Shown here: piece by piece, positions 1 through 52,028 of the stretch
How positions within the stretch are numbered: position 1 is the first letter of the stretch
Layout: every line of letters starts with the position of its first letter
Assembly (NCBI GenBank): GCA_035289485.1
Contig: DATDXA010000005.1
Location: 1-52,028, forward strand
Reading direction: 5' to 3'
DNA from: an archaeon
GTDB taxonomy: Archaea > Iainarchaeota > Iainarchaeia > Iainarchaeales > Iainarchaeaceae
DNA: 52,028 nt
Program-made: the position numbers and the translations under genes
The notes under the pieces: model-generated
Told to the model about the DNA's origin: nothing
Seen by the model: the letters and a program-made list of their open reading frames with translations, nothing else
Databases searched by the model: none

Positions 1-80
1 GCAATCTGCCAAACACTCAACTCGCCAAGTTTCATCTGCCTTACCACCCACTTGAGCTTTCTTTGGTTTAACGTTCTCAT
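1..80 (-). CDS. partial CDS (first 26 codons only, gene runs off left edge), possible HTH protein
   Basis: ATG at 78-80 on minus strand opens MRTLNQRKLKWVVRQMKLGELSVWQIA, open to window edge; too short to classify. Confidence 0.25.
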   Translation of the reverse strand, partial: MRTLNQRKLKWVVRQMKLGELSVWQI

Positions 81-155
81 AGCAAGGTACTCAAAAGACC
101 TTGCTAAATTCCTAGAGAGGACCTTATTTCGGGATAAGACAATTGGCTAACCAAA

Positions 156-503
156 ATGAAAAGGTTAAAAAGCCCTAAACCAAGCATGTATATTATGGCT
201 CATATGCATGCGGAAGGAGATATTGAACTGGGCGGAGCACCCAAAATCAGCGCGCCAAAGAGCATGAGCGATAACTGGTTCCAAAAAATCGAGGATTACA
301 TCACAAGCGGAATTAGCAGGTTCGTTGCATTCCTATTCTTTTTGGTAACACTCGGGGCAGTGCTCGGATATATTGTTGCAATCAGGGGCGAGGGGGAATA
401 CCTAATACTCGTGCCTGCAGCAGCCGGCATTCTCTCATATTATAGCAGAGATTTTGCGGTGGCGGCGTTCGGGCTTTTTGTAATACTAATATTCATACTT
501 TAA
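156..503 (+). CDS. small membrane protein, unknown function
   Basis: 115-aa ORF with two hydrophobic helices in C-terminal half; precedes and is co-oriented with the ArsR-like gene. Confidence 0.45.
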   Translation: MKRLKSPKPSMYIMAHMHAEGDIELGGAPKISAPKSMSDNWFQKIEDYITSGISRFVAFLFFLVTLGAVLGYIVAIRGEGEYLILVPAAAGILSYYSRDFAVAAFGLFVILIFIL

Positions 504-516
504 GAGCGGGATAAAA

Positions 517-1191
517 ATGGGCGACTTATCACTTTCATCTGTCGAGTTCAAGGCACTTTCTTCAGAGTCTCGGACACGCATACTAAAGCTTCTTGCGGAG
601 CGCAACTACACGCTCTCAGAGCTTTCCGCGAAAACCGAAATGGCGGCGCCCACGATAAAGCAGCACGCAACAATACTTGTGGAAAGCGGGCTAATTGAGC
701 TTCGCGATGAGGGAAGGAAATGGAAATATTACGCGCTCACACGCAAGGGAAAGGACGTACTGGGGGCGCAAAAGCCGCAGCAGGCGAATATACTGCTGAT
801 ACTCTCATCCACAGTGATAGTTGCGATGCTCGGGTTTGCAATACTTTCATCCAACATGGGGCTCTACTCCCCATCGGCTGTGCCAACGAGCATGGGGGCT
901 TCACAGGAAATTACTATGGATTCACTTGCCAAGATGCCGCCTAGAACGGGTGAATCGTCTACATCAGCAATGAACGTTGATACTGCAAGATGCGAACCTA
1001 ATTTCGAAGTTGAATATGCAACAGCGCCAAACCAGGGAATTAGCGCATCCGAATACTACGCGCAGAACTGCTACATAAATACTACAGAGCAAAAGTGCCT
1101 TGAGCAGGATTTTTACAACGAAGAGGCGCAAAGGTTTGGCGAAAGTGATGGCAAGCCGGATTGCGCATGGTTTGAACCGACCCAGAGATAA
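517..1191 (+). CDS. ArsR-family winged-HTH regulator fused to a TM helix and Cys-containing extracytoplasmic domain
   Basis: N-terminus FKALSSESRTRILKLLAERNYTLSELSAKTEMAAPTIKQHATILVESGLIE...KWKYYALT is ArsR/SmtB-like; hydrophobic stretch ILLILSSTVIVAMLGFAILS follows. Confidence 0.75.
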   Translation: MGDLSLSSVEFKALSSESRTRILKLLAERNYTLSELSAKTEMAAPTIKQHATILVESGLIELRDEGRKWKYYALTRKGKDVLGAQKPQQANILLILSSTVIVAMLGFAILSSNMGLYSPSAVPTSMGASQEITMDSLAKMPPRTGESSTSAMNVDTARCEPNFEVEYATAPNQGISASEYYAQNCYINTTEQKCLEQDFYNEEAQRFGESDGKPDCAWFEPTQR

Positions 1192-1205
1192 TCGTCAATT
1201 GACGA
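1192..1205 (+). promoter_or_regulatory. perfect 14-nt palindrome TCGTCAATTGACGA abutting a TATA-like TTTAAAT (1210-1216); candidate operator
   Basis: Palindrome read directly; about 25 nt from TATA to ATG 1240; same motif at 3525-3539 and 29662-29677. Confidence 0.5.
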
Positions 1206-1239
1206 ATTGTTTAAATCTGTTTCTTAGCGCCATATATGC

Positions 1240-1770
1240 ATGAAACCTGCCGGTTTTTTCGGAGGGATTGTTCTAATAGCGGCAATCGCGCTGCTGCTTG
1301 CGCTCTCTGCCCTTTCTGCAAAAAACCCAGCACAATACGCGGACACGGAAAGTGAAATCATCCGGATGCAGCACACCGCCTTTGAACGAGCGGAGGCTGA
1401 AATCTTTCTTGACCATGCGATTGAATACGCAGTGATTGAATCAGCGTTTCCGCCTGTTGAATCCGAAAAAACCAAGGCGCTTGCAAATTGGAAAATTATC
1501 GAATCGCTAAGAATGCTCGGCATCGAAGGTTTTGTATGTGACGATAATTGGCCCGAAGATGCGCGCGAAGAAATATCTACGCAAAATCTTGGCGCAATCA
1601 CAAAAGCGCTGGTGACAAAAATCGGCCCACTTACAACAATTGAATACATTTTTTCAGGAGGAGAAGATGGCAAGCGACATATTTGCGCAAAAATCGAAAA
1701 TGGAAATTATTCGGTGACGCTTAGAGTTCCACGCGGCTACAGGGTTTTGATGGCGGTGCCTTCGCCATGA
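1240..1770 (+). CDS. hypothetical protein with hydrophobic N-terminus (possible pilin-like/pseudopilin)
   Basis: MKPAGFFGGIVLIAAIALLLALSA N-terminus; first gene of a run of overlapping small genes. Confidence 0.45.
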   Translation: MKPAGFFGGIVLIAAIALLLALSALSAKNPAQYADTESEIIRMQHTAFERAEAEIFLDHAIEYAVIESAFPPVESEKTKALANWKIIESLRMLGIEGFVCDDNWPEDAREEISTQNLGAITKALVTKIGPLTTIEYIFSGGEDGKRHICAKIENGNYSVTLRVPRGYRVLMAVPSP

Positions 1771-2078
1771 ATGGCACCGAGCTTATTTTCGCGCTGCTTG
1801 CAGTGGCGTCTTTTGCGGCATTTGCGGTTTTTTCTGAGCAGACGTTACTTGAAAAAGTAAAGGCGGCGGAAAGCCTTTTTGCGAGCAAAGCAGAGGCAAC
1901 AGAGTGCGCCGCACTTGCAAACCAGTATTATGCGAATGCAGGGGGCACACTTCAAAAGAATATTGATTGCGCGATTTCAGGTGGATTTGCGTTCTCAGGA
2001 ATTTCCAAATCCAGAGTAATGCCCGCCGCATTACAGAGTGCAAGCATGCTAATTGAGGTGGAGAGGCATTATGGATGA
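1767..2078 (+). CDS. hypothetical small protein with hydrophobic N-terminus (pilin-like?)
   Basis: ATGA overlap with upstream gene; MNGTELIFALLAVASFAAFAVF. Confidence 0.45.
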   Translation: MNGTELIFALLAVASFAAFAVFSEQTLLEKVKAAESLFASKAEATECAALANQYYANAGGTLQKNIDCAISGGFAFSGISKSRVMPAALQSASMLIEVERHYG

Positions 2079-2568
2079 GAATGAAGTAGGGGCAAGAGGC
2101 TATTTTTCTAAAATCAATTCACGCGGGATTATTTTCACCCTTGATTCATTCGTTGCGTGCGCAATCCTGCTATTTTCGCTTTTTCTAATATTTGCACAAA
2201 CAGGGGCACATGCACATGCCGCAGCAGAGCAGGCGCAAAATTCGGAAAAGGAATTTTTTGCCGCCGCACTTTCAGAGGCGATTGTGAAAAACCGTGATGA
2301 TGCAAATCCGTTTCGCGGCTCTGCATATTACAATGAAGAAAAGAAAAGGGTTGAAGCGAATGTACTGGACGAAGCGCTGCTTTTGCAAGTCTCGCGGCAG
2401 GATTTCGGGAAATACTCGCTTGAAGCGCTTTATGAAAGAGATGCTGATGGCACAAGGTATTTTTTCAACTCCGCGGCCGGAGAGTGCATTGCAGTGGAGA
2501 GATTTGTTGTCATGAAAAGGGTTATTGAGAGTAAAACTATAATCGGAGTTGTTGTTTGTGGAAAATAG
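2071..2568 (+). CDS. pilin-like protein, G/IIFTLD-type class III signal-like N-terminus
   Basis: SKINSRG-IIFTLDSFVACAILLFSLFLIF; same motif class as 32827 and 33345 genes; start chosen at ATG 2071, which overlaps the upstream stop. Confidence 0.55.
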   Translation: MDENEVGARGYFSKINSRGIIFTLDSFVACAILLFSLFLIFAQTGAHAHAAAEQAQNSEKEFFAAALSEAIVKNRDDANPFRGSAYYNEEKKRVEANVLDEALLLQVSRQDFGKYSLEALYERDADGTRYFFNSAAGECIAVERFVVMKRVIESKTIIGVVVCGK

Positions 2569-2905
2569 CGGGCTGCTTTCCATCGAGGCCGCCGCTTCGC
2601 TTGCAGTGCTCATAGTGATTGCGCTTTCCCTGCCTTCGCCGCAACCTAGTGGCGCGGAAAACCTTTTCACGATGCAAAAAATGGATGACATGCTCATTGT
2701 CTGGGCAAGAAACGGCACGGGAATGAATGAAATGGTGCAGGATGCCGAACTCGCTCTTGGAAAAGGAAATTTTGAAATTGAAATTTATGGAGAAGACCAT
2801 TTACCTGCGGAACAAAAAATGCAAAACGGCAAGCTAACGGTCCGCGAAATAAGGGTTTTCTCCCCAACAGGGCCGCGTGCAATCAGGTTATCAGTCGCTC
2901 AATGA
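2549..2905 (+). CDS. hypothetical small protein with hydrophobic N-terminus (pilin-like?)
   Basis: ENSGLLSIEAAASLAVLIVIALSL; start uncertain (TTG 2549 or GTG 2558). Confidence 0.4.
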   Translation: MLFVENSGLLSIEAAASLAVLIVIALSLPSPQPSGAENLFTMQKMDDMLIVWARNGTGMNEMVQDAELALGKGNFEIEIYGEDHLPAEQKMQNGKLTVREIRVFSPTGPRAIRLSVAQ

Positions 2906-3310
2906 AATTTTTCCGCCGGATTTGCGGATGTGCAAAGTGATTTTTTTCGTGAAAGTGCTTTTGGATAAGTTGCATGCAACATTTTCCGGAAGCGGGAATG
3001 AAACAATGCGCTCAGGGGCTGCATGAACTGAAATCCTGCACCCGCCGGAAGCATTTACAGAAAGCCCTGAGATTTCCCACTCGCCAAAAATATCTGAAGA
3101 CACGGATTGCGAAGAACTGTCCCCGAGAGAAGTTAGAAGCGCGGCTTTACTGGTTATGTTATTTGCAAACGCTTTGGCGTTCTGCGCATCAATTGCGGCG
3201 ATTGCAGAATCGTGAAGGCCTGAGAATGCGGAAACAGAAACCGAAAGGAACCCAAGGAGTGCGGCGAGCAGAATCATGAACTCAAGGCTTGCTTGGCCTT
3301 TTGGATTCAT
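2891..3310 (-). CDS. class III signal peptide pilin (QxSxE type)
   Basis: MNPKG-QASLEFMILLAALLGFL matches the archaeal class III signal motif QXSXEXXXL. Confidence 0.75.
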   Translation of the reverse strand: MNPKGQASLEFMILLAALLGFLSVSVSAFSGLHDSAIAAIDAQNAKAFANNITSKAALLTSLGDSSSQSVSSDIFGEWEISGLSVNASGGCRISVHAAPERIVSFPLPENVACNLSKSTFTKKITLHIRKSGGKISLSD

Positions 3311-3490
3311 CTAAATGTCCTCTATCTTGTCAAAAATTGAATCGGACTTTTTGGTGAAAACCTGCGCGCCTTTTTCAGCGGTTTTCTGCAGCTGCGAGAC
3401 CAGAAGCAAAACTATTGCAACAACCGCGGCAAGAATTATTATCAATTCGATTGAAATCTGAGCCCGTTCGCCTGAGATGCCCAAAACCAT
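3311..3490 (-). CDS. small class III signal peptide protein (minor pilin-like, about 59 aa)
   Basis: MVLGISGERA-QISIELIIILAAVVAIVLLLV; ATG 3490 lies about 25 nt from TATA 3513-3520. Confidence 0.7.
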   Translation of the reverse strand: MVLGISGERAQISIELIIILAAVVAIVLLLVSQLQKTAEKGAQVFTKKSDSIFDKIEDI

Positions 3491-3524
3491 GAGCAAAAAT
3501 GGGTAAAAACAATTTATAAATATT

Positions 3525-3539
3525 ACGTCGATTGACGAT
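3525..3539 (-). promoter_or_regulatory. near-palindrome ATCGTCAATCGACGT (minus-strand reading) abutting TATA TTTATAAA; candidate operator
   Basis: Same 9-nt half-site ATCGTCAAT and same position relative to TATA as at 1192 and 29662. Confidence 0.5.
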
Positions 3540-3671
3540 AACTAATTATATTAAGGGTTAGGAAGTATTGAATGTATTATACCGGTAAGGCCGCTATGGG
3601 CAGGGCGCGGAAAAAGCCCAAAGCTATGGAAGCTTTTCCACGATGAAGTTGATGCCACCCAAAATAAGATT

Positions 3672-3980
3672 ATGAATATTAGTCTCAAAGCCGGCGAAAA
3701 AAACATTTATGTGGCCGGCTCACCTAAACGCCAAAAACTTTTAAAACAAGAAGTGAAATATTCCGTAGCAGGAAGATATGCGGCACATCAAGTGGAAATC
3801 CCACAAGAGAAATGGCGAGAAATAATGGATGCCGCAGAAACAGTTGCAAAAGGAGCCAAGTTTTATTCCGGGGACATTCCGAAAAATGCAAGAAGTAAGC
3901 TCAGAGAATTGCTTGGGTCAAAAGCACAGGCGTTTTGGAAGGAATATTTGTATGCGCTTAAAGAAATTAGGGGGCTTTGA
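3672..3980 (+). CDS. hypothetical protein
   Basis: 102-aa ORF, no recognisable motif. Confidence 0.35.
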   Translation: MNISLKAGEKNIYVAGSPKRQKLLKQEVKYSVAGRYAAHQVEIPQEKWREIMDAAETVAKGAKFYSGDIPKNARSKLRELLGSKAQAFWKEYLYALKEIRGL

Positions 3981-4007
3981 GACCGCTAAGGCAGCTATTT
4001 ATAGTTT

Positions 4008-4637
4008 TTGGATTTAATTCACTGCATGAACGCGCGCGAACGAAATGACCTTATCATTAGCTGGCTTACTATCAGCTTCGCATTCGCATGGATACAGGTA
4101 AATGTGCTCACCTCCGGTGGCGTGATGGACCTTGTCGCTGCATTTGTGATAATGCTCGTTGCGGTGGGCGCGGGATTCATACTCCATGAACTCGCACACA
4201 AGTACGTTGCAATACATTACGGCGCGCACGCCGAATTTCGTATGTGGAGAGAAGGCCTAATTTTCGCGATAATACTCGCATTTACAATTGGAATAGTATT
4301 CGCCGCCCCCGGAGCGGTATATGTGATGGGAAGAAGCATAACAACAAGGCAAAATGGTATAATCTCCCTAGCAGGGCCGGTAACAAATCTTGCGATAGTT
4401 CTTGCGTTTGGAATGCTTTATGGACTGCTCAATCCTGCAGGCTTTCTGAAGGCATTGATTGCATATACAATGCAGATAAACTTCTTCCTTGCCGCATTCA
4501 ACATGCTGCCGATTTTTCCGCTAGACGGGAGCAAGGTATTTGCATGGAATAAGGGCATTTGGCTTGTTACAATAGCCATTGCGGCAGCCGGAGTGATTTT
4601 CTTTAATGATGTGCTTGCGTTGTTTTCAATGGCGTGA
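4008..4637 (+). CDS. site-2 protease family (M50) membrane metalloprotease
   Basis: HELAHKYV (HExxH) in a TM helix plus NMLPIFPLDGSKV (LDG motif), multi-pass membrane protein. Confidence 0.8.
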   Translation: MDLIHCMNARERNDLIISWLTISFAFAWIQVNVLTSGGVMDLVAAFVIMLVAVGAGFILHELAHKYVAIHYGAHAEFRMWREGLIFAIILAFTIGIVFAAPGAVYVMGRSITTRQNGIISLAGPVTNLAIVLAFGMLYGLLNPAGFLKALIAYTMQINFFLAAFNMLPIFPLDGSKVFAWNKGIWLVTIAIAAAGVIFFNDVLALFSMA

Positions 4638-4716
4638 TTGCACATTCCGAAAGCAAATTTATTGTGGAAATTAACACGGCGCAAAGTGGTTTAAGAACCT
4701 AAGTGCCAATACTTGC

Positions 4717-5442
4717 ATGAAATTTGCTTTGGCGATTGGCGCACTGGGATTGTTGCTGCTTTCAGGATGCACGCAGCAGGAGCAGAATGCGTGCGCGCAG
4801 ATTATTACACCGGCGGTTTCTCCGGACGGCACATGTAGAGAATACCCGACGCCTTGCGATGTCCCGGACGGATACACTGTTGTTGAAAAATGCGCAGCAT
4901 CGGCAAACCTTTGCGCAGGAATTGTATGTGAAGACAAGTGTGTGGGCTCGACCCTTTACACAAACGGCTTGTGCTCTAACGGAAAATGCAATTATAACCA
5001 GCAGTTTGACAATTCCGCATGCGTAGTACAGGAAGAAAATTTCCAGTTCGATGCAAACCTTGTCTTCTGCGACTACGATGCGATTTCAAAGAAATACGTG
5101 CTCTTCTACCAGATAAGAAACAGAACAGACAACATCCCGACTTATAGGTCCTCGATTTGGCTCAACGTGCCCGCATTAAATTATGGCAATGAGAGGACAA
5201 TACAGGCAAGTTACAAAAAGAATCAGATACTCTGGGAAAACCAGTCATACAGCTTCCTTGGGGAGAGATTCCGCGGGCAGGCCTGGGAAATACGAGACCA
5301 GAACATATTCCTGCCGCTTGACTTTGAGCTAATCTACTGTGAGCCCGAATTTTCGGATAATGGAGAATGCACTTCGCAAAATGGCGTACTTATAGCGCAG
5401 GGAAATACTGCGCAGCTTTGCACAAAGCCAGAATTTACATAA
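4717..5442 (+). CDS. secreted Cys-rich lipoprotein, unknown function
   Basis: MKFALAIGALGLLLLSGC lipobox-like signal; many Cys in the N-terminal third. Confidence 0.55.
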   Translation: MKFALAIGALGLLLLSGCTQQEQNACAQIITPAVSPDGTCREYPTPCDVPDGYTVVEKCAASANLCAGIVCEDKCVGSTLYTNGLCSNGKCNYNQQFDNSACVVQEENFQFDANLVFCDYDAISKKYVLFYQIRNRTDNIPTYRSSIWLNVPALNYGNERTIQASYKKNQILWENQSYSFLGERFRGQAWEIRDQNIFLPLDFELIYCEPEFSDNGECTSQNGVLIAQGNTAQLCTKPEFT

Positions 5443-5483
5443 GTGCGGTGAATGGAAGCAGATTATAGGTCAGCGAATACTAT

Positions 5484-7973
5484 TTATCTCACATAACTTG
5501 GCCTGAATGCCTGCGCAACTGTTGCCTTGAACGCATCGTAAGATTCCATTGTTTCCTTTGAAATAGAAGGCTGGACTTTTTTCATTGCCTCTTCAAAATT
5601 TGAAAGCTTGATTTCCGTTGGCTTGAAATTTGCCTCCTGCATAGCAATCAAGGCAGCCTCCCTAATCAGCCCTTCGATGTCTGCTCCGCTGTAGCCTTCG
5701 GTTTTTTCTGCCAAATCTGCGCCTGAAACATTCTTTGCAAGTGGAACGCCTTTTAGGTGTATTCCAAAAATAGATTTTCTAGATTCAATATCAGGAGCTG
5801 GAACTTTCACAATCTTGTCAATTCTCCCAGGCCTCATGAGCGCAGGGTCTATCAAATCAGGCCTATTGGTGGCGGCAATGAACACAACGCCCTTTAGCTC
5901 TTCGATTCCATCTAGCTCGGTGAGAAGCTGGTTTACCATGCGTTCTCCAACGCCAGAATCCATTGACATCCCCCGGCGCGCGGCTACGCTATCTATTTCA
6001 TCGAAGAAAACAATGACTGGAGAGACCTGCCTTGCCCTCTGGAAAACCTTGCGAATTCCCTTTTCACTTTCGCCAACCCACATGCTGATTAGCTGCGGGC
6101 CTTTTATGCTTATGAAATTTGCCTCGGATTCTGTTGCAACAGCCTTTGCAATTGCGGTCTTTCCGCATCCGGGTGGGCCGTAGAGCAAAATTCCGCGCGG
6201 TGGCTTTATCCCCATTTTCTGGAAGCTCTCGGGATTTTTGAGCGGCCACTCAACTGCCTGCTTTAGCTCCATCTTCACCTGTTCAAGGCCGCCGATATCG
6301 CCCCATTTGACATTTGGAATTTCAATTGCAACTTCCCTTAGCGCGGAGGGCTGCACATCCTTTAGCGCCTCCTGGAAATCCTCGCGTTTAACTTCGAGGG
6401 CTTCGAGAACCTCTGCAGGAATTGTTTCTTCCTCAAGATTTATTTTGGGAAGGTAGCGGCGCAGCGCCTTCATTGCGGATTCTTTTGTAAGGGCCTCAAG
6501 GTCGGCGCCCACAAATCCGTGCGTGATTCCCGCAAAATAATCCAAGGAAACCTCGTCAGAAAGCCTTTTTGTAGCCAATTCAGAAATCAGCGAATTTACT
6601 TTCAGGCTGGGATTTTCCTTTATTCTTCTAATGCCTAAATCTAAATCAAAATTGGCAATAAGCTTTTCTAAATCTTTGGAGTCGGCGTCCTTTGGAAGTT
6701 TTTTTTTGCAAAAATCTAAAAGTTTCTCAGTTAATTCATCACGTGAAACATTTTGTTTGGTTAAAATATCGGCAAATGTTTTGTTTTTCTCCGAATCTTT
6801 TGATTCTGAACCGTTTGAGTAAAGAGCCGTTAAAATACCCGCTTCTTGTTTGGTGAATCGAGTAAGCGGCATCCCCCTTGAATGTATCTGCAAAATATCG
6901 AGCCTCCCCTTCTTTGAAGGAACGCCGATTTCTATTTCGCGGTCAAATCTTCCTGGCCGGCGCAGTGCCTCATCAATGCTATTAATCCTGTTTGTGGCAC
7001 CGATCACAATTACCTGCCCGCGCGATTCCATGCCATCCATTGCTGAAAGTATCTGCGCAACAACTCGCCTCTCAACTTCGCCGACGACCTCGTCCCTTTT
7101 TGGGGCAATCGCATCAAGCTCGTCAAAGAAAATTATCGAAGGCGCGTTCTTCTCCGCATCCTTGAAAACCTCACGTATGCGCTCTTCTGCTTCGCCTACA
7201 AATTTGCTCATGATGCTTGGAGAACTGATTGAGATGAAATGCGCCTGCGTCTCGTTCGCAACCGCTTTTGCGAGAAGTGTTTTTCCGGTTCCCGGAGGGC
7301 CGTAGAGCAAAACCCCTTTTGGAGGATTTATTCCAAGGCGCCTGAAAATTTCCGGATGCCTCATCGGAAGCTCGATCATCTCGCGCACCTTTTGCACCTG
7401 CTCTTCAAGGCCGCCAATGTCCTCATAAGAAATTCGCGGGATTCCGCCGAGTGCGTCCTGCACCGGCTCTTCTTTGAGAATGAATTGCGTGAAATCGGTG
7501 ACCTTTACAATGCCGCGCGGATTTGTATCAATCACTTGGTAAATAAAACCAGAGCCAAAAACGCTGATGAGAACGCGATCTCCCTTATTGAGAGGCCTTC
7601 CTATAAAATTCTTTTTCAGTATCCTGTCATATCCGGAAGCAATTATGCGAACTTCCTGAGTGGGCGCGAGAACTACCCTTTTTGCTTCGGTGAATTCTGC
7701 CTTCTGCACATTCACTTTTTCCCCAAGCCCGACTCCCGCATTTCGCCTTATGAGATTGTCCATTCTGATTATGCCCTTGCCCTCATCTTCCTGGCGCGCC
7801 GGCCATATGACCGCCGCGGTTCTTTGTGTCCCTATGATTTCTACAATGTCACCTGAAGTTACGCCAAGATCCTCTTTTGTTTTGCGGTCAAGCGTGATGA
7901 TGTTTCTTCCAACATGCGAGGGATCAGGTTCTTCGACCCGCAGGGAAATCTGCCGATGCTTTACATCTGCCAT
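5484..7973 (-). CDS. cdc48: Cdc48/VCP-like AAA+ ATPase (two AAA domains) with about 90-100 aa insertion in D1
   Basis: Two Walker A ([16 protein letters not shown]), two Walker B ([15 protein letters not shown]), N-domain; start set at MADVKHRQ (ATG 7973), the hydrophobic 22-aa upstream extension rejected. Confidence 0.93.
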
Positions 7974-8048
7974 AAAAGAGGGGAACGCGGTAACGAATAA
8001 GAATATAACTAATTGCCAAGTGAGGATGGGAAATGGCAATAATGCACT

Positions 8049-8852
8049 TTATTGCAAGGAAAAGGCGATACCACCGTTTGGGAGCAGTGCAATTACATCA
8101 TCTATTGTGATTTGCGCATTTTTCCCAAGCTTTGAGCGGAAAATTCCAAGTAGTCTTTTCGCGCCCTCGCCTTTTGGCATATCGCCAAATGAGAGCCGCA
8201 TTGAAAAGTCCGCCTTTTTTTCAACCGTTTGCGGCGGCCCTGAAAAAAGCTCCAATGCGCCGTCGGTTTGCTTAAAGCCTATTGAGAGCGAAAGAGGCGT
8301 TTTCTTATACCACTCGCGCTCGCCATAAATCATGAATGCGCCGGTGCCAATTGATTCGCCTGTTGGGGCGCTCTTGCTCACCTGCTCTGGGCGCGCGGAG
8401 TACACATCAACTGAGGGGAGCTTTTGCTCCCAGGCTTTTGAAAAAACGGCGGCGAAAACAGCGGCCTGCGCAAGGGAATCTTTTCCCGGCTTGCGCCCTT
8501 CTGTTTTGAGGATTGTGTGTGGCGCGCCGTGAATATCCGCATGGAAATAAACATCGTTTTTGTCCATGAGCTTTTTTACAACAACCTCGTTGCTCTTGGC
8601 ATCGCGCCCCGCGACAACCAAAAAGCCCTCGCCTGTGAAAAACCAGTGGTACTTCTCAAACCATCTGCGCTCGCGCTTTTTTACGGCCTTTATCTCCTTG
8701 CCCTTTTTCGAGGCTTCGATTGCCATCTTGCGTGAAATTTCCTTTGTGCCCTTCTCAAGGCCGAGGAGTTTTTTCTTTGCCTTTTTGGAAAGAGCATAAT
8801 AGCTTTCGGCATTTTCGCGTATTCCTTTTGTGAAATCTATTTCAATGCGCAT
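8049..8852 (-). CDS. short NFACT-family protein (NFACT-R/DUF814-type, Rqc2/RqcH C-terminal half-like)
   Basis: WFEKYHWFFTGEGFLVVAGRDAKSNEVVVKKLMDKNDVYFHADIHGAPHTILK matches the DUF814 core; only 267 aa, no NFACT-N region. Confidence 0.7.
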   Translation of the reverse strand: MRIEIDFTKGIRENAESYYALSKKAKKKLLGLEKGTKEISRKMAIEASKKGKEIKAVKKRERRWFEKYHWFFTGEGFLVVAGRDAKSNEVVVKKLMDKNDVYFHADIHGAPHTILKTEGRKPGKDSLAQAAVFAAVFSKAWEQKLPSVDVYSARPEQVSKSAPTGESIGTGAFMIYGEREWYKKTPLSLSIGFKQTDGALELFSGPPQTVEKKADFSMRLSFGDMPKGEGAKRLLGIFRSKLGKNAQITIDDVIALLPNGGIAFSLQ

Positions 8853-9377
8853 TCAAAGCCCCCTTGATTTTCTTATGGCGTGAATTAGCGCGTCCGTTCT
8901 TGAATCGAGCTTGTAAAATGGCTCGGTTACATAAAATATCTGCCTATCTTTTACAAAATCCTGAATGCCTGAGAGGTTCTCGAAATATTTCTTCCCAACC
9001 CCCTTGTGATAGGATTCAATGTCCTTGTAGATGTGGCGCGCAAGAATGTTCCAGTTTCCAGAGCCAAGAATTCCTGAGAGAAAATAAAGATTGTCATCCT
9101 TTTTCACTTCATCGAGGAACTTTTTTAGAAAATCCTTGTCCGTGAGATCGGTCTGCAGAAGGGTTAGCACCTCAAGGCGGTAGTCGAACTTTCTAAAATC
9201 TACCTTCGGGCCATAACCTGTGAGAAGGCCTTCTTTTGCAAGGAAATCAAGTGAGGATTTTATCGTGGCCTTATGGTACCCCGTGAGCTTTTGAATATGG
9301 CGCACATTCGGAGAAACGCTCCCGTTTTTTAGCAGCGCAGTGAGAATATTTAGCCTAACCTCATCATCCATTTTCAT
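8853..9377 (-). CDS. winged-helix transcriptional regulator (unclassified)
   Basis: RLNILTALLKNGSVSPNVRHIQKLTGYHKATIKSSLDFLAKEGLL; abuts the NFACT gene start. Confidence 0.5.
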   Translation of the reverse strand: MKMDDEVRLNILTALLKNGSVSPNVRHIQKLTGYHKATIKSSLDFLAKEGLLTGYGPKVDFRKFDYRLEVLTLLQTDLTDKDFLKKFLDEVKKDDNLYFLSGILGSGNWNILARHIYKDIESYHKGVGKKYFENLSGIQDFVKDRQIFYVTEPFYKLDSRTDALIHAIRKSRGL

Positions 9378-9539
9378 TATAGCAGCCATGCAAATCAATG
9401 ATATTTTGGCACAGCAGTTTTATTAAAAGATGTTCAAAAATCACATCAAAAGCCCGTGATATTATATAAGCAATATAAGGAGCAATAGTATTTGTAGAAA
9501 AATCTAGGGGGAATCCAATCCTAAAAAGTGAATCAAGCA

Positions 9540-9596
9540 GGATGGGGCTATGCTCACCAAGCTAGGAAAAGAAAACTCTTTTTCCACGCCCCATCC
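9540..9596 (-). terminator. nested hairpin downstream of topA, followed by oligo-T on the minus strand
   Basis: GGATGGGGC (9540-9548) pairs with GCCCCATCC (9588-9596); inner GGAAAA/TTTTCC stem; T5 at 9523-9527 on minus. Confidence 0.3.
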
Positions 9597-9612
9597 GCTT
9601 CTCCTCAAAAAT

Positions 9613-11700
9613 TCAGTCTTTCTTCGCTTCTTTTTCAGGTTCCTTTGCACCCGCCTGCGTTTTCGCAGCGGCTCTTGCCTTCCACTCGTTCTTTGTTTCG
9701 CAGTCCATGTTAACGCACATCTCAAAGCGATAGCGCTGCCCTACGACCTTAATTTTTGGAGTTCCGCACTTATCGCATAAAGTGCCAAGCGCTTCAATTT
9801 TCCCTTTCTGTGGGAGCGGATATGTGTTAGTGCATTTTGGATAATTAGTACAGCCAAGAAATCTTTTCTTGTTTTTGCTTATCAGCATCCGAAGCTGCCC
9901 GCCTTCACACTTGCCGCAGGCCCCAACTATTGAATCGCCCCGTAGAGCTGTGCGCAGCTCCGAACCAATTGAATCCTTGTGCTTTATCATGCCCTCAAGG
10001 ATGCGCAAGAGCAGCTTGCGCGAGGCTTCAACAACTTCCTTTTTGGATTTTCTCCCCGCCGCGACCTTGTCCATTTCCTTTTCAAGAAATGCGGTCATCT
10101 CCGGCTTTACCGCGTCAACTTCGTGCTTCTCAAGTGAATCCACTACAGCGAATGCAATCTCGTTTGGCTCTAGTGCCTTGCTCCCTGAGATGTATTTTCT
10201 CGCATAAAGCTTCTGGATGATTGTGTGCCGCGTGCTTTTCGTCCCGATGCCGAGCTCTTCCATTAGCTTTAGAAGGGTTGATTCGCTATAGCGCGTGGGC
10301 GGCTGGGTTTCTTTTTCAAGCATATCAAGTTTTTCGAGCCGCACTTTCTCGCCCTCTGAGAGCGGCGGGAGAATTACTTCTGAAATCTCGGAGTAGGGGT
10401 AAACCGCTTTCCAGCCGGGTTCTACGATTTTCTGCCCGTGCGCAACAAAGGGCTCAGTTCCAAGCATAATGTCAACCGCCTGATTTTCCGTGATTGCATC
10501 ATCGCAGAGCGTTGCAAGGAACCTTCGCACAATCAGCTCATATATTTTCCAGTCGCGGTCCCCGAGCTTTTCTTTGGGGGCGGCAGTTACAGGATAAATC
10601 GGCGGGTGGTCCTTGGTTTCCTTTTTTCCCCTCGAAGGCGAAAGTGTTTTTTTGGCGAGCAAAAATTCCGCGTCCTTGCGAAAGTCACTGACCTTTGAAA
10701 CTTCGCCAAGCACCTCACGCAAATTCAATGTCTCTGAATATACTGTGTTGTCTGTGCGCGGATATGAAGTGTATCCCATCTGGTAGAGGCGCTCGGCTAT
10801 TTCCATTGCCTGCCCTGCGGAAAAACCGATTGTTGTTGCCTGCCGCAAAAAATCGGTTGTGTTGAAAGGAGTCGGCCTTTTGAGAATTCTTTTCGAGCTC
10901 TTGATTGCTTTCACTACTCCGAATTCCTGCTTTTTGAGAAACGCCGCTTCGGCTTCGGTCTTTTCCCAGAATTTGCCCTTCTTGTGCTCGGCCTGAAATT
11001 TTTTGGAATTCTTCTCAAAAAGCGCCAGCAGCTCCCAGTAGCTTTTTTTTATGAATGCGAGGCGCTCTTTTTCCCTTGAAACTATTATGCGCAAGGTCGG
11101 GCTTTGCACCCTTCCGACACTTAGGTAATCTTTCCCAAGCTTACCTGAAACAAGAGAGAGAAAGCGCGTGAGAACCGCGCCCCAGATGAGATCGATTTCG
11201 CGGCGCGAATCAGCTGAATCCGCAAAATTGTAATCAACTGCCGAGAGCTTTGAAAATGCGTCTGAAATATCCTTTTTTGTAATTGCCGAGAAGTATGCGC
11301 GCTTCGCTGCGATTTTTGGGTTTATGGATTTTATATAATTGAGAGCCTCTACTCCGATGCTCTCCCCTTCTCTGTCGGCATCTGTTGCAAGAATTACTTC
11401 GTCCGCTGTTTTGGCGGCAGTTTTGAGCGCGGAAATTATCGCGGCTTCGGTGCCCACATAATCAATCTCGGCATCAACCAGCTTTTTGAGATCTGTCCCT
11501 ACCCAGTGGCTGTATTTTTTTGGAAACTCGACATCTGAAATATGGCCGCGCAGCGGGATTACCATATAATCCTCATTGCCGATTTTGAACGAAAAAACCT
11601 GCGCGGAGCCAAGAGAAGTTGCTCGCACATCCTTGCCCGCAAGAAGCGAGGCTATGTTCTGCCCAGCAATTGATTTTTCGGCGATTACAAGCTTAAGCAT
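9613..11700 (-). CDS. topA: DNA topoisomerase I (type IA) with C-terminal Zn ribbons
   Basis: Toprim start MLKLVIAEKSIAG, DADREGE motif, YPRTD active-site Tyr region, C-terminal CxxC...CxxC ribbons. Confidence 0.9.
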   Translation of the reverse strand: MLKLVIAEKSIAGQNIASLLAGKDVRATSLGSAQVFSFKIGNEDYMVIPLRGHISDVEFPKKYSHWVGTDLKKLVDAEIDYVGTEAAIISALKTAAKTADEVILATDADREGESIGVEALNYIKSINPKIAAKRAYFSAITKKDISDAFSKLSAVDYNFADSADSRREIDLIWGAVLTRFLSLVSGKLGKDYLSVGRVQSPTLRIIVSREKERLAFIKKSYWELLALFEKNSKKFQAEHKKGKFWEKTEAEAAFLKKQEFGVVKAIKSSKRILKRPTPFNTTDFLRQATTIGFSAGQAMEIAERLYQMGYTSYPRTDNTVYSETLNLREVLGEVSKVSDFRKDAEFLLAKKTLSPSRGKKETKDHPPIYPVTAAPKEKLGDRDWKIYELIVRRFLATLCDDAITENQAVDIMLGTEPFVAHGQKIVEPGWKAVYPYSEISEVILPPLSEGEKVRLEKLDMLEKETQPPTRYSESTLLKLMEELGIGTKSTRHTIIQKLYARKYISGSKALEPNEIAFAVVDSLEKHEVDAVKPEMTAFLEKEMDKVAAGRKSKKEVVEASRKLLLRILEGMIKHKDSIGSELRTALRGDSIVGACGKCEGGQLRMLISKNKKRFLGCTNYPKCTNTYPLPQKGKIEALGTLCDKCGTPKIKVVGQRYRFEMCVNMDCETKNEWKARAAAKTQAGAKEPEKEAKKD

Positions 11701-11799
11701 GGAGCCACAGAACCCTTAATGCCCAAATGAAAATTTAAAGTGGACAGGGAGGAGCAGTTTAGAAAAACCATACAAGCGAGCGGGCTTTGCTTTGCAGTC

Positions 11800-12324
11800 T
11801 CACTCAAGCGTCTTCTGAAGCGAGAACGCGGGCAGAGCCTTGGACTTTTTAACTTCCGAAATAACAACAAGAGTTTTTATGTCAAGCACGCCATCAAGTG
11901 AACCGAGGCGCTCGACGAACTTCTCTGCCGAATCAAGGTCCGGGACAACGAGCTTTAGGAAAATATTGTACTCGCCAAGCACCTGATAGAGCTCAATTAC
12001 ATAATCGAGTTCCTTTAGTTTCTTTATCACGTCGCGGTTCTTTGAAAGCTCTGAGCGTATCTGCACAAAAACAGGGTTTTCATAACCCAGTGCCTTGAGA
12101 TTGAGGTCCGCGCTAATCGCATTGATTATCCCGCGCCTCTTGAGGCGCTCAACCCTTTTTTTAATCGCAACATCAGTTAGCTTCACTTCATTTGCAATGG
12201 TGCTAAAAGAAGCCCTTCCGTCCTCCAGAAGAAGGCCCAAAATCTTGTGATCAATCTTATCCAGAACTTCCAAAAATAAAACCCCAAAAAGAAACTTTTC
12301 TTCCCCTAAACGGTTTTCTAACAC
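11800..12324 (-). CDS. Lrp/AsnC-family transcriptional regulator
   Basis: LDKIDHKILGLLLEDGRASFSTIANEVKLTDVAIKKRVERLKRRGII plus RAM-like C-terminal half. Confidence 0.85.
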   Translation of the reverse strand: MLENRLGEEKFLFGVLFLEVLDKIDHKILGLLLEDGRASFSTIANEVKLTDVAIKKRVERLKRRGIINAISADLNLKALGYENPVFVQIRSELSKNRDVIKKLKELDYVIELYQVLGEYNIFLKLVVPDLDSAEKFVERLGSLDGVLDIKTLVVISEVKKSKALPAFSLQKTLE

Positions 12325-12411
12325 AAAAGCATTAAAAAGTTAAGTTTCCGAATGGAATGCACTTTTCCCATTGCCAATGGTTAAGATTTTTTCCAACCCT
12401 AATTAGAGCAA

Positions 12412-13980
12412 ATGGAAACCGATAGGCCGATAAAGGAAGTTCTCCAAAGGATTGCGTTTGAGTGCCAGGAGAGCGGGGCTACCAAATGGCAGGTCCTAAA
12501 GATCATCAAAGAGCTCGAGGAGTTTGAAGGAACGGAGCAGCAGCTGAGAAAAAACGCCTCGGAGGCGCTTGAGAAGCTCAATCCTGAGGCCGCAAAAACA
12601 TTTCTTTCATTTGAAAAAATGCGGGTGTATACTTCTGCGCAAAAGCTCGAGCCATTTGACAGGGGCAATATCATAAAATCCCTCCTTAAAGAAACCGGAA
12701 TCAGCAGGCATGTTGCGGAAAAAATCGGCTCGGAAGTTGAAGGAAAAATAAAGGACCTCAAGATAGAGTACCTCAACACGCACATCATAAGGGAGATGGT
12801 AAATGTCAAGCTGCTCGAGTACGGCCATGAGCCTGTGCACAGCCAGTATGCGCGCATAGGAATGCCGGTTTATGAAGTGAAGAAGAATCTTGACACGCGG
12901 GGATTTGACGGCTCTGAAATACTTGCCGAATACAACTGGCTTGCGGAAATCCCCGCGCAAGCAAGGGAGATGCACTTTGAGGGAATGATTCATATATGCG
13001 CCCCGCAGGATTTTTCAACAAAAATATTCTGCGCCGCAAAATTCCTGAGCGGAAGCAAAGAGGATGTGGCGCTCGGGGCGCAATCAATGGATTCGCTCTG
13101 CACACTGCCACTCACACTGAGAGGTTTCAACTTCGCATCCGCCGGCGCGCAAAAAATCACCAAAAAGAAAATGGCGCAGGAATGCGAATCAATAGGAAAA
13201 ACTTTCGCGCTCACAAAAAGGCGCAGGCTATCCGAGCTCTCGCTTTTCGCAGAAAGCAGCTGGCAGCAGGCAGCAGGCAAAAAGAACGATGCGGTGAAAC
13301 TTGCAAACGGCCTTCTTACACAATCGCTTGAAAGCATTGGATTTTACATCTCAGTGGATTCCAAATACCAGCTAAAGCTGATTGAAAAAAACTCCGCGCC
13401 CGAAAAAATGCTGATAGCCTCGCAATCCCGCGCAAAGACCGCGGCATTTGAAGAGCTGCTGCTTGCAGGAGAGCAGACCGCGGTGATGCAGGCGGTTGCG
13501 GTAAACCTTCCAAAGATTGCCGAACTCTCACTTGGCAGGGAGGAGAGATTCTTTGAGAACATTGATTCGGTAAAGGACGCCACTAAGGCGCTTTGTGAGA
13601 AGAAAAAGGAGGCGCTGCAAAAGCGCCCCTACTTCGAGAAATGGATGGCAGAAGAATCCACGAATGCTGTGTGCCTCTCAGGGCTGCACGCCGCATCTGC
13701 GGCAATCAATCAGGACGATCCTGGAAAAATAGCGGAAACGGCTATAGCATCGCTCCAAAAGGAAGGCTATGCGGTTTCTGAAAATATTGAAAATGCGGCG
13801 CAGAAAAGATTTGGCGTGCAAGAGCAGCGAGAGGAGATTCAGAAAATTCTTCTTGGAATGGGCGCTAAAACAAGAAAGTCCTATGGCTTTAGGTACCTGG
13901 CAGCCACAATGAAAGAGGCGGAGGGGCTTCTTGGTGACTGCCCGTTTGTTGAACTGCGGGCTGCTGGCAAGCAGCAGTAA
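12412..13980 (+). CDS. ATP-cone domain protein with NrdD-like N-terminal region, no recognisable glycyl-radical C-terminus
   Basis: ATP-cone-like KLEPFDRGNIIKSLLKETGISRHVAEKIGSEVEGKIKDL...IIREMVNVKLLEYG; MHFEGMIHI resembles the class III RNR motif; C-terminus lacks an RVCGY-type motif. Confidence 0.5.
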   Translation: METDRPIKEVLQRIAFECQESGATKWQVLKIIKELEEFEGTEQQLRKNASEALEKLNPEAAKTFLSFEKMRVYTSAQKLEPFDRGNIIKSLLKETGISRHVAEKIGSEVEGKIKDLKIEYLNTHIIREMVNVKLLEYGHEPVHSQYARIGMPVYEVKKNLDTRGFDGSEILAEYNWLAEIPAQAREMHFEGMIHICAPQDFSTKIFCAAKFLSGSKEDVALGAQSMDSLCTLPLTLRGFNFASAGAQKITKKKMAQECESIGKTFALTKRRRLSELSLFAESSWQQAAGKKNDAVKLANGLLTQSLESIGFYISVDSKYQLKLIEKNSAPEKMLIASQSRAKTAAFEELLLAGEQTAVMQAVAVNLPKIAELSLGREERFFENIDSVKDATKALCEKKKEALQKRPYFEKWMAEESTNAVCLSGLHAASAAINQDDPGKIAETAIASLQKEGYAVSENIENAAQKRFGVQEQREEIQKILLGMGAKTRKSYGFRYLAATMKEAEGLLGDCPFVELRAAGKQQ

Positions 13981-14022
13981 AAGCAACAGCGCGGAATGAA
14001 TCAGATAAATTTTTGCGCAAAA

Positions 14023-14760
14023 TCAGCGCGAAGCAAATTTCTCATAATCCCTTATCAGCGTGAAGCGCTCCATGTAAATCTGCGTCTTCACCGCTTCAAA
14101 GAGCGGGACAAGAACAATTAGGGCTATTAGAAGCGAGAGGAAATTTCCCGCCATGAAAAAATAATCCACAAGGAACTCTAAGAATTGCAGCGCTGCGAGC
14201 GCAACTATTCCAAAAATCATCACAATAAGCACAGTGCCAAGGTTTTTGCGCATGAAATCCCAATTCGAGAGCACGGAGGCGCCAAGACTCTCCTCATCAA
14301 CCACTATTGTCTGCGGGAGAAACAGGAACACTGCAGAAATCACAAGAAGGCACAAATTTACAAGAAGAAGAGGAACACCCGCATCAAGAAGAAGCGAGGA
14401 TGCGACAGCCGCAATTACAGTGAACGCCGCAAGGAACTTGAAGTACTTGAACCCGAACTTCTGGATTTTTTCCGAAAGGTAATAATTTGTCTTTATGGCG
14501 CTCAAATCGCGCCTCACTGAAAGGACCATTACGCAGACAAGTATTGAATAGAAGAAAAGAAATGCGAGCGAAATTGCAAGCAGCAAAAGAGATTCAAGCG
14601 GCGGCGCCTTGAGAAAGCCATATCCTATAAGCACGGTGCCTGAGGATACGAAAGCGTTTGAGAGCCATGCTAGCGGAAAGACAAAAATGAGCAGAAGCGC
14701 GAAAGCGAGAGCGGTCGGAAAATTGCCAAGATATGCCCTTACAGAACGAAGAAAATCCAT
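14023..14760 (-). CDS. multi-pass membrane protein, unknown function
   Basis: 245 aa, about 6 hydrophobic helices. Confidence 0.5.
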   Translation of the reverse strand: MDFLRSVRAYLGNFPTALAFALLLIFVFPLAWLSNAFVSSGTVLIGYGFLKAPPLESLLLLAISLAFLFFYSILVCVMVLSVRRDLSAIKTNYYLSEKIQKFGFKYFKFLAAFTVIAAVASSLLLDAGVPLLLVNLCLLVISAVFLFLPQTIVVDEESLGASVLSNWDFMRKNLGTVLIVMIFGIVALAALQFLEFLVDYFFMAGNFLSLLIALIVLVPLFEAVKTQIYMERFTLIRDYEKFASR

Positions 14761-14820
14761 TGTTACCCCTGTAAGTACAGGGTTCTGAAAAGTATTAAAA
14801 ACGAGCGCACAGGGCCCATT

Positions 14821-15357
14821 TCACTTGGTTTCTGAAGGGGCCTCAAAATGCTCAATAAGCAGCCTAGATCCCCAGCCAAGAATCCCCGCAAGCACGAAAT
14901 AGAGGAAATGCGAGCCTATAAAAAGAGCCATAAAATCCAGGCCGAAAGCAGAGATGTCAGAGCACAGGAACAGACCGCATCCGGCACCTGTGCCTATTTG
15001 GCCGGTTGGCAATATTCCCAGCCCATTGGTTGCAAGAAATGCCTGGTTCGCATAATACCACCAAACTGAAAGCTGGTATGCAAGATATGAAAAAACCGCA
15101 AACAGCGCAGGAAATGCGTAAATGAAATTGCTGCCAAAACCGAACTCGCTTCTAAGATATGGAATTAGCATGTAAATGAAAAAGAAGCCCGCAATCGGAA
15201 CGAAAAAAAGCATGTAATCAAGCTTCCAGATGTCCGTGCCAAGAACCCATGGCTTTATGCCTGAATTGGAAAACACATTGCTGAGGACAAAAAGCAGCAG
15301 GTATGAGAGCGCGAAAAGGGACAAAAGCTTTAGATTACGGGAATCCATTAAAACCAA
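14821..15357 (-). CDS. multi-pass membrane protein, unknown function
   Basis: 178 aa, aromatic-rich hydrophobic helices. Confidence 0.5.
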   Translation of the reverse strand: MVLMDSRNLKLLSLFALSYLLLFVLSNVFSNSGIKPWVLGTDIWKLDYMLFFVPIAGFFFIYMLIPYLRSEFGFGSNFIYAFPALFAVFSYLAYQLSVWWYYANQAFLATNGLGILPTGQIGTGAGCGLFLCSDISAFGLDFMALFIGSHFLYFVLAGILGWGSRLLIEHFEAPSETK

Positions 15358-15406
15358 TGTAAAAGAGCCGCAATCGGTTTAAAACAATTATGATTCGAAT
15401 CCCATT

Positions 15407-16375
15407 ATGAGCGGCCAAATAGAGCTCCCGTGGATTGAAAAGTACAGGCCAGAGAAGCTTTCTGATGTTGTTGGCCAGAAGGAAATCACTTCAAGGCTTG
15501 AAAATTACGTAAAGCACAAAACAATGCCAAATTTGCTCTTTGCAGGGCAGGCGGGAATCGGGAAAACAAGCTGCGCTGTTGCGCTTGCAAAGGAAATGTT
15601 TGGCGACAATTTCACGCACAACTTTTTAGAGCTTAATGCCTCTGATGACCGCGGAATTGATGTTGTTCGCGAAACCATCAAAAATTTTGCGCGAACGCTC
15701 GCATTCAACCAGGGGTTCAAGATAATATTTCTAGATGAAAGCGATGCCCTCACTTTCGATGCGCAGCAGGCACTTAGAAGGACAATGGAGAGGTATGCCC
15801 GCACATGCAGATTTATAATGAGCGCGAACTACTCCAGTAAAATAATTGAACCAATACAATCGCGGTGCGTAATATTTCGCTTCAGCCAGCTCTCTTCAAA
15901 AGACATTGAAGCAAGAATCAAGGATGTTTCAAAAAAAGAGGGCGTGCAAATTGATGATGCGGCAATAACCGCGATTGTGTATGTGTGCCAGGGAGATATG
16001 AGAAAGGCGATTAATGTTTTGCAGGCGTCCGCAACAACCGGCTCTAAAATTACCGAGAAGACCATTTATGAGGTGAGCGCGCGTGCTCGCCCGGAGGAAA
16101 TAAAGGGCATGGTAAAGCTTGCACTTTCAGGAAAATTCCTTGAGGCGCGCACCATGCTTGATAAACTCATGTACGAATACGGCATGTCCGGAGAGGATGT
16201 GATTTTGCAGCTTCACCGCGAGATGATTGAAATGCCAGAAGACGAGGTTCCGGGAAAAACCAAAATCGAACTGATTGATAAAATCGGCGAGTACAATTTC
16301 CGCATGGTGGAAGGCGCAAATGAGAGGGTGCAGCTTGAGGCGCTTCTGGCGCAGTTTTTGAAGTATAAGAAATAG
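15407..16375 (+). CDS. rfcS: replication factor C small subunit
   Basis: PWIEKYRP, GQAGIGKTS Walker A, IIFLDESD, SRC motif (QSRC). Confidence 0.92.
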   Translation: MSGQIELPWIEKYRPEKLSDVVGQKEITSRLENYVKHKTMPNLLFAGQAGIGKTSCAVALAKEMFGDNFTHNFLELNASDDRGIDVVRETIKNFARTLAFNQGFKIIFLDESDALTFDAQQALRRTMERYARTCRFIMSANYSSKIIEPIQSRCVIFRFSQLSSKDIEARIKDVSKKEGVQIDDAAITAIVYVCQGDMRKAINVLQASATTGSKITEKTIYEVSARARPEEIKGMVKLALSGKFLEARTMLDKLMYEYGMSGEDVILQLHREMIEMPEDEVPGKTKIELIDKIGEYNFRMVEGANERVQLEALLAQFLKYKK

Positions 16376-16404
16376 TTTTAAAGAGAAACAGTGTAATTTA
16401 TTGG

Positions 16405-17073
16405 ATGAAAAAAGTCGTTTTAATTTTGCCACTATGTTTACTTTTAGCAGTATTTGTTTGGAGTTCCGGATGCGTAACCAAAAAAGATAACTCGGCAGGG
16501 GACTTGATTGAATCTGGCGAATATTCCGAAATTAGGAAAATGCCCAATAACGAGTTCTATCTGATAATGAAAGACGGATTCTATAACACAACTGAAGGAT
16601 ATAAAATAAAATTTCTTTATGGCAAAGGCTGGCAGTACACCCCATCCCTTACAGGATCGGTAAAATTAGTAAAAGTCAGTGACACTTATCCATACAATAC
16701 TGTTGCTATGATTAATATCACTAAACTTCCAATAGATACTTATCATCTTGAATCGACTATGCCTGAACTTAAACAAAAACTAATAGAAGGAGTGGCTATT
16801 GACAACAACCAATATACTAATTATAAATCAACAGGAATACGTGATATAAAGTTGGGGCAAATCGATGCATTCAATATTGACTTTGAGTATAGCGCTGACA
16901 TCGATAAAAACCGGTTTGCATATATACAAACTGGCAAGAAAATCCGGGTATATGCCTTTGTACAAAACGGTTATAGCTATGAAATACTTTATGGTGCAGA
17001 ACCTGATTTATATTCAAATTATTTAACAGAAGCGGACCAGATGATGAAAAGTTTTGAGATCTTCGAAAAATAG
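16405..17073 (+). CDS. secreted lipoprotein, unknown function (AT-rich gene)
   Basis: MKKVVLILPLCLLLAVFVWSSGC lipobox-like signal; visibly lower GC than its neighbours. Confidence 0.55.
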   Translation: MKKVVLILPLCLLLAVFVWSSGCVTKKDNSAGDLIESGEYSEIRKMPNNEFYLIMKDGFYNTTEGYKIKFLYGKGWQYTPSLTGSVKLVKVSDTYPYNTVAMINITKLPIDTYHLESTMPELKQKLIEGVAIDNNQYTNYKSTGIRDIKLGQIDAFNIDFEYSADIDKNRFAYIQTGKKIRVYAFVQNGYSYEILYGAEPDLYSNYLTEADQMMKSFEIFEK

Positions 17074-17078
17074 AAGGC

Positions 17079-18335
17079 CTAAGCGAAATCGGTGAGCCTC
17101 TTTTGATGGAAGGCATTGTCCAAAAGTTTGCTGTTCTTGAGCCAAAACTTCAGGGGAATTGTTAATTTGGTTTCCAGGTATTTCATAGCCAATTCAAGGC
17201 TGCCGAAAGATAGCGGATTTTTCTTCAGTGCATCCCTTGCAGTTTCACGGCATTTGAATACACCCAAAGAAGGTGTCCCTGAATCCCCAATCTCTCGGAA
17301 AACTATTGCAGTCGCTTGTTTTTGTTCACGCAACAAGTATTCGGTTACTGCAATTCGAACCGCATAATAACCGCCTGCAGTATTTTCTGCGTATGATGTT
17401 CTTCCGCCATAGTTTTCGAAATCGGACATGAAGGTTGGCTCCTTTGAATCTATGTTCCACATTGCACCGGGTTTCCATACCTCCAACAATTCATAACTCC
17501 ATTCTCTTGGCACAAGCACAATAGAGTAATAGTTTTCAAGATAGTTCGATTGGAATACCCTTACATCGCTAATTTGTGGAAAATATTTTATTTTATCTTC
17601 TATAAAATGCTCAGAAAGATTGCTGTCAATTGCCGTGATTGCGAATCTGGTCGGCACAAATTTCCTTTTCTTTTTCACGCCAAGCATCCCGGCGCTGAGG
17701 ATTTTGTGCAGCTGGTTCACGCCCACATCGCTTTTGTATAGCTCGACCATTGCATCGAGCGATTTTGCATCTGTATCTGAAACCAATTTGTCGATTTTCG
17801 GGTTCACGCTCGGGTTCTCGGTCATTGAAAACTTTTTGAGCCCTGCCTGCGGGCCCATGGGCGCGTGAAAATCTGAAAAGGATGCTCCGCGGATTGTCGG
17901 CCTGCCATCGAGCTCCATTTCAACACCCACGGGCTTTTTTGCCATCAGAGTTTCCTGAATTTCAAGAAGCTTGTAATCGGGATTCGATGCTTTTGAAATT
18001 TCTATCGGGATGTTGCCGCGCACCAGATTTTCGCGGAACGAAATTATTTTCTCGGCACTTAGGCCAAACCACTTATCGGTGTCATCCGCAAGCCACACAT
18101 CGCCATCTTCAAGAGCGGGAGCCATTGGAGAGAGATTAACTTTTGGGTAACCGTGCCATGAAACAAAAACCCCTGGAGGGGAATGGGTTTGCAAATTTTT
18201 ACTATCGACCTGCTTTGCTGCGAGTGTGCGTTTTTCAAAGCGCTCTAAAATGAAGCATTTTGGGCCGCACCACAATCTTCCCTTGCATTTGACGCAGACC
18301 TCAGGGGAGGGGGTAATTGTAATTTGCATAAACAC
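17079..18335 (-). CDS. archaeal Nre-family (DUF650/DUF651) putative DNA repair protein
   Basis: N-terminal CVKCKGRLWCGPKCF Cys cluster and size (about 418 aa) recall the Nre family. Confidence 0.55.
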   Translation of the reverse strand: MFMQITITPSPEVCVKCKGRLWCGPKCFILERFEKRTLAAKQVDSKNLQTHSPPGVFVSWHGYPKVNLSPMAPALEDGDVWLADDTDKWFGLSAEKIISFRENLVRGNIPIEISKASNPDYKLLEIQETLMAKKPVGVEMELDGRPTIRGASFSDFHAPMGPQAGLKKFSMTENPSVNPKIDKLVSDTDAKSLDAMVELYKSDVGVNQLHKILSAGMLGVKKKRKFVPTRFAITAIDSNLSEHFIEDKIKYFPQISDVRVFQSNYLENYYSIVLVPREWSYELLEVWKPGAMWNIDSKEPTFMSDFENYGGRTSYAENTAGGYYAVRIAVTEYLLREQKQATAIVFREIGDSGTPSLGVFKCRETARDALKKNPLSFGSLELAMKYLETKLTIPLKFWLKNSKLLDNAFHQKRLTDFA

Positions 18336-18369
18336 AATCTGGCTGAAAGTAATTAGGCTTTACGTAAAA

Positions 18370-18576
18370 TCACGCCTTTGCAAGATTGCCTTTGCCTTGG
18401 ATTGCCCTGAGCATATCAAGGGCCGTCCTTTCGGCATCGAGAATTTCTATCTCAACAGGCTTATTCTTCTTGTTATAATGAGTGATTATGTTGCCTGACT
18501 GCTCCGCAAAATCAGGCTTTTGCCTGCTAAGCTCGATTATGAGTATGTCCGTTTCTTTGTCATATTTATATTTCAT
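18370..18576 (-). CDS. DUF2283-like small protein (putative antitoxin)
   Basis: MKYKYDKETDILIIELS...KPVEIEILDA pattern; overlaps the upstream DUF4258-like gene by 11 nt. Confidence 0.65.
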   Translation of the reverse strand: MKYKYDKETDILIIELSRQKPDFAEQSGNIITHYNKKNKPVEIEILDAERTALDMLRAIQGKGNLAKA

Positions 18577-18802
18577 ATCTTCCCACCTTGGCTTTGTATG
18601 CCGTGATTACTATAATATCATTCCCCTTTTCCTCGTATATAACCCTTAGTACATATCCGTTGAGGCGCCTGTGCGCAATCTTTCTGCCGTAATTTCCCGC
18701 AGTTATAATTTCAGGTTCCGAAACGCATTCTTCCACCATTAAGGCGCTCAGGCGGTATTTTACCAGCCTTTCATGCGCATGCGGAGTAATGATTATTGGC
18801 AT
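18566..18802 (-). CDS. DUF4258-like small protein (putative toxin)
   Basis: MPIIITPHAHERLVKYRLS...VLRVIYEEKGNDIIVITAY; start set at ATG 18802, the longer ORF extension rejected. Confidence 0.6.
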   Translation of the reverse strand: MPIIITPHAHERLVKYRLSALMVEECVSEPEIITAGNYGRKIAHRRLNGYVLRVIYEEKGNDIIVITAYKAKVGRYEI

Positions 18803-19071
18803 CAAAAAATAGGCAAAAGAAAGGCGTAAGAGCTTTTGCAGGGTTCGGTGCCGGTGCGGGAAACGAATATTAAAGGCAGGAGAGAAATAGCTATATGGAA
18901 AAAAGTGGTGAGAATGAAGACCTTTTCCTACAGCTCGTGAAAGGGCTTGAAGACATACGAATGGGCAGAATAAAACTGTGGAAGCCAAAGGCTGCTGATT
19001 GAATCTTAGCCATTAGCTTGTGAAACGCCCACAAAACTGTTTTTATTGCTTCGCGAGCCTAAATTTAACCT

Positions 19072-20985
19072 ATGGCAACAAAGGGCATAACACTTGAGTT
19101 CCCTGACGGAACCAAAAAGGAATTCCCGAAAGGAACCACCGCGATGCAGGTTGCAGAAGGGATAGGCCCTCGGCTTGCAAAGGAAGCGCTCTCTGCAAAA
19201 CTGGATGAAACCGTAATCGAACTTGAGCGGCCCATTGAAGAGAGCGGCAAATTCCGCATCCTCACATGGAACGATGATGAGGGCAAAAAAAGCCTGTGGC
19301 ATACCGGAGCGCATGTGCTCGCAGAAGCTGTGCGCTCACTTTATGCGGATGCGCGAAACACAATAGGCCCGGCGCTTGATGAGGGGTTTTACCAGGATTT
19401 TTACACAAAAAATCCTTTCACTCCGGAAGATTTTGAAAAAATCGAAAAGAAAATGATGGAGATAATAAAATCGAAGCGAAAAATAGAGCGCGAAGTCGTT
19501 GACAAAAAAACCGCGCTCTCAAAATTCAAGGACAACAAGTTCAAGCAGGAGCTCATTGAGGAGTTCGCGGGCTCTGGAAAAACAATCACGCTCTACACAC
19601 AAGGGACATTCATTGACCTGTGCAAGGGCGGGCATGTATCCAACACTGAAAAAATCGCGGCGGTAAAGCTCACAAAAGTTTCGTCCGCTTACTGGCGCGC
19701 AGACCAGAAGCGCGAATCGCTGCAGAGAATTTACGGAATCGCATTCCCAAAAGCCTCGATGCTTGAAGAGTATGTGAAAGCGCATGAGGAAGCGGAGAAG
19801 AGAAACCACATGAAGCTTGGAAAAGAGCTCGGGCTTTTTTCAATGCAGGCGGAAGCTCCGGGATCTGTGTTTTTCCACGAGAAAGGCACAGCAATCTGGA
19901 ATTCGCTTACAGAATTTGCACGCGCGCAGCAGCGCAAGCGCGGGTATAGCGAAGTTATGACGCCCATAATTATGAAAAAGGAGCTCTGGCTAAAGAGCGG
20001 GCACTATGACCACTACAAGGAGAACATGTATTTTACAAAAATTGATGACGAGGAATATGCGGTAAAGCCGATGAACTGCCCCGGGCATATTTTGGTGTAC
20101 GCGGCAGGGCGGCACTCGTATAGGGATTTGCCGATTCGCATGGCTGAGTTTGGAATGGTTCACAGGCACGAACTCTCAGGGGTTTTGAACGGGCTTTTGC
20201 GCGTGCGAAAATTCACGCAGGATGATACGCACATTTTCTGTACGCCAGAGCAAATTGAAGGCGAGGTTGCCGCGCTACTCGAAATGGTTGATGAATATTA
20301 CAAAACATTCGGGTTTGAATACAGAATCGAACTAAGCACTCGCCCTGAAAAATCAATGGGCGCAAAGGAAGTGTGGGACAGGGCGGAGAGCGCGCTCAAG
20401 AACGCACTCAAAAAAATGGGCCGCGAATTCAAAATTAATGAAGGCGACGGAGCATTCTACGGACCCAAGATTGATTTCCATATCAAGGACGCACTTGCAA
20501 GAAGCTGGCAGCTTGGAACCATACAGCTCGATTTCCAGATGCCTGAAAAATTCGCAATAAGCTACATTGACAAGGATGATTCTGAAAAAAGGCCCGTGAT
20601 GATACACCGCGCAATCTTTGGCTCGATGGAGAGATTCATCGGAATACTTATCGAACACTATGCAGGAGCGTTCCCACTCTGGCTCTCACCTGTGCAGGTG
20701 AAAGTGATTTCTGTAAGCGAAAAGCACGCGGACTACGCTGAGAAGGTTCACAAATTGCTTTTAGAAAAAGGGGTGCGCTCAGAACTTGATGTGCGCGGGG
20801 AAACAGTCGGCTTCAAGGTGCGGCAGGCGCAGATGGAGAAGGTTCCCTTTGTTGTGAATGTTGGGGAGAAGGAAGAGGAAAAGGGAACGATTGCGGTGCG
20901 AGACCGCGCGGGAAAAGTCGAGTTTGGCTTGAAGGCCGCGGAGTTCGCAGCGAAAATTATTCAGCTCTCAAATGAGCGCAAATAA
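19072..20985 (+). CDS. thrS: threonine--tRNA ligase
   Basis: TGS domain start, HxxxH...CxxxH-type editing region, class II motifs (FRHE-like VHRHELSG, GAFYGPKID, ERFIGILIEHY). Confidence 0.95.
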   Translation: MATKGITLEFPDGTKKEFPKGTTAMQVAEGIGPRLAKEALSAKLDETVIELERPIEESGKFRILTWNDDEGKKSLWHTGAHVLAEAVRSLYADARNTIGPALDEGFYQDFYTKNPFTPEDFEKIEKKMMEIIKSKRKIEREVVDKKTALSKFKDNKFKQELIEEFAGSGKTITLYTQGTFIDLCKGGHVSNTEKIAAVKLTKVSSAYWRADQKRESLQRIYGIAFPKASMLEEYVKAHEEAEKRNHMKLGKELGLFSMQAEAPGSVFFHEKGTAIWNSLTEFARAQQRKRGYSEVMTPIIMKKELWLKSGHYDHYKENMYFTKIDDEEYAVKPMNCPGHILVYAAGRHSYRDLPIRMAEFGMVHRHELSGVLNGLLRVRKFTQDDTHIFCTPEQIEGEVAALLEMVDEYYKTFGFEYRIELSTRPEKSMGAKEVWDRAESALKNALKKMGREFKINEGDGAFYGPKIDFHIKDALARSWQLGTIQLDFQMPEKFAISYIDKDDSEKRPVMIHRAIFGSMERFIGILIEHYAGAFPLWLSPVQVKVISVSEKHADYAEKVHKLLLEKGVRSELDVRGETVGFKVRQAQMEKVPFVVNVGEKEEEKGTIAVRDRAGKVEFGLKAAEFAAKIIQLSNERK

Positions 20986-21111
20986 AAAACACCAATCTGT
21001 TTTATCTGAAATACCGGATTTGCCCACTTACTTGGGGTTGGCAACTTTCTTTTAGCTGCAAACGGAAAGAAAAGGGTTTTAAACAAAAAAACCCATGTAT
21101 AACCTGATTTT

Positions 21112-22869
21112 ATGGCAGATTACATGGACCAGCTCTTCAAGAATGTCAAGAAGAAGGGCCAGCCTGCAACTCCAGCTCCGCCCCCAAAAAAAGAAGAGAA
21201 AAAGGCGCCCGAAACCAAATCAAAACTTGAGGAAAAGCTTGCGGCGATTACAAGGGAAGCAAAGCCCGCTGCGGCCGCTGCACCTGCAGCAATTACGCTT
21301 GAAGATGTGAGAAAGCAGCTAAGCGAAATCAAAAAGGAGGGCAAAGTCGCGCCTGGCCCTGGTAAAGAGCTTGAGGAAAAGGAACCTGAAGACCAGAAGT
21401 CCGAAACGGAAAAAGAGCTTGACAGAAGCGACAAGAAAGAAATAGATTCCTATGGCAACACAAAAATCTACAGGCTCCCAAACCAGCCCCTGCTTTATTA
21501 CTGGACTCCTGTTGTTCGCCCCGGAAGCTCTGAGAAGGCGATAATCAACACAATCAAGGAAGTCGCAACAAGAATCATCAGCATAGCGCCCTACAAAATA
21601 AGGGACCCTGAGCAGAGAAGAAATGTCTACTACCAGCGCATACTTGAAATCATCAAGGATTCTCCGGAGCTAAACATCCCAAAGGCAAAATTCGAATTCT
21701 ATGCGGATGCGGTTGTACGGGAGATGGTTGGGTTTGGAATAATTGACAGCCTGATAAAGGACGACCAGCTCGAAGAAATAATGGTGATAGGCCCCAACAC
21801 GCCCGTGTATGTGTTCCATAGGAAATACGAGATGATGATAACAAACATTGAATTCTTCACTGACGGGGAAATTCAGGACCTCATAAACAGGATTGCAAGG
21901 CAGATTGGAAGAAGAGTGGACATTGCAAGCCCTCTTCTGGATGCCAGGCTTCTTGACGGAAGCCGTGTAAACGCAACAATGCCGCCCGCAACAGTGCAGG
22001 GTTCGACACTTACAATCAGAAAATTCCGCGAAGAGCCATACAGCATAATTGACCTAATAAATTCAGGCACGCTTGATGTGCACGCGGCGGCATTTCTCTG
22101 GACATGCACAGAAGGGATGGGAGTGCGCCCGGCAAACATTCTAATATCCGGAGGAACCGGCTCAGGAAAAACAACCCTTCTGAATGTGCTTGCATCTTTC
22201 ATACCTGATACAGACAGGGTTATTACAATCGAGGACACGGCTGAACTCAACCTTCCAATGAGGCACTGGATAAGGATGGAGGCAAGGCCGCCAGGGCTTG
22301 AAGGAACCGGGGAGCTTACAATGGACATACTTACAAAGAACTCGCTTAGAATGAGGCCTGACCGGGTGCTTGTAGGTGAAGTAAGGCATGATGAGGCGTT
22401 CACGCTTTTCACGGCGTTCAATACTGGACATGACGGATCGATGGGAACAGTTCATGCAAATTCCCCGCAGGAAACCGTAATCAGGGTCACAAACCCCCCG
22501 ATGAATGTGCCTGATGTCATGCTCTCTGGGCTTAATTTCATTGTCGTGATACACAGGCTCCATGACAAGAAGCTTGGAACAATCAGAAGGGTTACAGAGA
22601 TTGCGGAAGTTACGGGAGCGCTTAAAGGAAAGCCCAAAACCGACACTATTTTCAAATGGGATCCGGTCCCTGACATGCTTAAAAGGACAGACGAGCCAAT
22701 GGAATACATGATAACGCTCCAGGAGCTGAGCGGCTATACAAGAAAGCAGATAGAGGACGAAATAGACAAGCGCGCGACCTTCCTTACAAAGCTCCTTCGC
22801 GAAAATGTGCACGAGATGAGGTCTGTTTCAAGGAAAATGAAGGATTACCTAACGATGCAAAAGGGTTGA
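21112..22869 (+). CDS. type IV filament assembly ATPase (FlaI/PilB/TadA superfamily) with K/E/P/A-rich N-terminal extension
   Basis: Walker A GGTGSGKTT, Asp box, Walker B VLVGEVR, His box TGHDGSMGTVHA; first about 110 aa low complexity. Confidence 0.9.
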   Translation: MADYMDQLFKNVKKKGQPATPAPPPKKEEKKAPETKSKLEEKLAAITREAKPAAAAAPAAITLEDVRKQLSEIKKEGKVAPGPGKELEEKEPEDQKSETEKELDRSDKKEIDSYGNTKIYRLPNQPLLYYWTPVVRPGSSEKAIINTIKEVATRIISIAPYKIRDPEQRRNVYYQRILEIIKDSPELNIPKAKFEFYADAVVREMVGFGIIDSLIKDDQLEEIMVIGPNTPVYVFHRKYEMMITNIEFFTDGEIQDLINRIARQIGRRVDIASPLLDARLLDGSRVNATMPPATVQGSTLTIRKFREEPYSIIDLINSGTLDVHAAAFLWTCTEGMGVRPANILISGGTGSGKTTLLNVLASFIPDTDRVITIEDTAELNLPMRHWIRMEARPPGLEGTGELTMDILTKNSLRMRPDRVLVGEVRHDEAFTLFTAFNTGHDGSMGTVHANSPQETVIRVTNPPMNVPDVMLSGLNFIVVIHRLHDKKLGTIRRVTEIAEVTGALKGKPKTDTIFKWDPVPDMLKRTDEPMEYMITLQELSGYTRKQIEDEIDKRATFLTKLLRENVHEMRSVSRKMKDYLTMQKG

Positions 22870-22873
22870 TTGC

Positions 22874-24022
22874 TTGCCAGAACAGCTTGACCAGATAAAA
22901 AAGCAGATTGAAGAGAGAAAAAAACAGAAGGCCCTAGAAGAGGGGCAGATTAGGCCGCAGCAAGAAAAATTAGACGAAAAAAAAGTTGACACAATAGTCG
23001 CGCGCATGAAGAAAAAATACACAGACCAGGGAGTCGAGAACTCGCAGGTCGGGGGAAAGCTTGGCGAGCTGCGCGGCATAATCACTGAAAATGAAATGGC
23101 CGCAATCAATGTTGAAAATGTCGAGGACTTAACCGAATTCCGCTCCCCGATAATAAAGCGCCTTGGGAAATTTTACATCTGGTTTAGGCCGGTGATGGAA
23201 ATTCTCATGGACATCATGAAAAAGCTGCCAATCACTTCCGACACAAGATACTATTTATACTCCGCAAACATGAGGTATTCGATAACTCAGTGGCTTGCGC
23301 TCACGATTTCTGCCGCAGTAATCGCGATGCTTGTAACGCTCATTTCAATGGGAAGCCTTTCATTCTACTTCGACATCACGCAGGCGTACACGGCAGTAAT
23401 CACCATTATAGTTGGCATGTTCACTCTTGCCATTATGCTCCTTATCCCGCGCGGAGCCGCAAGGAGAAGGGGAAATGAGGTGAGCACGGAGCTTCCGTTC
23501 GCGCTGCGCCACATGGCAACTGAGCTGAAAGCCGGCCTTGGATTGTATAAGACAATACAGACAATTGCGGTTGCGGATTACGGGGTGCTGAGCCAGGAAT
23601 TCGCGCGCACTGTAACTGAAATCGAGGAAGGAACTGATGCAAAGGATGCGCTCACGCATTTCGCGCTAAGGACGCAGTCAAAGGCCCTGCGAAACGCCAT
23701 GCTGCACGTTGTAAGGGCGCTAAAGACCGGGGGGAACCTCTCAGACATCATGAACACAATTGCAGAGGATGTGAGCTTTGACCTTCGGGTGAGGGTTAGG
23801 GACTACGCCGAGAAAATGAATTTTTTCGGGGTAATATATATTTTCATTGCAATAGTTGCTCCGGTTTTCCTTGCAATAATAGGCGCAGTGCTAAATGCGC
23901 CGGTTTCAATCGGCAACGTTTCCGTTCCGCCAATCCTTATAACAATAACTTACATGGTGATAATGCCGGCAATACTCGGATTCCTGATAATTTATCTGAG
24001 GATGAGCGAGCCTAAGGTGTAA
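22874..24022 (+). CDS. TadB/TadC-like (single T2SSF domain) platform membrane protein 1
   Basis: ELPFALRHMATELKAGLGLYKTIQTIA T2SSF-like helix pair flanked by TM helices; TTG start; charged N-terminal extension. Confidence 0.8.
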   Translation: MPEQLDQIKKQIEERKKQKALEEGQIRPQQEKLDEKKVDTIVARMKKKYTDQGVENSQVGGKLGELRGIITENEMAAINVENVEDLTEFRSPIIKRLGKFYIWFRPVMEILMDIMKKLPITSDTRYYLYSANMRYSITQWLALTISAAVIAMLVTLISMGSLSFYFDITQAYTAVITIIVGMFTLAIMLLIPRGAARRRGNEVSTELPFALRHMATELKAGLGLYKTIQTIAVADYGVLSQEFARTVTEIEEGTDAKDALTHFALRTQSKALRNAMLHVVRALKTGGNLSDIMNTIAEDVSFDLRVRVRDYAEKMNFFGVIYIFIAIVAPVFLAIIGAVLNAPVSIGNVSVPPILITITYMVIMPAILGFLIIYLRMSEPKV

Positions 24023-24025
24023 AAA

Positions 24026-24982
24026 ATGGAACTCAAGCTGATGCAAAACACGCCCGGAATCAAGGGAAGCAGTTTCCTCACCAAATATGCCTCATACCTG
24101 CACAGCGCGGAATTCCGTGTAGACCCGCTTATCTGGATTGTTTTCTCGCTTGTTGCATCCGCGCTTGTTGGCGCCATGGTATGGTACGTTGCCGGCGTAA
24201 TTCTCGTGGTAAAGGAGACACTCCAGCTCACTGTGCTCATTTCATTTGTGGCACTTGATGTGCTGATAGGCTACCCGTATTTCAAGGCCGAGCAGCGCAT
24301 AGAGCAAATTGAAGGCGACCTTCCTGATGCCCTGCGGCAAATGTCTGACACGCTAAAAAGCGGGGGAACATACGAATACGCCCTAAGGGAGGTCGTGAAT
24401 TCGGATCTTGGGCCACTTAAGAAGGAAATCGGCGAAGTGCTCAAAAAACTCGAGGAAGGGGAGAACTTTGAAACGGCGCTTCGCACGCTCTCATACAATG
24501 TTGATTCAAGGCTTGTGCGAAGGACCATTACAATCATAATCGACTCCGTGGCTGCGGGTGCCGGCCTTGCGAACGTTCTTGAGGAAATCGCAGAAGATGT
24601 AAGGGAGAGCCACAGGATACAAAAGGAGAGAAAGGCAAGGACTGTGCTTCAGGTCATATTCATGTTCGCCGCGGGAGGGGTAATAGCGCCGATGATTTTC
24701 GGATTCGTTTCGACAATATCCAAAGTTCTCCTCAATGCATCTGCCGCAGCGGTATCTGCTGAAAGAGTTGCCGAATCCAACAACGCCCTTGGCGTAATTG
24801 AGCTCTCTATACAAGGATATATTTTCGTGATGTCGATTGCGACCGGCATAATGATTTCAGTTATGAGAGAGGGTAAAATAAGCAAAAGCATTATATATAT
24901 CCCCGTTCTCTTGTGTATAGCATATATTTCCTACCTGTTGGCGGGGTTCGTATCCGGGCTCCTGGTAGGGGTGGGATCATGA
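24026..24982 (+). CDS. TadB/TadC-like (single T2SSF domain) platform membrane protein 2
   Basis: DLPDALRQMSDTLKSGGTYEYALREV T2SSF-like core flanked by TM helices. Confidence 0.8.
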   Translation: MELKLMQNTPGIKGSSFLTKYASYLHSAEFRVDPLIWIVFSLVASALVGAMVWYVAGVILVVKETLQLTVLISFVALDVLIGYPYFKAEQRIEQIEGDLPDALRQMSDTLKSGGTYEYALREVVNSDLGPLKKEIGEVLKKLEEGENFETALRTLSYNVDSRLVRRTITIIIDSVAAGAGLANVLEEIAEDVRESHRIQKERKARTVLQVIFMFAAGGVIAPMIFGFVSTISKVLLNASAAAVSAERVAESNNALGVIELSIQGYIFVMSIATGIMISVMREGKISKSIIYIPVLLCIAYISYLLAGFVSGLLVGVGS

Positions 24983-25128
24983 AAGTAATTTGGGAAGAAA
25001 AAGGCCAGGCATCGACCGAAGTCATTTTGGTTCTTGGATTGGCAGTTGTCGCCGCTATTACGGTTGGCTTCTTTCTCAAAAACTTTGTGACCCAGCAAGC
25101 ACAGCCACAAGTGCAACAGAAATTATGA
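24979..25128 (+). CDS. small class III signal peptide protein (49 aa)
   Basis: MKVIWEEKG-QASTEVILVLGLAVVAAITVGFF; ATGA overlap with the upstream gene. Confidence 0.7.
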   Translation: MKVIWEEKGQASTEVILVLGLAVVAAITVGFFLKNFVTQQAQPQVQQKL

Positions 25129-25150
25129 TTGTAAAAAAGGGAGGAAAAAC

Positions 25151-25567
25151 ATGAATGTAAAAGGACAGGGAGCACTCGAATACCTGCTACTTATAGGCGG
25201 AGCAATAGTCGTCGCGGTCGTAGTCGTGACACTACTACTCAACCTGGGAAGCACAGGAGGGGCAAACGCAGGAAGCTCAAGCATGGGATCAATCGGGGCA
25301 CAGTACGCGGCAACCGCGGGAAACAGCCCTCCAACATGCAACGATGTTACACCCAGCACTACAGCAGCCAATGCTGACAATTGGATTTTCAACAATAACA
25401 CAAAGGAATGTTGGGCAATTTCGGGATCATATCCGAACTGTACAGCAACAAGAGGAGTAACAGCAGCAGGCGTAGTTATTACAACTGATGATACGTGCGG
25501 TGCAGGATCGCAAGACCAAATAGTCGCTGCCGGCACGGGCCATACAGCCAATAACCATAACATCTAA
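25151..25567 (+). CDS. class III signal peptide pilin, paralogue A
   Basis: MNVKG-QGALEYLLLIGGAIVVAVVVV; GGAGG-like SD upstream; Cys/Thr/Asn-rich C-terminal domain. Confidence 0.8.
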   Translation: MNVKGQGALEYLLLIGGAIVVAVVVVTLLLNLGSTGGANAGSSSMGSIGAQYAATAGNSPPTCNDVTPSTTAANADNWIFNNNTKECWAISGSYPNCTATRGVTAAGVVITTDDTCGAGSQDQIVAAGTGHTANNHNI

Positions 25568-25589
25568 AATTCGGTTTTAAATATAAATT

Positions 25590-25631
25590 GGCACGGCAAA
25601 TCGCCGTGCCGAAACTATTTTTTTATTTTTT
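25590..25631 (+). terminator. 8-bp GC hairpin plus T-tract after pilin A
   Basis: GGCACGGC aaatc GCCGTGCC (25590-25610) followed by TTTTTTTATTTTTT. Confidence 0.6.
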
Positions 25632-25697
25632 AACCGAACCAAATTTTTTCCCGTTTAATTCAAAAGCTTTAAATACTCCGCCCCCCTAAATAATCGC

Positions 25698-26090
25698 ATG
25701 AATAAGGGACAGGGAGCACTCGAATACCTATTGCTTATAGGCGGAGCAATAGTCGTCGCGGTCGTAGTCGTGACACTACTACTCAACCTGGGAAGCACAG
25801 GAGGGGCAAACGCAGGAAGCTCAAGCATGGGGGCTATTTGCGCACAATACGCATCGACTGCGGGCAATGCAACTAAGACTTGCAGCGACGTTTCATCTGG
25901 AGCTGGTCAGTCAGCATACATGTGGAATAATACCACAAAGCAGTGCTGGATATGCGGCGGCACGTATTCTGCGTGCACGGCAACAAAGGACCCACTGAAC
26001 GCAACAGTTCCGGGAAATTGCTGCCTGAATCCACCAGGATGCACATTAAACGATGCGGATCCGGTACAGGCTTACGTACAGATTAACTAA
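25698..26090 (+). CDS. class III signal peptide pilin, paralogue B
   Basis: MNKG-QGALEYLLLIGGAIVVAVVVV; 5' 125 nt nearly identical to paralogue A, C-terminus divergent and Cys-rich. Confidence 0.8.
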   Translation: MNKGQGALEYLLLIGGAIVVAVVVVTLLLNLGSTGGANAGSSSMGAICAQYASTAGNATKTCSDVSSGAGQSAYMWNNTTKQCWICGGTYSACTATKDPLNATVPGNCCLNPPGCTLNDADPVQAYVQIN

Positions 26091-26198
26091 ACAATTACAC
26101 CAAAGAAAAAGCGTGACAAATGCCGTGCCTTATTTTATTTTTTCATTTAAACACCAACAAAGAATAAATACTACCAAGCCCTAATATTGGCGGTAAAT

Positions 26199-26369
26199 AT
26201 GAATGAACGCGCGCAGGTTTCGGTGGAATACCTTCTAACCATTATGTTTGCGGTACTGCTTGTGATAGCGGTTACCGTGATTGCATTCAACATTTCGGTG
26301 GTTGCCGACAGGGCGCAGCTAAAGGTTGTGCAGAACCGCGACTCCGTGATTTCAAGTTTGATGGGGTAA
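26199..26369 (+). CDS. small class III signal peptide protein (56 aa)
   Basis: MNERA-QVSVEYLLTIMFAVLLVIAV; resembles the 3311-3490 product. Confidence 0.7.
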   Translation: MNERAQVSVEYLLTIMFAVLLVIAVTVIAFNISVVADRAQLKVVQNRDSVISSLMG

Positions 26370-26383
26370 TTGCGAAGCCAAGC

Positions 26384-26690
26384 CCGTCCGCAGGACGGTC
26401 TGTCGCTCTTCCGAGCCGTTCGGCAAAGCATAGCTTTGCTGAACCCAGCAGAACATAGTTCTGCCGGGAAACTCGGAGTGCAAAACCGCGACAGCGTAAT
26501 TTCTAGCCTGATTAGTTAAATGTGAAGCCAAGCCTATCGAGGTCTCAAGACCGACCTGGCAGAGCAAGCTCTGCAAGGCCTCCCAAAGCAGTGGCTTTGG
26601 AAGGAGATAGGGTGCTCCCTCCCGACGAGCAGGTCGGGCGCACCGGCACCTAACCCTGCGTGAGTTTTTAACCCCGCCATGGCGCAAGCT
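26384..26690. repeat. GC-rich intergenic block densely packed with short hairpins (REP-like palindromic units)
   Basis: At least 8 hairpins read by eye, e.g. CCGTCC-gca-GGACGG, GCAAAGC-ata-GCTTTGC, GCAGAAC-ata-GTTCTGC, GCAGAGC-aa-GCTCTGC, CCAAAGC-agtg-GCTTTGG, CCCGAC-gagcag-GTCGGG. Confidence 0.7.
26478..26519 (+). repeat. in-frame duplicate of the last 13 codons plus stop of the 26199-26369 gene
   Basis: VQNRDSVISSLIS* versus VQNRDSVISSLMG*; 57-nt units at 26328-26384 and 26478-26534, about 80% identical. Confidence 0.8.
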
Positions 26691-26695
26691 ATTTT

Positions 26696-27118
26696 ATGGC
26701 GCAGAGATTCTACCTTGACACTGCAATTTGGAGGGATTACTTTGAGGACAGGCGGGATGGAATTAGGCCACTTGGAGAATTTGCATTTCAGTTTCTGAGA
26801 AATTGCGATAAGCAAGGATGCATGATTTTGTATTCAGAATTAGTTGTCCATGAGCTAAAGCGCGACTATTCTGACGAGAAGATAAAACAGGTTTTTTCTC
26901 CATTCAACCATTTTCTCGAAATAGTGTCTATTTCCGATGCACAATATTTGGAAGCCAAAAAATTGGCGAATATAAAAAGGGACTCTCACGAATCGGATAT
27001 TTTGCATGCTATTCTTGCAAGGGATAACGGTGCAGTTTTGATTACAAGAGATTTCCATTTTGAAACGCTCAGGGACATTGCAGAAATTAAAATGCCAGAA
27101 GAAGTTACTTTTGACTGA
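26696..27118 (+). CDS. PIN-domain protein (VapC-like)
   Basis: FYLDTAIW... (N-terminal Asp), E in SELVVHEL, DILHAILA, LITRDFHF (C-terminal Asp) fit the PIN acidic residue pattern. Confidence 0.75.
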   Translation: MAQRFYLDTAIWRDYFEDRRDGIRPLGEFAFQFLRNCDKQGCMILYSELVVHELKRDYSDEKIKQVFSPFNHFLEIVSISDAQYLEAKKLANIKRDSHESDILHAILARDNGAVLITRDFHFETLRDIAEIKMPEEVTFD

Positions 27119-27389
27119 ACCGTTTTTCTAAAATGCCCATGAATTCTTTCCCTGCTTCCTCGCGCAATTTATAAAATTCATCGTCAGTCTTTGCCTTTCC
27201 TTTCCCCTTGAAAATGCCCCTTGCGGCAAAGAGCGCATCCCAAGCGACCTTTTTTTTCCTTTCATCGTCCAGCCTTTGCAGCTTTTCCCGGATTGACTCC
27301 CGAACAAATTCGGTTTTGGTGGAATAGTTGAAATCCTTCATATCCCTTTCAATCTGCCGGACAAAAGCGGATTCAATCTTTATGCTCAT
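27105..27389 (-). CDS. ribbon-helix-helix (CopG-like) protein
   Basis: MSIKIESAFVRQIERDMKDFNYSTKTEFVRESIREKL is an RHH-like strand-helix-helix; converges on and overlaps the PIN gene by 14 nt. Confidence 0.65.
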   Translation of the reverse strand: MSIKIESAFVRQIERDMKDFNYSTKTEFVRESIREKLQRLDDERKKKVAWDALFAARGIFKGKGKAKTDDEFYKLREEAGKEFMGILEKRFSQK

Positions 27390-27518
27390 TATTTCCATCA
27401 TATTACTTAGTAATACCAAGTAAACCTTAAAAATAAGTGCGTTCTGCTGCCCGGATAGAATCAGGATAATCAGATTGGTTAAAATACAGCGGGCTGTTTT
27501 ATAGTTAGGCTGAATCCA

Positions 27519-28703
27519 ATGATACCATTTGTACAGGCGTATTTTCTGATTACACTAGTTGCACTCATTGTTGCCACTTACACCGACCTAAAGGAGAGGC
27601 TTGTTAGCAACGGGCTCACATACGGCCTTATTGCGGCGGCTCTTTTGCTCAAGGGAGCGGAATCGTATTTTGCCGCAAATTTGTGGCCGCTTCAGGAATC
27701 ATTGCTTGCAGGCGCAATAGCATTTGCCGCATCATATGCGCTCTACAGGATTGGTGTTTGGGCAGGCGGGGATGTGAAGCTCGTGACCGCGATTGCGTTT
27801 GCAAACCCGCTCAATTACGGGGTGCTTTCTGGAATTTTCCCGCTTCCGGCATGGGCATCCGGCACCATCGCGCTCCCGATTTTTTCTGTCGCGCTCATCT
27901 TGGCTTCCGCATTCATGGTTTTTCCGATTGGAATTGCAATGAGCATTGGCGCCGCGCTCAAGCACAGAAAAATATTAGCGCAGACATTTGATGCTGTGCG
28001 CAAAAAGGCGCTTGCGATTGCGGCGGCTGCGGCACTTGTGGCAGGGAGCAGGGCACTTTTGCACTGGATTTTTGCGCAATATGCGGGAGCAATTGGAAGT
28101 TTGGCATATATTCCGGGGACAGTCGAATTCATAACACTCATAATCTTAATCGCCTCTGCATTCGCCCCTAAAAGAATCGCAGGCTACGCAGCCGCTGCGC
28201 TTGGAATTATAGGAATACTGCTAGAACCTACGGAATTCATTGTTTTGGGAATTTCGGTTGCCGCCCCTTTGCTTGCGGTGTATGCGCTGTGGAAAATGTA
28301 TGCTGAGAGCAGGGAAGCGGCGTTTAAGGAAACTATTCCGGTAGAAAAACTCGAGGAAGGGATGATTCCGGACAAATACATTGTTGAAAAGGAGGGCGCG
28401 ATAGGATTCGTGGATGCACCTTCGATAAAAACCGTTATAAAGCAGTTAATCAATAATAGAATGGAAAAAACCCTCGAGGACTTCAAAGTGGAGGGGAACG
28501 TGCTCGCAAGCCCGAGGGATGCTGGCGGAATATCAAGGGAGGCTGTGGAGAAATTAAGGAAAATGGCAGGCACGGGAAAATCGCCAAAAAGCATAACGGT
28601 CAGAAAAACCATGGCGTTTGTTCCGGCAATACTTGCCGCGTATATTGCGCTGCAGCTTACAGGGGATTTTGTATGGAACATCTTATTCAAAATAGCGTCA
28701 TGA
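27519..28703 (+). CDS. A24-family prepilin/preflagellin peptidase (PibD/EppA/FlaK-like) with large C-terminal extension
   Basis: Catalytic Asp contexts ATYTDLKERLV and WAGGDVKLV in a polytopic membrane protein; 394 aa. Confidence 0.8.
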   Translation: MIPFVQAYFLITLVALIVATYTDLKERLVSNGLTYGLIAAALLLKGAESYFAANLWPLQESLLAGAIAFAASYALYRIGVWAGGDVKLVTAIAFANPLNYGVLSGIFPLPAWASGTIALPIFSVALILASAFMVFPIGIAMSIGAALKHRKILAQTFDAVRKKALAIAAAAALVAGSRALLHWIFAQYAGAIGSLAYIPGTVEFITLIILIASAFAPKRIAGYAAAALGIIGILLEPTEFIVLGISVAAPLLAVYALWKMYAESREAAFKETIPVEKLEEGMIPDKYIVEKEGAIGFVDAPSIKTVIKQLINNRMEKTLEDFKVEGNVLASPRDAGGISREAVEKLRKMAGTGKSPKSITVRKTMAFVPAILAAYIALQLTGDFVWNILFKIAS

Positions 28704-29224
28704 AAAATATGCGCGGAGCGCAGAAAGGCCAGGCAACTATAGAGTTCCTGCTTATCCTGTTGCTTGCGGTTGGATATATCATGGCGGTGGTCCAGCCAAA
28801 TGCCGATTATGCATCTAACTCGATTGCGGATGTGGCAAGCATCGGAAAGCTCAGTGTTTCTGCGCAAAAATTATCGAATGCTGTGCAATATGTTTCCCTT
28901 TCTGGCAAGGGAACGAGGCAGACAGTTGAAATTGTTGTCCCTGCAGACGGGAAATTGGAATGTGATACTGGATCTTCCCCGGATTCGGTCAAGTTCTCAT
29001 ACACGCTCAAATCAGGTAGGGGAATCGCGGCATGCGAAGGGGATATTGATGTCGATGGGAAAATGTGCACAAGGCTCATTTCAGTTGGCACAGATTTTAC
29101 TTGTGATTTTTTACCTGTAACTTCGCCACTGACGACCAGTGCAGGACCCGGAATTTACAGCACTGCAATTGAAAAGGACTCCGGCACAGGTGCTGTGGAA
29201 GCTACGTTCACAGTGGTGCAATGA
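28700..29224 (+). CDS. class III signal peptide pilin
   Basis: MKNMRGAQKG-QATIEFLLILLLAVGYI; ATGA overlap with the peptidase stop. Confidence 0.75.
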   Translation: MKNMRGAQKGQATIEFLLILLLAVGYIMAVVQPNADYASNSIADVASIGKLSVSAQKLSNAVQYVSLSGKGTRQTVEIVVPADGKLECDTGSSPDSVKFSYTLKSGRGIAACEGDIDVDGKMCTRLISVGTDFTCDFLPVTSPLTTSAGPGIYSTAIEKDSGTGAVEATFTVVQ

Positions 29225-29637
29225 AGGGGCAGGCAAGCATAGAGCTCATAATCATAATCACCCTAGCGTTGGCCCTTAGCATAGGGGTGCTTGGAAAATT
29301 CTCGGGCGTGCAGGAAGGGATATTCACATCGGCATCAGCTAGGCAGCAGCTTATTACGGAAATGGAAAAGCTTGACACGCATTATGATGTGCGCGGAATA
29401 GCGACGGCAGAATGCGCGGCAAGTACGAGCGGCAATATCCGGGTGAATGTCACAATAAAGCCAGACCCCAAAATCATTGGAACATCACCAAACACTGACG
29501 ATACCAAAATAACGCCTAAAGTAAGGGCCGCAATATGCTCAACCAGAAATCTGGGCACAAAAACTGTTTGCATAGCATACAACGACCCCTCAAGGCTTGA
29601 TTGCGGCCAGACATGCGCCGGCCAGAGTTGCACATGA
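29221..29637 (+). CDS. class III signal peptide pilin
   Basis: MKG-QASIELIIIITLALALSIGVL; ATGA overlap with the upstream gene. Confidence 0.75.
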   Translation: MKGQASIELIIIITLALALSIGVLGKFSGVQEGIFTSASARQQLITEMEKLDTHYDVRGIATAECAASTSGNIRVNVTIKPDPKIIGTSPNTDDTKITPKVRAAICSTRNLGTKTVCIAYNDPSRLDCGQTCAGQSCT

Positions 29638-29661
29638 ACATAAAACAGCCACAAACTATAT

Positions 29662-29677
29662 ATCGTCAATCAACGTA
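29662..29677 (+). promoter_or_regulatory. ATCGTCAATCAACGTA motif abutting TATA TTTTTAAT (29678-29685); candidate operator
   Basis: Third copy of the ATCGTCAAT half-site, same spacing to TATA, about 27 nt from TATA to ATG 29709. Confidence 0.45.
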
Positions 29678-29708
29678 TTTTTAATCTTTTTCTGGTTTCT
29701 ATTAAATA

Positions 29709-30065
29709 ATGGAAATTGCGATTGAAAAGACGCCGCAAATGGGCCTTGCGCTGGCATTGGTATGCTTTGCCGCTCTGCTGGTGCTGCTTCCGGATGAGAA
29801 AGCAATGAAAATATCCGAAATCACAAGCAAGAGCATCGGGCAAACGGGGAAGGTGTACGGAACCATAAGGGGCCTTGAGTTCCGGAACGATAACGCCTTT
29901 TTCACTCTTGAAAATGGCGGCGCAATAAGGGCGGTTTTCTTTTCCCCGAGCGCAGAGCAGGCAGCGCAACTGAGAGAAAATGCCAATGCCGAAGTGTTGG
30001 CACAGGTAACAAACTACAAGGGCGGGCTTGAGCTTATAGTAGAAAGGGTTAGGGAAATTGATTGA
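29709..30065 (+). CDS. membrane-anchored OB-fold protein
   Basis: N-terminal TM helix, then GKVYGTIRGLEF...FFTLENGGAIRAVFF...VLAQVTNYKGGLELIVERV, an OB-fold (tRNA_anti-like) pattern. Confidence 0.55.
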   Translation: MEIAIEKTPQMGLALALVCFAALLVLLPDEKAMKISEITSKSIGQTGKVYGTIRGLEFRNDNAFFTLENGGAIRAVFFSPSAEQAAQLRENANAEVLAQVTNYKGGLELIVERVREID

Positions 30066-31230
30066 AGAAATTTCTTGGGCAATTCTTGGCATCGTTGCCG
30101 GAATGTTCACAGGATTCATGCCAGGAATACATGCAAACACCATAGCATTCATGGCACTCTTGCTCCCAATAGACAAATCAACCGGGCTTGCAATGTTCAT
30201 CGTGTCAATGGGCATCTCGCACTCATTCTTCGATTCCCTGCCAAGCATCCTTCTCGGTGCGCCTTCTGAAGAGAGCTCAGTGAACCTTTTGCCAGGGCAT
30301 GAGATGCTGCTGAAGGGAAAGGGGCTGGAGGCGGTAGAGCTCATGGCGTTCGGAGGGCTTGCGGCCGCGGCATTTGGAATCGCGCTTGCGCCGCTCTTTT
30401 TTTCATTTGCAAAAAATTATTCCGCACATTTTCCTGCGGTTATTCCGGCACTCGTTGCCGGGACTATTGCACTTATGATAATCGGGGAAAAAAACAAGGC
30501 GTCGGCGGCATTGGTTTCACTTGCTGCAGGGCTCTTGGGAATTTTTCTGCTCAACTCAGGAGTAAGAGAACCCGTGTTCGTTCTCATTACCGGATTTTTC
30601 GGGATACCCGGGCTTTTGCAATCCCTTTCCGCAAATGCAAAAATTCCCGAACAGGAAATGTGGGTGCATGCAAAAGCCGGAACTGGAATCGGGTTTGTGG
30701 CTGCAGTCACATCCGGATTTCTCGCTGCCTTCCCAGGAATCGGGCCAAGCCAGGCCGCAACAATAGTGAAAACATTTTATAGGAAAATAACCAAGCAGGA
30801 ATACCTCATTCTTAGCGGAGGGATTAACACCGGAAACCTATTTTTTAGCATCATAATGCTTCATGCGCTTGGGAAAACGCGCACAGGAATGGCAGCGGCG
30901 CTTGAAGGGGCAATGAAAATGGATTATATGGCGCTGATTACTCTTTACATAACCGCCGCAATGTCTGCAGGAATATGCGCGGCGCTGATTGGAGCGGTTG
31001 CGCAATACGCAATTGTGTGGATAAAAAAAATTGATTACAGAAAAATCAGCGCCGTAACAATGATTTTCATGGCTATCCTTGTGCTTTATTTTTCGGGAAT
31101 TGCAGGAATTCTTGCCTGCACAGCCGCCGCAGGAGTATCACTTTTCGCACTTGGCTCTAATGTAAGGAGGAGCCACTGCATGGCGTTTTTGCTCTTTCCC
31201 ACACTCTCATTTTACCTAGGCCTTGGCTGA
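30058..31230 (+). CDS. DUF112/TctA-like polytopic membrane protein
   Basis: GMFTGFMPGIHANTIAF near the N-terminus and about 10 TM helices, as in archaeal DUF112 proteins. Confidence 0.55.
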   Translation: MIEEISWAILGIVAGMFTGFMPGIHANTIAFMALLLPIDKSTGLAMFIVSMGISHSFFDSLPSILLGAPSEESSVNLLPGHEMLLKGKGLEAVELMAFGGLAAAAFGIALAPLFFSFAKNYSAHFPAVIPALVAGTIALMIIGEKNKASAALVSLAAGLLGIFLLNSGVREPVFVLITGFFGIPGLLQSLSANAKIPEQEMWVHAKAGTGIGFVAAVTSGFLAAFPGIGPSQAATIVKTFYRKITKQEYLILSGGINTGNLFFSIIMLHALGKTRTGMAAALEGAMKMDYMALITLYITAAMSAGICAALIGAVAQYAIVWIKKIDYRKISAVTMIFMAILVLYFSGIAGILACTAAAGVSLFALGSNVRRSHCMAFLLFPTLSFYLGLG

Positions 31231-31267
31231 CCAAAAGTATATTTAACACAAAACACCAAAGTCTTGC

Positions 31268-31639
31268 GTGGACCGGATTTATGGCATCAAAAGGGGAACT
31301 CTCGAATCCATCGTAATTGCAGCGCGCAATGTATACCCGCAGGAATTCTTCTCAATGCTTGGCGGAAAAAACAAAACCATTGAAGAGCTTGTAGTGATAC
31401 CTGCGGTGTTCGGGGACGATTTCGCATCTTACAGCCTTGAGCATGTGCCAATAGACCGCTCGATTATTGGAACTGTGCATTCGCATCCCTCACAATATAG
31501 CCACCCATCGGACGCGGACCTTGAATCATTCGGAAAGTTCGGTGAAGTGCACCTAATCATCGCGCACCCCTACGATTTTAATACAATCAGGGCTTTTGAT
31601 AATAAAGGCAAAAAAATAATTCTAAAAGTGGTTGAATGA
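31268..31639 (+). CDS. JAMM/MPN+ metalloprotease
   Basis: E in [11 protein letters not shown] plus [14 protein letters not shown] (HxHx7Sx2D JAMM motif); GTG start. Confidence 0.8.
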
Positions 31640-32337
31640 AAAACGAAACTGCAAAACTTGTGCTGCTGCGGCATGGGGAAAGCAAGTGGAACATGGAAAA
31701 CCGGTTCACCGGCTGGATTGACATTGACTTATCTGAAAAAGGGATTGCGGAAAGCCGTGAAGCGGCCAAAATATTGCGCAAAAATAATTTTGCATTTGAC
31801 ATGGTTTATACTTCTGTGCTCAAGCGCGCAATAAGAACTGCATGGATTGTTCTCGATGACATGGACCTTATGTGGATTCCTGTGAAAAACAGCTGGAGGC
31901 TAAATGAAAGGCACTATGGAGCGCTGCAGGGGCTTAACAAGAATGAAATGAGGCAAAAGCACGGAGAAGAGCAGGTTTTCATATGGAGAAGGAGTTATGA
32001 TATAAGGCCGCCGGCGCTGCAAAAAGGAGATGGGCGCTTCCCCGGAAACGACCCGAAGTATTCCGATTTGAAGAGAAGCGAACTCCCCCTAACAGAAAGC
32101 CTCAAGGACACGGTGAAAAGGGTTCTTCCTTACTGGAAAAAAGAAATTGCGCCCGCAATAAAGAAAGGGAAATGCGTGCTTGTTGCGGCGCATGGAAACA
32201 GCCTGCGCGCGCTTGTAAAGCACCTTGAAGGCATTCCGGATGAAGAAATACCAAAACTGGAAATACCCACAGGAAAGCCGCTTGTTTATGAGCTTGACAA
32301 TAAACTAAAGCCTGCCAGGCACTATTATCTCGAATAA
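31636..32337 (+). CDS. gpmA: 2,3-bisphosphoglycerate-dependent phosphoglycerate mutase
   Basis: [20 protein letters not shown] and [10 protein letters not shown] histidine phosphatase motifs. Confidence 0.9.
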
Positions 32338-32386
32338 AATCGCCAAAGACGGTGAGCACAAAGATTAAATAACTAAAAATCCCTAA

Positions 32387-32830
32387 ATGGTTGAAATGCG
32401 CAAGGGCCAGACAAGTGTTGACATAATAATGGCGATACTAGTGGCGCTCGTGTTCTTTGCCGTTCTAAACATATACAACGACGACCTCAGCTCGCAGGTG
32501 AGTGAGATTTCAATGAAGAACGGGATGAAATCCATACTTCTTGACGTGTATTCCGCCACGGCATCTGCAAAGGCGTACGGGATTAGCATAGATTACACTT
32601 CCCCCAGGCTAAAGGTGGGGCAGAGCCAAAAGCCGCTTGACTGCGCAATAAGTTTCCGAGACGATGGCGGCAGCAATGATGATTCCATTTACATAACATC
32701 GGGCGGCAAGGAAGAAAAGTACAATAAAATAACCCTCGACGACATCACAATTGACGGAGACTCGATTTTAAACAACAGCCCGGTAACAAGGCCATGCGGG
32801 GAAAAATTCACAATTGCGAGGTCGCCATGA
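32387..32830 (+). CDS. class III signal peptide pilin-like protein
   Basis: MVEMRKG-QTSVDIIMAILVALVFFAV. Confidence 0.65.
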   Translation: MVEMRKGQTSVDIIMAILVALVFFAVLNIYNDDLSSQVSEISMKNGMKSILLDVYSATASAKAYGISIDYTSPRLKVGQSQKPLDCAISFRDDGGSNDDSIYITSGGKEEKYNKITLDDITIDGDSILNNSPVTRPCGEKFTIARSP

Positions 32831-33348
32831 AAGCTATCGGAAATAGGGGCCAGCTCTTCTCGCTTGATTTTCTTATAGCCATGGGCCTCGCGGTTTTGGC
32901 AATGGGAATGCTGCTGAACTATTTTGAGACCACGACGAATGTGGAGAAGGAGGCAAGGGTGCAAAATGAGCTCAATATTGTTGCGATGAATGCGAGCGCG
33001 CTGGTGCTCGAGGATGCTGACAGCAAATGCCCTGAGGGCATTTTTTCCGCTCAGGGGTACAAGGTTTACGGGTGCGCAATTGCGGGCCCTGGAAACTCCG
33101 GATTTGGAAACATAAAAAAAGAGGACCTAATGATACCAGATACATTCAAATGTGACATCAGCTGGACTGGCGGAGACAACAATGACTGCGATGATGACCC
33201 ATCCTCGGCAGGCAATATTGCCTCGGTTGAGAGGATTTTCTTGGAGCGCTCACAGTCATTGGCAAAGGCAGATTATGAAAAATGCGCGCAGGGGCAGTCT
33301 TGCTCGGCATACACGCAAAATACTCTCACGGTGAAAATATGGAAATGA
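32827..33348 (+). CDS. pilin-like protein, G/QLFSLD-type signal
   Basis: MKAIGNRG-QLFSLDFLIAMGLAVLAMGMLL; ATGA overlap. Confidence 0.6.
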   Translation: MKAIGNRGQLFSLDFLIAMGLAVLAMGMLLNYFETTTNVEKEARVQNELNIVAMNASALVLEDADSKCPEGIFSAQGYKVYGCAIAGPGNSGFGNIKKEDLMIPDTFKCDISWTGGDNNDCDDDPSSAGNIASVERIFLERSQSLAKADYEKCAQGQSCSAYTQNTLTVKIWK

Positions 33349-33626
33349 AAGGGGTAATATTCAGCTACGATGCGCTGCTTGCAATCGCGATAGTAATAGT
33401 GCTTTTTTCAGGGATAACTCTGGTCAGCTACACGGGAACAAATGACGGGAAGACAAGGGCAATGCTTTACACTACTTCTTCCGACACGGCAATCACGGAT
33501 TATCTCAGGGGAATAACTCCGCCCACGCTATCTGGGGACATGGATAACATGAATTGCGCAGAAGTGTTTGATTACAATCCTAATGGGACATTGAAAAAGG
33601 TGGCTGCATGCACAAAATTGGGATGA
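33345..33626 (+). CDS. pilin-like protein, G/VIFSYD-type signal
   Basis: MKG-VIFSYDALLAIAIVIVLFSG; ATGA overlap (alternative ATG at 33339). Confidence 0.6.
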   Translation: MKGVIFSYDALLAIAIVIVLFSGITLVSYTGTNDGKTRAMLYTTSSDTAITDYLRGITPPTLSGDMDNMNCAEVFDYNPNGTLKKVAACTKLG

Positions 33627-34141
33627 ATGGGACGATTTCGGCAATAATTGCGGTAGCCGCAATGCTGCTTTTGGTGTTTAGCATAAATTCATCCGTAATG
33701 GCGGAGAATAACGATTCGACTTTTGCAAAAATGCAGGCGTACAAGGAAACCGCGCTGAAAACGGAGCAGGCAGTAAGGATTCTGGACAACGCAGCGGCAA
33801 AACTTATGTCGGAAAAAACTGGCTCAATTCCATTATGCGCACAATCAAGCGCTTGGTCAAGCGGGGAAATAGAAGCAAGGCTTGAGAGCGTTGCCGACCA
33901 GTTCGAACAAAGTTCTGGTGGCATCAGCTGCAGCATAACCCCGACTCTCTTTTTGCACGCAGGCAACACAATAACTGCAATTGGAACATTGGACTGCACA
34001 AGCAATATCAGCGGCTCTAGTGCAACGGACTCGCGAGTGTTTAGCTTCGTGAAAATCTACGGCCCCAATACAGCGGCAACCCAGTGCATTGTAAAAGACT
34101 CAATCTCAGGCTGCCAAGAACAGCCCTCATTCAGCTGCTGA
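33623..34141 (+). CDS. hypothetical protein with hydrophobic N-terminus (pilin-like?)
   Basis: MNGTISAIIAVAAMLLLVFS; ATGA overlap (alternative ATG at 33608). Confidence 0.45.
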   Translation: MNGTISAIIAVAAMLLLVFSINSSVMAENNDSTFAKMQAYKETALKTEQAVRILDNAAAKLMSEKTGSIPLCAQSSAWSSGEIEARLESVADQFEQSSGGISCSITPTLFLHAGNTITAIGTLDCTSNISGSSATDSRVFSFVKIYGPNTAATQCIVKDSISGCQEQPSFSC

Positions 34142-34154
34142 TTGCCCAAAAAAA

Positions 34155-35573
34155 TTATTTTAATAATTTTGTCACGATTTTTTGCACTCCAGACCCGTAC
34201 TGCATCGCCTTCTTTGGCCTTGAAACTATGGAATCCGGAAGGCCCAGATTTTTTGCAAGCGCGCGCACCGGGCGCTTGCGCAATGAATCAGTTGCAGAAA
34301 GTATTTTCTCGCTTGCGGGAATTACCATTGCCTCTTGCAAGAAGCTTCGTGCCATGAAAGGGACACGCAATTCAAGCGACTGCGAAGCTAGGATTATGTC
34401 ATCGCGGTAGAAGTTTCTGGACCACATGCGCGAGAGTGAAAACCAGATTTCGTCTTCCACCGCAGGATACCCTGAGTCTTTTAGAATATTTGCATAATTT
34501 GTGTAGCCGCAGAAAATCTCATCGCTTCCTTGCCCGGAGAACACAACATTGAACCCTTGTTCTGCAATCCGCTCGGCGCAGGCAAGCACAGGAACAGCAA
34601 GGCCAACTTGCATCTCATCATAGAAAGAGAGAATTTTCATGCTGCGCATGGCAAGTGATTGCACTTCCTTTTCGCTTAGGATTATTTGCTCAAGTGGGAG
34701 CCCGAGAGCCTTTGCAGCTTCATGTGCGCTTTTGAGGTCCTCGCTTCCCTTCACTCCTGCAACAAAAAGCACTGTTTCCTTCACGCGCCCTGAAACAGCC
34801 TTTGCAATAAGCGATGAATCTACTCCGCCGCTAAAGAGCACGGCGGCCCTTTTCTGGCCTGCGCACTGCAAATCCATTGTTCTTTCAAATTCCTTTTCCA
34901 GTGCGGAAATTGAATGCTTTTTTTTAACTGATTTTTTGAAATCTTCAAGCGAATAGATTTCCTTTACAGAAATGCCCTTTTTTGAAATTTCAAGCAAGTG
35001 CCCAGGAAGAAGCGGGCGGGGGAACTGGATATCTATTTTCATAAGCGCAGCGGGCTCGGAGGCGAATGCAAAAAAAGAATCATTTTCGCCAAACCAGAGT
35101 GGCTTTATTCCGAGCAAATCCCGAAAAGCGTACAGTGAACCATTGTGCAGGGCGCCGACCGCATATTCGCCTTCAGCTTTTTCATAAAAACCCCGCAGCG
35201 CCTCTTCGAAACTTTTTTTGCGCAGCTCAGAGGCAAGAAAAACCGCAATTGACTCGGAATCGGAAACAAGTTCCCTTCCGGAATTGTTGAGCTCCTGATA
35301 ATTATAAATCTGCCCGTTGTGCGCTATGGAAACCGCGCCATCTGAGAGCGGCTGAACCCCAAAACCGGTGGTTGAAAGAAGGCAATGGCCCAGAACAACC
35401 GGGCTTTTGGGAAGAGGAAGAAGGCCTTTTACTGTTTTGGACTTTTTTTCCGCATCGGGCGTTTTCACTCCAAAAGCCTGCGGCCCCCTATGCTGCAGCG
35501 CGGCAATGAACTTGTATGCTTCCTGGGAAACATCCTCACCGCGCTTTGAATAAAGACCTATAACAGAGCACAT
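34155..35573 (-). CDS. asparagine synthase (glutamine-hydrolysing)-like amidotransferase
   Basis: N-terminal MC (Ntn Cys) GATase II domain, PP-loop AVLFSGGVDSS. Confidence 0.75.
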   Translation of the reverse strand: MCSVIGLYSKRGEDVSQEAYKFIAALQHRGPQAFGVKTPDAEKKSKTVKGLLPLPKSPVVLGHCLLSTTGFGVQPLSDGAVSIAHNGQIYNYQELNNSGRELVSDSESIAVFLASELRKKSFEEALRGFYEKAEGEYAVGALHNGSLYAFRDLLGIKPLWFGENDSFFAFASEPAALMKIDIQFPRPLLPGHLLEISKKGISVKEIYSLEDFKKSVKKKHSISALEKEFERTMDLQCAGQKRAAVLFSGGVDSSLIAKAVSGRVKETVLFVAGVKGSEDLKSAHEAAKALGLPLEQIILSEKEVQSLAMRSMKILSFYDEMQVGLAVPVLACAERIAEQGFNVVFSGQGSDEIFCGYTNYANILKDSGYPAVEDEIWFSLSRMWSRNFYRDDIILASQSLELRVPFMARSFLQEAMVIPASEKILSATDSLRKRPVRALAKNLGLPDSIVSRPKKAMQYGSGVQKIVTKLLK

Positions 35574-35591
35574 GTGCAAAACCCCGCGAAA

Positions 35592-37397
35592 TTAAGAAGT
35601 GTAATAGTATTCGCCCTTCTTTTTCTGCTCCTGATCAAGCTGGGAATCTAATTTGTTTATTCTGGGCCTTCCGGAAGTGTTATCCCGTCTCATAGTCACA
35701 GACATTTGACTAAGGAACTGATTCATCCCATCATGCATCGAAACAGGCTTTGCAGCAAACCCTTTCACTGAGGGTTCACCATCAAAAACCATGAGTCGGT
35801 CGCTTACATAATCCTGGAACAATATGTCATGGTCAACTACCATGCAGATTTTTTTTCTTGATTCCGCAACAGAGCGGATGGCATCCGCCATATTGAGCCT
35901 GTCCTCGACATCGACAAATGCACTGGGTTCGTCTAGGAGTATTATGTCCGCATCGCTTCTGCTAAGCGCCATCGCCACGGCAACTTTCTGAAGTTCTCCG
36001 CCGCTTAGCTCTTCAAGGGTGTGGTGCTGCAACTCGGTGATTTCAAGGCGCCTATCAACTTCACCCCTGAAAAGGCCCTTATCGATGTGCTGCGCATCAA
36101 CAAAATCCCCAACCAAAGTGCCTTTTTCCGGAACAAGGTACTGCGGCTTGTAAGAAACCCTCAAAGAGAAATCAAGCTTGCCTGAATCCGGTTTTTCTGC
36201 GCCCGCAATGAGCTTTACAAAAGTTGTTTTGCCAATTCCATTTGACCCCAAAATTCCAAGAACTTCGGCTTCGCGCAAATCGCCGCCCTCGACTTCGAGG
36301 GAGAACGAACCAAGCGTTTTTTTCATTGCAGGATAAGTAGCCACTACCTTTTTGCCCTTGTAATCAGTGGAGGGCTTCACTTCGAACTTTAGCTCCTCGC
36401 GCCTGAAGCGCACATTTTCATCGTGCACAAAGCCTTCCAAGAATTCATTGATGCCGTTTCTAACGCTCTTTGGGTTTGAAACAATTCCGTAAACCGACTT
36501 TTTGCCGTAAAGCAAATGTATGTAATCGCTCAAATAATCAAGCACTGCTAGGTCGTGCTCTATTAGCATTACACTCTTGCCCTCTTCTGCAACGGAGCGT
36601 ATCAATTTGGCGCAGTTCAGGCGCTCGCGAACATCCAGATATGAGGTGGGTTCATCGAATGCGTAAAAGCCTGCATCGCGAAGCGCCGCGGCGGCAATTG
36701 CAACGCGCTGCAATTCTCCGCCGCTCAGATTTGAAATGTCCCTGTCAAGGATTTTTTCAAGGTTCAGGGAGGAAATGATTTCATTGAGCTTTTTTCGCTC
36801 GTCCGCCTTTTTGAGAAGATCCTCAACTTTGCCGTTGAAAATCTTTGGAATGCCAGTTATGTTCTGCGGTTTATAGGAAACGCCCAGGGATTTGCTTTTT
36901 AGCGAGGAGAAATATTGCGCAATCTCTCTGCCGCGGAAAAAGTTTGCAACAGAATCGTAATCTCCATTTTTGTTCCAATCCCCAAGATTTGGAATTAGCT
37001 GGCCTGAGAGGATTTTGAGGATTGTTGACTTCCCAATTCCGTTTCGGCCAATGAGCCCTATCACTTCGCCTTTCTTTACTGTAGGGAGGCGATAGAACCT
37101 GAATGCATTCTCCCCGAACCTGTGCACTGGAGGCTCTTTTAGCTCCTGCACCAAGTTCTCAATGTAAATGCAATCAACAGGGCACTTTAGCACACAAATA
37201 TTACAGCCAATGCAGAGCTCTTCACTAATTATCGGGACCCTTATTTTGGCCTCTTTTCCGGAAGAGCCGATTTCCTCTTCAGGAAGCGTGATGCACTCTT
37301 TTCCTGCGCGGTTCACGGGGCAGACATTGCCACAAATGTAGTTGCACCCCTCGCCATTGATGCAGCGGCCCTGCTCTAAAACTGCTACTCGCGTCAT
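35592..37397 (-). CDS. abce1: ABCE1 / RNase L inhibitor-type ribosome recycling ATPase
   Basis: N-terminal 4Fe-4S Cys clusters (CIGCNICVLKCP), two ABC cassettes (GRNGIGKST, GSNGIGKTT, LSGGELQ twice). Confidence 0.95.
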   Translation of the reverse strand: MTRVAVLEQGRCINGEGCNYICGNVCPVNRAGKECITLPEEEIGSSGKEAKIRVPIISEELCIGCNICVLKCPVDCIYIENLVQELKEPPVHRFGENAFRFYRLPTVKKGEVIGLIGRNGIGKSTILKILSGQLIPNLGDWNKNGDYDSVANFFRGREIAQYFSSLKSKSLGVSYKPQNITGIPKIFNGKVEDLLKKADERKKLNEIISSLNLEKILDRDISNLSGGELQRVAIAAAALRDAGFYAFDEPTSYLDVRERLNCAKLIRSVAEEGKSVMLIEHDLAVLDYLSDYIHLLYGKKSVYGIVSNPKSVRNGINEFLEGFVHDENVRFRREELKFEVKPSTDYKGKKVVATYPAMKKTLGSFSLEVEGGDLREAEVLGILGSNGIGKTTFVKLIAGAEKPDSGKLDFSLRVSYKPQYLVPEKGTLVGDFVDAQHIDKGLFRGEVDRRLEITELQHHTLEELSGGELQKVAVAMALSRSDADIILLDEPSAFVDVEDRLNMADAIRSVAESRKKICMVVDHDILFQDYVSDRLMVFDGEPSVKGFAAKPVSMHDGMNQFLSQMSVTMRRDNTSGRPRINKLDSQLDQEQKKKGEYYYTS

Positions 37398-37455
37398 AAG
37401 AAGGAAATTGGCCTCGGGAGGCTTTAAAACCTTATATTTGTATAATGCTCCCTAT

Positions 37456-38496
37456 ATGCAGATAGCCAAAATTGACCGCAAAAACAACTGGTTTGAAATC
37501 ATCCCAGATACCTTTGATGATCTCTGGCACCTTGAAAAGCTCATAGAAGAGGGCGATATTGTAAGCGGAAGCACTGATAGAAAAATCAAGGCAGAGGAAC
37601 AAGGAACAGCGGCACGCAAGGAAAAAATATTTGTAGAAATTGCAGCTCAGAAGGCGATGTTTCATGAGGCCGCAGGCCAGCTGCGTGTGCAAGGAGTTGT
37701 GGTTGCGGCAAAGCCAGAGGAACTAGTTCCCCTAAAGAGCCATCACACAATTGAGGCTGAAATTGGAAAGAAAATACGCGTCACCAAAAAAGCGCTCAAA
37801 AAATTCCATGTGGAACGGCTCGAGAGGGCAAAAGCTGCCACGGGGCGCGAGAAGGTTTTGCTTGTTGTAATGGATGATGAGGCTGCTGACATTGCGGTCC
37901 TCAAAGATACCGGCCTTGAGATGAAAGCTCGCATAAAGGCAGAGCGTGAAGGGAAAATGTTCAAGGCGGAAAAAGGAAAGGCAAACGCCTACTTTGATGA
38001 ACTGCTCTCGAAAATAAGTGAATTGAACTCTAGCAAAATAGTTGTTGCAGGTCCCGGGTTTGAAAGGCAGAACTTTGAGAAATATGCGCGCGAGAAAAGC
38101 CCCAAGCTCAAGATTTTCTTTGAATCCACAAACTCGGTTGGAATTACCGGCCTAAACGAACTTGTGAAGGCCGGAAAAATAGATAAAATAATTGGCGAGC
38201 TTCACTCTGCGGAAGAGGCAAGGGTTATGGAGCGCATACTTGCCGCAATGCCAAATGAAATGGCGGCAGTGGGGCTTAAGGAAGTGAAGGAAGCCGCAGA
38301 TGCTGGAGCCGTGCAGGAGATTGCAATAATTGATTGGATGCTCTCAGAGAAGCGTACTGCTTCTGAGGAACTTTTGGAATCTGCAGAGCGAAGCGGCGCA
38401 AAAATAATTTTTATTGCAAAAAAAAGCGAAGCGGGAAAGCAGCTTGAGGGAATCGGCGGCGTTGCCGCGGTGCTGCGGTACAGGCTGAAATGGTAA
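37456..38496 (+). CDS. pelA: Pelota (Dom34) mRNA surveillance factor
   Basis: MQIAKIDRKNNWFEIIPDTFDDLWHLEKLIEEGDIV Pelota-like N-domain; eRF1-like central and C-terminal domains. Confidence 0.85.
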   Translation: MQIAKIDRKNNWFEIIPDTFDDLWHLEKLIEEGDIVSGSTDRKIKAEEQGTAARKEKIFVEIAAQKAMFHEAAGQLRVQGVVVAAKPEELVPLKSHHTIEAEIGKKIRVTKKALKKFHVERLERAKAATGREKVLLVVMDDEAADIAVLKDTGLEMKARIKAEREGKMFKAEKGKANAYFDELLSKISELNSSKIVVAGPGFERQNFEKYAREKSPKLKIFFESTNSVGITGLNELVKAGKIDKIIGELHSAEEARVMERILAAMPNEMAAVGLKEVKEAADAGAVQEIAIIDWMLSEKRTASEELLESAERSGAKIIFIAKKSEAGKQLEGIGGVAAVLRYRLKW

Positions 38497-38518
38497 ACAG
38501 CAAACAAGATATTTACAA

Positions 38519-39199
38519 TCAGTGCATGAATTTGTGCGCTGCCTGCTTTATTGTGGAATTTAGCTCTTCGAGGTTGGAATTGATTTTCTTCAGGTAATCC
38601 GAAACGGAATCATATTTTTGGTCAAGCTTCCCAAAATTTTGCGCTGTCCCGGCCTTAAAATCAGCCGTTTGTGAAGCGACATTTAATGTATTCTCATTTG
38701 CTTCTTTCCTGAAATCCTTGATTTCTGCGGTCAGCGAGGAAAAATTTTTGTCGGTCTCTTTTCTGAACCCCCTTGTTTCATCAGTGAGGCCGGTAAGTTT
38801 TAGGTCAATGCCTGCAAGAGCCAGCCCACCTATCTCTGTTTTTTCAATCAGCTCCTTTTCACCTGCAGAAAGATTTTCGCTGTAACGTATCCAAAATGCC
38901 CTAAAAGAATCCTTAAGCGGCCTGAAGTTTTTGTGAGAACTGGAAAATTCGGCGATGGAGCTAACGGATGGGGAAAAAATATTTTCACTTCCGCCCCAGA
39001 TATTTATGTTAAGCAAGAAATTCGCCATGATATCAGAGGGTGCCTCTGTATATATTTCAACGGAGCCATCTTCAAGGTTCTGCACAAAGCCCTTCACGCC
39101 AAGCCGCCTTGCAATCTGCCTTACAATAACCCGGTAGCCCACGCCCTGAACATTGCCAGTTACAATCAGCCTTTTTCGCAAGTGCTCCAAATAAACCAC
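38519..39199 (-). CDS. acylphosphatase domain fused to about 130 aa repeat-containing helical C-terminal region
   Basis: VTGNVQGVGYRVIVRQIARRLGVKGFVQNLEDGSVEI; C-terminus has reiterated F(R/K)KE..N(F/T) segments. Confidence 0.75.
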   Translation of the reverse strand: MVYLEHLRKRLIVTGNVQGVGYRVIVRQIARRLGVKGFVQNLEDGSVEIYTEAPSDIMANFLLNINIWGGSENIFSPSVSSIAEFSSSHKNFRPLKDSFRAFWIRYSENLSAGEKELIEKTEIGGLALAGIDLKLTGLTDETRGFRKETDKNFSSLTAEIKDFRKEANENTLNVASQTADFKAGTAQNFGKLDQKYDSVSDYLKKINSNLEELNSTIKQAAHKFMH

Positions 39200-39260
39200 T
39201 AAATTATATTAGCTGCCCGGCATTTAAAATTGTTTGCAGACCTCGATGCCGGTGCGGGCG

Positions 39261-39629
39261 TCATTTCACGCGGTGCTCATACCACTCGATTTTTCTCTGT
39301 TCTACGAGTTCTTTTATCCGCTTCTGCTTTGGCGAGAGCTGGGAACCCGCCGCCTTGAACTCCGCGAAAATGATTTTATCCTCATCGAAGACAATGCCAT
39401 CTATTGGCGTTCCAATAAAGCGGAAATTTGTAGGGTCGAATGGGAATTCCTTTGTGAACGGAATGAACTGCTCTGTTAGCTTGCCGTATTTTACTGATTG
39501 CGAGGCTTTGGAAAACTGCAAATCTCCAAGTGAGCGCTCAAGCGAGGAGACGCGCGAGAGCAAATATAGAACCAGAATCAGGAGCAGAATTGCTGCTGCA
39601 AGCACGATAAAGAATAAAAAATCCGCCAT
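39261..39629 (-). CDS. membrane-anchored Holliday-junction-resolvase-like endonuclease (COG4741-like)
   Basis: TM helix, then YGKLTEQFIPFTKEFPFDPTNFRFIGTPIDGIVFDEDKIIFAEFKAAGSQLSPKQKRIKELV; start uncertain (ATG 39629 or GTG 39671). Confidence 0.55.
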   Translation of the reverse strand: MADFLFFIVLAAAILLLILVLYLLSRVSSLERSLGDLQFSKASQSVKYGKLTEQFIPFTKEFPFDPTNFRFIGTPIDGIVFDEDKIIFAEFKAAGSQLSPKQKRIKELVEQRKIEWYEHRVK

Positions 39630-39690
39630 GAACAGAATTGGCCTAACTAAAATAAAATGGTTCCGTTGCACTTTTTGCGTTTTCGCAATA

Positions 39691-39795
39691 CACTTTTCTT
39701 TTCAGCGAGCGCTTCCTTGCACTCTTGCAGAGTGCGAGGTCTTGCAAACCTTTTGGATTTACCAGGTTCTTTTCGTGTCAACGAAAAGAAAAGGG
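39691..39795 (-). repeat. 105-nt structured repeat, copy 1 (sense orientation on the minus strand, 5' of the nuclease gene)
   Basis: Reverse complement aligns with 45681-45784 (12 mismatches and 1 indel by hand alignment). Confidence 0.85.
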
Positions 39796-39797
39796 CC

Positions 39798-40145
39798 CTA
39801 GTAGTACTTTGTCCCTTCACCTGTAAGTATCACAATCTTGAAATCTGACTTCTTCTCCTTAAGGGCGGCTAGCACTGCCATATGCTCCTTTCCAGAGCCG
39901 CTCACAAGGGAAACAACTATCTCATCGTCCGGAAGCTTGTTTTTTATCTCATCTTTTATGATTTCAAAGCCCGCGCGGTTGTTGACCATAATCCAGTCAC
40001 ATTCCTTTGAAGGGTTGAAGTTCTCCTTCCCCCACTCATTTGAAACAAGCAAAACCTTGTCGAATTTTTCCTCTGCAATGAGGCGCGCAACATGGCCCCA
40101 TGAGCCTTTTCCTATACCCAAAACCGCAATGAGAGTTCTGCCCAA
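39798..40145 (-). CDS. small Rossmann-like alpha/beta protein, unknown function
   Basis: MGRTLIAVLGIGKGSWG... and VVSLVSGSGKEHMAVLAAL; weak resemblance to CARF-type motifs only. Confidence 0.4.
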   Translation of the reverse strand: MGRTLIAVLGIGKGSWGHVARLIAEEKFDKVLLVSNEWGKENFNPSKECDWIMVNNRAGFEIIKDEIKNKLPDDEIVVSLVSGSGKEHMAVLAALKEKKSDFKIVILTGEGTKYY

Positions 40146-40347
40146 AATCCCACCTGCAATATATAGTGTAAATTATGTTTAAAAAAGAGGCACAATTGCC
40201 AAAATAAGGCATTATAAGGTACCTAAAGAATGGTGCGTAAAAATGCCGTGTTTTTGGGTTACATCAAACCAAGGGCTTGATGGATGGCGAACATAAAATT
40301 TGGAGTTTTTTGTTTGCTATAAAAACCCTTTCACAGCAAAACAAATT

Positions 40348-42045
40348 ATGAACGCAAAAGCAAGGCAATTCTCGCGCGAAATCATCAATGCAATTGAAAG
40401 CGGGGAAGTTAAGGATAAGCAGGCGCTTGACAGGCTTAAGCTATCGGAAGGCAAAAAGCTCAGGCTCTCAGAGCTGCCATCAAATCCTGATATACTCATG
40501 CAGGCGCAAAAGCCTTCGCAGGCAGTTGCGGGGCTGCTTTCTATTAAGCCCCTGCGCACGCTCTCAGGTGTTGCGCCGGTTGCCGTAATGACAAAGCCAA
40601 TTAATTGCCCGCATGGAACATGCATCTACTGCCCAGGTGGGCCAAACAGCGTTTTTGGAAACGTTCCGCAATCATACACAGGGCACGAACCGGCAACCAT
40701 GCGCGGAATCAATAACAACTATGATTCATACTTGCAGGCAATGAATAGGATATATCAGTATTTTGCCACAGGGCACAAGCCGGAAAAGCTTGAGCTTATT
40801 GTGATGGGCGGGACATTCCCCGCAACGCCACTATCGTATCAGGAGGAATTTATTTCAGGAGCTTTCCAGGCCGCAAATGACTTTTCCTCAATGTTTTTTG
40901 CGGAAAGCAAATTCGATTCCGGAAAATTCAACAAATTCTTTTCAATGGATGCCGCAGTGCAGAAGGAAAAGCTGCTGCAAATGAAAGAGGAACAGGATGT
41001 TGCAAAGCAGCATGCCCGCAATGAGAATGCCGATATTAGAATTGTTACCATGTGCATTGAAACAAAGCCGGATTGGTGCAAGCAGAAAGAAATTGACGGG
41101 ATGCTAGAGCTTGGGACAACAAGGGTTGAAATTGGAGTGCAGAGCCTTTATGAGGATGTTCTCAAATTCACTCACCGCGGGCACACGCTGCAGGACACGA
41201 TTGAAGCGACTCGGCTTCTCAAGGATTCCGGGTTGAAAGCAACTTATCACATGATGCCAGGGCAGCCGCTTAGCAGCCGCGAAAAGGACATTGACATGTT
41301 TCGCAAGCTTTTTGAAAATCCGGATTATAGGCCGGATGGGCTTAAGATTTACCCGTGCATGGTAATGCCTGGAACTGCGCTTTCAAAACTTTATGAATCT
41401 GGAAAATTCACGCCGCTTGGAACAGAAGAGGCCGCAGAAATAATTGCGGAAGCGAAAAGATATTTTCCGGAATATACGCGCGTGCACAGAATCCAGCGCG
41501 ATATCCCAACCAAATTCTCGCTTGGAGGGATAGACAAGAACAATTTGCGCCAGATTGTAGAGCATAAGCTTGCGAAAAAAGGGCTTTCGTGCAGGTGCAT
41601 AAGGTGCCGCGAATCAGGAATAAATTCTGAGAAGGGAAGGGAAGTTGATTATGATGCGGTTGAACTTGTGGAGCGCAAATATGATGCCAGCGGGGGCGAG
41701 GAAGTTTTCATTTCATATGAGCACAAGAAGAACGATTTGATTTTGGGATTTTGCAGGCTGCGAATGCCCTCTGAGCCGTTTAGGAAAGAATTCACCGCGG
41801 ATACGGCGTGCATACGAGAGCTGCATGTGTTCGGCGCTCAGGTCGGGCTCGGGGACCAGAAAGAAGAGAGTTCGCAGCACCGCGGATTTGGGAAAAAACT
41901 CGTGGAGCGCGCAGAGCAGATTGCGCAAGAGCAATTCGGCGCGCGCAAGATGCTTGTAATAAGCGGAGTGGGAGCACGGGAATATTACTCACAAAAGCTT
42001 GGGTACGCGCGAGATGGCGCGTATATGGGGAAGAAATTGATTTGA
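40348..42045 (+). CDS. elp3: Elp3-type radical SAM/GNAT tRNA carboxymethyluridine synthase
   Basis: CPHGTCIYCPGG radical SAM cluster, C-terminal GNAT (QHRGFGKKLVERAE). Confidence 0.9.
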   Translation: MNAKARQFSREIINAIESGEVKDKQALDRLKLSEGKKLRLSELPSNPDILMQAQKPSQAVAGLLSIKPLRTLSGVAPVAVMTKPINCPHGTCIYCPGGPNSVFGNVPQSYTGHEPATMRGINNNYDSYLQAMNRIYQYFATGHKPEKLELIVMGGTFPATPLSYQEEFISGAFQAANDFSSMFFAESKFDSGKFNKFFSMDAAVQKEKLLQMKEEQDVAKQHARNENADIRIVTMCIETKPDWCKQKEIDGMLELGTTRVEIGVQSLYEDVLKFTHRGHTLQDTIEATRLLKDSGLKATYHMMPGQPLSSREKDIDMFRKLFENPDYRPDGLKIYPCMVMPGTALSKLYESGKFTPLGTEEAAEIIAEAKRYFPEYTRVHRIQRDIPTKFSLGGIDKNNLRQIVEHKLAKKGLSCRCIRCRESGINSEKGREVDYDAVELVERKYDASGGEEVFISYEHKKNDLILGFCRLRMPSEPFRKEFTADTACIRELHVFGAQVGLGDQKEESSQHRGFGKKLVERAEQIAQEQFGARKMLVISGVGAREYYSQKLGYARDGAYMGKKLI

Positions 42046-42051
42046 TGCGCT

Positions 42052-42855
42052 TTAAGGCAGCACCAGGCTCAAAAATGAATCCGCAAGCTGGAACGGAAGA
42101 AGCGTAAATGTGAAAAACGGAAAACCTGAAAGGGGCGAGCCGAACTTTCCTTTTAGTGTCGGGCGCACATTCAGTTCCGAAGCGTAACTTTTCACTATCA
42201 GATTGTCCTCGCCTGCGAATGCCTGGAATGAAAACTGGAATTTTCCAGAAGAGAGAGGAGTGATTACAAGCTCAAGGTCTTGCGAAGTGTTAGGTTTTAT
42301 TTCAACACTTTTTTCCGAAAACCAGTTGCTTGGAAGAGTTGAACCAATCTTCACGCTGAATGGCGCTATTGAGGAGTTCGTTAGCTTTAAATTATAAATT
42401 GCCTTTCCACCAAGAAGCTGAGTCTCTTCGGTTGATTTTCTTGCAAAGGAAACATCGAGAAGATTTCTTTTGACAATTACGCGCACTTCAATTTGTTCTA
42501 AGGATTCTGGCTGGGAACTATTCGAAAGAGAAACCCGCAGCAGATAAATGTTTGGCGGCGCGTTTGTTGGAACTTTTATGCTTGCAACAAGCGAGGGGTC
42601 GGTTTTGTTGATTGAAACGATTTTCCACCCTGCAGGAAGGCTTGATTGCTCGATTGTTATGGAATCCCACTTGTAACCATGGCCTGAATCATTGGAAAAA
42701 CCCAGATTGAAAGCCTGGCCTGGCGAGACAAAACCAGCCTGAACCGATGCACCATCAGATAGGGTTGCATCTGCAGGATATGTCATTGAAACGGAGGCAT
42801 AAGCCGGTGCTGAGAGCAAGAGCATACATGCAAGAAAAAACGAGTATTTGAGCAT
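42052..42855 (-). CDS. secreted beta-rich protein with C-terminal hydrophobic anchor
   Basis: Signal peptide MLKYSFFLACMLLLSAPAYA; Ig-like/CARDB-like repeats suspected; C-terminal FPFFTFTLLPF. Confidence 0.5.
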   Translation of the reverse strand: MLKYSFFLACMLLLSAPAYASVSMTYPADATLSDGASVQAGFVSPGQAFNLGFSNDSGHGYKWDSITIEQSSLPAGWKIVSINKTDPSLVASIKVPTNAPPNIYLLRVSLSNSSQPESLEQIEVRVIVKRNLLDVSFARKSTEETQLLGGKAIYNLKLTNSSIAPFSVKIGSTLPSNWFSEKSVEIKPNTSQDLELVITPLSSGKFQFSFQAFAGEDNLIVKSYASELNVRPTLKGKFGSPLSGFPFFTFTLLPFQLADSFLSLVLP

Positions 42856-42928
42856 TTGACCCCTTAATTAGAGAACAGTGCGGAAAATTAAAAAACAATT
42901 GGTTGAAAGCTCTAAATAGAGGCTTAAA

Positions 42929-43558
42929 ATGCACAAAAAAACCCCTTTAAACACCGGCCCCGAAGGCGGAAATGAAAGCGGCTCACGCTTTAAAATGGTA
43001 AAGAAGCGGCATCGGAAAACGTACGAAACCGCACTTTCACAGGGAAAAGTAGATGAGCAGATGAAAGAGCTGTGCTCTTTTGTCACCGGGACTGAAAACT
43101 ACTTCACTTCGAGCTGCTGCAGCGGGAGAATAATGCTTCTTGAAAAGAGGGGAGATAAGAAAACCGAGAACTTTTTTCACCGCAAATGGCACAGAAACGT
43201 CACAAAAAAAGAGCTCCTTGAAGGATTCTTGGAGAATGTGAGCGGGGAAATGTGGTTCAAGCTGGACCCTTTCATATTGCACATAGGATGCGAAGATATC
43301 GAACACGCAAATGAGATACTCTTTGCAATGAAAAAGTCTGGCGTGAAAAGGGGCGGCATAATGGTTGCAGAGGAAGGAAAAGTTTTAATAGAACTGCAGG
43401 GAACTGAGCAGATGAGTTTTCCTCTAAAGCTTGGAAAAAAAATGCTTGTAAGCGAAGGTTACTTATCTGCAGTGCTGCCAAAAGCAAACAAAATGCTCTC
43501 AAAAAACTACAAAAGGCTTAGTACGCTGTGCGCGGAATTCCAAAAACAACTGAGGTGA
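42929..43558 (+). CDS. taw3: Taw3/TYW3-like tRNA wyosine-derivative methyltransferase
   Basis: YFTSSCCSGRI matches the TYW3 (S/T)xSSCxGR motif; start may be ATG 42995. Confidence 0.65.
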   Translation: MHKKTPLNTGPEGGNESGSRFKMVKKRHRKTYETALSQGKVDEQMKELCSFVTGTENYFTSSCCSGRIMLLEKRGDKKTENFFHRKWHRNVTKKELLEGFLENVSGEMWFKLDPFILHIGCEDIEHANEILFAMKKSGVKRGGIMVAEEGKVLIELQGTEQMSFPLKLGKKMLVSEGYLSAVLPKANKMLSKNYKRLSTLCAEFQKQLR

Positions 43559-43562
43559 TCAT

Positions 43563-44111
43563 GTGAGGCTCTTTGTCGGAATTGAAATCCCAAAGGAAAT
43601 CCGGGAAAAAATTGCGCCTGAACTCTCATTGAAAATCCCGCGAAGGGAATTCAAAATCGTGGAAGAGAAAAACCTGCACATTACTCTCTGCTTTATCGGG
43701 GAAGTGCCGGAAGAAAGCGCGCCTGAAATAAAGAGTCGGCTATCTGAAATAAAATTCGCAAGCTTCCGGGCAAGGCTTGAAGGCGCCGGCTCATTTCCAG
43801 GGCGCGTGCTCTGGCTTGGGCTTTCAGATGGCGCAAAAGAATGCGAAGAACTTGCCGCAAAAACCAGGCACGCACTTGGCGTTCAGGAGGAGAGGCTCCA
43901 TGCACATGTAACGCTTGCAAGGAACAGGCATGCGGAAGATGAGGAATTTGCAAGGGCCGAATCACCCATCAAAAAAATGAAATTTGCAGAAGAATTCGAA
44001 GTGCGCGCTTTTTCGCTGCTGCAATCTCGGCTCTTGCAATCCGGACCTGTTTATGAGGGACTTGCTGTGTTCCCGTCAAGCACTTTCCTTAGCAGAGATT
44101 CGGGGTCGTAA
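43563..44111 (+). CDS. thpR: RNA 2',3'-cyclic phosphodiesterase (ThpR/LigT, 2H family)
   Basis: Two HxTx motifs (HITLCF, HVTLAR); GTG start. Confidence 0.8.
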   Translation: MRLFVGIEIPKEIREKIAPELSLKIPRREFKIVEEKNLHITLCFIGEVPEESAPEIKSRLSEIKFASFRARLEGAGSFPGRVLWLGLSDGAKECEELAAKTRHALGVQEERLHAHVTLARNRHAEDEEFARAESPIKKMKFAEEFEVRAFSLLQSRLLQSGPVYEGLAVFPSSTFLSRDSGS

Positions 44112-45628
44112 TAGTACTGCTGCACAACAAGCTCAACTTCCTGAAGCGAGCGAATGTTGTTTGAAATCATCCATTCCAGGACTTTTTTTCTCGTAAAAAT
44201 CTCCTTTTCAATGTCCTTTTTTGTCTTGAGGGTTTTCGTGGCAATCTCCTCTATAAGCCTCATTGGGATGTCTGTTCGCAATATCTTGTCAGACCTGCCA
44301 TCCCACTCAAAAATGTTGCTCACAAGCGGCTGCCTCTCCATTGAGCTTATTTCGGTAACTGTAAGAACGCGCCTCTGCCAGCCCTTTCCTTTCACATACA
44401 TGCGGAACTGCACAATCACAAGGTTTAGAAGCGGCACAAGCTCTTCGGGAACATTCATTGGGTCGGATTTTAAGCGCAAAAGCATCTCGCGCGCAGAATT
44501 GCTGTGCAATGTGCCAAGGCTTCCCTTGTGCCCCGTATCCATTGCAACAAAGAGCGTCTGCGCCTCCGGGCCCCTTACTTCCCCCACAATGAGCCTGTCT
44601 GGCCTCATTCTCATCGCGTTCTTTAGAAGGTCATTCATTGTCGTGCCTTCCTGCCCCTTGAGCCTTGGCCTTGTCTCCATCCGCACCCAATTGTCCCTGT
44701 TTCCGAGCTGGAGCTCAAGAGTGTCCTCGATTGAAACAACCCTTTCAGAGAACCTTATGAAAACCGAAAGCGCGTTCAGGGTAGTGGTTTTTCCAGAGCC
44801 GGATCCGCCGATAATTATCATATTCATAGGCTCTATGCCCATGCCCTCGACCATCACCCAGAAAAATGCTGCCAAATCCGAAGTCATTGTGTTGTTCTCT
44901 ATGAGATCCACAATCGTAAGAGGGGCGGATGTGAACTTTCTTATGGTCAGTGTCGAGCCAAACGGGGTTACAAAAGGAAAGGTCGCATTAGCCCTGTTGC
45001 CATCGGGAAGACGCGCATCAAGAAGCGGGTGATCCGCATCTATTGTTTTCCCAACCGAGCGCGCAATCTTTAGGAGCAAATCATCAAGGAACTTCTTGTC
45101 CGAATAATTGATGTTTGTCTTGCAGTGGCCGTATCGGCGGTGGAATATGAAAACATTTTTTTCATACCCGTTAACCATCACTTCCTCAAGGTCATCATCC
45201 CGCAGAAGCGAGGCAAGCTTGCCATAACCCACGGAATTGTCGAGAATCATTTCCGCAACAATGCCGGCTTTTTTGCTGTCTGGAAAATACTCCTTGATAA
45301 GCGCAATAAGGGACTCTTTCATTGACTGCATATCCTCTGTCCTTAATAGGTACTCAAGGCCCTCGCTGTAGGTTATTGGCTTTAGTATCTTCTCCTTAAA
45401 CTGGCGGACAAAATCCACTGAAAAAACGCCGCCATAGCGGGAATCAAGCTCATCGGTACCGAGTTTCCCCAAGATTATGCTGGTTAGCGCTTCTGAGAGT
45501 ATTATCTCGTCCTCACTAAAATCAGGCTCAGAAACCTCATAGAAGAAAAAAGGGAAGCCCTCGTAAATTATGGTATTTCCGTACGATTCGGCCTTTTCAC
45601 CCCTGAATTCATTAACTGCACGTTCCAT
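44051..45628 (-). CDS. second FlaI/PilB-family secretion ATPase (no adjacent platform gene)
   Basis: Walker A GGSGSGKTT, LIVGEVR, TGHKGSLGTLHS; 3' end overlaps thpR by 61 nt, convergently. Confidence 0.9.
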   Translation of the reverse strand: MERAVNEFRGEKAESYGNTIIYEGFPFFFYEVSEPDFSEDEIILSEALTSIILGKLGTDELDSRYGGVFSVDFVRQFKEKILKPITYSEGLEYLLRTEDMQSMKESLIALIKEYFPDSKKAGIVAEMILDNSVGYGKLASLLRDDDLEEVMVNGYEKNVFIFHRRYGHCKTNINYSDKKFLDDLLLKIARSVGKTIDADHPLLDARLPDGNRANATFPFVTPFGSTLTIRKFTSAPLTIVDLIENNTMTSDLAAFFWVMVEGMGIEPMNMIIIGGSGSGKTTTLNALSVFIRFSERVVSIEDTLELQLGNRDNWVRMETRPRLKGQEGTTMNDLLKNAMRMRPDRLIVGEVRGPEAQTLFVAMDTGHKGSLGTLHSNSAREMLLRLKSDPMNVPEELVPLLNLVIVQFRMYVKGKGWQRRVLTVTEISSMERQPLVSNIFEWDGRSDKILRTDIPMRLIEEIATKTLKTKKDIEKEIFTRKKVLEWMISNNIRSLQEVELVVQQYYYDPESLLRKVLDGNTASPS

Positions 45629-45680
45629 TTTAGAGCACCAAGAAGCTATTTATTATACAATTTAATACTATATAAACTAG

Positions 45681-45784
45681 CCTTTTTCTTTTCGTTGCAC
45701 GAAAAGAACCTGGCAAACTCAAGAGGTTTGCAAGGCCTCGCACTCTGCAAGAGTGCAAGGAAACCCTAGGGAAAAAGAAAAGTG
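45681..45784 (+). repeat. 105-nt structured repeat, copy 2 (sense on the plus strand, 5' of cca)
   Basis: See copy 1; three hairpins: 45686-45708, 45709-45735, 45736-45760. Confidence 0.85.
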
Positions 45785-45791
45785 CAAGGTT

Positions 45792-47165
45792 ATGGAAATA
45801 CTCAAAAAAGCCTTAGATAAGGTCACGCCCACGGAGCGAGAAATCGCCGCCGAGAAAAAGTTCGCGCAAAAGCTAATTGCTAAAATAATGGGAATGCGTG
45901 GCAAGCACACAAAAGTGCAGTTAGTTGGAAGCATTGCCCGCGGCACGCACCTTCGCGGCGACAATGACCTTGATATATTCGTTTTTTTCCCAGAAGGGCT
46001 TTCGCGCGAAGGGTTCGAAAAAGAAGGGCTGCGCATTGGAAAGGCCGTGTTTCGCGGGCACAAATGGGAGAAGGCATACTCTGAGCACCCATACATCCGC
46101 GGAATAATAAATGGGTTCAGGGTTGAAATCGTTCCCGCGTATGATATCGAAGACGCAGCAAAACTAAAGAGCGCCGTGGATAGGAGCGCACTTCACAACG
46201 AATACCTAGTTTCGCATTTCAAAAAAGGGCAACAGGACGAGGCGCGGCTTCTAAAGCAGTTCATGAAGGGCGTGAAAACATACGGAGCAGACCTAAGTGT
46301 TAGCAGCTTTCCTGGATATGTTGCGGAGCTTTTGATAATCAAATACGGGACTTTTGAATCCGCGGTAAAAGCCGCCGCGAAATGGGAAAATGGAGAAGTG
46401 ATTGATGTTGAATATCATACAACTTCACAGGAAGCGCGCAAAAAATTCGAAACGCACTTCATTGTAATTGACCCTGTGGACAAAAACAGGAATGTTGCAG
46501 CCGCGCTCTCGCAAAATCAGTATGCGCGCTTCATTGCCGCGTGCAGGGCATTTACAAAGAAGCCATCACTTAATTTTTTCTTCCCGAAGCCGCACAAAGC
46601 ATGGAGCGGGGCAAAGCTTAGTGCATTCCTCAAAAAAACTGAGTTCATGGCGGTGATGCTCGGATACCCCACAGGAATTGTGGAAGATATCATGTGGGGA
46701 CAGCTCAAAAGATTCGGGCGCAAAATCGCGCAGATGGCGCAGAAGACCGGATTTGCTCTGAAGCGCTCTGAAGAGTGGCTTGAACACAAAAAGCACATGA
46801 TTGTGCTTCTTGAAGTTGAATCTGCCACTTTGCAGAAAGCAAAAATTCTCAGTGGGCCCCCCGCAACTGATCAGCAAAATTCACAGGCGTTCATTGCCGC
46901 GCATCCAAAGCCGCTTTCAGGCCCGCGCATTGAGAACGGAAAATGGGTTATCGAAGTTGAGAGGGAATACACAGAGCTTGAGAAGTTTCTTCCTGCGCTT
47001 TTAAAAAAGCTAAAAAAAGAGGAGCGCGAAGGGATACGAAAAGCCCTCAAGGGCGTGAAAATTATGCGCGAGAAGGAAATCATATCGCTTTACCGCAAAA
47101 ACCGCGCTTTCCAGCAGTTCCTCACCGGGTATCTTAAGGGAGAGGAAGATTTTTTGGATTATTGA
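45792..47165 (+). CDS. cca: CCA-adding enzyme, archaeal class I
   Basis: GSIARGTHLRGDNDLDIFVFF nucleotidyltransferase motif; start set at MEILKKALD. Confidence 0.85.
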   Translation: MEILKKALDKVTPTEREIAAEKKFAQKLIAKIMGMRGKHTKVQLVGSIARGTHLRGDNDLDIFVFFPEGLSREGFEKEGLRIGKAVFRGHKWEKAYSEHPYIRGIINGFRVEIVPAYDIEDAAKLKSAVDRSALHNEYLVSHFKKGQQDEARLLKQFMKGVKTYGADLSVSSFPGYVAELLIIKYGTFESAVKAAAKWENGEVIDVEYHTTSQEARKKFETHFIVIDPVDKNRNVAAALSQNQYARFIAACRAFTKKPSLNFFFPKPHKAWSGAKLSAFLKKTEFMAVMLGYPTGIVEDIMWGQLKRFGRKIAQMAQKTGFALKRSEEWLEHKKHMIVLLEVESATLQKAKILSGPPATDQQNSQAFIAAHPKPLSGPRIENGKWVIEVEREYTELEKFLPALLKKLKKEEREGIRKALKGVKIMREKEIISLYRKNRAFQQFLTGYLKGEEDFLDY

Positions 47166-47479
47166 GCTGGCGGCTTTCTTGAACGCGGCAAGGCGCGCTG
47201 GATGAGACCGAGAGCTTTTTCACGCAGCCTTTTGAAGGTGCGATAGCGAGATGCGCCAGCCTTGGCAGATGCGGTTTTTCTTTTCAATTTCAAGTAAGGC
47301 TGCATCGCTGCAAAACTAATGCGCTTTCCGCCCCTGCCAAGCCGCCAGGAAAATGCGGCTTCCTTGGCAGCGGCATCTTGAGCATTGGCAACCTTTTGTG
47401 CAAGCTTTTTCATTCCGCTTTTGCGAAGCCTTGCCCGCATGTGGAAAAGGGAATCTCCTGCCCTGCTTCGTAAGCCCAT
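47159..47479 (-). CDS. small very basic protein, unknown function
   Basis: TATA TTTATATA (47502-47509, minus) lies about 25 nt upstream of ATG 47479 (leaderless geometry); K/R-rich 106 aa. Confidence 0.4.
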   Translation of the reverse strand: MGLRSRAGDSLFHMRARLRKSGMKKLAQKVANAQDAAAKEAAFSWRLGRGGKRISFAAMQPYLKLKRKTASAKAGASRYRTFKRLREKALGLIQRALPRSRKPPAQ

Positions 47480-47514
47480 GCAATAGAAAGGGATTTGGAA
47501 ATATATAAACCAAG

Positions 47515-47589
47515 CGAGCCCGGTGGGATTTGAACCCACGACCTCTTCGTCCGAAGCGAAGCGCAATATCCTGCCTATGCTACGGGCCC
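47515..47589 (-). tRNA. tRNA-Arg (anticodon UCG), no intron, no encoded CCA
   Basis: Hand-folded cloverleaf: acceptor GGGCCCG/CGGGCTC (G2.U71), U8, A14, G18G19, anticodon arm CTTCG-CTTCGGA-CGAAG, T arm GTGGG-TTCAAAT-CCCAC. Confidence 0.9.
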
Positions 47590-48407
47590 ACAGGATAGAA
47601 GCTATTTGGGTCGAGTTCGTTATTTAATATCTGGCTTCTTTGCTTAAAGGAAAGATGTGTGGGACAAAAACCGAATTTCGTCCAAACTTCATATCTTGAC
47701 GATTTTGAGGTGTTTTTGAAGCCAATATTGTGCATCCAATTTTCAAGAGTGGAGTAGCCCCTCAGATACAGAACATATTGCACACTTTCATTCTCAGTAG
47801 TTGGCTTACGGATCCCTGTTTTGCAATTGAAACCAGTTTTCCTGAAAAGCGAGTACAACCCATGCGAAAGATTCTTTGAACACACCCCCAACTGAATTAC
47901 AGGATAGGCATGTTTCTTTTTTACCTCGCTCTTATAACCACTTCCGGTTCTCTTCTGAAATGTAAGGCACCCATCAGTGTCAAAAACTCCGCGAATGAAA
48001 CTATAGATGACATCCAAATTTCTTGAATTCATAATAAATTCTGGAACTGAAACGTCATACGTTTTTTCGCCATACGGAAATCCTAAAGAGTGCATGAATT
48101 CCACTATTTTTCTATCACGAATCACAAAACCGTAAGTCTGCCTTGCAGGAAAAATTTTTGCAGTAATACTTATTCCAAAAACTCGCTCAAAAAGAGGAAC
48201 GACGTGAGAATCGTAATATTCCTTCTCATCAATATTTCCGCTAATATCAAGTTCTCTCTGGTAACCTTCATTACGAAGATAGCCATCTCCGGCATGAATA
48301 CCACATATTTCAGCAATGTCTGGAGAAAAATCAGGAAGCATAAATGAATGCTTCCCAGAATCATTTATATTGGATTTTAGGGAGTTGACTGCCGGTGCGG
48401 GATTCAT
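47580..48407 (-). CDS. LAGLIDADG homing endonuclease (double-motif, 275 aa)
   Basis: ICGIHAGDGYL and IRGVFDTDGCL motifs about 100 aa apart; AT-rich; stop codon lies inside tRNA-Arg. Confidence 0.85.
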   Translation of the reverse strand: MNPAPAVNSLKSNINDSGKHSFMLPDFSPDIAEICGIHAGDGYLRNEGYQRELDISGNIDEKEYYDSHVVPLFERVFGISITAKIFPARQTYGFVIRDRKIVEFMHSLGFPYGEKTYDVSVPEFIMNSRNLDVIYSFIRGVFDTDGCLTFQKRTGSGYKSEVKKKHAYPVIQLGVCSKNLSHGLYSLFRKTGFNCKTGIRKPTTENESVQYVLYLRGYSTLENWMHNIGFKNTSKSSRYEVWTKFGFCPTHLSFKQRSQILNNELDPNSFYPVGP

Positions 48408-48519
48408 TAAAAATCGCCCCCAAAATTCTGTATAATCCAGATTTCTCTATCTGTCGGTTCTTCCGCCTGGAAAGCCAAAAGAATTTCTTCTATTGATGGA
48501 ACTACAATTTCGACCATTT

Positions 48520-48674
48520 GACCACCTCCGCTAAATGATGAAATTTTTTCCGGAAACGTCTTGCGGGTTTTGGAGGCATTAAATCCTTTGCACCAAAATT
48601 AGTCGTAAGTCGTGCAAAGGTTTAAGCCGAGAAAACCCGAGTTGTAGGAAAAAATTCTCAAAGCGGAGGTGGTC
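48520..48674. other. 155-nt imperfect extended hairpin (about 48 bp)
   Basis: Stems 48520-32/48662-74 (13 bp), 48542-51/48647-56 (10 bp), 48564-71/48632-39 (8 bp), 48585-93/48612-20 (9 bp), plus short helices. Confidence 0.75.
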
Positions 48675-48790
48675 CTTATTGCCTTTATGAACCGATTAAA
48701 AACCCCAAATCAAGCTTTTTAAAGGTTCCTAGAGCAAGAATACTAGTTCAACAACAGTTTCGGCTGTCTGATGAAAAAACGGTGTTTTTT

Positions 48791-48943
48791 ATGAAAGTTT
48801 GCATAACAACGAACAAAGTGGTAACAAACGATTTTGTCGAGTTCCACTGCCCCTCGTGCAATGAGAGGATAGCAAGAAGCCTTGCTGCAAGGAAAAACAG
48901 CCTTGAGTACAAGTGCCCCTCGTGCGGATTTACAGGCCCATAA
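48791..48943 (+). CDS. Zn-ribbon protein (50 aa) of the type found next to aEF-1beta (COG2888-like)
   Basis: MKVCITTNKVVTNDFVEFHCPSCNERIARSLAARKNSLEYKCPSCGFTGP; two CPSC knuckles; below the ORF-track length cutoff. Confidence 0.7.
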   Translation: MKVCITTNKVVTNDFVEFHCPSCNERIARSLAARKNSLEYKCPSCGFTGP

Positions 48944-48966
48944 GGAAAGCTCATTTTTAGGACTGA

Positions 48967-49236
48967 TTGAAGATGCCAGATAAAACACTACTGATAATAA
49001 GGATAAACGCCAAGGACATGGAAAAGCTTGATGAGACCGTAGCCGCGGTCCGCGGAATTAAGGCTGGCGCAGTAAAGGATGTGCGAAGAGAACCAATAGG
49101 CTTTGGGGTTGAAGTCATTAAAGCGGGCGTACTGATTGACTCTAAAGATGATGCTGCAATGGACAGGGTAATAGCTGAAATTGCGGCGCTTGCAGAAGTT
49201 GAGGATGCGGAAGTCGAAGGAATGACGCTGTTATAA
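48967..49236 (+). CDS. ef1b: translation elongation factor aEF-1 beta
   Basis: About 89 aa, REPIGFGVEVIKAGVLIDSKDD...EVEDAEVEGMTLL pattern. Confidence 0.8.
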   Translation: MKMPDKTLLIIRINAKDMEKLDETVAAVRGIKAGAVKDVRREPIGFGVEVIKAGVLIDSKDDAAMDRVIAEIAALAEVEDAEVEGMTLL

Positions 49237-49297
49237 TAAGGAATTTGTTAAAGTCTGACTCCCAATAAAAAACCTTCAGCACCTAATTCTCAATTAG

Positions 49298-51349
49298 ATG
49301 ATAAAATCCATTTACCTTGAGAACTGGCGCTCGCACAGCAAGAGCACGCTCGAATTTTCGAGTGGCACAAATGTGATTGTTGGCAGAAGCGGCTCTGGAA
49401 AAAGCAGCGTAATGGACGCCATTTCCTTTGCTTTATACGGAACATTCCCTTCTCTTGCCGCGCGCAAGGTAACGCTAGAGGAAACCATAATGGCAAAGCC
49501 AATGAAGCAGGACCGCGCCATTGTGAAACTCGATTTTGATTATAATGGAAAAAACTATTCGGTTGAGAGGATTGTGAAAAGAAGCGGCATCAATGAAGGA
49601 AGCCTTGCGGAAAACGGGCGCTCAATTGCCGGGCCAAAAACTACCGATGTTACAAAAAAAATCACCGAAATACTCGAGGTTTCATACGATTTATTTAGCA
49701 GGGCTATTTACTCGGAGCAAAACCAGATTGATTATTTTCTGAGGCTCTCTCCTTCGCAGAGAAAGGAAAAATTTGATGAACTCTTGGGGCTTGATAAGTA
49801 CGAGATTGTAAGATCGAACGCAGTTAGCCTTGCAAACAGCGTTAAGAAAACCTCTGAGGACCGGAAAACATTTCTCTCAGAGCTGCGCAAAAAAAATGAT
49901 GGCAAGCAGCTCGCTGACCTTGAAAAGCGCATTGCGGAAAAGAATTCTGAAATCTCTGAAAAAACCGAAGGGCTTGAAAAAATAGAGAAAAGCGGCGCTG
50001 AAAAGGAAGCCGAACTCAAAAAGGCACAGGAAGATGAAAAAGAGCACAAGCGGCTCATGGACGCTGAAATCAAGGCAAAATCCAGGGCGGATTCATGCAC
50101 GGAAGAAGTTAAGCGCATGAAGCAAAAACTTGGAGGGGCGGAGCCCGGAAAAATAGCGGAGAAACTTGAAAAATCGCGCGAAAAACTTGAAAAGGCAACG
50201 GAGAGCCTGAAGGCATTTGAAAAGGAATTAAAGGAACTTGAAAAAAATATGGTTGCACTTAAGGAAAAGCGGGCGGCGCAGAAGAATTCGCTTGAAGCAA
50301 ACTCAAAAAGCGCCTCAAATTCCAAATCAATTGGAGCGCAATGCCCGGTGTGCAGAAGGCCTGTAAGCGAACATGAGCGCGGAAAATTAGAAGCGGAACT
50401 TGCGGAGGAAAAGGAAAAAATTGCCTCAGAAATTAAAGCAATTGAAAAGCTCATTGAAAAAACCAATGAGGAAATGGAAAAAATTGATGAAAAAATGTCT
50501 AAGGCGGAGGATGAGAAGGAAACTGCGCGCAAAGAAACTGAAGAGCTCAAAAGGATCGGGGACATTGCGCTTGAAATAGCGGAAAAAGAAAAGCTCTGCA
50601 CAGAACTCGAAAAAGAAATTGTAAAAATTTCCGCGCAGATTGCAAAATCAGCGTTTGATGAAAAAATTCTCCCAAAAACCCGAGAAGAGCACTATGCACT
50701 GCGCGAAAGGGCTGCAAAGAGCAGGGCAGAAATAAGCTCTGGGAAAGAACTTCTAAAAGAGCTCGAAGCGGGAGTGAAAAGAATAAAAGAAACTGAAGAG
50801 CAGATAAAAAAACTTGAAAAAGAGACATTGGAAATGGAAAAGGCGGCGGAGAAGCTTGCAATATTTACTTCAGCGCTTAAATCCACTCAAGCGGAGCTGC
50901 GCAATGCCATGATAGAAACCATAAATGATGCGATGGATGAAATCTGGGGCAAAATTTACCCATACGGCGATTACACAAGTGCCCGGATAATGGTTGAGGA
51001 AGGGAGCTATGAGATTATGGTCCGGCAACTGAATGGGGAATGGGCACGCGTTGAGGGAATACTCTCGGGCGGAGAGCGCAGCTCAGTTGCCCTTACAATG
51101 AGAATAGCGGTTTCACTTGTGCTCACGCAGAATTTGGGGTGGATTATACTGGATGAGCCCACGCACAACCTTGATGCAAACTCCGTAAAGGGCCTAAGCG
51201 AAACCATGCGCACGCACCTTCCGGAAATTATCGGGCAGGTTTTCATAATAACGCATGATAAGGAAATGGAATACGCTGCGAGCGGGAAACTCTACACGCT
51301 TGAGAGGGAAAAGGAGAAAGACGGGGTTACGAGGATAGCGGGGGAATGA
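49298..51349 (+). CDS. rad50: Rad50/SbcC-like SMC-family ATPase with short coiled coil and CxxC hook
   Basis: Walker A GRSGSGKSS, central CPVC hook, signature LSGGERS, Walker B ILDEPT; 683 aa. Confidence 0.75.
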   Translation: MIKSIYLENWRSHSKSTLEFSSGTNVIVGRSGSGKSSVMDAISFALYGTFPSLAARKVTLEETIMAKPMKQDRAIVKLDFDYNGKNYSVERIVKRSGINEGSLAENGRSIAGPKTTDVTKKITEILEVSYDLFSRAIYSEQNQIDYFLRLSPSQRKEKFDELLGLDKYEIVRSNAVSLANSVKKTSEDRKTFLSELRKKNDGKQLADLEKRIAEKNSEISEKTEGLEKIEKSGAEKEAELKKAQEDEKEHKRLMDAEIKAKSRADSCTEEVKRMKQKLGGAEPGKIAEKLEKSREKLEKATESLKAFEKELKELEKNMVALKEKRAAQKNSLEANSKSASNSKSIGAQCPVCRRPVSEHERGKLEAELAEEKEKIASEIKAIEKLIEKTNEEMEKIDEKMSKAEDEKETARKETEELKRIGDIALEIAEKEKLCTELEKEIVKISAQIAKSAFDEKILPKTREEHYALRERAAKSRAEISSGKELLKELEAGVKRIKETEEQIKKLEKETLEMEKAAEKLAIFTSALKSTQAELRNAMIETINDAMDEIWGKIYPYGDYTSARIMVEEGSYEIMVRQLNGEWARVEGILSGGERSSVALTMRIAVSLVLTQNLGWIILDEPTHNLDANSVKGLSETMRTHLPEIIGQVFIITHDKEMEYAASGKLYTLEREKEKDGVTRIAGE

Positions 51350-51380
51350 AAATAGTTGAATAAAAAAATAGAATTTGATT

Positions 51381-51575
51381 CTACTGCTTCTTTGCTTTCG
51401 CAACCTTTCTTGTAACAAAGCCCGCTACCAGATTTCTCTGGGTTGTGCTCATTGGCATATCAAAAGAATCAACAAAAAGCTTGTTTTCGCCAAAATCGTC
51501 GGATAGCTGGTTTGGGTATGTTGCAAGAAGCACATTTGCCATGCTCTTTATCTTTTGAGGAACTGCCTTGCCCAT
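51381..51575 (-). CDS. rps17e: ribosomal protein eS17
   Basis: MGKAVPQKIKSMANVLLATYPNQLSDDFGENK...NLVAGFVTRKV resembles S17e. Confidence 0.7.
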   Translation of the reverse strand: MGKAVPQKIKSMANVLLATYPNQLSDDFGENKLFVDSFDMPMSTTQRNLVAGFVTRKVAKAKKQ

Positions 51576-51785
51576 CTAATTCACCTCAACCCTTTCCACG
51601 CGCCCATCGGGGAATTCCCGCAGGACCGCAAGTGGAATTGCTTTCTTTTCAAATTCAATGCGCGCCATTTCAATAAAGCTTGCAGCTTTGTGTGCGGACT
51701 TTACTAGAAGCGGTGCACCAAGCGATAGCTGCAACGCCCTTGCGCTAATAAGGCGCGTGACCTCAAAACGGGTAAGCTTAGACAT
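51576..51785 (-). CDS. rpoK: DNA-directed RNA polymerase subunit K (Rpo6)
   Basis: MSKLTRFEVTRLISARALQLSLGAP core motif; start set at ATG 51785. Confidence 0.8.
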   Translation of the reverse strand: MSKLTRFEVTRLISARALQLSLGAPLLVKSAHKAASFIEMARIEFEKKAIPLAVLREFPDGRVERVEVN

Positions 51786-52028
51786 TTTAAAACCTAAAAA
51801 AGTTGCTAATTCAGTACTACTTCTTCTAGGCAAAGGGTTAAAAATATGAAAGCCAAGGGGCGTCTTTTGGCAAATGCGCCTAAAGCCCTGCTTTTAGGCG
51901 GATAAAGGGCTTTCCTAGCCTGTAGAGCTCGGAAAACCTGCGGGAAATACCAAGGGCTTCGGAATGATTCAAAAATATGCTCTGGGAATTCCCCGCAAGC
52001 CGGATAGCCGAACCTGAGGATGAAGCAA

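Follow-up and report, generated by a model that had tools for sequence, protein, structure and literature searches.

A 52,028-nt stretch of DNA from a Diapherotrites/Iainarchaeia (DPANN) archaeon, analyzed as a whole and referred to here as the window, carries one short palindrome at three separate promoters, in each case next to the TATA box. This raises the question whether the palindrome is an operator and, if so, which genes it would govern and which protein would bind it.

Palindromic element and its target genes

The three copies were found exactly where a preliminary description of this DNA had placed them. Putative operator site 1 (1191..1206, plus strand, ATCGTCAATTGACGAA) contains the perfect 14-bp palindrome TCGTCAATTGACGA (1192-1205), and its first base (1191) is also the final base of the TAA stop codon of the ORF at 517-1191, which encodes the candidate regulator. 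Putative site 2 (3524..3539, minus strand) reads ATCGTCAATCGACGTA on that strand, and putative site 3 (29662..29677, plus strand) reads ATCGTCAATCAACGTA. The full site is a 16-bp palindrome with the window-clade consensus TTCGTCAAT-YR-ACGWA, which occupies roughly -49 to -34 relative to the start codon; counted from the A of ATCG to the first base of the ATG, the spacing is 49, 49 and 47 nt for the start codons at 1240, 3490 and 29709, respectively. As described before, the three sites point the same way with respect to the gene downstream. The adjacency to a TATA box also holds, but the distance of 25-27 nt from the start codon given with it does not: the boxes of the three operons (TTTAAAT, 1210..1216, plus strand; TTTATAAA, 3513..3520, minus strand; TTTTTAAT, 29678..29685, plus strand) all start 30 nt before the ATG, the usual promoter position in the window, and end about 23 nt from it. 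Likewise, the gap between element and TATA box, formerly put at 1-4 nt, is corrected to 3, 3 and 0 nt for the 16-bp element, site 3 thus abutting its box. With a gap of only 0-3 bp the element covers the position of the BRE. The target mRNAs look leaderless; the window sequence was not found in any RNA run.

The 9-mer ATCGTCAAT occurs exactly three times on both strands of the 52 kb, compared with 0.34 copies expected, which bears out the earlier statement that the window holds no other copy, and none of 100 dinucleotide-preserving shuffles reached three. Allowing up to three mismatches to the 14-mer revealed no further convincing site in the window. Of the source organism's genome, the analysis as a whole covered these 52 kb plus about 10 kb.

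The gene content around the sites (ArsR-like gene, pilin-like and OB-fold/TctA operons) agrees with the earlier description. Site 1 precedes an operon of four small genes, A-D (1240..2905, plus strand; 1240-1770, 1767-2078, 2071-2568 and 2558-2905). The N-termini of their proteins resemble class III signal peptides, with [KR]G or SG followed by a hydrophobic helix; since Pfam gave no match for any of the four, the term pilin-like rests on this reading of the N-terminal sequence. Site 2 precedes an operon of two pilins with class III signal peptides (2891..3490, minus strand), which converges with the A-D operon: P1 (3311-3490), a protein of 59 aa with 55-86% identity in relatives and probably the major pilus subunit, and P2 (2891-3310). 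Site 3 precedes genes for a membrane-anchored OB-fold protein (29709-30065, plus strand) and a TctA/DUF112 permease (30058-31230, plus strand), encoded just after the prepilin peptidase. They are followed on the same strand by JAB (31268-31639) and His_Phos_1 (31636-32337) genes, which may be transcribed separately because a TATA-like box precedes JAB. Judged from the motif, the regulon would comprise the four minor-pilin-like genes, the short, highly conserved pilin with the second pilin, and the OB-fold protein with the TctA/DUF112 permease, so that the element links a pilus-subunit gene cluster with a membrane-protein operon. The window's pilus assembly ATPase, platform genes and other pilins lie outside it.

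Conservation of the element in related genomes

For comparison, 80 related genome loci (1.09 Mb) were searched. The sequence ATCGTCAATYRACG gave 8 exact and 32 one-mismatch matches, with 0.4 one-mismatch matches expected, and nearly all of them sit at the two promoters of the pilin cassette formed by the A-D and P1-P2 operons. Absence from orthologous promoters would have counted against an operator; the element is kept at those of all three operons, although the relatives' proteins are only 35-60% identical. Furthermore, 41 of the 43 regions upstream of P1 orthologues contain NNCG-N8-CGNN with at least six of eight positions matching TTCG/CGAA, compared with 3.6% of shuffled regions, in which mononucleotide composition only was kept. 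In distant clades the centre is altered (TTCGTTTTTTGCCGAA, TTCGCTTTTCAACGAA), the ends TTCG-N8-CGAA are kept, and the gap between element and TATA box is exactly 12 nt at both P1-type and A-type promoters; TTCG-N8-CGAA is the lineage-wide core. Site 3 is conserved in three independent metagenome contigs (L093, L158 and L160), which share the order PibD-x-x-[motif]-OB-TctA and an invariant TCGTCAATC-R-ACGTATTTTTA block amid diverged flanks; L158 retains JAB and HisPhos as well.

A further gene is associated with the element in most relatives. The M50 site-2-protease-family membrane metalloprotease (4026..4637 in the window, plus strand, with HELAH and LDG motifs) is there transcribed from a divergent promoter whose TATA box lies 15-17 nt from the same palindrome, and in the window a 490-bp species-specific insert (ORF 3672-3980) parts the two. 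In relatives the regulon would also take in the divergent M50 protease and, occasionally, large surface proteins.

The arrangement of the cassette varies. It is inverted in six loci (L014, L030, L032, L035, L049 and L051) and lies 8 kb away from the regulator gene in L061, and each time the sites stay with their promoters, so that they track promoters rather than neighbouring genes. The same inversions could be taken to mean that sites 1 and 2, which flank the 2.3-kb cassette in inverted orientation, are recombination sites for phase variation and lie at promoters incidentally, particularly as both orientations occur among the related genomes with breakpoints at the sites. We regard this as very improbable: both promoters lie inside the repeats, so that an inversion would leave expression unchanged, and site 3 stands alone at a distance of 26 kb and is conserved at its own promoter. 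Moreover, the scanned window proteins include no recombinase, and only one orientation is seen in contigs from four DNA runs, even if rare variants are lost in contigs. The inversions between genomes are more readily accounted for as a side effect of short inverted repeats.

Site 1 comes immediately after a stop codon, can fold into a hairpin (-8 kcal/mol) and has a T-rich stretch behind it, which would suit a hairpin terminator of the upstream gene. The predicted hairpins of the three sites are inconsistent, however (-8, -5.4 and -0.2 kcal/mol; z-scores -2.0, -1.6 and +0.8), the central YR positions vary without preserved base pairing, and neither site 2 nor the M50-adjacent sites of the relatives have an upstream gene in the same direction. 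Chance origin is excluded by the enrichment in the window, the matches in the 80 loci and the enrichment of the core upstream of P1, and the unrelated flanks exclude duplication. A function as RNA, chance and duplication, which we hold to be the least credible of all the readings, are effectively refuted by these data.

Improbable as well, if less strikingly so, is a special class of core promoter with an extended or inverted BRE that is read by an alternative TFB (or TBP) for surface-structure genes. In the window clade the proximal half ACGWAAT is indeed located at the BRE position directly before the TATA box, and in archaeal type IV pilus loci no regulators are found more often than TFIIB homologues (PMC4858521). 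A BRE, however, is short and asymmetric and sets the direction of the promoter, whereas the element is a 16-bp palindrome, which in distant clades is separated from the TATA box by 12 nt, beyond the reach of TFB, and in relatives also lies 15-17 nt from the divergent M50 box. The roughly 50 window proteins that were scanned include no TFB.

The comparison of orthologous promoters, the inversions and the rigid TATA spacing strongly support the earlier proposal of an operator for a dimeric transcription factor that co-regulates surface-filament and membrane genes. On this comparative evidence the palindrome is a real operator defining a small regulon in this DPANN lineage. No prior description of the operator or regulon was found in the literature.

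Candidate factor and direction of regulation

The best candidate for the binding factor is still the one named in the earlier description, a reasonable choice: the membrane-anchored ArsR-type protein encoded at 517..1191 (plus strand). It consists of an ArsR-type winged HTH (residues about 8-85; Pfam HTH_5, 40.3 bits with a cut-off of 22), a transmembrane helix (90-113), a disordered linker (117-154) and a compact Cys-rich domain (155-224); the structure model shows the wHTH, the transmembrane helix and a confident ectodomain. The nearest solved structures, according to PDB sequence matches and Foldseek, belong to the ArsR/SmtB family (such as Phr, HlyU, CzrA and NolR), the fold being of a dimer type, and the match to Pfam EarA-like was weak (E = 0.0016, below the gathering threshold). 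A small membrane protein with a His-rich N-terminus (186..503, plus strand), whose gene immediately precedes that of the regulator in 45 of the 80 related loci, is probably co-transcribed with it.

The regulator gene adjoins the cassette in most related loci that keep the cassette, whose genes were found in 19-45 of the 80, and is the only DNA-binding gene that directly flanks it across clades. Its recognition-helix core PT[VI]KQH is near-invariant in most loci (a few have PSxKQH, PAAKEH or SSMKQQ), in parallel to the TTCG/CGAA half-sites, which are invariant across clades. In the clades with a changed operator centre, L replaces A/T after KQH in the majority of loci, though not everywhere.

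An operator that is genuine but bound by another factor, be it the Lrp/AsnC protein (11800-12324), a TrmB-family protein or one encoded elsewhere, while the ArsR-like protein has another target, is possible, though we consider it rather unlikely. The shape TTCG-N8-CGAA fits the targets of archaeal Lrp-type dimers, which are imperfect inverted repeats of 13-17 bp with an AT-rich centre (PMC6396743). Adjacency is weaker evidence and does not single out the ArsR-like gene, because a whole neighbourhood of roughly 12 kb is syntenic in the lineage (Cdc48, NFACT, topoisomerase; Lrp in two loci). The regulator is kept in L017, L052 and L071, where the neighbouring cassette is lost. The regulator's own promoter carries a different conserved element in place of the motif, and thus no autoregulatory signature is present. 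On the other hand, the Lrp gene is located 8.5 kb from the cassette with close homologues seen in only two loci, the TrmB-family neighbour, encoded just upstream of the window, is present in merely 1 of the 80 related loci, and both the direct flanking position and the near-invariant recognition helix speak for the ArsR-like protein.

As a dimer, the ArsR-type protein would place a recognition helix on each TTCG/CGAA half-site. Being a one-component transmembrane regulator with an extracytoplasmic Cys-rich domain, it could adjust the production of pilus subunits to a signal from outside, possibly activating transcription by recruiting TBP/TFB. In distant clades the BRE is left free downstream of the operator, and a repressor located there, or 15-17 nt from the M50 TATA box, would not occlude the preinitiation complex, which favours activation. 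In the window clade, by contrast, the proximal half-site occupies the BRE position, an arrangement that more often means repression in characterised archaeal systems. Overall, activation is somewhat more likely than repression. These data show the motif with its enrichment, position and conservation, the membership of the regulon as judged from the motif, and the domain architecture of the regulator; from them we infer that this protein binds the motif, whether it activates or represses, and what kind of signal it answers. As a whole, we consider it fairly probable that the element is a lineage-specific operator of Iainarchaeia/Diapherotrites with the adjacent ArsR-type membrane protein as its likeliest factor and activation somewhat favoured.

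Relation to known regulatory systems

In fold and sequence the DNA-binding domain matches the ArsR/SmtB family (Phr of Pyrococcus furiosus, 2p4w; HlyU; CzrA; NolR), whose members dimerize and bind inverted repeats. The classic ones are soluble repressors that sense metals, redox state or stress, whereas the window protein is membrane-anchored, has a presumed sensor domain outside the cell and is more likely an activator.

In bacteria, TcpP/TcpH is paired with the S2P protease YaeL (RIP control). As in that system, an M50/S2P protease gene is conserved near the regulator and pilin genes are among the targets, a likeness that is read here from the genes. The window also shares with the ToxR/ToxS and TcpP/TcpH class, surveyed among bacterial transmembrane transcription regulators in PMC10269533, a single-pass membrane-anchored DNA-binding protein and a co-encoded small membrane protein; the wHTH of ToxR and TcpP is of the OmpR type and therefore belongs to another DNA-binding family.

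Among archaeal systems, EarA of Methanococcus maripaludis and related euryarchaea likewise activates a filament operon from a position upstream of the BRE, as cited in PMC6396743; according to that citation it is soluble and recognizes four copies of the 6-bp TACATA rather than a palindrome. The closest analogue appears to be the ArnR system of Sulfolobus acidocaldarius, in which membrane-bound ArnR and ArnR1 activate pilus and archaellum promoters via inverted repeats upstream of the BRE (PMC6396743). Like the candidate regulator of the window, these are archaeal one-component membrane-bound HTH regulators of type IV pilus-type filament genes with inverted-repeat operators upstream of the core promoter (PMC6396743). 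ArnR, with an HTH, a HAMP-like domain and two C-terminal transmembrane helices (PMC6396743), is not homologous to the window regulator, which in this DPANN lineage combines an ArsR-type wHTH with one transmembrane helix and a Cys-rich ectodomain. Furthermore, ArnR needs two 15-bp boxes, TCGAC-N5-GTCGA, at -43 to -84 and acts on the archaellum operon (PMC6396743), whereas in the window a single 16-bp palindrome abuts the BRE/TATA region and the putative targets are pilin subunits and the OB-fold/TctA operon.

Palindromes beside three TATA boxes

The three sites reported in the preliminary description are present in the window exactly where it had placed them: site 1 at 1191–1206 (+; ATCGTCAATTGACGAA), site 2 at 3539–3524 (-; ATCGTCAATCGACGTA) and site 3 at 29662–29677 (+; ATCGTCAATCAACGTA). 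Its statement that all three share a 9-mer with no other copy holds as well for both strands of the window, where three copies stand against 0.34 expected, a count reached in none of 100 dinucleotide-preserving shuffles. No further convincing site was found in the window at up to three mismatches to the 14-mer. Each of these promoters carries a single TTCG-N8-CGAA palindrome 0–3 nt from the TATA box. The distance from the A of ATCG to the ATG is 49, 49 and 47 nt for sites 1, 2 and 3, and each TATA box begins exactly 30 nt before the ATG. Among 33 likely promoters surveyed in the window, the TATA box most often lies 27–32 nt from the start codon, which suggests mostly leaderless mRNAs. No copy of the palindrome occurs at the other surveyed promoters, among them those serving the pilus ATPase (21112), both T2SSF platform genes, the prepilin peptidase (27519), the pilin at 25698 and, far away from the main pilus locus, another ATPase of the T2SSE secretion type (44051–45628, -), the second in the window. 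A role as RNA hairpin or terminator was rejected, as the three predicted folds are inconsistent (-8, -5.4 and -0.2 kcal/mol); the only Rfam match within the window is a tRNA.

Site 1 precedes four small proteins A–D (1240–2905, +) with N-termini resembling class III signal peptides which, judged solely by N-termini such as MKPAG-FFGG and SRG-IIFTLD, would be pilin-like. From site 2 the pilins P1 (59 residues) and P2 (139 residues; both 3490–2891, -) converge on them, and their PF04021 matches (E = 4.8e-5 and 1.8e-4) lie right at the 23.7-bit cut-off or slightly under it. The class III signal peptide and the PibD/FlaK-type prepilin peptidase that define archaeal type IV pilins were both found, the window peptidase carrying A24 and Arc_PepC domains. 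P1 (3311–3490, -) is unusually short: its 59-aa precursor would leave about 48 aa in the mature form, essentially the N-terminal helix alone. No other cassette protein comes near its conservation (55–86% identity across the class), and P1 probably serves as major subunit of a minimal filament. Downstream of site 3 (from 29709) follow a membrane-anchored OB-fold protein, a TctA/DUF112 permease and then JAB and histidine-phosphatase genes. Inside or beside the main pilus locus we also noted likely toxin-antitoxin genes (26696–27118, +; 27105–27419, -; 18370–18988, -). A PIN-domain protein adjoins an opposite-strand ORF, with a sub-threshold match to the Rv0623-like (PSK_trans_fac) family, and the two genes may not necessarily form a pair; a DUF4258 protein, likewise of likely toxin-antitoxin type, has a small ORF upstream.

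The archaeal markers of the window comprise class III signal-peptide pilins, the A24 and Arc_PepC peptidase, Cdc48, RFC and Nre, and homologues of its regulator carry Diapherotrites or Candidatus Iainarchaeum names. Identical contigs come from groundwater and soil metagenomes; for the pilin locus the matching runs were DNA metagenomes from these two habitats, with no RNA run among them.

Conservation and spacing in related genomes

Related genomes, to which the preliminary description had pointed for a check, were covered by 80 loci from different species (1.09 Mb), fetched via an alignment of 24 regulator homologues. The palindrome recurs at cassette promoters in these loci: scanning for ATCGTCAATYRACG gave 8 exact and 32 one-mismatch occurrences, compared with 0.4 one-mismatch occurrences expected from shuffles. 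According to a BLAST-based synteny map the conserved block runs u156 (a small membrane protein), regulator, A B C D converging on P2 P1, M50, (lipoprotein-like) and Cdc48, and the palindromes mark the two outward-facing ends of the A–D/P2–P1 cassette. Six loci (L014, L030, L032, L035, L049 and L051) have the cassette turned round with respect to the regulator and M50 genes, with each site still at its own promoter; in the complete AR10 genome (L061; CP010424, 1.24 Mb) 8 kb separate the cassette from the regulator gene, and the site has moved along with the cassette. Evidently, the palindrome tracks the promoters and not the 3' end of the regulator gene.

Sites 1 and 2 could also be read as recombination sites for cassette inversion. 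In an inverton, a segment between inverted repeats occurs in both orientations within a population, and a dedicated recombinase is present. The cassette does have inverted repeats on either side and is found in both orientations when species are compared, which this reading would explain, but it leaves the lone conserved site 3 unexplained. Moreover, with the promoters inside the repeats, expression would be the same after inversion; contigs from four runs contain a single orientation and no joints (although contigs drop rare variants); and no recombinase was found among the window proteins scanned. In the six inverted loci the breakpoints of the 2.3-kb inversion are the two operator copies, themselves inverted repeats, and from this arrangement the inversion looks like an evolutionary event by recombination between operators.

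A frequency table of 64 distinct promoter-type sites yielded the consensus T-TCGTCAAT-YR-ACG-W-A-a-T-a-TTT-a-t-A. As the sites were chosen by at most two mismatches to the core, the core part of this consensus is circular; independent information comes from the TATA box and from the conserved positions on the flanks. Upstream of P1 orthologues from more distant clades the centre is altered (TTCGTTTTTTGCCGAA, TTCGTCTTTTGCCGAA and TTCGCTTTTCAACGAA), with the TTCG...CGAA ends and their 8-nt spacing kept. A search for NNCG-N8-CGNN in which six or more of the eight end positions (TTCG/CGAA) had to match succeeded in 41 of 43 P1 upstream regions versus 3.6% of shuffled ones. At P1-type and A-type promoters alike, the gap between palindrome and TATA box is nearly always 12 nt in the distant clades, compared with 3 nt in the window's clade. 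Spacing this rigid, and specific to each clade, speaks for a stereospecific interplay between a protein bound at the palindrome and the preinitiation complex, and the two spacings with the same half-sites offer a natural experiment on how an archaeal regulator communicates with TBP and TFB.

In most relatives the regulator-distal site stands between two divergent promoters, that of the cassette and that of the M50 (site-2-protease family) gene, whose TATA box is 15–17 nt from the palindrome in close and distant clades alike. In the window, a stretch of about 490 bp (3540–4025) with a 102-codon ORF (3672–3980) separates site 2 from the M50 gene. None of the 80 related loci contains a homologue of the ORF, and the stretch is a species-specific insertion that uncouples M50 from the operator. 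The M50 promoters of relatives furthermore have GGTTTTTATTGSTTTTGA in common, a core whose strong conservation extends beyond the TATA box, and a similar sequence, CTATTTATAGTTTTTGGA, is found at -28 from the start of the window M50 gene (4026–4637). The distances at the M50 side also bear on the reading of the palindrome as an extended BRE or the target of an alternative TFB. An archaeal BRE is short, asymmetric and abuts the upstream TATA edge. In the window's clade the proximal half overlaps this position, as such a reading would have it, but the element is a 16-bp symmetric palindrome and is displaced by 12 nt from the TATA box in distant clades and by 15–17 nt at M50, which makes an extended BRE or an alternative TFB unlikely.

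For site 3, a motif-first scan of metagenome contigs gave 78 matches, mostly chance (the prior estimate for the pattern was about 60), of which about 15 had promoter architecture. On three contigs (L093, L158 and L160) the motif precedes OB-fold orthologues with 34–53% identity over the aligned regions, 44–45 nt upstream of the ATG counted from the T of TCG, and the order prepilin peptidase, two small genes, motif, OB, TctA is kept. JAB and His-phosphatase genes also follow on L158; the L160 and L093 contigs end within TctA. Aligning the four site-3 promoters unveiled the invariant block TCGTCAATC-R-ACGTATTTTTA between diverged flanks. A further contig, L110, was not counted as an orthologue; its 'OB' match is weak and adjoins an M50 gene. 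Sites were additionally found before A-type and P1-type pilins (L105, L113, L125 and L131), before a lipoprotein-like Cys-rich protein (L132) and before an 874-residue secreted surface protein with a C-terminal membrane anchor (L030 6588–9259 (-); also L123 and L148). L030 is the relative RIFCSPLOWO2_01_FULL_58_19, and its site before the 874-residue protein is a third perfect operator, so that the regulon recruits lineage-specific surface proteins. We regard it as very probable that the palindrome is an operator.

The candidate regulator and its mode of action

The regulator (517–1191, +) matches PF01022 (HTH_5) with 40.3 bits and E = 2.8e-10 (gathering cut-off 22 bits), so that an ArsR-type wHTH is detectable by sequence, and a profile search retrieved the ArsR-family PDB entries 2p4w (1e-8) and 7r22 (4.5e-7). 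Its AlphaFold model comprises a winged HTH (residues 8–85; pLDDT about 90–96 over residues 20–80), a long hydrophobic helix (90–113), a disordered linker (117–154) and a Cys-rich C-terminal domain. The model shows the alpha1-alpha2-alpha3-alphaR-beta-beta-alpha5 fold of ArsR/SmtB proteins, with Foldseek target-normalised TM-scores of 0.70–0.77 to HlyU, CzrA and NolR (E ~1e-4); the nearest solved structures are the ArsR/SmtB members Phr, HlyU, CzrA and NolR. The DNA-binding domain is a bona fide ArsR-type wHTH. Members of this family are homodimers that bind inverted-repeat operators, and binding by a dimer would fit a 16-bp palindrome whose TTCG/CGAA ends are invariant. The wHTH and the predicted transmembrane helix are conserved in the 24 aligned homologues, Asn, Ser and Gly being nearly invariant within the helix. 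The predicted ectodomain (155–224) is confidently folded (pLDDT >90) with invariant C185, C194 and C216, a nearly invariant C159 and a conserved DGKPDC-W motif; a whole-chain Foldseek search, dominated by the wHTH, gave no known-fold match for it. One MAG (MEGAHIT-group-1.438) holds two regulator paralogues (L069 and L073), with operator sites near the cassette-adjacent L073 copy only.

The preliminary description had named this regulator as the obvious candidate for the binding factor. It stands as a candidate on the strength of its flanking position, fold, recognition helix and precedent, while the argument from adjacency is weakened by regional synteny. It is the only DNA-binding gene flanking the cassette across clades; a neighbouring TrmB gene, kept in one of 80 loci, was dismissed as a syntenic regulator, and so was Lrp, which is conserved only within the general synteny. 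The recognition-helix core PT[VI]KQH is near-invariant across clades, with few substituted loci, as the TTCG/CGAA half-sites are invariant. In clades with a different operator centre the residue after KQH is L in most loci, in place of A/T; as L also occurs in several loci with the window's operator type, this correlation is partial. Precedent comes from the membrane-bound ArnR and ArnR1 of Sulfolobus, which bind inverted repeats TCGAC-N5-GTCGA upstream of the archaellin promoter BRE; ArnR also bound pilus-gene promoter regions, in which such repeats were not found (PMC6396743).

Three observations temper the assignment: the neighbourhood of about 12 kb is syntenic as a whole (Cdc48, NFACT, topoisomerase, and Lrp in two loci), the regulator occurs without an adjacent cassette in L017, L052 and L071, and its own promoter is free of the motif. 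A different regulator, Lrp or another, at the operator is considered rather unlikely. The full statement, an operator with the membrane-anchored ArsR-type protein as its factor, appears reasonably probable.

Autoregulation was rejected because no TTCG-N8-CGAA lies upstream of the u156–regulator operon; the pattern matches seen there in 4 of 45 loci arose by chance in GC-rich coding sequence or are artefacts where a locus is truncated. Directly upstream of this operon, at 140–175 of the window, a second, unrelated conserved element CTAA(C/G)nAAAATGAAA(g/c)GnTTAAAAAG was noticed, which lies directly 5' of the regulator gene where u156 is absent. The exact pattern occurs at that position once each in 16 of the 80 related loci, with near-variants in several others; the element is found in L001 (9631–9645), L011, L013, L016, L018, L020, L024, L028, L029, L031, L033, L054, L055, L059, L060 and L068. 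Another factor controlling the expression of the regulator may have its operator here. As the ATG at 156 lies inside this element, the true start of the small membrane protein u156 (186–503) is probably at 186.

With respect to the direction of control, the operator of the distant clades ends 12 nt upstream of the TATA box and leaves the BRE free. A protein bound there, or 15–17 nt away at the M50 side, should be unable to occlude TBP/TFB, and characterised archaeal activators bind at such positions upstream of BRE/TATA. Activation is therefore slightly favoured over repression. In the window's clade the overlap of the proximal half-site with the BRE position would also allow competition with TFB.

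Proposed circuit and comparison with known systems

DPANN archaea combine small genomes with few regulators and lack a genetic system, and their pili are thought to mediate host attachment. To our knowledge, almost nothing is known of DPANN gene regulation, which is essentially unexplored in this lineage. The analysis provides a sequence-defined candidate operator, a short list of target operons and one prime candidate regulator conserved across Iainarchaeia, which together amount to a well-supported, putative regulon. The pairing is directly testable, a recombinant domain and three oligonucleotides being enough. The regulon links the pilus subunits, and not the assembly machinery, to the OB-fold/TctA operon and in relatives also to the S2P protease, which suggests functions for these uncharacterised genes.

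As a speculative proposal of low probability, the candidate operator would serve as the output of a DPANN pathway based on regulated intramembrane proteolysis. Its parts would be the membrane-tethered wHTH, with the conserved Asn/Ser/Gly in its TM helix and its disordered juxtamembrane linker, its co-transcribed partner, the small membrane protein at 186–503, and the M50 site-2 protease, transcribed in most relatives from a promoter that shares the palindrome, in a circuit resembling SREBP or TcpP/TcpH/YaeL. An external cue, e.g. host contact or redox state, would be sensed by the Cys-rich ectodomain, the DNA-binding domain would be released or activated, and the pilus subunits would be switched on together with the membrane OB-fold protein and the TctA-type permease. 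If so, the OB-fold/TctA pair could belong to a pilus-linked uptake module for DNA or another host-derived substrate in a host-dependent organism.

In the literature searched, neither the palindrome nor a DPANN pilin operator was found. A survey of archaeal type IV pilus loci describes uncharacterised regulators nearby, of pfam12840 and membrane-bound families, and covers neither DPANN nor any operator (PMC4858521). In contrast to classic ArsR/SmtB members, which are soluble repressors with metal or redox sensing in the wHTH dimer, the regulator carries a predicted transmembrane helix and ectodomain. With its DNA-binding domain and at least one predicted transmembrane region it falls under the definition of transmembrane one-component regulators (PMC10269533). 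ArnR/ArnR1 proteins combine an HTH with a HAMP-like domain and two C-terminal transmembrane helices, whereas the regulator has one predicted transmembrane helix followed by an extracytoplasmic Cys-rich domain in the model, and its Pfam matches include neither a HAMP domain nor another ArnR-related family; it is thus no member of the ArnR family. The operators differ too, with two TCGAC-N5-GTCGA boxes between -43 and -84 upstream of the BRE for ArnR and a single palindrome per promoter here. The relation to ArnR is a functional analogy only, the system presumably working like ArnR and like bacterial transmembrane regulators of the ToxR/TcpP type (PMC10269533).

Follow-up and report, generated by a model that had tools for sequence, protein, structure and literature searches.

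Accessory-gene hot spots between core genes are filled by homologous or homology-facilitated illegitimate recombination and have been described mainly for bacteria. Partial gene copies are also found in Neisseria, where the silent partial pilin copies known as pilS are used for pilin variation, and translational bypassing elements are known from T4 gene 60 and from mitochondria, where they are referred to as 'byps'. A documented analogue of the arrangement considered here is that of icd in Escherichia coli: according to PMC13626634, which cites Hill et al. 1989, icd and its C-terminal fragment icdC flank the prophage e14, and upon excision the two are recombined, by which icd is changed mostly at synonymous sites.

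Here, we analyse a stretch of 52,028 nt of DNA from a DPANN archaeon of the Iainarchaeum/Diapherotrites type (the whole stretch is referred to as the window), in which the 3' end of a small type IV pilin gene is found a second time downstream of the pilin stop codon. With modest confidence, we lean towards the reading that the second tail, copy 2, goes untranslated and represents a 3' pilin end which has been displaced or duplicated at an insertion hot spot. Next to nothing is known about recombination in these uncultured DPANN archaea, and the locus is also a caution that a tail repeated in frame past a stop codon need not mean recoding.

The pilin gene and its repeated 3' end

The type IV pilus operon of the window, together with the prepilin peptidase gene that follows it, has the following layout:

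21112-22869: secretion ATPase gene of the type IV pilus operon
22874-24982: two TadB/C-like membrane proteins of the same operon
25151-25567 and 25698-26090: two larger pilins of the same operon
26199-26369, plus strand: gene for a small type IV pilin-like protein of 56 aa that carries the class III signal peptide motif QVSVEYLL
27519-28703, plus strand: prepilin peptidase gene (Pfam Peptidase_A24 plus Arc_PepC)

The gene at 26199-26369 is an intact, functional pilin copy. Its 56-aa product has a weak match to Pfam Class_IIIsignal and homologues of 56-62 aa in DPANN archaea (n=15); homologues are annotated as Candidatus Iainarchaeum or Diapherotrites. The small pilin gene adjoins the prepilin peptidase gene in nearly all relatives with a contig that is long enough, and in the window 1,150 nt of other material lie between the pilin stop and the peptidase gene. 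The sequence AAGAATAAATAC at 26160-26172, which is located 27-39 nt before the small pilin ATG and is kept in the related loci L006, L010 and L055, is probably the archaeal BRE/TATA promoter of this gene. Signal peptide and N-terminal helix are conserved between the two larger pilin genes, which are tandem paralogues; they have a 192-nt 5' part in common (25160-25351 versus 25704-25895, 85% identity), and their 3' parts differ. A further minor pilin is probably encoded by a 71-aa ORF (24913-25128, plus strand), which overlaps the end of the TadC-like gene, begins with a pilin-like N-terminus (EEKGQASTEVILVLGLAVVAAITVGFFLK) and is kept in L042 (2287-2502) and L055 (1901-2119).

The repeated tail consists of two copies:

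26328-26384, plus strand: repeat copy 1, the last 13 pilin codons (VQNRDSVISSLMG), TAA, then TTGCGAAGCCAAGCC
26478-26534, plus strand: repeat copy 2, 13 codons (VQNRDSVISSLIS), TAA, then ATGTGAAGCCAAGCC

A repeat finder returned these as a direct repeat of 57 nt with 79% identity and a spacing of 150, and the coordinates, the content and the same bases after both copies had all been given exactly in the initial annotation of the window. Each copy is composed of 13 codons, the TAA and 15 more bases ending in GAAGCCAAGCC, which is found directly after both tails and has no further exact match in the 52 kb; at 11 nt, it is also the longest identical run between the copies, and the next longest has 9 nt. 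Eight of the 13 codons differ, six of them synonymously, as had been reported, and there are 10 differences over 42 nt; the change from TCC to AGC, which was thought to need three substitutions, can be made with two. Beyond the 57 nt, only short matches occur at similar offsets, both in the window (CAAAGCATAGCTTTG versus CAAAGCAGTGGCTTTG; 18 of 500 shuffles score as well) and in L042 (TTCCGGGCCGTAAC versus TTGCGGGCCGAAC; 74 of 500 shuffles score as well). Copy 2 is without the first 43 pilin codons and without a promoter of its own. Among the 486 open frames of 50 aa or more in the window, that of the pilin is alone in having its last 12 residues again within 500 nt downstream, and no third copy of the tail turned up in a search ahead of the peptidase gene.

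Over all 511 aligned bases, the window agrees without a single difference with five contigs that stem from five other samples and assemblers. Six identical independent assemblies, together with the presence of the same architecture in two diverged lineages, leave an assembly artefact, that is, a collapsed or chimeric repeat, with a negligible probability, and the mis-assembly against which the initial annotation had warned is excluded by the five further contigs. Variants of the region within the population were looked for, and none were found. A diversity-generating retroelement was also considered and rejected, as an A of copy 2 is concerned in only four of the 10 differences and G, T and C are involved in the rest; the neighbour genes that were scanned included no reverse transcriptase.

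Relatives with and without the second tail

The comparison set comprised about 40 distinct related loci, and 77 loci were searched for the hairpin-tail unit. In at least ten relatives (L006, L016, L039, L044, L046, L050, L051, L052, L071 and L072), the pilin stop and the start of the peptidase gene are separated by 0-77 nt and there is no second tail; this direct adjacency of pilin and peptidase is the ancestral arrangement. The alignment with orthologous loci that had been proposed as a check thus marks the block in the window as an insertion relative to that arrangement. Apart from the window lineage, only L010-L014 and L042 have a second tail, and the second copies of these relatives are located at L010 3186-3229 and L042 3229-3270. 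In the window and these two sister lineages, a module of copy 1, two hairpins and copy 2 is followed by changeable toxin-antitoxin cassettes and then by the peptidase, and in each of them the same codon marks the left border of copy 2. The copies of L010 differ in 8 of 13 codons, seven of them synonymously (11 nt differences); their sole amino-acid change is at the first codon, from Val to Leu, and from the second codon on the peptides are identical. Those of L042 have 14 nt differences and four amino-acid changes. The identities of TadC and of the peptidase group the window, L071, L010 and L055 into one clade, with L042 as its sister; closer relatives were sought via the peptidase and the PIN gene, and none was above 62% peptidase identity. 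Given the same left junction, the homologous spacer and the single clade, one old event suffices, and one old event with later loss of the module in L071 would be the simplest history.

These relatives bear directly on recoding. Readthrough of the TAA, frameshifting or ribosome hopping would produce a longer pilin with the same C-terminal peptide, and in this genome the pilin frame does stay open over the 36 codons that lead from one copy to the other (ORF 26370-26519, 49 aa, plus strand), which agrees with the 108 nt of open frame first noted between the TAA and copy 2, and stable hairpins follow the stop. However, the spacing of 150 nt is open only here: the copies of L042 are 99 nt apart, with an in-frame TAA three codons before copy 2, and those of L010 are 100 nt apart and out of frame. 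The spacer peptide is not conserved either, and a 36-codon open stretch in GC-rich DNA is expected by chance in about 1 in 5 cases, by our own estimate from the stop-codon frequency. The matched take-off and landing codons of hopping are absent in L010, in which the product of recoding would equal the normal one. As neither the frame nor the openness is conserved, we reject all three of these mechanisms as an account of the repeat and regard them as highly improbable; the programmed readthrough and extended isoform of the initial annotation fall with the in-frame open spacer, which is peculiar to this genome. The 49-aa ORF at 26370-26519 (plus strand) was likewise rejected as a gene, as it is not conserved in L010 or L042.

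A related situation is found in L055, where the order is intact pilin, hairpin, AAA_14/DUF4143 ATPase gene, partial pilin copy and peptidase. The partial copy is without ~14 5' codons, has a decayed tail and no stop, and keeps a piece of the pilin promoter region, and a core of 53 nt is perfectly identical between the two pilin copies. With this longer remnant behind an inserted ATPase gene, the same locus has yielded a longer remnant by insertion. In the window, L010, L042 and L055, direct repeats of the gene 3' end flank inserted DNA, with the upstream copy completing the pilin. Among the origins first suggested, the remnant of a tandem paralogue with a replaced 5' part comes closest to these observations by virtue of the longer remnant of L055, but two intact tandem pilin copies occur in no relative examined. 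The intact neighbouring paralogue, of which copy 2 might have been the tail in a relative, was likewise not found.

AAA_14/DUF4143 ATPase genes are inserted directly up- and downstream of the small pilin in sister lineages (L055 2682-4780, L074 1-987 and L010 113-2920), and their stop codons lie inside the pilin promoter motif. DUF4143 has been classed as a PD-(D/E)XK nuclease fold (PMC3424549). The Logan contig L074 joins both ends of the L055 insert like a circle or a tandem array; it may also be a k=31 path through the 53-nt repeat.

The hairpin spacer and its predicted RNA structure

Two structured stretches adjoin copy 2, one on either side:

26384-26478, plus strand: GC-rich hairpin spacer, with HP1 at 26384-26398 and a branched stem at 26409-26478 enclosing hairpins 26418-26444 and 26445-26467
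26534-26669, plus strand: second GC-rich structured stretch, with a three-hairpin junction at 26534-26610, a further hairpin, the 20-nt motif GCACCGGCACCTAACCCTGC at 26640-26659 and, at its end, a T5 run at 26665-26669

Their GC content is 0.54-0.60, compared with ~0.37 in other intergenic DNA. The RNA fold of 26370-26477 has a predicted energy of -50.1 kcal/mol (z = -5.2), and none of 200 shuffles was as stable. The spacer is homologous in the window, L042 and L010, with insertions and deletions, and HP1 has one compensatory change from C-G to U-A between the window and L042 (alignment columns 76/88). The stretch at 26534-26669 has a fold z of only -1.5, cannot be aligned with L010 or L042 and is lineage-specific except for the 20-nt motif.

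Searches with Rfam, at gathering and permissive thresholds, and with ARAGORN found no RNA family, tRNA or tmRNA in 26100-26800, and the best Rfam matches in the region had 13.5-14.3 bits and E-values of 4.3-9.4. BLAST of 26370-26695 against the window (52 kb of the genome) and all loci found no other copy, except for a 21-nt motif, and this single copy within the 52-kb window and all loci does not support a dispersed hairpin repeat of the MITE or REP type. Several further candidates were rejected. An archaeal bulge-helix-bulge intron, or a conserved pairing of one copy with the other, was sought in the folds of the three lineages, which have no structure in common that links the copies. Antisense action of an RNA from copy 2 onto copy 1 finds only 4-5 of 10-12 differences wobble-compatible, with no enrichment. 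A minus-strand ORF of 111 aa (26352-26687), rich in Arg, was judged to be a by-product of the GC-rich hairpins.

In the alignment fold, codons 6-9 of the tail are predicted to pair with the stop codon and the following TTGCG (26343-26376), a weak signal given that only three sequences were folded. The pairs of this tail-stop stem are maintained via G-U changes in the window, and copy 2 of L010 forms the stem too; in this folding model, the stem could account for part of the constraint that is common to the tails.

Synonymous differences and conservation of copy 2

When an equal number of random substitutions was placed on copy 1, so few amino-acid changes as those between the window copies arose in 0.023% of 200,000 trials (p ~2e-4), and the amino-acid-changing share of the copy differences is ~25%, compared with ~60% expected, by our own estimate, under free drift of copy 2 since one old event. 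As the synonymous bias of the window recurs in L010 and L042, copy 2 bears the imprint of protein-level selection. The bias had been taken initially as a sign that copy 2 is, or recently was, translated; it is strong, and the imprint of selection stands, but present translation is judged to be unlikely and copy 2 is most likely untranslated. Detection of the peptide MQNRDSVISSLIS would support translation. The bias also tells against a mobile hairpin cassette with a long target duplication, the further origin that had been put forward, as a fresh duplication would be identical and neutral decay would not be synonymous.

Among the copy 2 sequences, those of the window and L010 are the most alike, with 7 of 42 nt different (17%). 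They differ from the single tails of L071 and L072 at 7-10 positions, and from copy 2 of L042 at 33-38%. For Leu, the copy 2 sequences of these two lineages have CTN, as do nearly all relatives with a single tail, and copy 1 has TTR; all three copy 1 sequences have TCA-NNT-TTR in common. With its likeness to the single tails and its CTN Leu codon, copy 2 thus looks like the ancestral tail, displaced downstream, and copy 1 would have had a history of its own, in part, at the end of a working gene.

Between these lineages, 47-76% of the four-fold degenerate pilin sites differ, so that neutral DNA should be scrambled, and copy 2 is kept far better than that. In addition, the copies have changed in step: both have Val-Ser in the window, Ala-Thr in L010 and Ala-Ser in L042. 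Codon 8 is ATT/ATT, ATT/ATT and ATA/ATA, and the third base of the Leu codon is G/G, A/A and A/A. Fixed synonymous differences persist beside these co-varying positions, of which two are amino-acid and two synonymous positions. Judged from the alignments, in-step change of this kind would need very short gene-conversion patches or parallel selection, and across the three lineages the conservation of copy 2 and its change in step with copy 1 are a puzzle that does not seem to fit a plain relic.

One answer would be that copy 2 is a functional element kept by selection, either as part of a conserved RNA module (tail, stop, hairpins, tail) in the 3'-untranslated region of the pilin message or as a 13-codon micro-ORF, which in the latter version would start at the GTG or TTG first codon and yield a peptide mimicking the pilin C-terminus. 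Copy 2 and ~15 nt to its left (CCGGRAAACTCGGA) are conserved although synonymous sites are saturated; in all three lineages, copy 2 has no insertions or deletions and keeps its TAA, and its first codon is a possible start (GTG, TTG and GTG, where copy 1 of L010 has GTT). The co-variation of the copies at two amino-acid positions, the compensatory change in HP1 and the z-value of the spacer fold relative to shuffled sequences point in the same direction. These signs come from three lineages only, however, and they have to be set against the four amino-acid changes in copy 2 of L042, the lack of a Shine-Dalgarno-like sequence or promoter ahead of copy 2, an alignment fold that gave no conserved pairing partner, the absence of an Rfam family match and L071, which does without the module, and we consider a functional copy 2 unlikely. 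Were it functional, a duplicate of a coding segment, either untranslated or read as a micro-ORF, would be co-evolving with its parent gene, which would be unusual. We hold it to be rather less probable again that the whole module of tail, stop, hairpins, recoded tail and stop is the selected unit, with its amino acids kept in step and its synonymous sites held different, and that it acts via a micro-peptide or via an RNA device (stop-sequestering stems) for the 3' end of the pilin message.

An insertion hot spot with toxin-antitoxin cassettes

Between copy 2 and the peptidase gene, the window carries an inserted cassette:

26696-27118, plus strand: PIN-domain toxin gene of the inserted cassette (Pfam PIN)
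27105-27401, minus strand: ribbon-helix-helix-type (RHH) antitoxin gene of the same cassette, with weak matches to Pfam PSK_trans_fac and RHH_8

The PIN gene is always accompanied by the antitoxin gene. The cargo after copy 2 differs per lineage, with one PIN/RHH cassette in the window, two cassettes in L042 and two extra genes in L010. The window PIN is 58% identical to the PINs at the same site in L010 and L042, and ~80% identical to PINs at unrelated sites. The PIN/RHH pair (26694-27400) has 77-78% DNA identity to L075 436-1140, L076 406-1046 and L077 2522-3163, and the homology ends at the gene borders, with quite different neighbourhoods in L075-L077. On this sequence comparison, the PIN plus RHH pair is a mobile cassette, and the pilin-peptidase junction an insertion hot spot with cassette turnover. 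No integrase or transposase was found among the Pfam-scanned neighbouring ORFs (which gave PIN, RHH, peptidase, pilins, TctA, Nre and RFC), and a scan of viral contigs with the pilin profile, which bears on a viral or plasmid origin, gave no match.

A 20-nt motif, GCACCGGCACCNAACCCTGC, is found in the window at 26640-26659 (plus strand) and 18838-18857 (minus strand) and in L042 at 4096-4115, with a degenerate form in L010; the chance expectation is zero matches. It lies ~35-55 nt before two unrelated cassettes of the window (PIN/RHH and DUF4258/DUF2283) and before the PIN gene of L042, and it could be a shared operator, a promoter element or a cassette border. In L076 (1271-3307), which comes from a related archaeon, a type II/IV secretion ATPase gene that is split by an intein with a LAGLIDADG endonuclease domain is located beside the PIN/RHH cassette.

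The mobility of the cargo raises the question of whether the hairpins themselves are a miniature non-autonomous integrative element, which would insert into the pilin tail by recombination, would leave the gene intact by carrying its own recoded tail and would have copies 1 and 2 as its left and right attachment sites. The arrangement equals that of e14 in icd (PMC13626634). All copy 1 sequences also carry the TCA-NNT-TTR markers, those of copy 2 have CTR and resemble native single tails, and the single tail of L071 is copy-2-like, as it would be after excision. The identical 53-nt core of L055 and the circle-like join of its insert ends in L074 can be read in the same way, although a k=31 assembly that runs through the 53-nt repeat could also yield the latter. 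Against such an element, there is no recombinase gene near the site, the unit measures only 100-150 bp, and it is present once in the 52 kb and nowhere else in the 77 loci. Furthermore, copy 1 has diverged between hosts by 24-26%, like host genes and with no sign of recent spread, and there is no empty-site allele among the 12 and 7 contigs of the two best-sampled lineages (those of the window and L010). We therefore find a miniature integrative element rather doubtful.

Origin of the second tail

Returning to the reading of copy 2 as a displaced or duplicated pilin end, copy 2 would be the 5'-truncated 3' end of a second pilin, carried in the DNA downstream of the intact gene and probably also in the 3' untranslated part of its RNA, and it would have been left as the mark of an old rearrangement at the pilin-peptidase junction. 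Two routes to the duplicate may be envisaged. The first is a partial tandem duplication of ~100 nt, which would have included the tail, the stop and the downstream hairpins. The second, which seems the more likely one, is recombination with pilin-bearing DNA of another lineage that was joined downstream of the resident gene, with the 5' part of the second pilin copy being lost. For the greater part of the time since they separated, both tails would have belonged to working pilin genes, as copy 1 does to this day; with both tails residing in working genes for long, their differences would be mainly synonymous. The junction would later have taken up and exchanged the toxin-antitoxin cassettes. 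If copy 2 is such a leftover, it records the entry and turnover of accessory genes (toxin-antitoxin genes and DUF4143 ATPases) at a fixed junction in a pilus operon of DPANN archaea.

Comparison with known systems

Similar to translational bypassing elements, the locus belongs to an AT-rich genome and has a stop codon followed by a GC-rich hairpin insert, which lies between repeats of coding sequence. In contrast to these elements, take-off and landing codons are not conserved (L010), and the pilin is already complete before the insert, so that bypassing would change nothing. With Neisseria pilS, the locus has in common a promoterless, 5'-truncated pilin copy near the expressed gene, with a shared short repeat after each of the two copies. 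The difference is that there is one copy of 13 codons here, which encodes nearly the same peptide and so offers almost no variation, and that transfer into the expressed gene has left no sign here beyond the co-variation.

As with icd/icdC, which flank e14 (and phage 21), a gene 3' end is present twice as direct repeats, of which the upstream one completes the gene and the downstream one is a fragment without the 5' part, and an exchange of one for the other alters the gene mostly at synonymous sites. Whereas E. coli has a 15 kb prophage with an integrase between the copies, the excision of which has been observed, the pilin locus has 93 nt of hairpins between them, with no recombinase near and no excised allele seen, and its accessory genes are located after the second copy and not between the copies. 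As in the accessory-gene hot spots of bacteria, two core genes, here the pilin and the peptidase, flank lineage-specific, exchangeable cargo, with partial duplicates of a flanking gene at the joints; the pilin-peptidase junction differs from these in that it belongs to DPANN archaea and in that its partial duplicate is unusually well preserved.

Follow-up and report, generated by a model that had tools for sequence, protein, structure and literature searches.

The 52,028-nt stretch of a DPANN archaeon (Iainarchaeota) analyzed here, hereafter the window, carries an inverted pair of structured elements that, to judge from their sequence, are enlarged members of a widespread, little-studied class of three-tract fold-back modules. 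Along one strand, a module consists of a pyrimidine tract (Y), a short loop, a tract that is the reverse complement of Y (R1), a spacer, and a third tract that is the mirror of R1 (R2); the window element is this compact module with two extra hairpins (∼60 nt) in its spacer. We favor, with a probability of roughly 0.45, the reading that the two copies are enlarged forms of a transcribed gene-end element acting as a terminator or barrier, and that they were generated by conversion or duplication.

The original prediction of an inverted 105-nt repeat of ∼88% identity was upheld: a repeat search returned arms at 39691-39794 and 45681-45784 (104 nt, 83% complementary ungapped), and gapped blastn aligned copy 1 to copy 2 at 87.7% identity across 106 nt. 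The 37-nt core, likewise predicted to be repeated, occurs exactly twice in the window, with none expected from 100 shuffles; the repeat pair is not due to chance. This near-invariant core sits within the stretch formed by hairpins 2 and 3 (45709..45760 in copy 2). Flanking ORF positions confirm that both copies are intergenic and oriented alike relative to the downstream gene. Copy 1 (39691-39795) begins 2 nt past the stop codon of the ORF p115 and precedes the ATG (39629) of an Endonuc_Holl (Holliday-junction-resolvase-like, HJ-like) gene by ∼60 nt; copy 2 (45681-45784) has the start of a T2SSE ATPase gene (45628, minus) on one side and the cca ATG (45792) on the other. Further copies had been proposed as a check: near-identical ones number just two in ∼72 kb of this genome (core match and blastn), and an exact 22-nt core has no match in 185,579 species genomes or JGI metagenomes, whereas compact family members were found in relatives. 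The parts of both copies are listed in Table 1.

Table 1. Parts of the two copies and neighboring features, in window coordinates
Feature	Position	Strand	Remark
p115	39798..40145	-	115-aa ORF, no Pfam match
p115 stop codon	39798-39800	-	copy 1 tract Y begins 2 nt later
Copy 1 tract Y, CCCTTTTCTTTTCG	39782..39795	-	pyrimidine, two T4 runs; 5' arm of hairpin 1
Copy 1 loop 1, TTGACA	39776..39781	-	complementary to the tail after R2
Copy 1 tract R1, CGAAAAGAA	39767..39775	-	reverse complement of Y; 3' arm of hairpin 1, 9 bp
Copy 1 hairpin 2	39740-39766	-	
Copy 1 hairpin 3	39715-39739	-	with hairpin 2, 39715..39766
Copy 1 tract R2, GAAAAGAAAAG	39693..39703	-	mirror of R1; parallel complement of Y, 11/11
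Copy 1 tail, TGTA	39689..39692	-	pairs with loop 1 (putative pseudoknot helix S2)
TATA boxes, TTTATTATA ... TATATAAA	45648..45676	.	back to back; conserved divergent T2SSE ATPase/cca promoter
Copy 2 tract Y, CCTTTTTCTTTTCG	45681..45694	+	starts 4 nt past the TATATAAA box (45669-45676)
Copy 2 loop 1, TTGCA	45695-45699	+	
Predicted cca transcription start	~45699		in the loop 1-R1 part of copy 2; inferred from TATA spacing
Copy 2 tract R1, CGAAAAGAA	45700-45708	+	
Copy 2 hairpin 2	45709-45735	+	
Copy 2 hairpin 3	45736-45760	+	
Copy 2 tract R2, GGAAAAAGAAAAG	45770..45782	+	parallel complement of Y, 13/13
Copy 2 tail, TGCA	45783..45786	+	4 bp with TGCA of loop 1; cca ATG next at 45792
Lone TTTTTCTTTTC tract	47275..47285	+	110 nt past the cca stop

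The three hairpins of each copy fold as originally described. On the gene-sense strand, 65 of 66 stem cells hold standard pairs; the one-sided stem differences between the copies (n=4) are all exchanges of G-C and G.U, and four of the five stem differences are G.U-neutral on this strand. The C.A mismatch noted earlier in hairpin 3 on the gene-sense strand is present in both copies. The proposed closing of the hairpins into a cloverleaf by a polypyrimidine/polypurine stem fails, as each copy has a single pyrimidine tract (45681-45694, plus; 39782-39795, minus) that is already engaged in hairpin 1; closing stem and hairpin 1 are therefore mutually exclusive as Watson-Crick helices. Aligned antiparallel, the outer tracts of copy 2 reach at best 10 Watson-Crick pairs, one wobble and one mismatch over 12 positions (81% complementarity over a longer 21-nt stretch), whereas in parallel, CCTTTTTCTTTTC against GGAAAAAGAAAAG, they match at 13 of 13. 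Where the tracts of relatives are asymmetric, the outer two are mirror images of each other and not Watson-Crick complements. A tRNA and RNA family search (ARAGORN, Rfam) found only a tRNA-Arg at 47514-47589, with no match at either copy. For these reasons we rejected a tRNA-like cloverleaf, and the tRNA-like decoy that had been suggested is not supported either. The functional strand, earlier left open, now weakly favors gene sense. Among non-Watson-Crick Y:R1 pairs of the module set, T.G outnumbers C.A by 23 to 11; against gene sense stand the C.A of hairpin 3 and the covarying helices of a larger module-bearing unit in bacterial-looking contigs, with ∼6 G.U versus 8 A.C pairs.

The tract relations recur well beyond the window. 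In all 14 tabulated modules (two from the window and 12 related), which span at least five different C/G patterns, the tracts agree position by position in the fold-back register: three consecutive homopyrimidine/homopurine blocks, of which block 2 is the reverse complement and block 3 the mirror, not the direct, version. Conservation is highest in the outer tracts, Y and R2, and lowest in R1; in the window, R1 covers just 9 of the 11-13 tract positions and in copy 1 is shorter than its Y and R2. Copy 2 matches the T5 of its Y with an A5 in R2, and copy 1 matches T4 with A4. A scan of 430 kb of related loci chosen without regard to the pattern gave 12 modules, compared to none in 10 dinucleotide shuffles. 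The module is also common in metagenomes and viral contigs, and no Rfam family matches it. Viral contigs show a mirror third tract in at least 120 stretches and a direct one in 35, just 17 of which are not also mirror matches. The pattern used to search metagenomes and viral contigs already requires three tracts, so its matches cannot prove the mirror rule, whereas the related loci and the direct-tract control can. The loops depart from the ITxF definition of intrastrand triplex motifs, which calls for 1-6 nt: loop 1 has 5-6 nt, but the second loop, which holds two hairpins in the window, measures ∼61-67 nt there, and compact relatives have 6-10 nt. Of the suggestion that the repeats form a small ncRNA family, family membership stands, and the family is far larger than was visible earlier; its members may act as RNA.

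Relatives also point to how the window form may have arisen. A compact near-twin (L106), located 7 nt past a tRNA-Ala in an archaeal rRNA operon, has the same Y, loop (TTGCA) and tail (TGCA) with a spacer of 8 nt; on this basis, hairpins 2 and 3 of copy 1 are a lineage-specific insertion of ∼60 nt between R1 and R2. Compact modules occupy the orthologous site 3' of p115 in distant relatives (L014, L019, L020, and L028), and others directly follow tRNA-Arg (L003, L005, L012, L014, L017, L021, and L040). The interval from cca to tRNA-Arg carries a full module in relatives where the window has the lone TTTTTCTTTTC tract, identical in sequence to that in copy 2 Y and without an R1 or R2 partner. 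At the site of copy 2, the L040/L004 lineage also has a compact module, which in L040 starts TATATAAA-ACAG-CC-TTTTTC; in most relatives, only ∼15-40 nt separate the TATA boxes of the divergent promoter from the cca start.

Beyond the tracts themselves, loop 1 is frequently complementary to the tail that follows R2. Complementarity of at least 4 nt was found in 36 of 103 modules, compared to 13-15 of 103 in each of three controls, and of at least 6 nt in nine modules, compared to 0-1. Many different sequences across the family keep this pairing, so that both the pairing of a loop with 3' sequence and the covariation expected of an H-type pseudoknot are seen family-wide. The window copies keep it through a change from G-C to G.U (copy 1 pairs T-A, G.U, C-G and A-U with one A bulged); from the window by itself the support would be weak, because it offers only two sequences. 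The sole fold that uses all tract relations is, as predicted here, a triple-stranded H-type pseudoknot, in which R2 would run back along hairpin 1 and the loop-tail helix would serve as a lock.

For 23 modules, an ORF on the same strand ends no more than 30 nt before Y, compared to seven in the opposite arrangement, and 14 modules have a canonical hairpin and T-run terminator in the 100 nt that follow on the Y-R1-R2 strand, compared to none on the other strand. Two U4 tracts form an efficient archaeal terminator, bound by aCPSF1 (PMC8716108). Copy 1 has the corresponding placement, with T4CT4 starting 5 nt past the p115 stop, as do relatives, whose T5-6CT3-4 lies no more than 10 nt from the end of a tRNA or ORF; copy 2 does not, because no gene ends upstream of it. 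We therefore suggest that a module would be a transcribed element at gene ends, Y first, usually within ∼10 nt of a tRNA 3' end or stop codon, and that Y would supply two U4 runs used by archaeal RNA polymerase and aCPSF1 as a termination signal. As the opposite strand has two more U4-type tracts, the module could be a two-way stop. Read-through transcripts would fold into a compact three-stranded knot that hinders 3'-to-5' exonucleases and further read-through. Copy 1 would do this gene-end job for p115, at the site of the compact module of distant relatives, whereas just the part of copy 2 comprising R1, hairpin 2, hairpin 3, and R2 would enter the cca leader.

Several observations count against parts of this reading. 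Modules accompany only one or two of ∼20 genes per locus, and so are not a general terminator. Efficient termination at the U tracts would leave R1 and R2 seldom transcribed and the RNA fold rare. Copy 2 and the copies in L040, L009, and L006 lie upstream of genes instead of at 3' ends. The textbook U.A-U geometry is found here on the strand opposite to gene sense. Gene sense would call for a purine.purine-pyrimidine triple (A.A-U, G.G-C), which counts against an RNA triplex, since RNA strands are reported not to form the purine-motif triple (cited in PMC4666352).

The module might alternatively act as DNA, as an intrastrand triplex repeat of the PIT/BoxC/TMECO kind that folds as single-stranded DNA during replication or transcription, has no RNA role, is dispersed and expansion-prone, spreads by slippage, duplication or conversion, and sits at gene ends because it is tolerated there. 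We consider this possible but on balance somewhat unlikely, since module orientation follows transcription in both of the placement counts above, the loop-tail pseudoknot helix covaries, and T.G exceeds C.A in Y:R1; moreover, modules are kept at orthologous sites (tRNA-Arg, p115) even though the cca proteins of the genomes concerned share only 45-60% identity, which argues for function rather than drift. Yet the block order Y-R-R(mirror) is exactly that of class II repeats, with class IV on the other strand, and the purine triplex motif is established for DNA, not RNA (PMC4666352). Tandem amplification of third tracts or of whole modules is seen in L040 (four tracts), L097, L090, and L106, contig L004 breaks within modules at both its ends, and several modules in both orientations share a contig in L044 (n=4) and L059 (n=3), all as a DNA repeat would predict. 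The rough balance of G.U and A.C in the larger bacterial-looking unit also favors DNA, as does the predicted transcription start, which divides copy 2 and so keeps it from acting there as one intact RNA. Gene conversion would fit the inverted pairs in the window and in L040. The L040 pair consists of multi-tract modules on either side of cca with 79% mean column identity (156-column alignment, flanks included), whose homology, read from the sequence, begins at GCC, the 3' end of tRNA-Arg; the module upstream of cca in L040/L004 was evidently duplicated from the one after tRNA-Arg. For the window, conversion or duplication between two module sites at a distance of 6 kb would best account for the 88% identity, insertion included.

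Two 88%-identical copies at that distance could alternatively be insertions of a small MITE- or REP-like mobile element upstream of cca and after p115, with the T-rich and A-rich tracts as terminal repeats. The 'empty' cca promoter region of the nearest relatives (L021, L039), the patchy distribution of modules at a given site on the cca tree, and the multi-copy state of the family in metagenomic contigs would fit such an element, but the outer tracts are mirror images rather than inverted repeats wherever they are asymmetric, neither copy has a target-site duplication, and a Pfam scan found no transposase gene in the 10 ORFs of 38.5-48.4 kb. With the copy number and the absence of the 22-nt core elsewhere already given, the terminal inverted repeats, target-site duplication and many copies of a MITE are not found for the window copies. 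Both sites hold compact modules in other lineages; conversion between existing modules thus fits better than transposition, and we regard a mobile element as improbable. More improbable still is the shared 5' leader or riboswitch-like RNA for cca and the HJ-like nuclease that had been proposed, possibly as a tRNA-like decoy sensed by the CCA-adding enzyme, whose substrate is tRNA ends. Both copies are indeed oriented alike toward the downstream gene, modules elsewhere are tRNA trailers, and in two lineages (the window and L040/L004) the element lies between TATA box and cca start, the L040 copy beginning with GCC, the last three bases of the neighboring tRNA-Arg copy. Against a leader, the predicted cca start lies within hairpin 1, which by TATA spacing would place the T-rich arm outside the cca mRNA; a TATA-like box belonging to the HJ-like gene itself lies between element and ATG, and copy 1 abuts the p115 stop; tRNA and Rfam matches are lacking; and in many organisms this module is found after unrelated genes and tRNAs. 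Nor is the element kept with cca: none of the 21 remaining cca loci that were read has it upstream, those of the closest relatives, L021 and L039, among them.

The original prediction also raised an invertible block, in which the repeats would be recombination sites flipping the 5.9 kb from elp3 to the T2SSE ATPase gene. Inverted repeats of 104 nt at 88% identity could serve homologous recombination, yet we found a single arrangement throughout, in all retrieved independent assemblies of the species (L001, L002, and L035) and in ∼20 related genomes that have the same block orientation without the repeat pair; with no recombinase domain in adjacent ORFs (Pfam scan), inversion is extremely unlikely. 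The order HJ-like, p115, elp3, p267, taw3, thpR, T2SSE, cca is kept across ∼20 related genomes, and so is the way the flanking genes face the block; the one exception is elp3, flipped in seven of them.

The closest known kind is the PIT/BoxC/TMECO group of E. coli and other bacteria (Hoyne/Maher 2000; Holder et al. 2015, PMC4666352), which shares the three blocks on one strand (Y, reverse-complement R, mirror R), the class II/IV assignment, the intergenic location and the multi-copy state. Unlike the G/C-rich PITs, the present family is A/T-rich, occurs both in DPANN archaea and in contigs of phage or bacterial-looking type, directly follows tRNA ends and stop codons with Y first, has a spacer of 6-10 nt in compact members (∼67 nt with two hairpins in the window), can have tandemly amplified third tracts, and in many members adds the loop 1-tail helix that would give a pseudoknot. 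The likeness to aCPSF1 U-tract terminators (PMC8716108) lies in Y (T4-5 C T4), a double U4 tract 2-10 nt past a gene end, and in the U4 tracts of the opposite strand, which one would expect where genes converge, as cca and tRNA-Arg do in relatives; ordinary terminators, however, require no complementary or mirror tract, the module serves few genes per locus, and termination alone leaves the mirror relation unexplained. Like REP/BIME and MITE sequences, the module is short, structured, repeated and intergenic, often just past stop codons inside transcription units; REPs stabilize upstream mRNA against exonucleases. It differs from them in its mirror-related ends, its two copies in ∼72 kb, and in having neither target-site duplication nor transposase.

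Triple-helix pseudoknots (telomerase RNA, SAM-II, preQ1-II) and the ENE/MALAT1 elements combine a U-rich/A-rich helix with a third strand and a second helix that locks it, as is predicted for the module. On the opposite strand, the tracts run in the order of MALAT1 and telomerase RNA (U-rich, hairpins, U-rich, loop, A-rich), where the triples would be U.A-U and C+.G-C, whereas the favored strand has one U-rich and two A-rich tracts and would need purine-type or minor-groove triples. ENE/MALAT1 triple helices protect RNA 3' ends, and the location of modules at RNA 3' regions fits a protective role. Unlike these riboswitches and ENEs, the module is matched by no Rfam model. That modules, with their loop-tail helix, form an unrecognized class of triple-stranded pseudoknot RNA spread across prokaryotes, in 3' trailers and 3' UTRs not only of archaea but also of bacteria and phages, seems to us unlikely. 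If true, such RNAs would be barriers to exonucleases or read-through, or modulators of termination, with the window holding an enlarged archaeal version, and they would parallel, in prokaryotes, the ENE/MALAT1 triple helices of eukaryotes and viruses.

The two inverted copies are a true repeat, as the original prediction held: a repeat search of the window returned 104-nt arms at 39691-39794 and 45681-45784 that are 83% complementary ungapped, a gapped comparison gives 87.7% identity between the copies across 106 nt, and the 37-nt core occurs exactly twice in the window, with none expected from shuffles. ORF calls round both sites agree with the claim that each copy is intergenic (see table). 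Between copy 1 and the ATG of the HJ-like (Endonuc_Holl) gene stands a TATA-like box belonging to that gene, TTTTATTTTA; with this box lying past the copy, the suggestion of a leader shared by the HJ-like gene and cca is unsupported. In most relatives the spacer between the T2SSE-type ATPase gene and cca is a short bidirectional promoter (TTTATTATA, ~12 nt, TATATAAA, ~15-40 nt, cca start), and in the window copy 2 extends from 4 nt past TATATAAA to 5 nt short of the cca ATG. Neither the window nor ~20 kb of additional flanking sequence from other assemblies yielded a further copy, and searches of 185,579 species genomes and of JGI metagenomes gave no exact match to the 22-nt core of hairpin 3.

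Positions of the element, its flanking genes and members of the ~170-nt unit
Feature	Sequence	Position	Strand	Remarks
Copy 1	window	39691-39795	-	
Copy 2	window	45681-45784	+	
p115	window	39798-40145	-	115-aa ORF without Pfam match; stop 2 nt before start of copy 1
Endonuc_Holl (HJ-like) gene	window	ATG 39629		Pfam; ~60 nt past end of copy 1
T2SSE-type ATPase gene	window	start 45628	-	Pfam; divergent from cca, copy 2 between their starts
cca, class I CCA-adding enzyme	window	ATG 45792		Pfam; copy 2 upstream
~170-nt unit	L104	6362-6528	-	
~170-nt unit	L088	4270-4436	+	
~170-nt unit	L066	94-258	-	
~170-nt unit	L058	1666-1828	-	
~170-nt unit	L047	3233-3399	-	

By its cca relatives, the window belongs to Iainarchaeota (Diapherotrites, a DPANN lineage). 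Genes at the locus run HJ-like, p115, elp3, p267 (a neighbouring ORF), taw3, thpR, T2SSE ATPase and cca, with tRNA-Arg next in convergent orientation. About 20 related genomes retain both this order and the way the block faces relative to the HJ-like gene and cca (in 7 of the genomes elp3, and no other gene, is inverted), and the same arrangement is found in three other assemblies of the window species (L001, L002 and L035). The 5.9-kb block is thus housekeeping DNA of ancestral origin, still oriented as in the ancestor, with no sign of the inversion that the two copies had been thought to allow. The thpR (2',5' RNA ligase family, +) and T2SSE ATPase (-) ORFs overlap convergently by ~60 nt (window 44051-44111), as they also do in gene calls of other same-species assemblies and of the relatives L039 and L040. 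About 10 kb beyond the window, L035 carries a DUF87 ATPase gene with an intein that includes a LAGLIDADG domain (17014-20412, minus strand).

In the p115/HJ-like interval of four relatives (L014, L019, L020, and L028), a compact module lies directly 3' of the p115 stop. It consists of a pyrimidine tract (Y), a 2-7 nt loop, a purine tract (R1) that is the reverse complement of Y, a 6-9 nt spacer, and a second purine tract (R2) that mirrors R1 rather than repeating it directly (e.g. R1 AAGAGAAAGAAAAA and R2 AAAAAGAAAGAGAA in L028). Modules also occur no more than 10 nt past tRNA-Arg, facing the convergent cca, in the fetched loci L003, L005, L012, L014, L017, L021, and L040. When 14 modules are tabulated, the three tracts agree at each position in the fold-back register, with at least five C/G patterns; R2 agrees with the complement of Y at least as closely as with R1 in 13 of the 14, which makes R1 the most degenerate tract. 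The 430 kb of related loci, fetched via cca without any pattern selection, hold 12 modules, compared to 0 in 10 dinucleotide shuffles, and there a third tract accompanies essentially every long Y:R hairpin. Judged by its sequence, the window element is such a three-tract module, with hairpin 1 formed by Y and R1 and with hairpins 2 and 3 inserted in the spacer. It has a compact near-twin in L106 (GCAC-T6CT4CG-TTGCA-CGA4GA5-CCTGCGCT-A5GA4G-TGCA), 7 nt past tRNA-Ala in the 16S-23S interval of an archaeal rRNA operon. The closest relative, L021, has an enlarged module after tRNA-Arg, whose spacer holds two hairpins unrelated to those of the window. The corresponding ~350 nt of the window, from the cca stop to tRNA-Arg (47166-47513), show no called gene in other assemblies and no Rfam match, with an isolated TTTTTCTTTTC at 47275-47285. 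Relatives carry a full module here. We found no description of A/T-rich three-tract modules in the literature on archaea or Bacteroidetes.

The window copies fold into the three hairpins of the original description, and z-scores range from -2.3 to -4.2 whichever strand is folded. On the gene-sense strand, standard pairs occupy 65 of 66 stem cells, and all four one-sided differences of the two copies exchange G-C and G.U. The cloverleaf-like closure by a 5' pyrimidine and a 3' purine tract fails, because the sole pyrimidine tract already serves as the 5' arm of hairpin 1. Placed antiparallel, the outer tracts of copy 2 form, over 12 positions read by hand, no more than 10 Watson-Crick pairs, with a wobble and a mismatch besides (a longer antiparallel stretch in the repeat search is 81% complementary across 21 nt), and placed parallel they match at 13 of 13 positions (CCTTTTTCTTTTC vs GGAAAAAGAAAAG); T4/A4 in the outer tracts of copy 1 corresponds to T5/A5 in copy 2. 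At the element in the window, ARAGORN finds no tRNA, and Rfam no family at gathering or permissive thresholds, which together with the imperfect closing stem leaves the tRNA-like decoy without support. Rfam likewise yields no true family for the metagenomic module members.

Scanning metagenomes with one tract pattern gave at least 120 stretches. Among the matches listed, the bases immediately after R2 are complementary to loop 1 in many modules (loop/tail pairs CTTGAT/ATCAAG, CTTGAC/GTCAAG, GTCGC/GCGAC, TGCCC/GGGCA, and TTCGCG/CGCGAA); complementarity reaches at least 4 nt in 36 of 103 modules as compared to 13-15 of 103 in three controls, and at least 6 nt in 9 of 103 as compared to 0-1. The window copies have the same relation, loop TTGCA pairing with tail TGCA in copy 2, and loop TTGACA with tail TGTA in copy 1, where a G.U pair maintains it. 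A hairpin with a third strand folded back and a loop-tail helix would form an H-type pseudoknot, a geometry that points to one strand folding on itself, not to duplex DNA being recognized. On viral contigs, the mirror third-tract pattern matched at least 120 stretches, and the direct third-tract control pattern 35, of which 17 are not mirror matches as well.

Several variants were recorded in other contigs. The three-tract module forms the 5' part of a ~170-nt unit in bacterial-looking metagenome contigs (five members are listed in the table, and there are ~12 more), with nested helices bearing many compensatory changes, a hairpin with a near-invariant loop AACTCGCTTCGCTCAAACAGT, a T run next in some members, and a conserved CGCTT further 3'; some contigs hold several copies, and the unit has no Rfam match. 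An abundant viral family (IMG/VR; L164, L165, L190, L176, and ~50 more) has the form GTACT-TTTTTCTTTG-NNN-CAAAGAAAAAAG-ATACC-AAAAAAGAAA, with a canonical GC-rich terminator hairpin and T run ~10 nt further on. Third tracts or whole modules stand three to four times in tandem in L040 (11400-11530), L097 (6828-6990), L090 (893-1050), and L106 (minus strand, downstream of 2106); the spacers are short palindromes (CCTTGG, CGCGGCCG), and every unit of L090 also has a TATA-like CTTATAAATG. The 1.5-kb contig L004, which holds only cca, breaks inside modules at both ends (1-60 and 1440-1537), as expected if modules are repeats left unresolved in assembly. At L110 1347-1560, the 3' part of tRNA-Gly is duplicated ~100 nt downstream together with GAGCCC and a T-rich tract, in a pattern suggestive of a tandem or att-type duplication.

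Both sites of the window element are occupied in other genomes: the copy 1 site has compact modules in distant relatives, and the copy 2 site has a compact multi-tract module in L040/L004, starting TATATAAA-ACAG-CC-TTTTTC. In L040 an inverted pair of multi-tract modules flanks cca. The homology of this pair begins at GCC, on a hand reading the discriminator plus CC of tRNA-Arg, so that the tRNA trailer is the probable source of the duplicate upstream of cca. The cca tree places L040/L004 as sister to (L039, (L021, window)), and L039 and L021 are without an upstream copy, so that the tree calls for a single gain with two losses, or else for two gains. Since both window copies share an insertion of ~60 nt at 88% identity, gene conversion or duplication between the two module sites, 6 kb apart, would be the simplest account. 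No cca relatives were found at 75-99% identity (the nearest are at 73-74%), and covariation of hairpins 2 and 3 is therefore limited to the two copies. The exact core being absent elsewhere, and no cca relative falling between 74% and 100%, the enlarged form appears confined to the window species; searches for a source of hairpins 2 and 3 gave no significant similarity elsewhere. A hairpin beside modules in L044 (4865-4890, CGCACTC-TGCG-GAGTGCG) has 11 nt in common with window hairpin 3 (45736-45760), a match at chance level, and was rejected as the source of the insertion; we take it to resemble the stem of a type I-C CRISPR repeat. A TnpB gene (OrfB_IS605 / Cas12f-like domains) adjoins tRNA-Arg of L040 on the side away from the module (11690-12868, minus strand), yet no link with the module was seen, and IS200/IS605 element ends were dismissed.

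Module orientation tends to follow that of neighboring genes. The start of Y is no more than 30 nt from the stop of an ORF on its own strand in 23 modules, as compared to 7 in the opposite arrangement (this symmetric comparison alone was used, spurious ORFs having made the other context counts noisy), and the genes upstream of stop-adjacent modules are unrelated among themselves. Among the matches listed, the metagenome set includes five modules next to a tRNA, in four cases no more than 10 nt downstream of it and on its strand, and a canonical hairpin and T-run terminator follows within 100 nt downstream in 14 modules on the Y-R1-R2 strand and in none on the opposite strand. Twelve of these 14 are viral, mostly of one family, whose sample ids lead us to guess at crAss-like gut phages. 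Non-Watson-Crick pairs in Y:R1 comprise 23 T.G and 11 C.A, and the stem differences of the window copies are G.U-neutral on the Y-R1-R2 strand; both lean toward the gene-sense strand. In the larger bacterial-looking unit, G.U vs A.C counts show no strand preference.

The chemistry of the triples bears on whether the module acts as RNA or as single-stranded DNA. An RNA fold on the Y-R1-R2 strand is disfavored because its triples would be purine.purine-pyrimidine, a kind documented for DNA and reported not to form with RNA (PMC4666352). The U.A-U / C+.G-C geometry falls on the opposite strand, which runs U-rich, (hairpins), U-rich, loop, A-rich. That geometry is the textbook one for triples, and the order U-rich, U-rich, loop, A-rich is found in MALAT1, telomerase RNA, and SAM-II. 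A double U4 run is the first tract met from either side of the module, which counts against an RNA fold in archaea, where such a run is an efficient termination signal bound by aCPSF1 (PMC8716108). Overall, we lean toward a gene-sense transcript.

The analysis demonstrates how the three tracts and the loop and tail are related, that these relations exceed chance, and how modules are placed and oriented; a role as a transcribed gene-end element is what we infer. Y and the two opposite-strand tracts would act as a bidirectional U-tract terminator, and the fold may hinder exonucleases or read-through. TATA spacing predicts a cca transcription start at ~45699, in loop 1 of copy 2 (the predicted start also falls in loop 1 in L040), so that the cca mRNA leader of ~93 nt would contain only R1, hairpin 2, hairpin 3, and R2. 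The strongest competing view is a PIT/BoxC-type triplex repeat that acts in DNA alone and tends to slip and convert; the tandem third tracts of L040, L097, L090, and L106 speak for it, as do the breaks of L004 inside modules, and the loop-tail helix speaks against it. Other candidates were set aside: by eye, the module has no match to the Bacteroidetes promoter motif (TTTG / TAnnTTTG); a symmetric protein-binding site fails in that a mirror image is no rotation, leaving one protein unable to read both tracts; and a nascent-RNA:DNA triplex ahead of the polymerase is geometrically implausible. In block order the module is the same as bacterial intrastrand triplex motifs of class II/IV, whose function is unknown. 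Unlike those catalogued motifs, the module family is A/T-rich, occurs in archaea and phage contigs, is tied to gene ends, is often pseudoknotted, and tolerates long spacer insertions.

For annotation, these results correct a tempting misreading of the element as a tRNA-like gene, a riboswitch, or an invertible cassette. The function of prokaryotic intrastrand triplex motifs has been open since 2000, and the modules now offer comparative handles on it: a consistent Y-first position no more than ~10 nt from tRNA ends or stop codons, and before canonical terminators in phage contigs; tract patterns that covary across three strands, with an added pseudoknot helix in many members; and natural variants with tandem third tracts and large spacer insertions. 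If the fold forms in RNA, no 3'-end triple-helix element would have been described in archaea or bacteria before the module, which Rfam lacks; if it acts only as DNA, it would mark hotspots of duplication and gene conversion beside tRNA genes in very small DPANN genomes.
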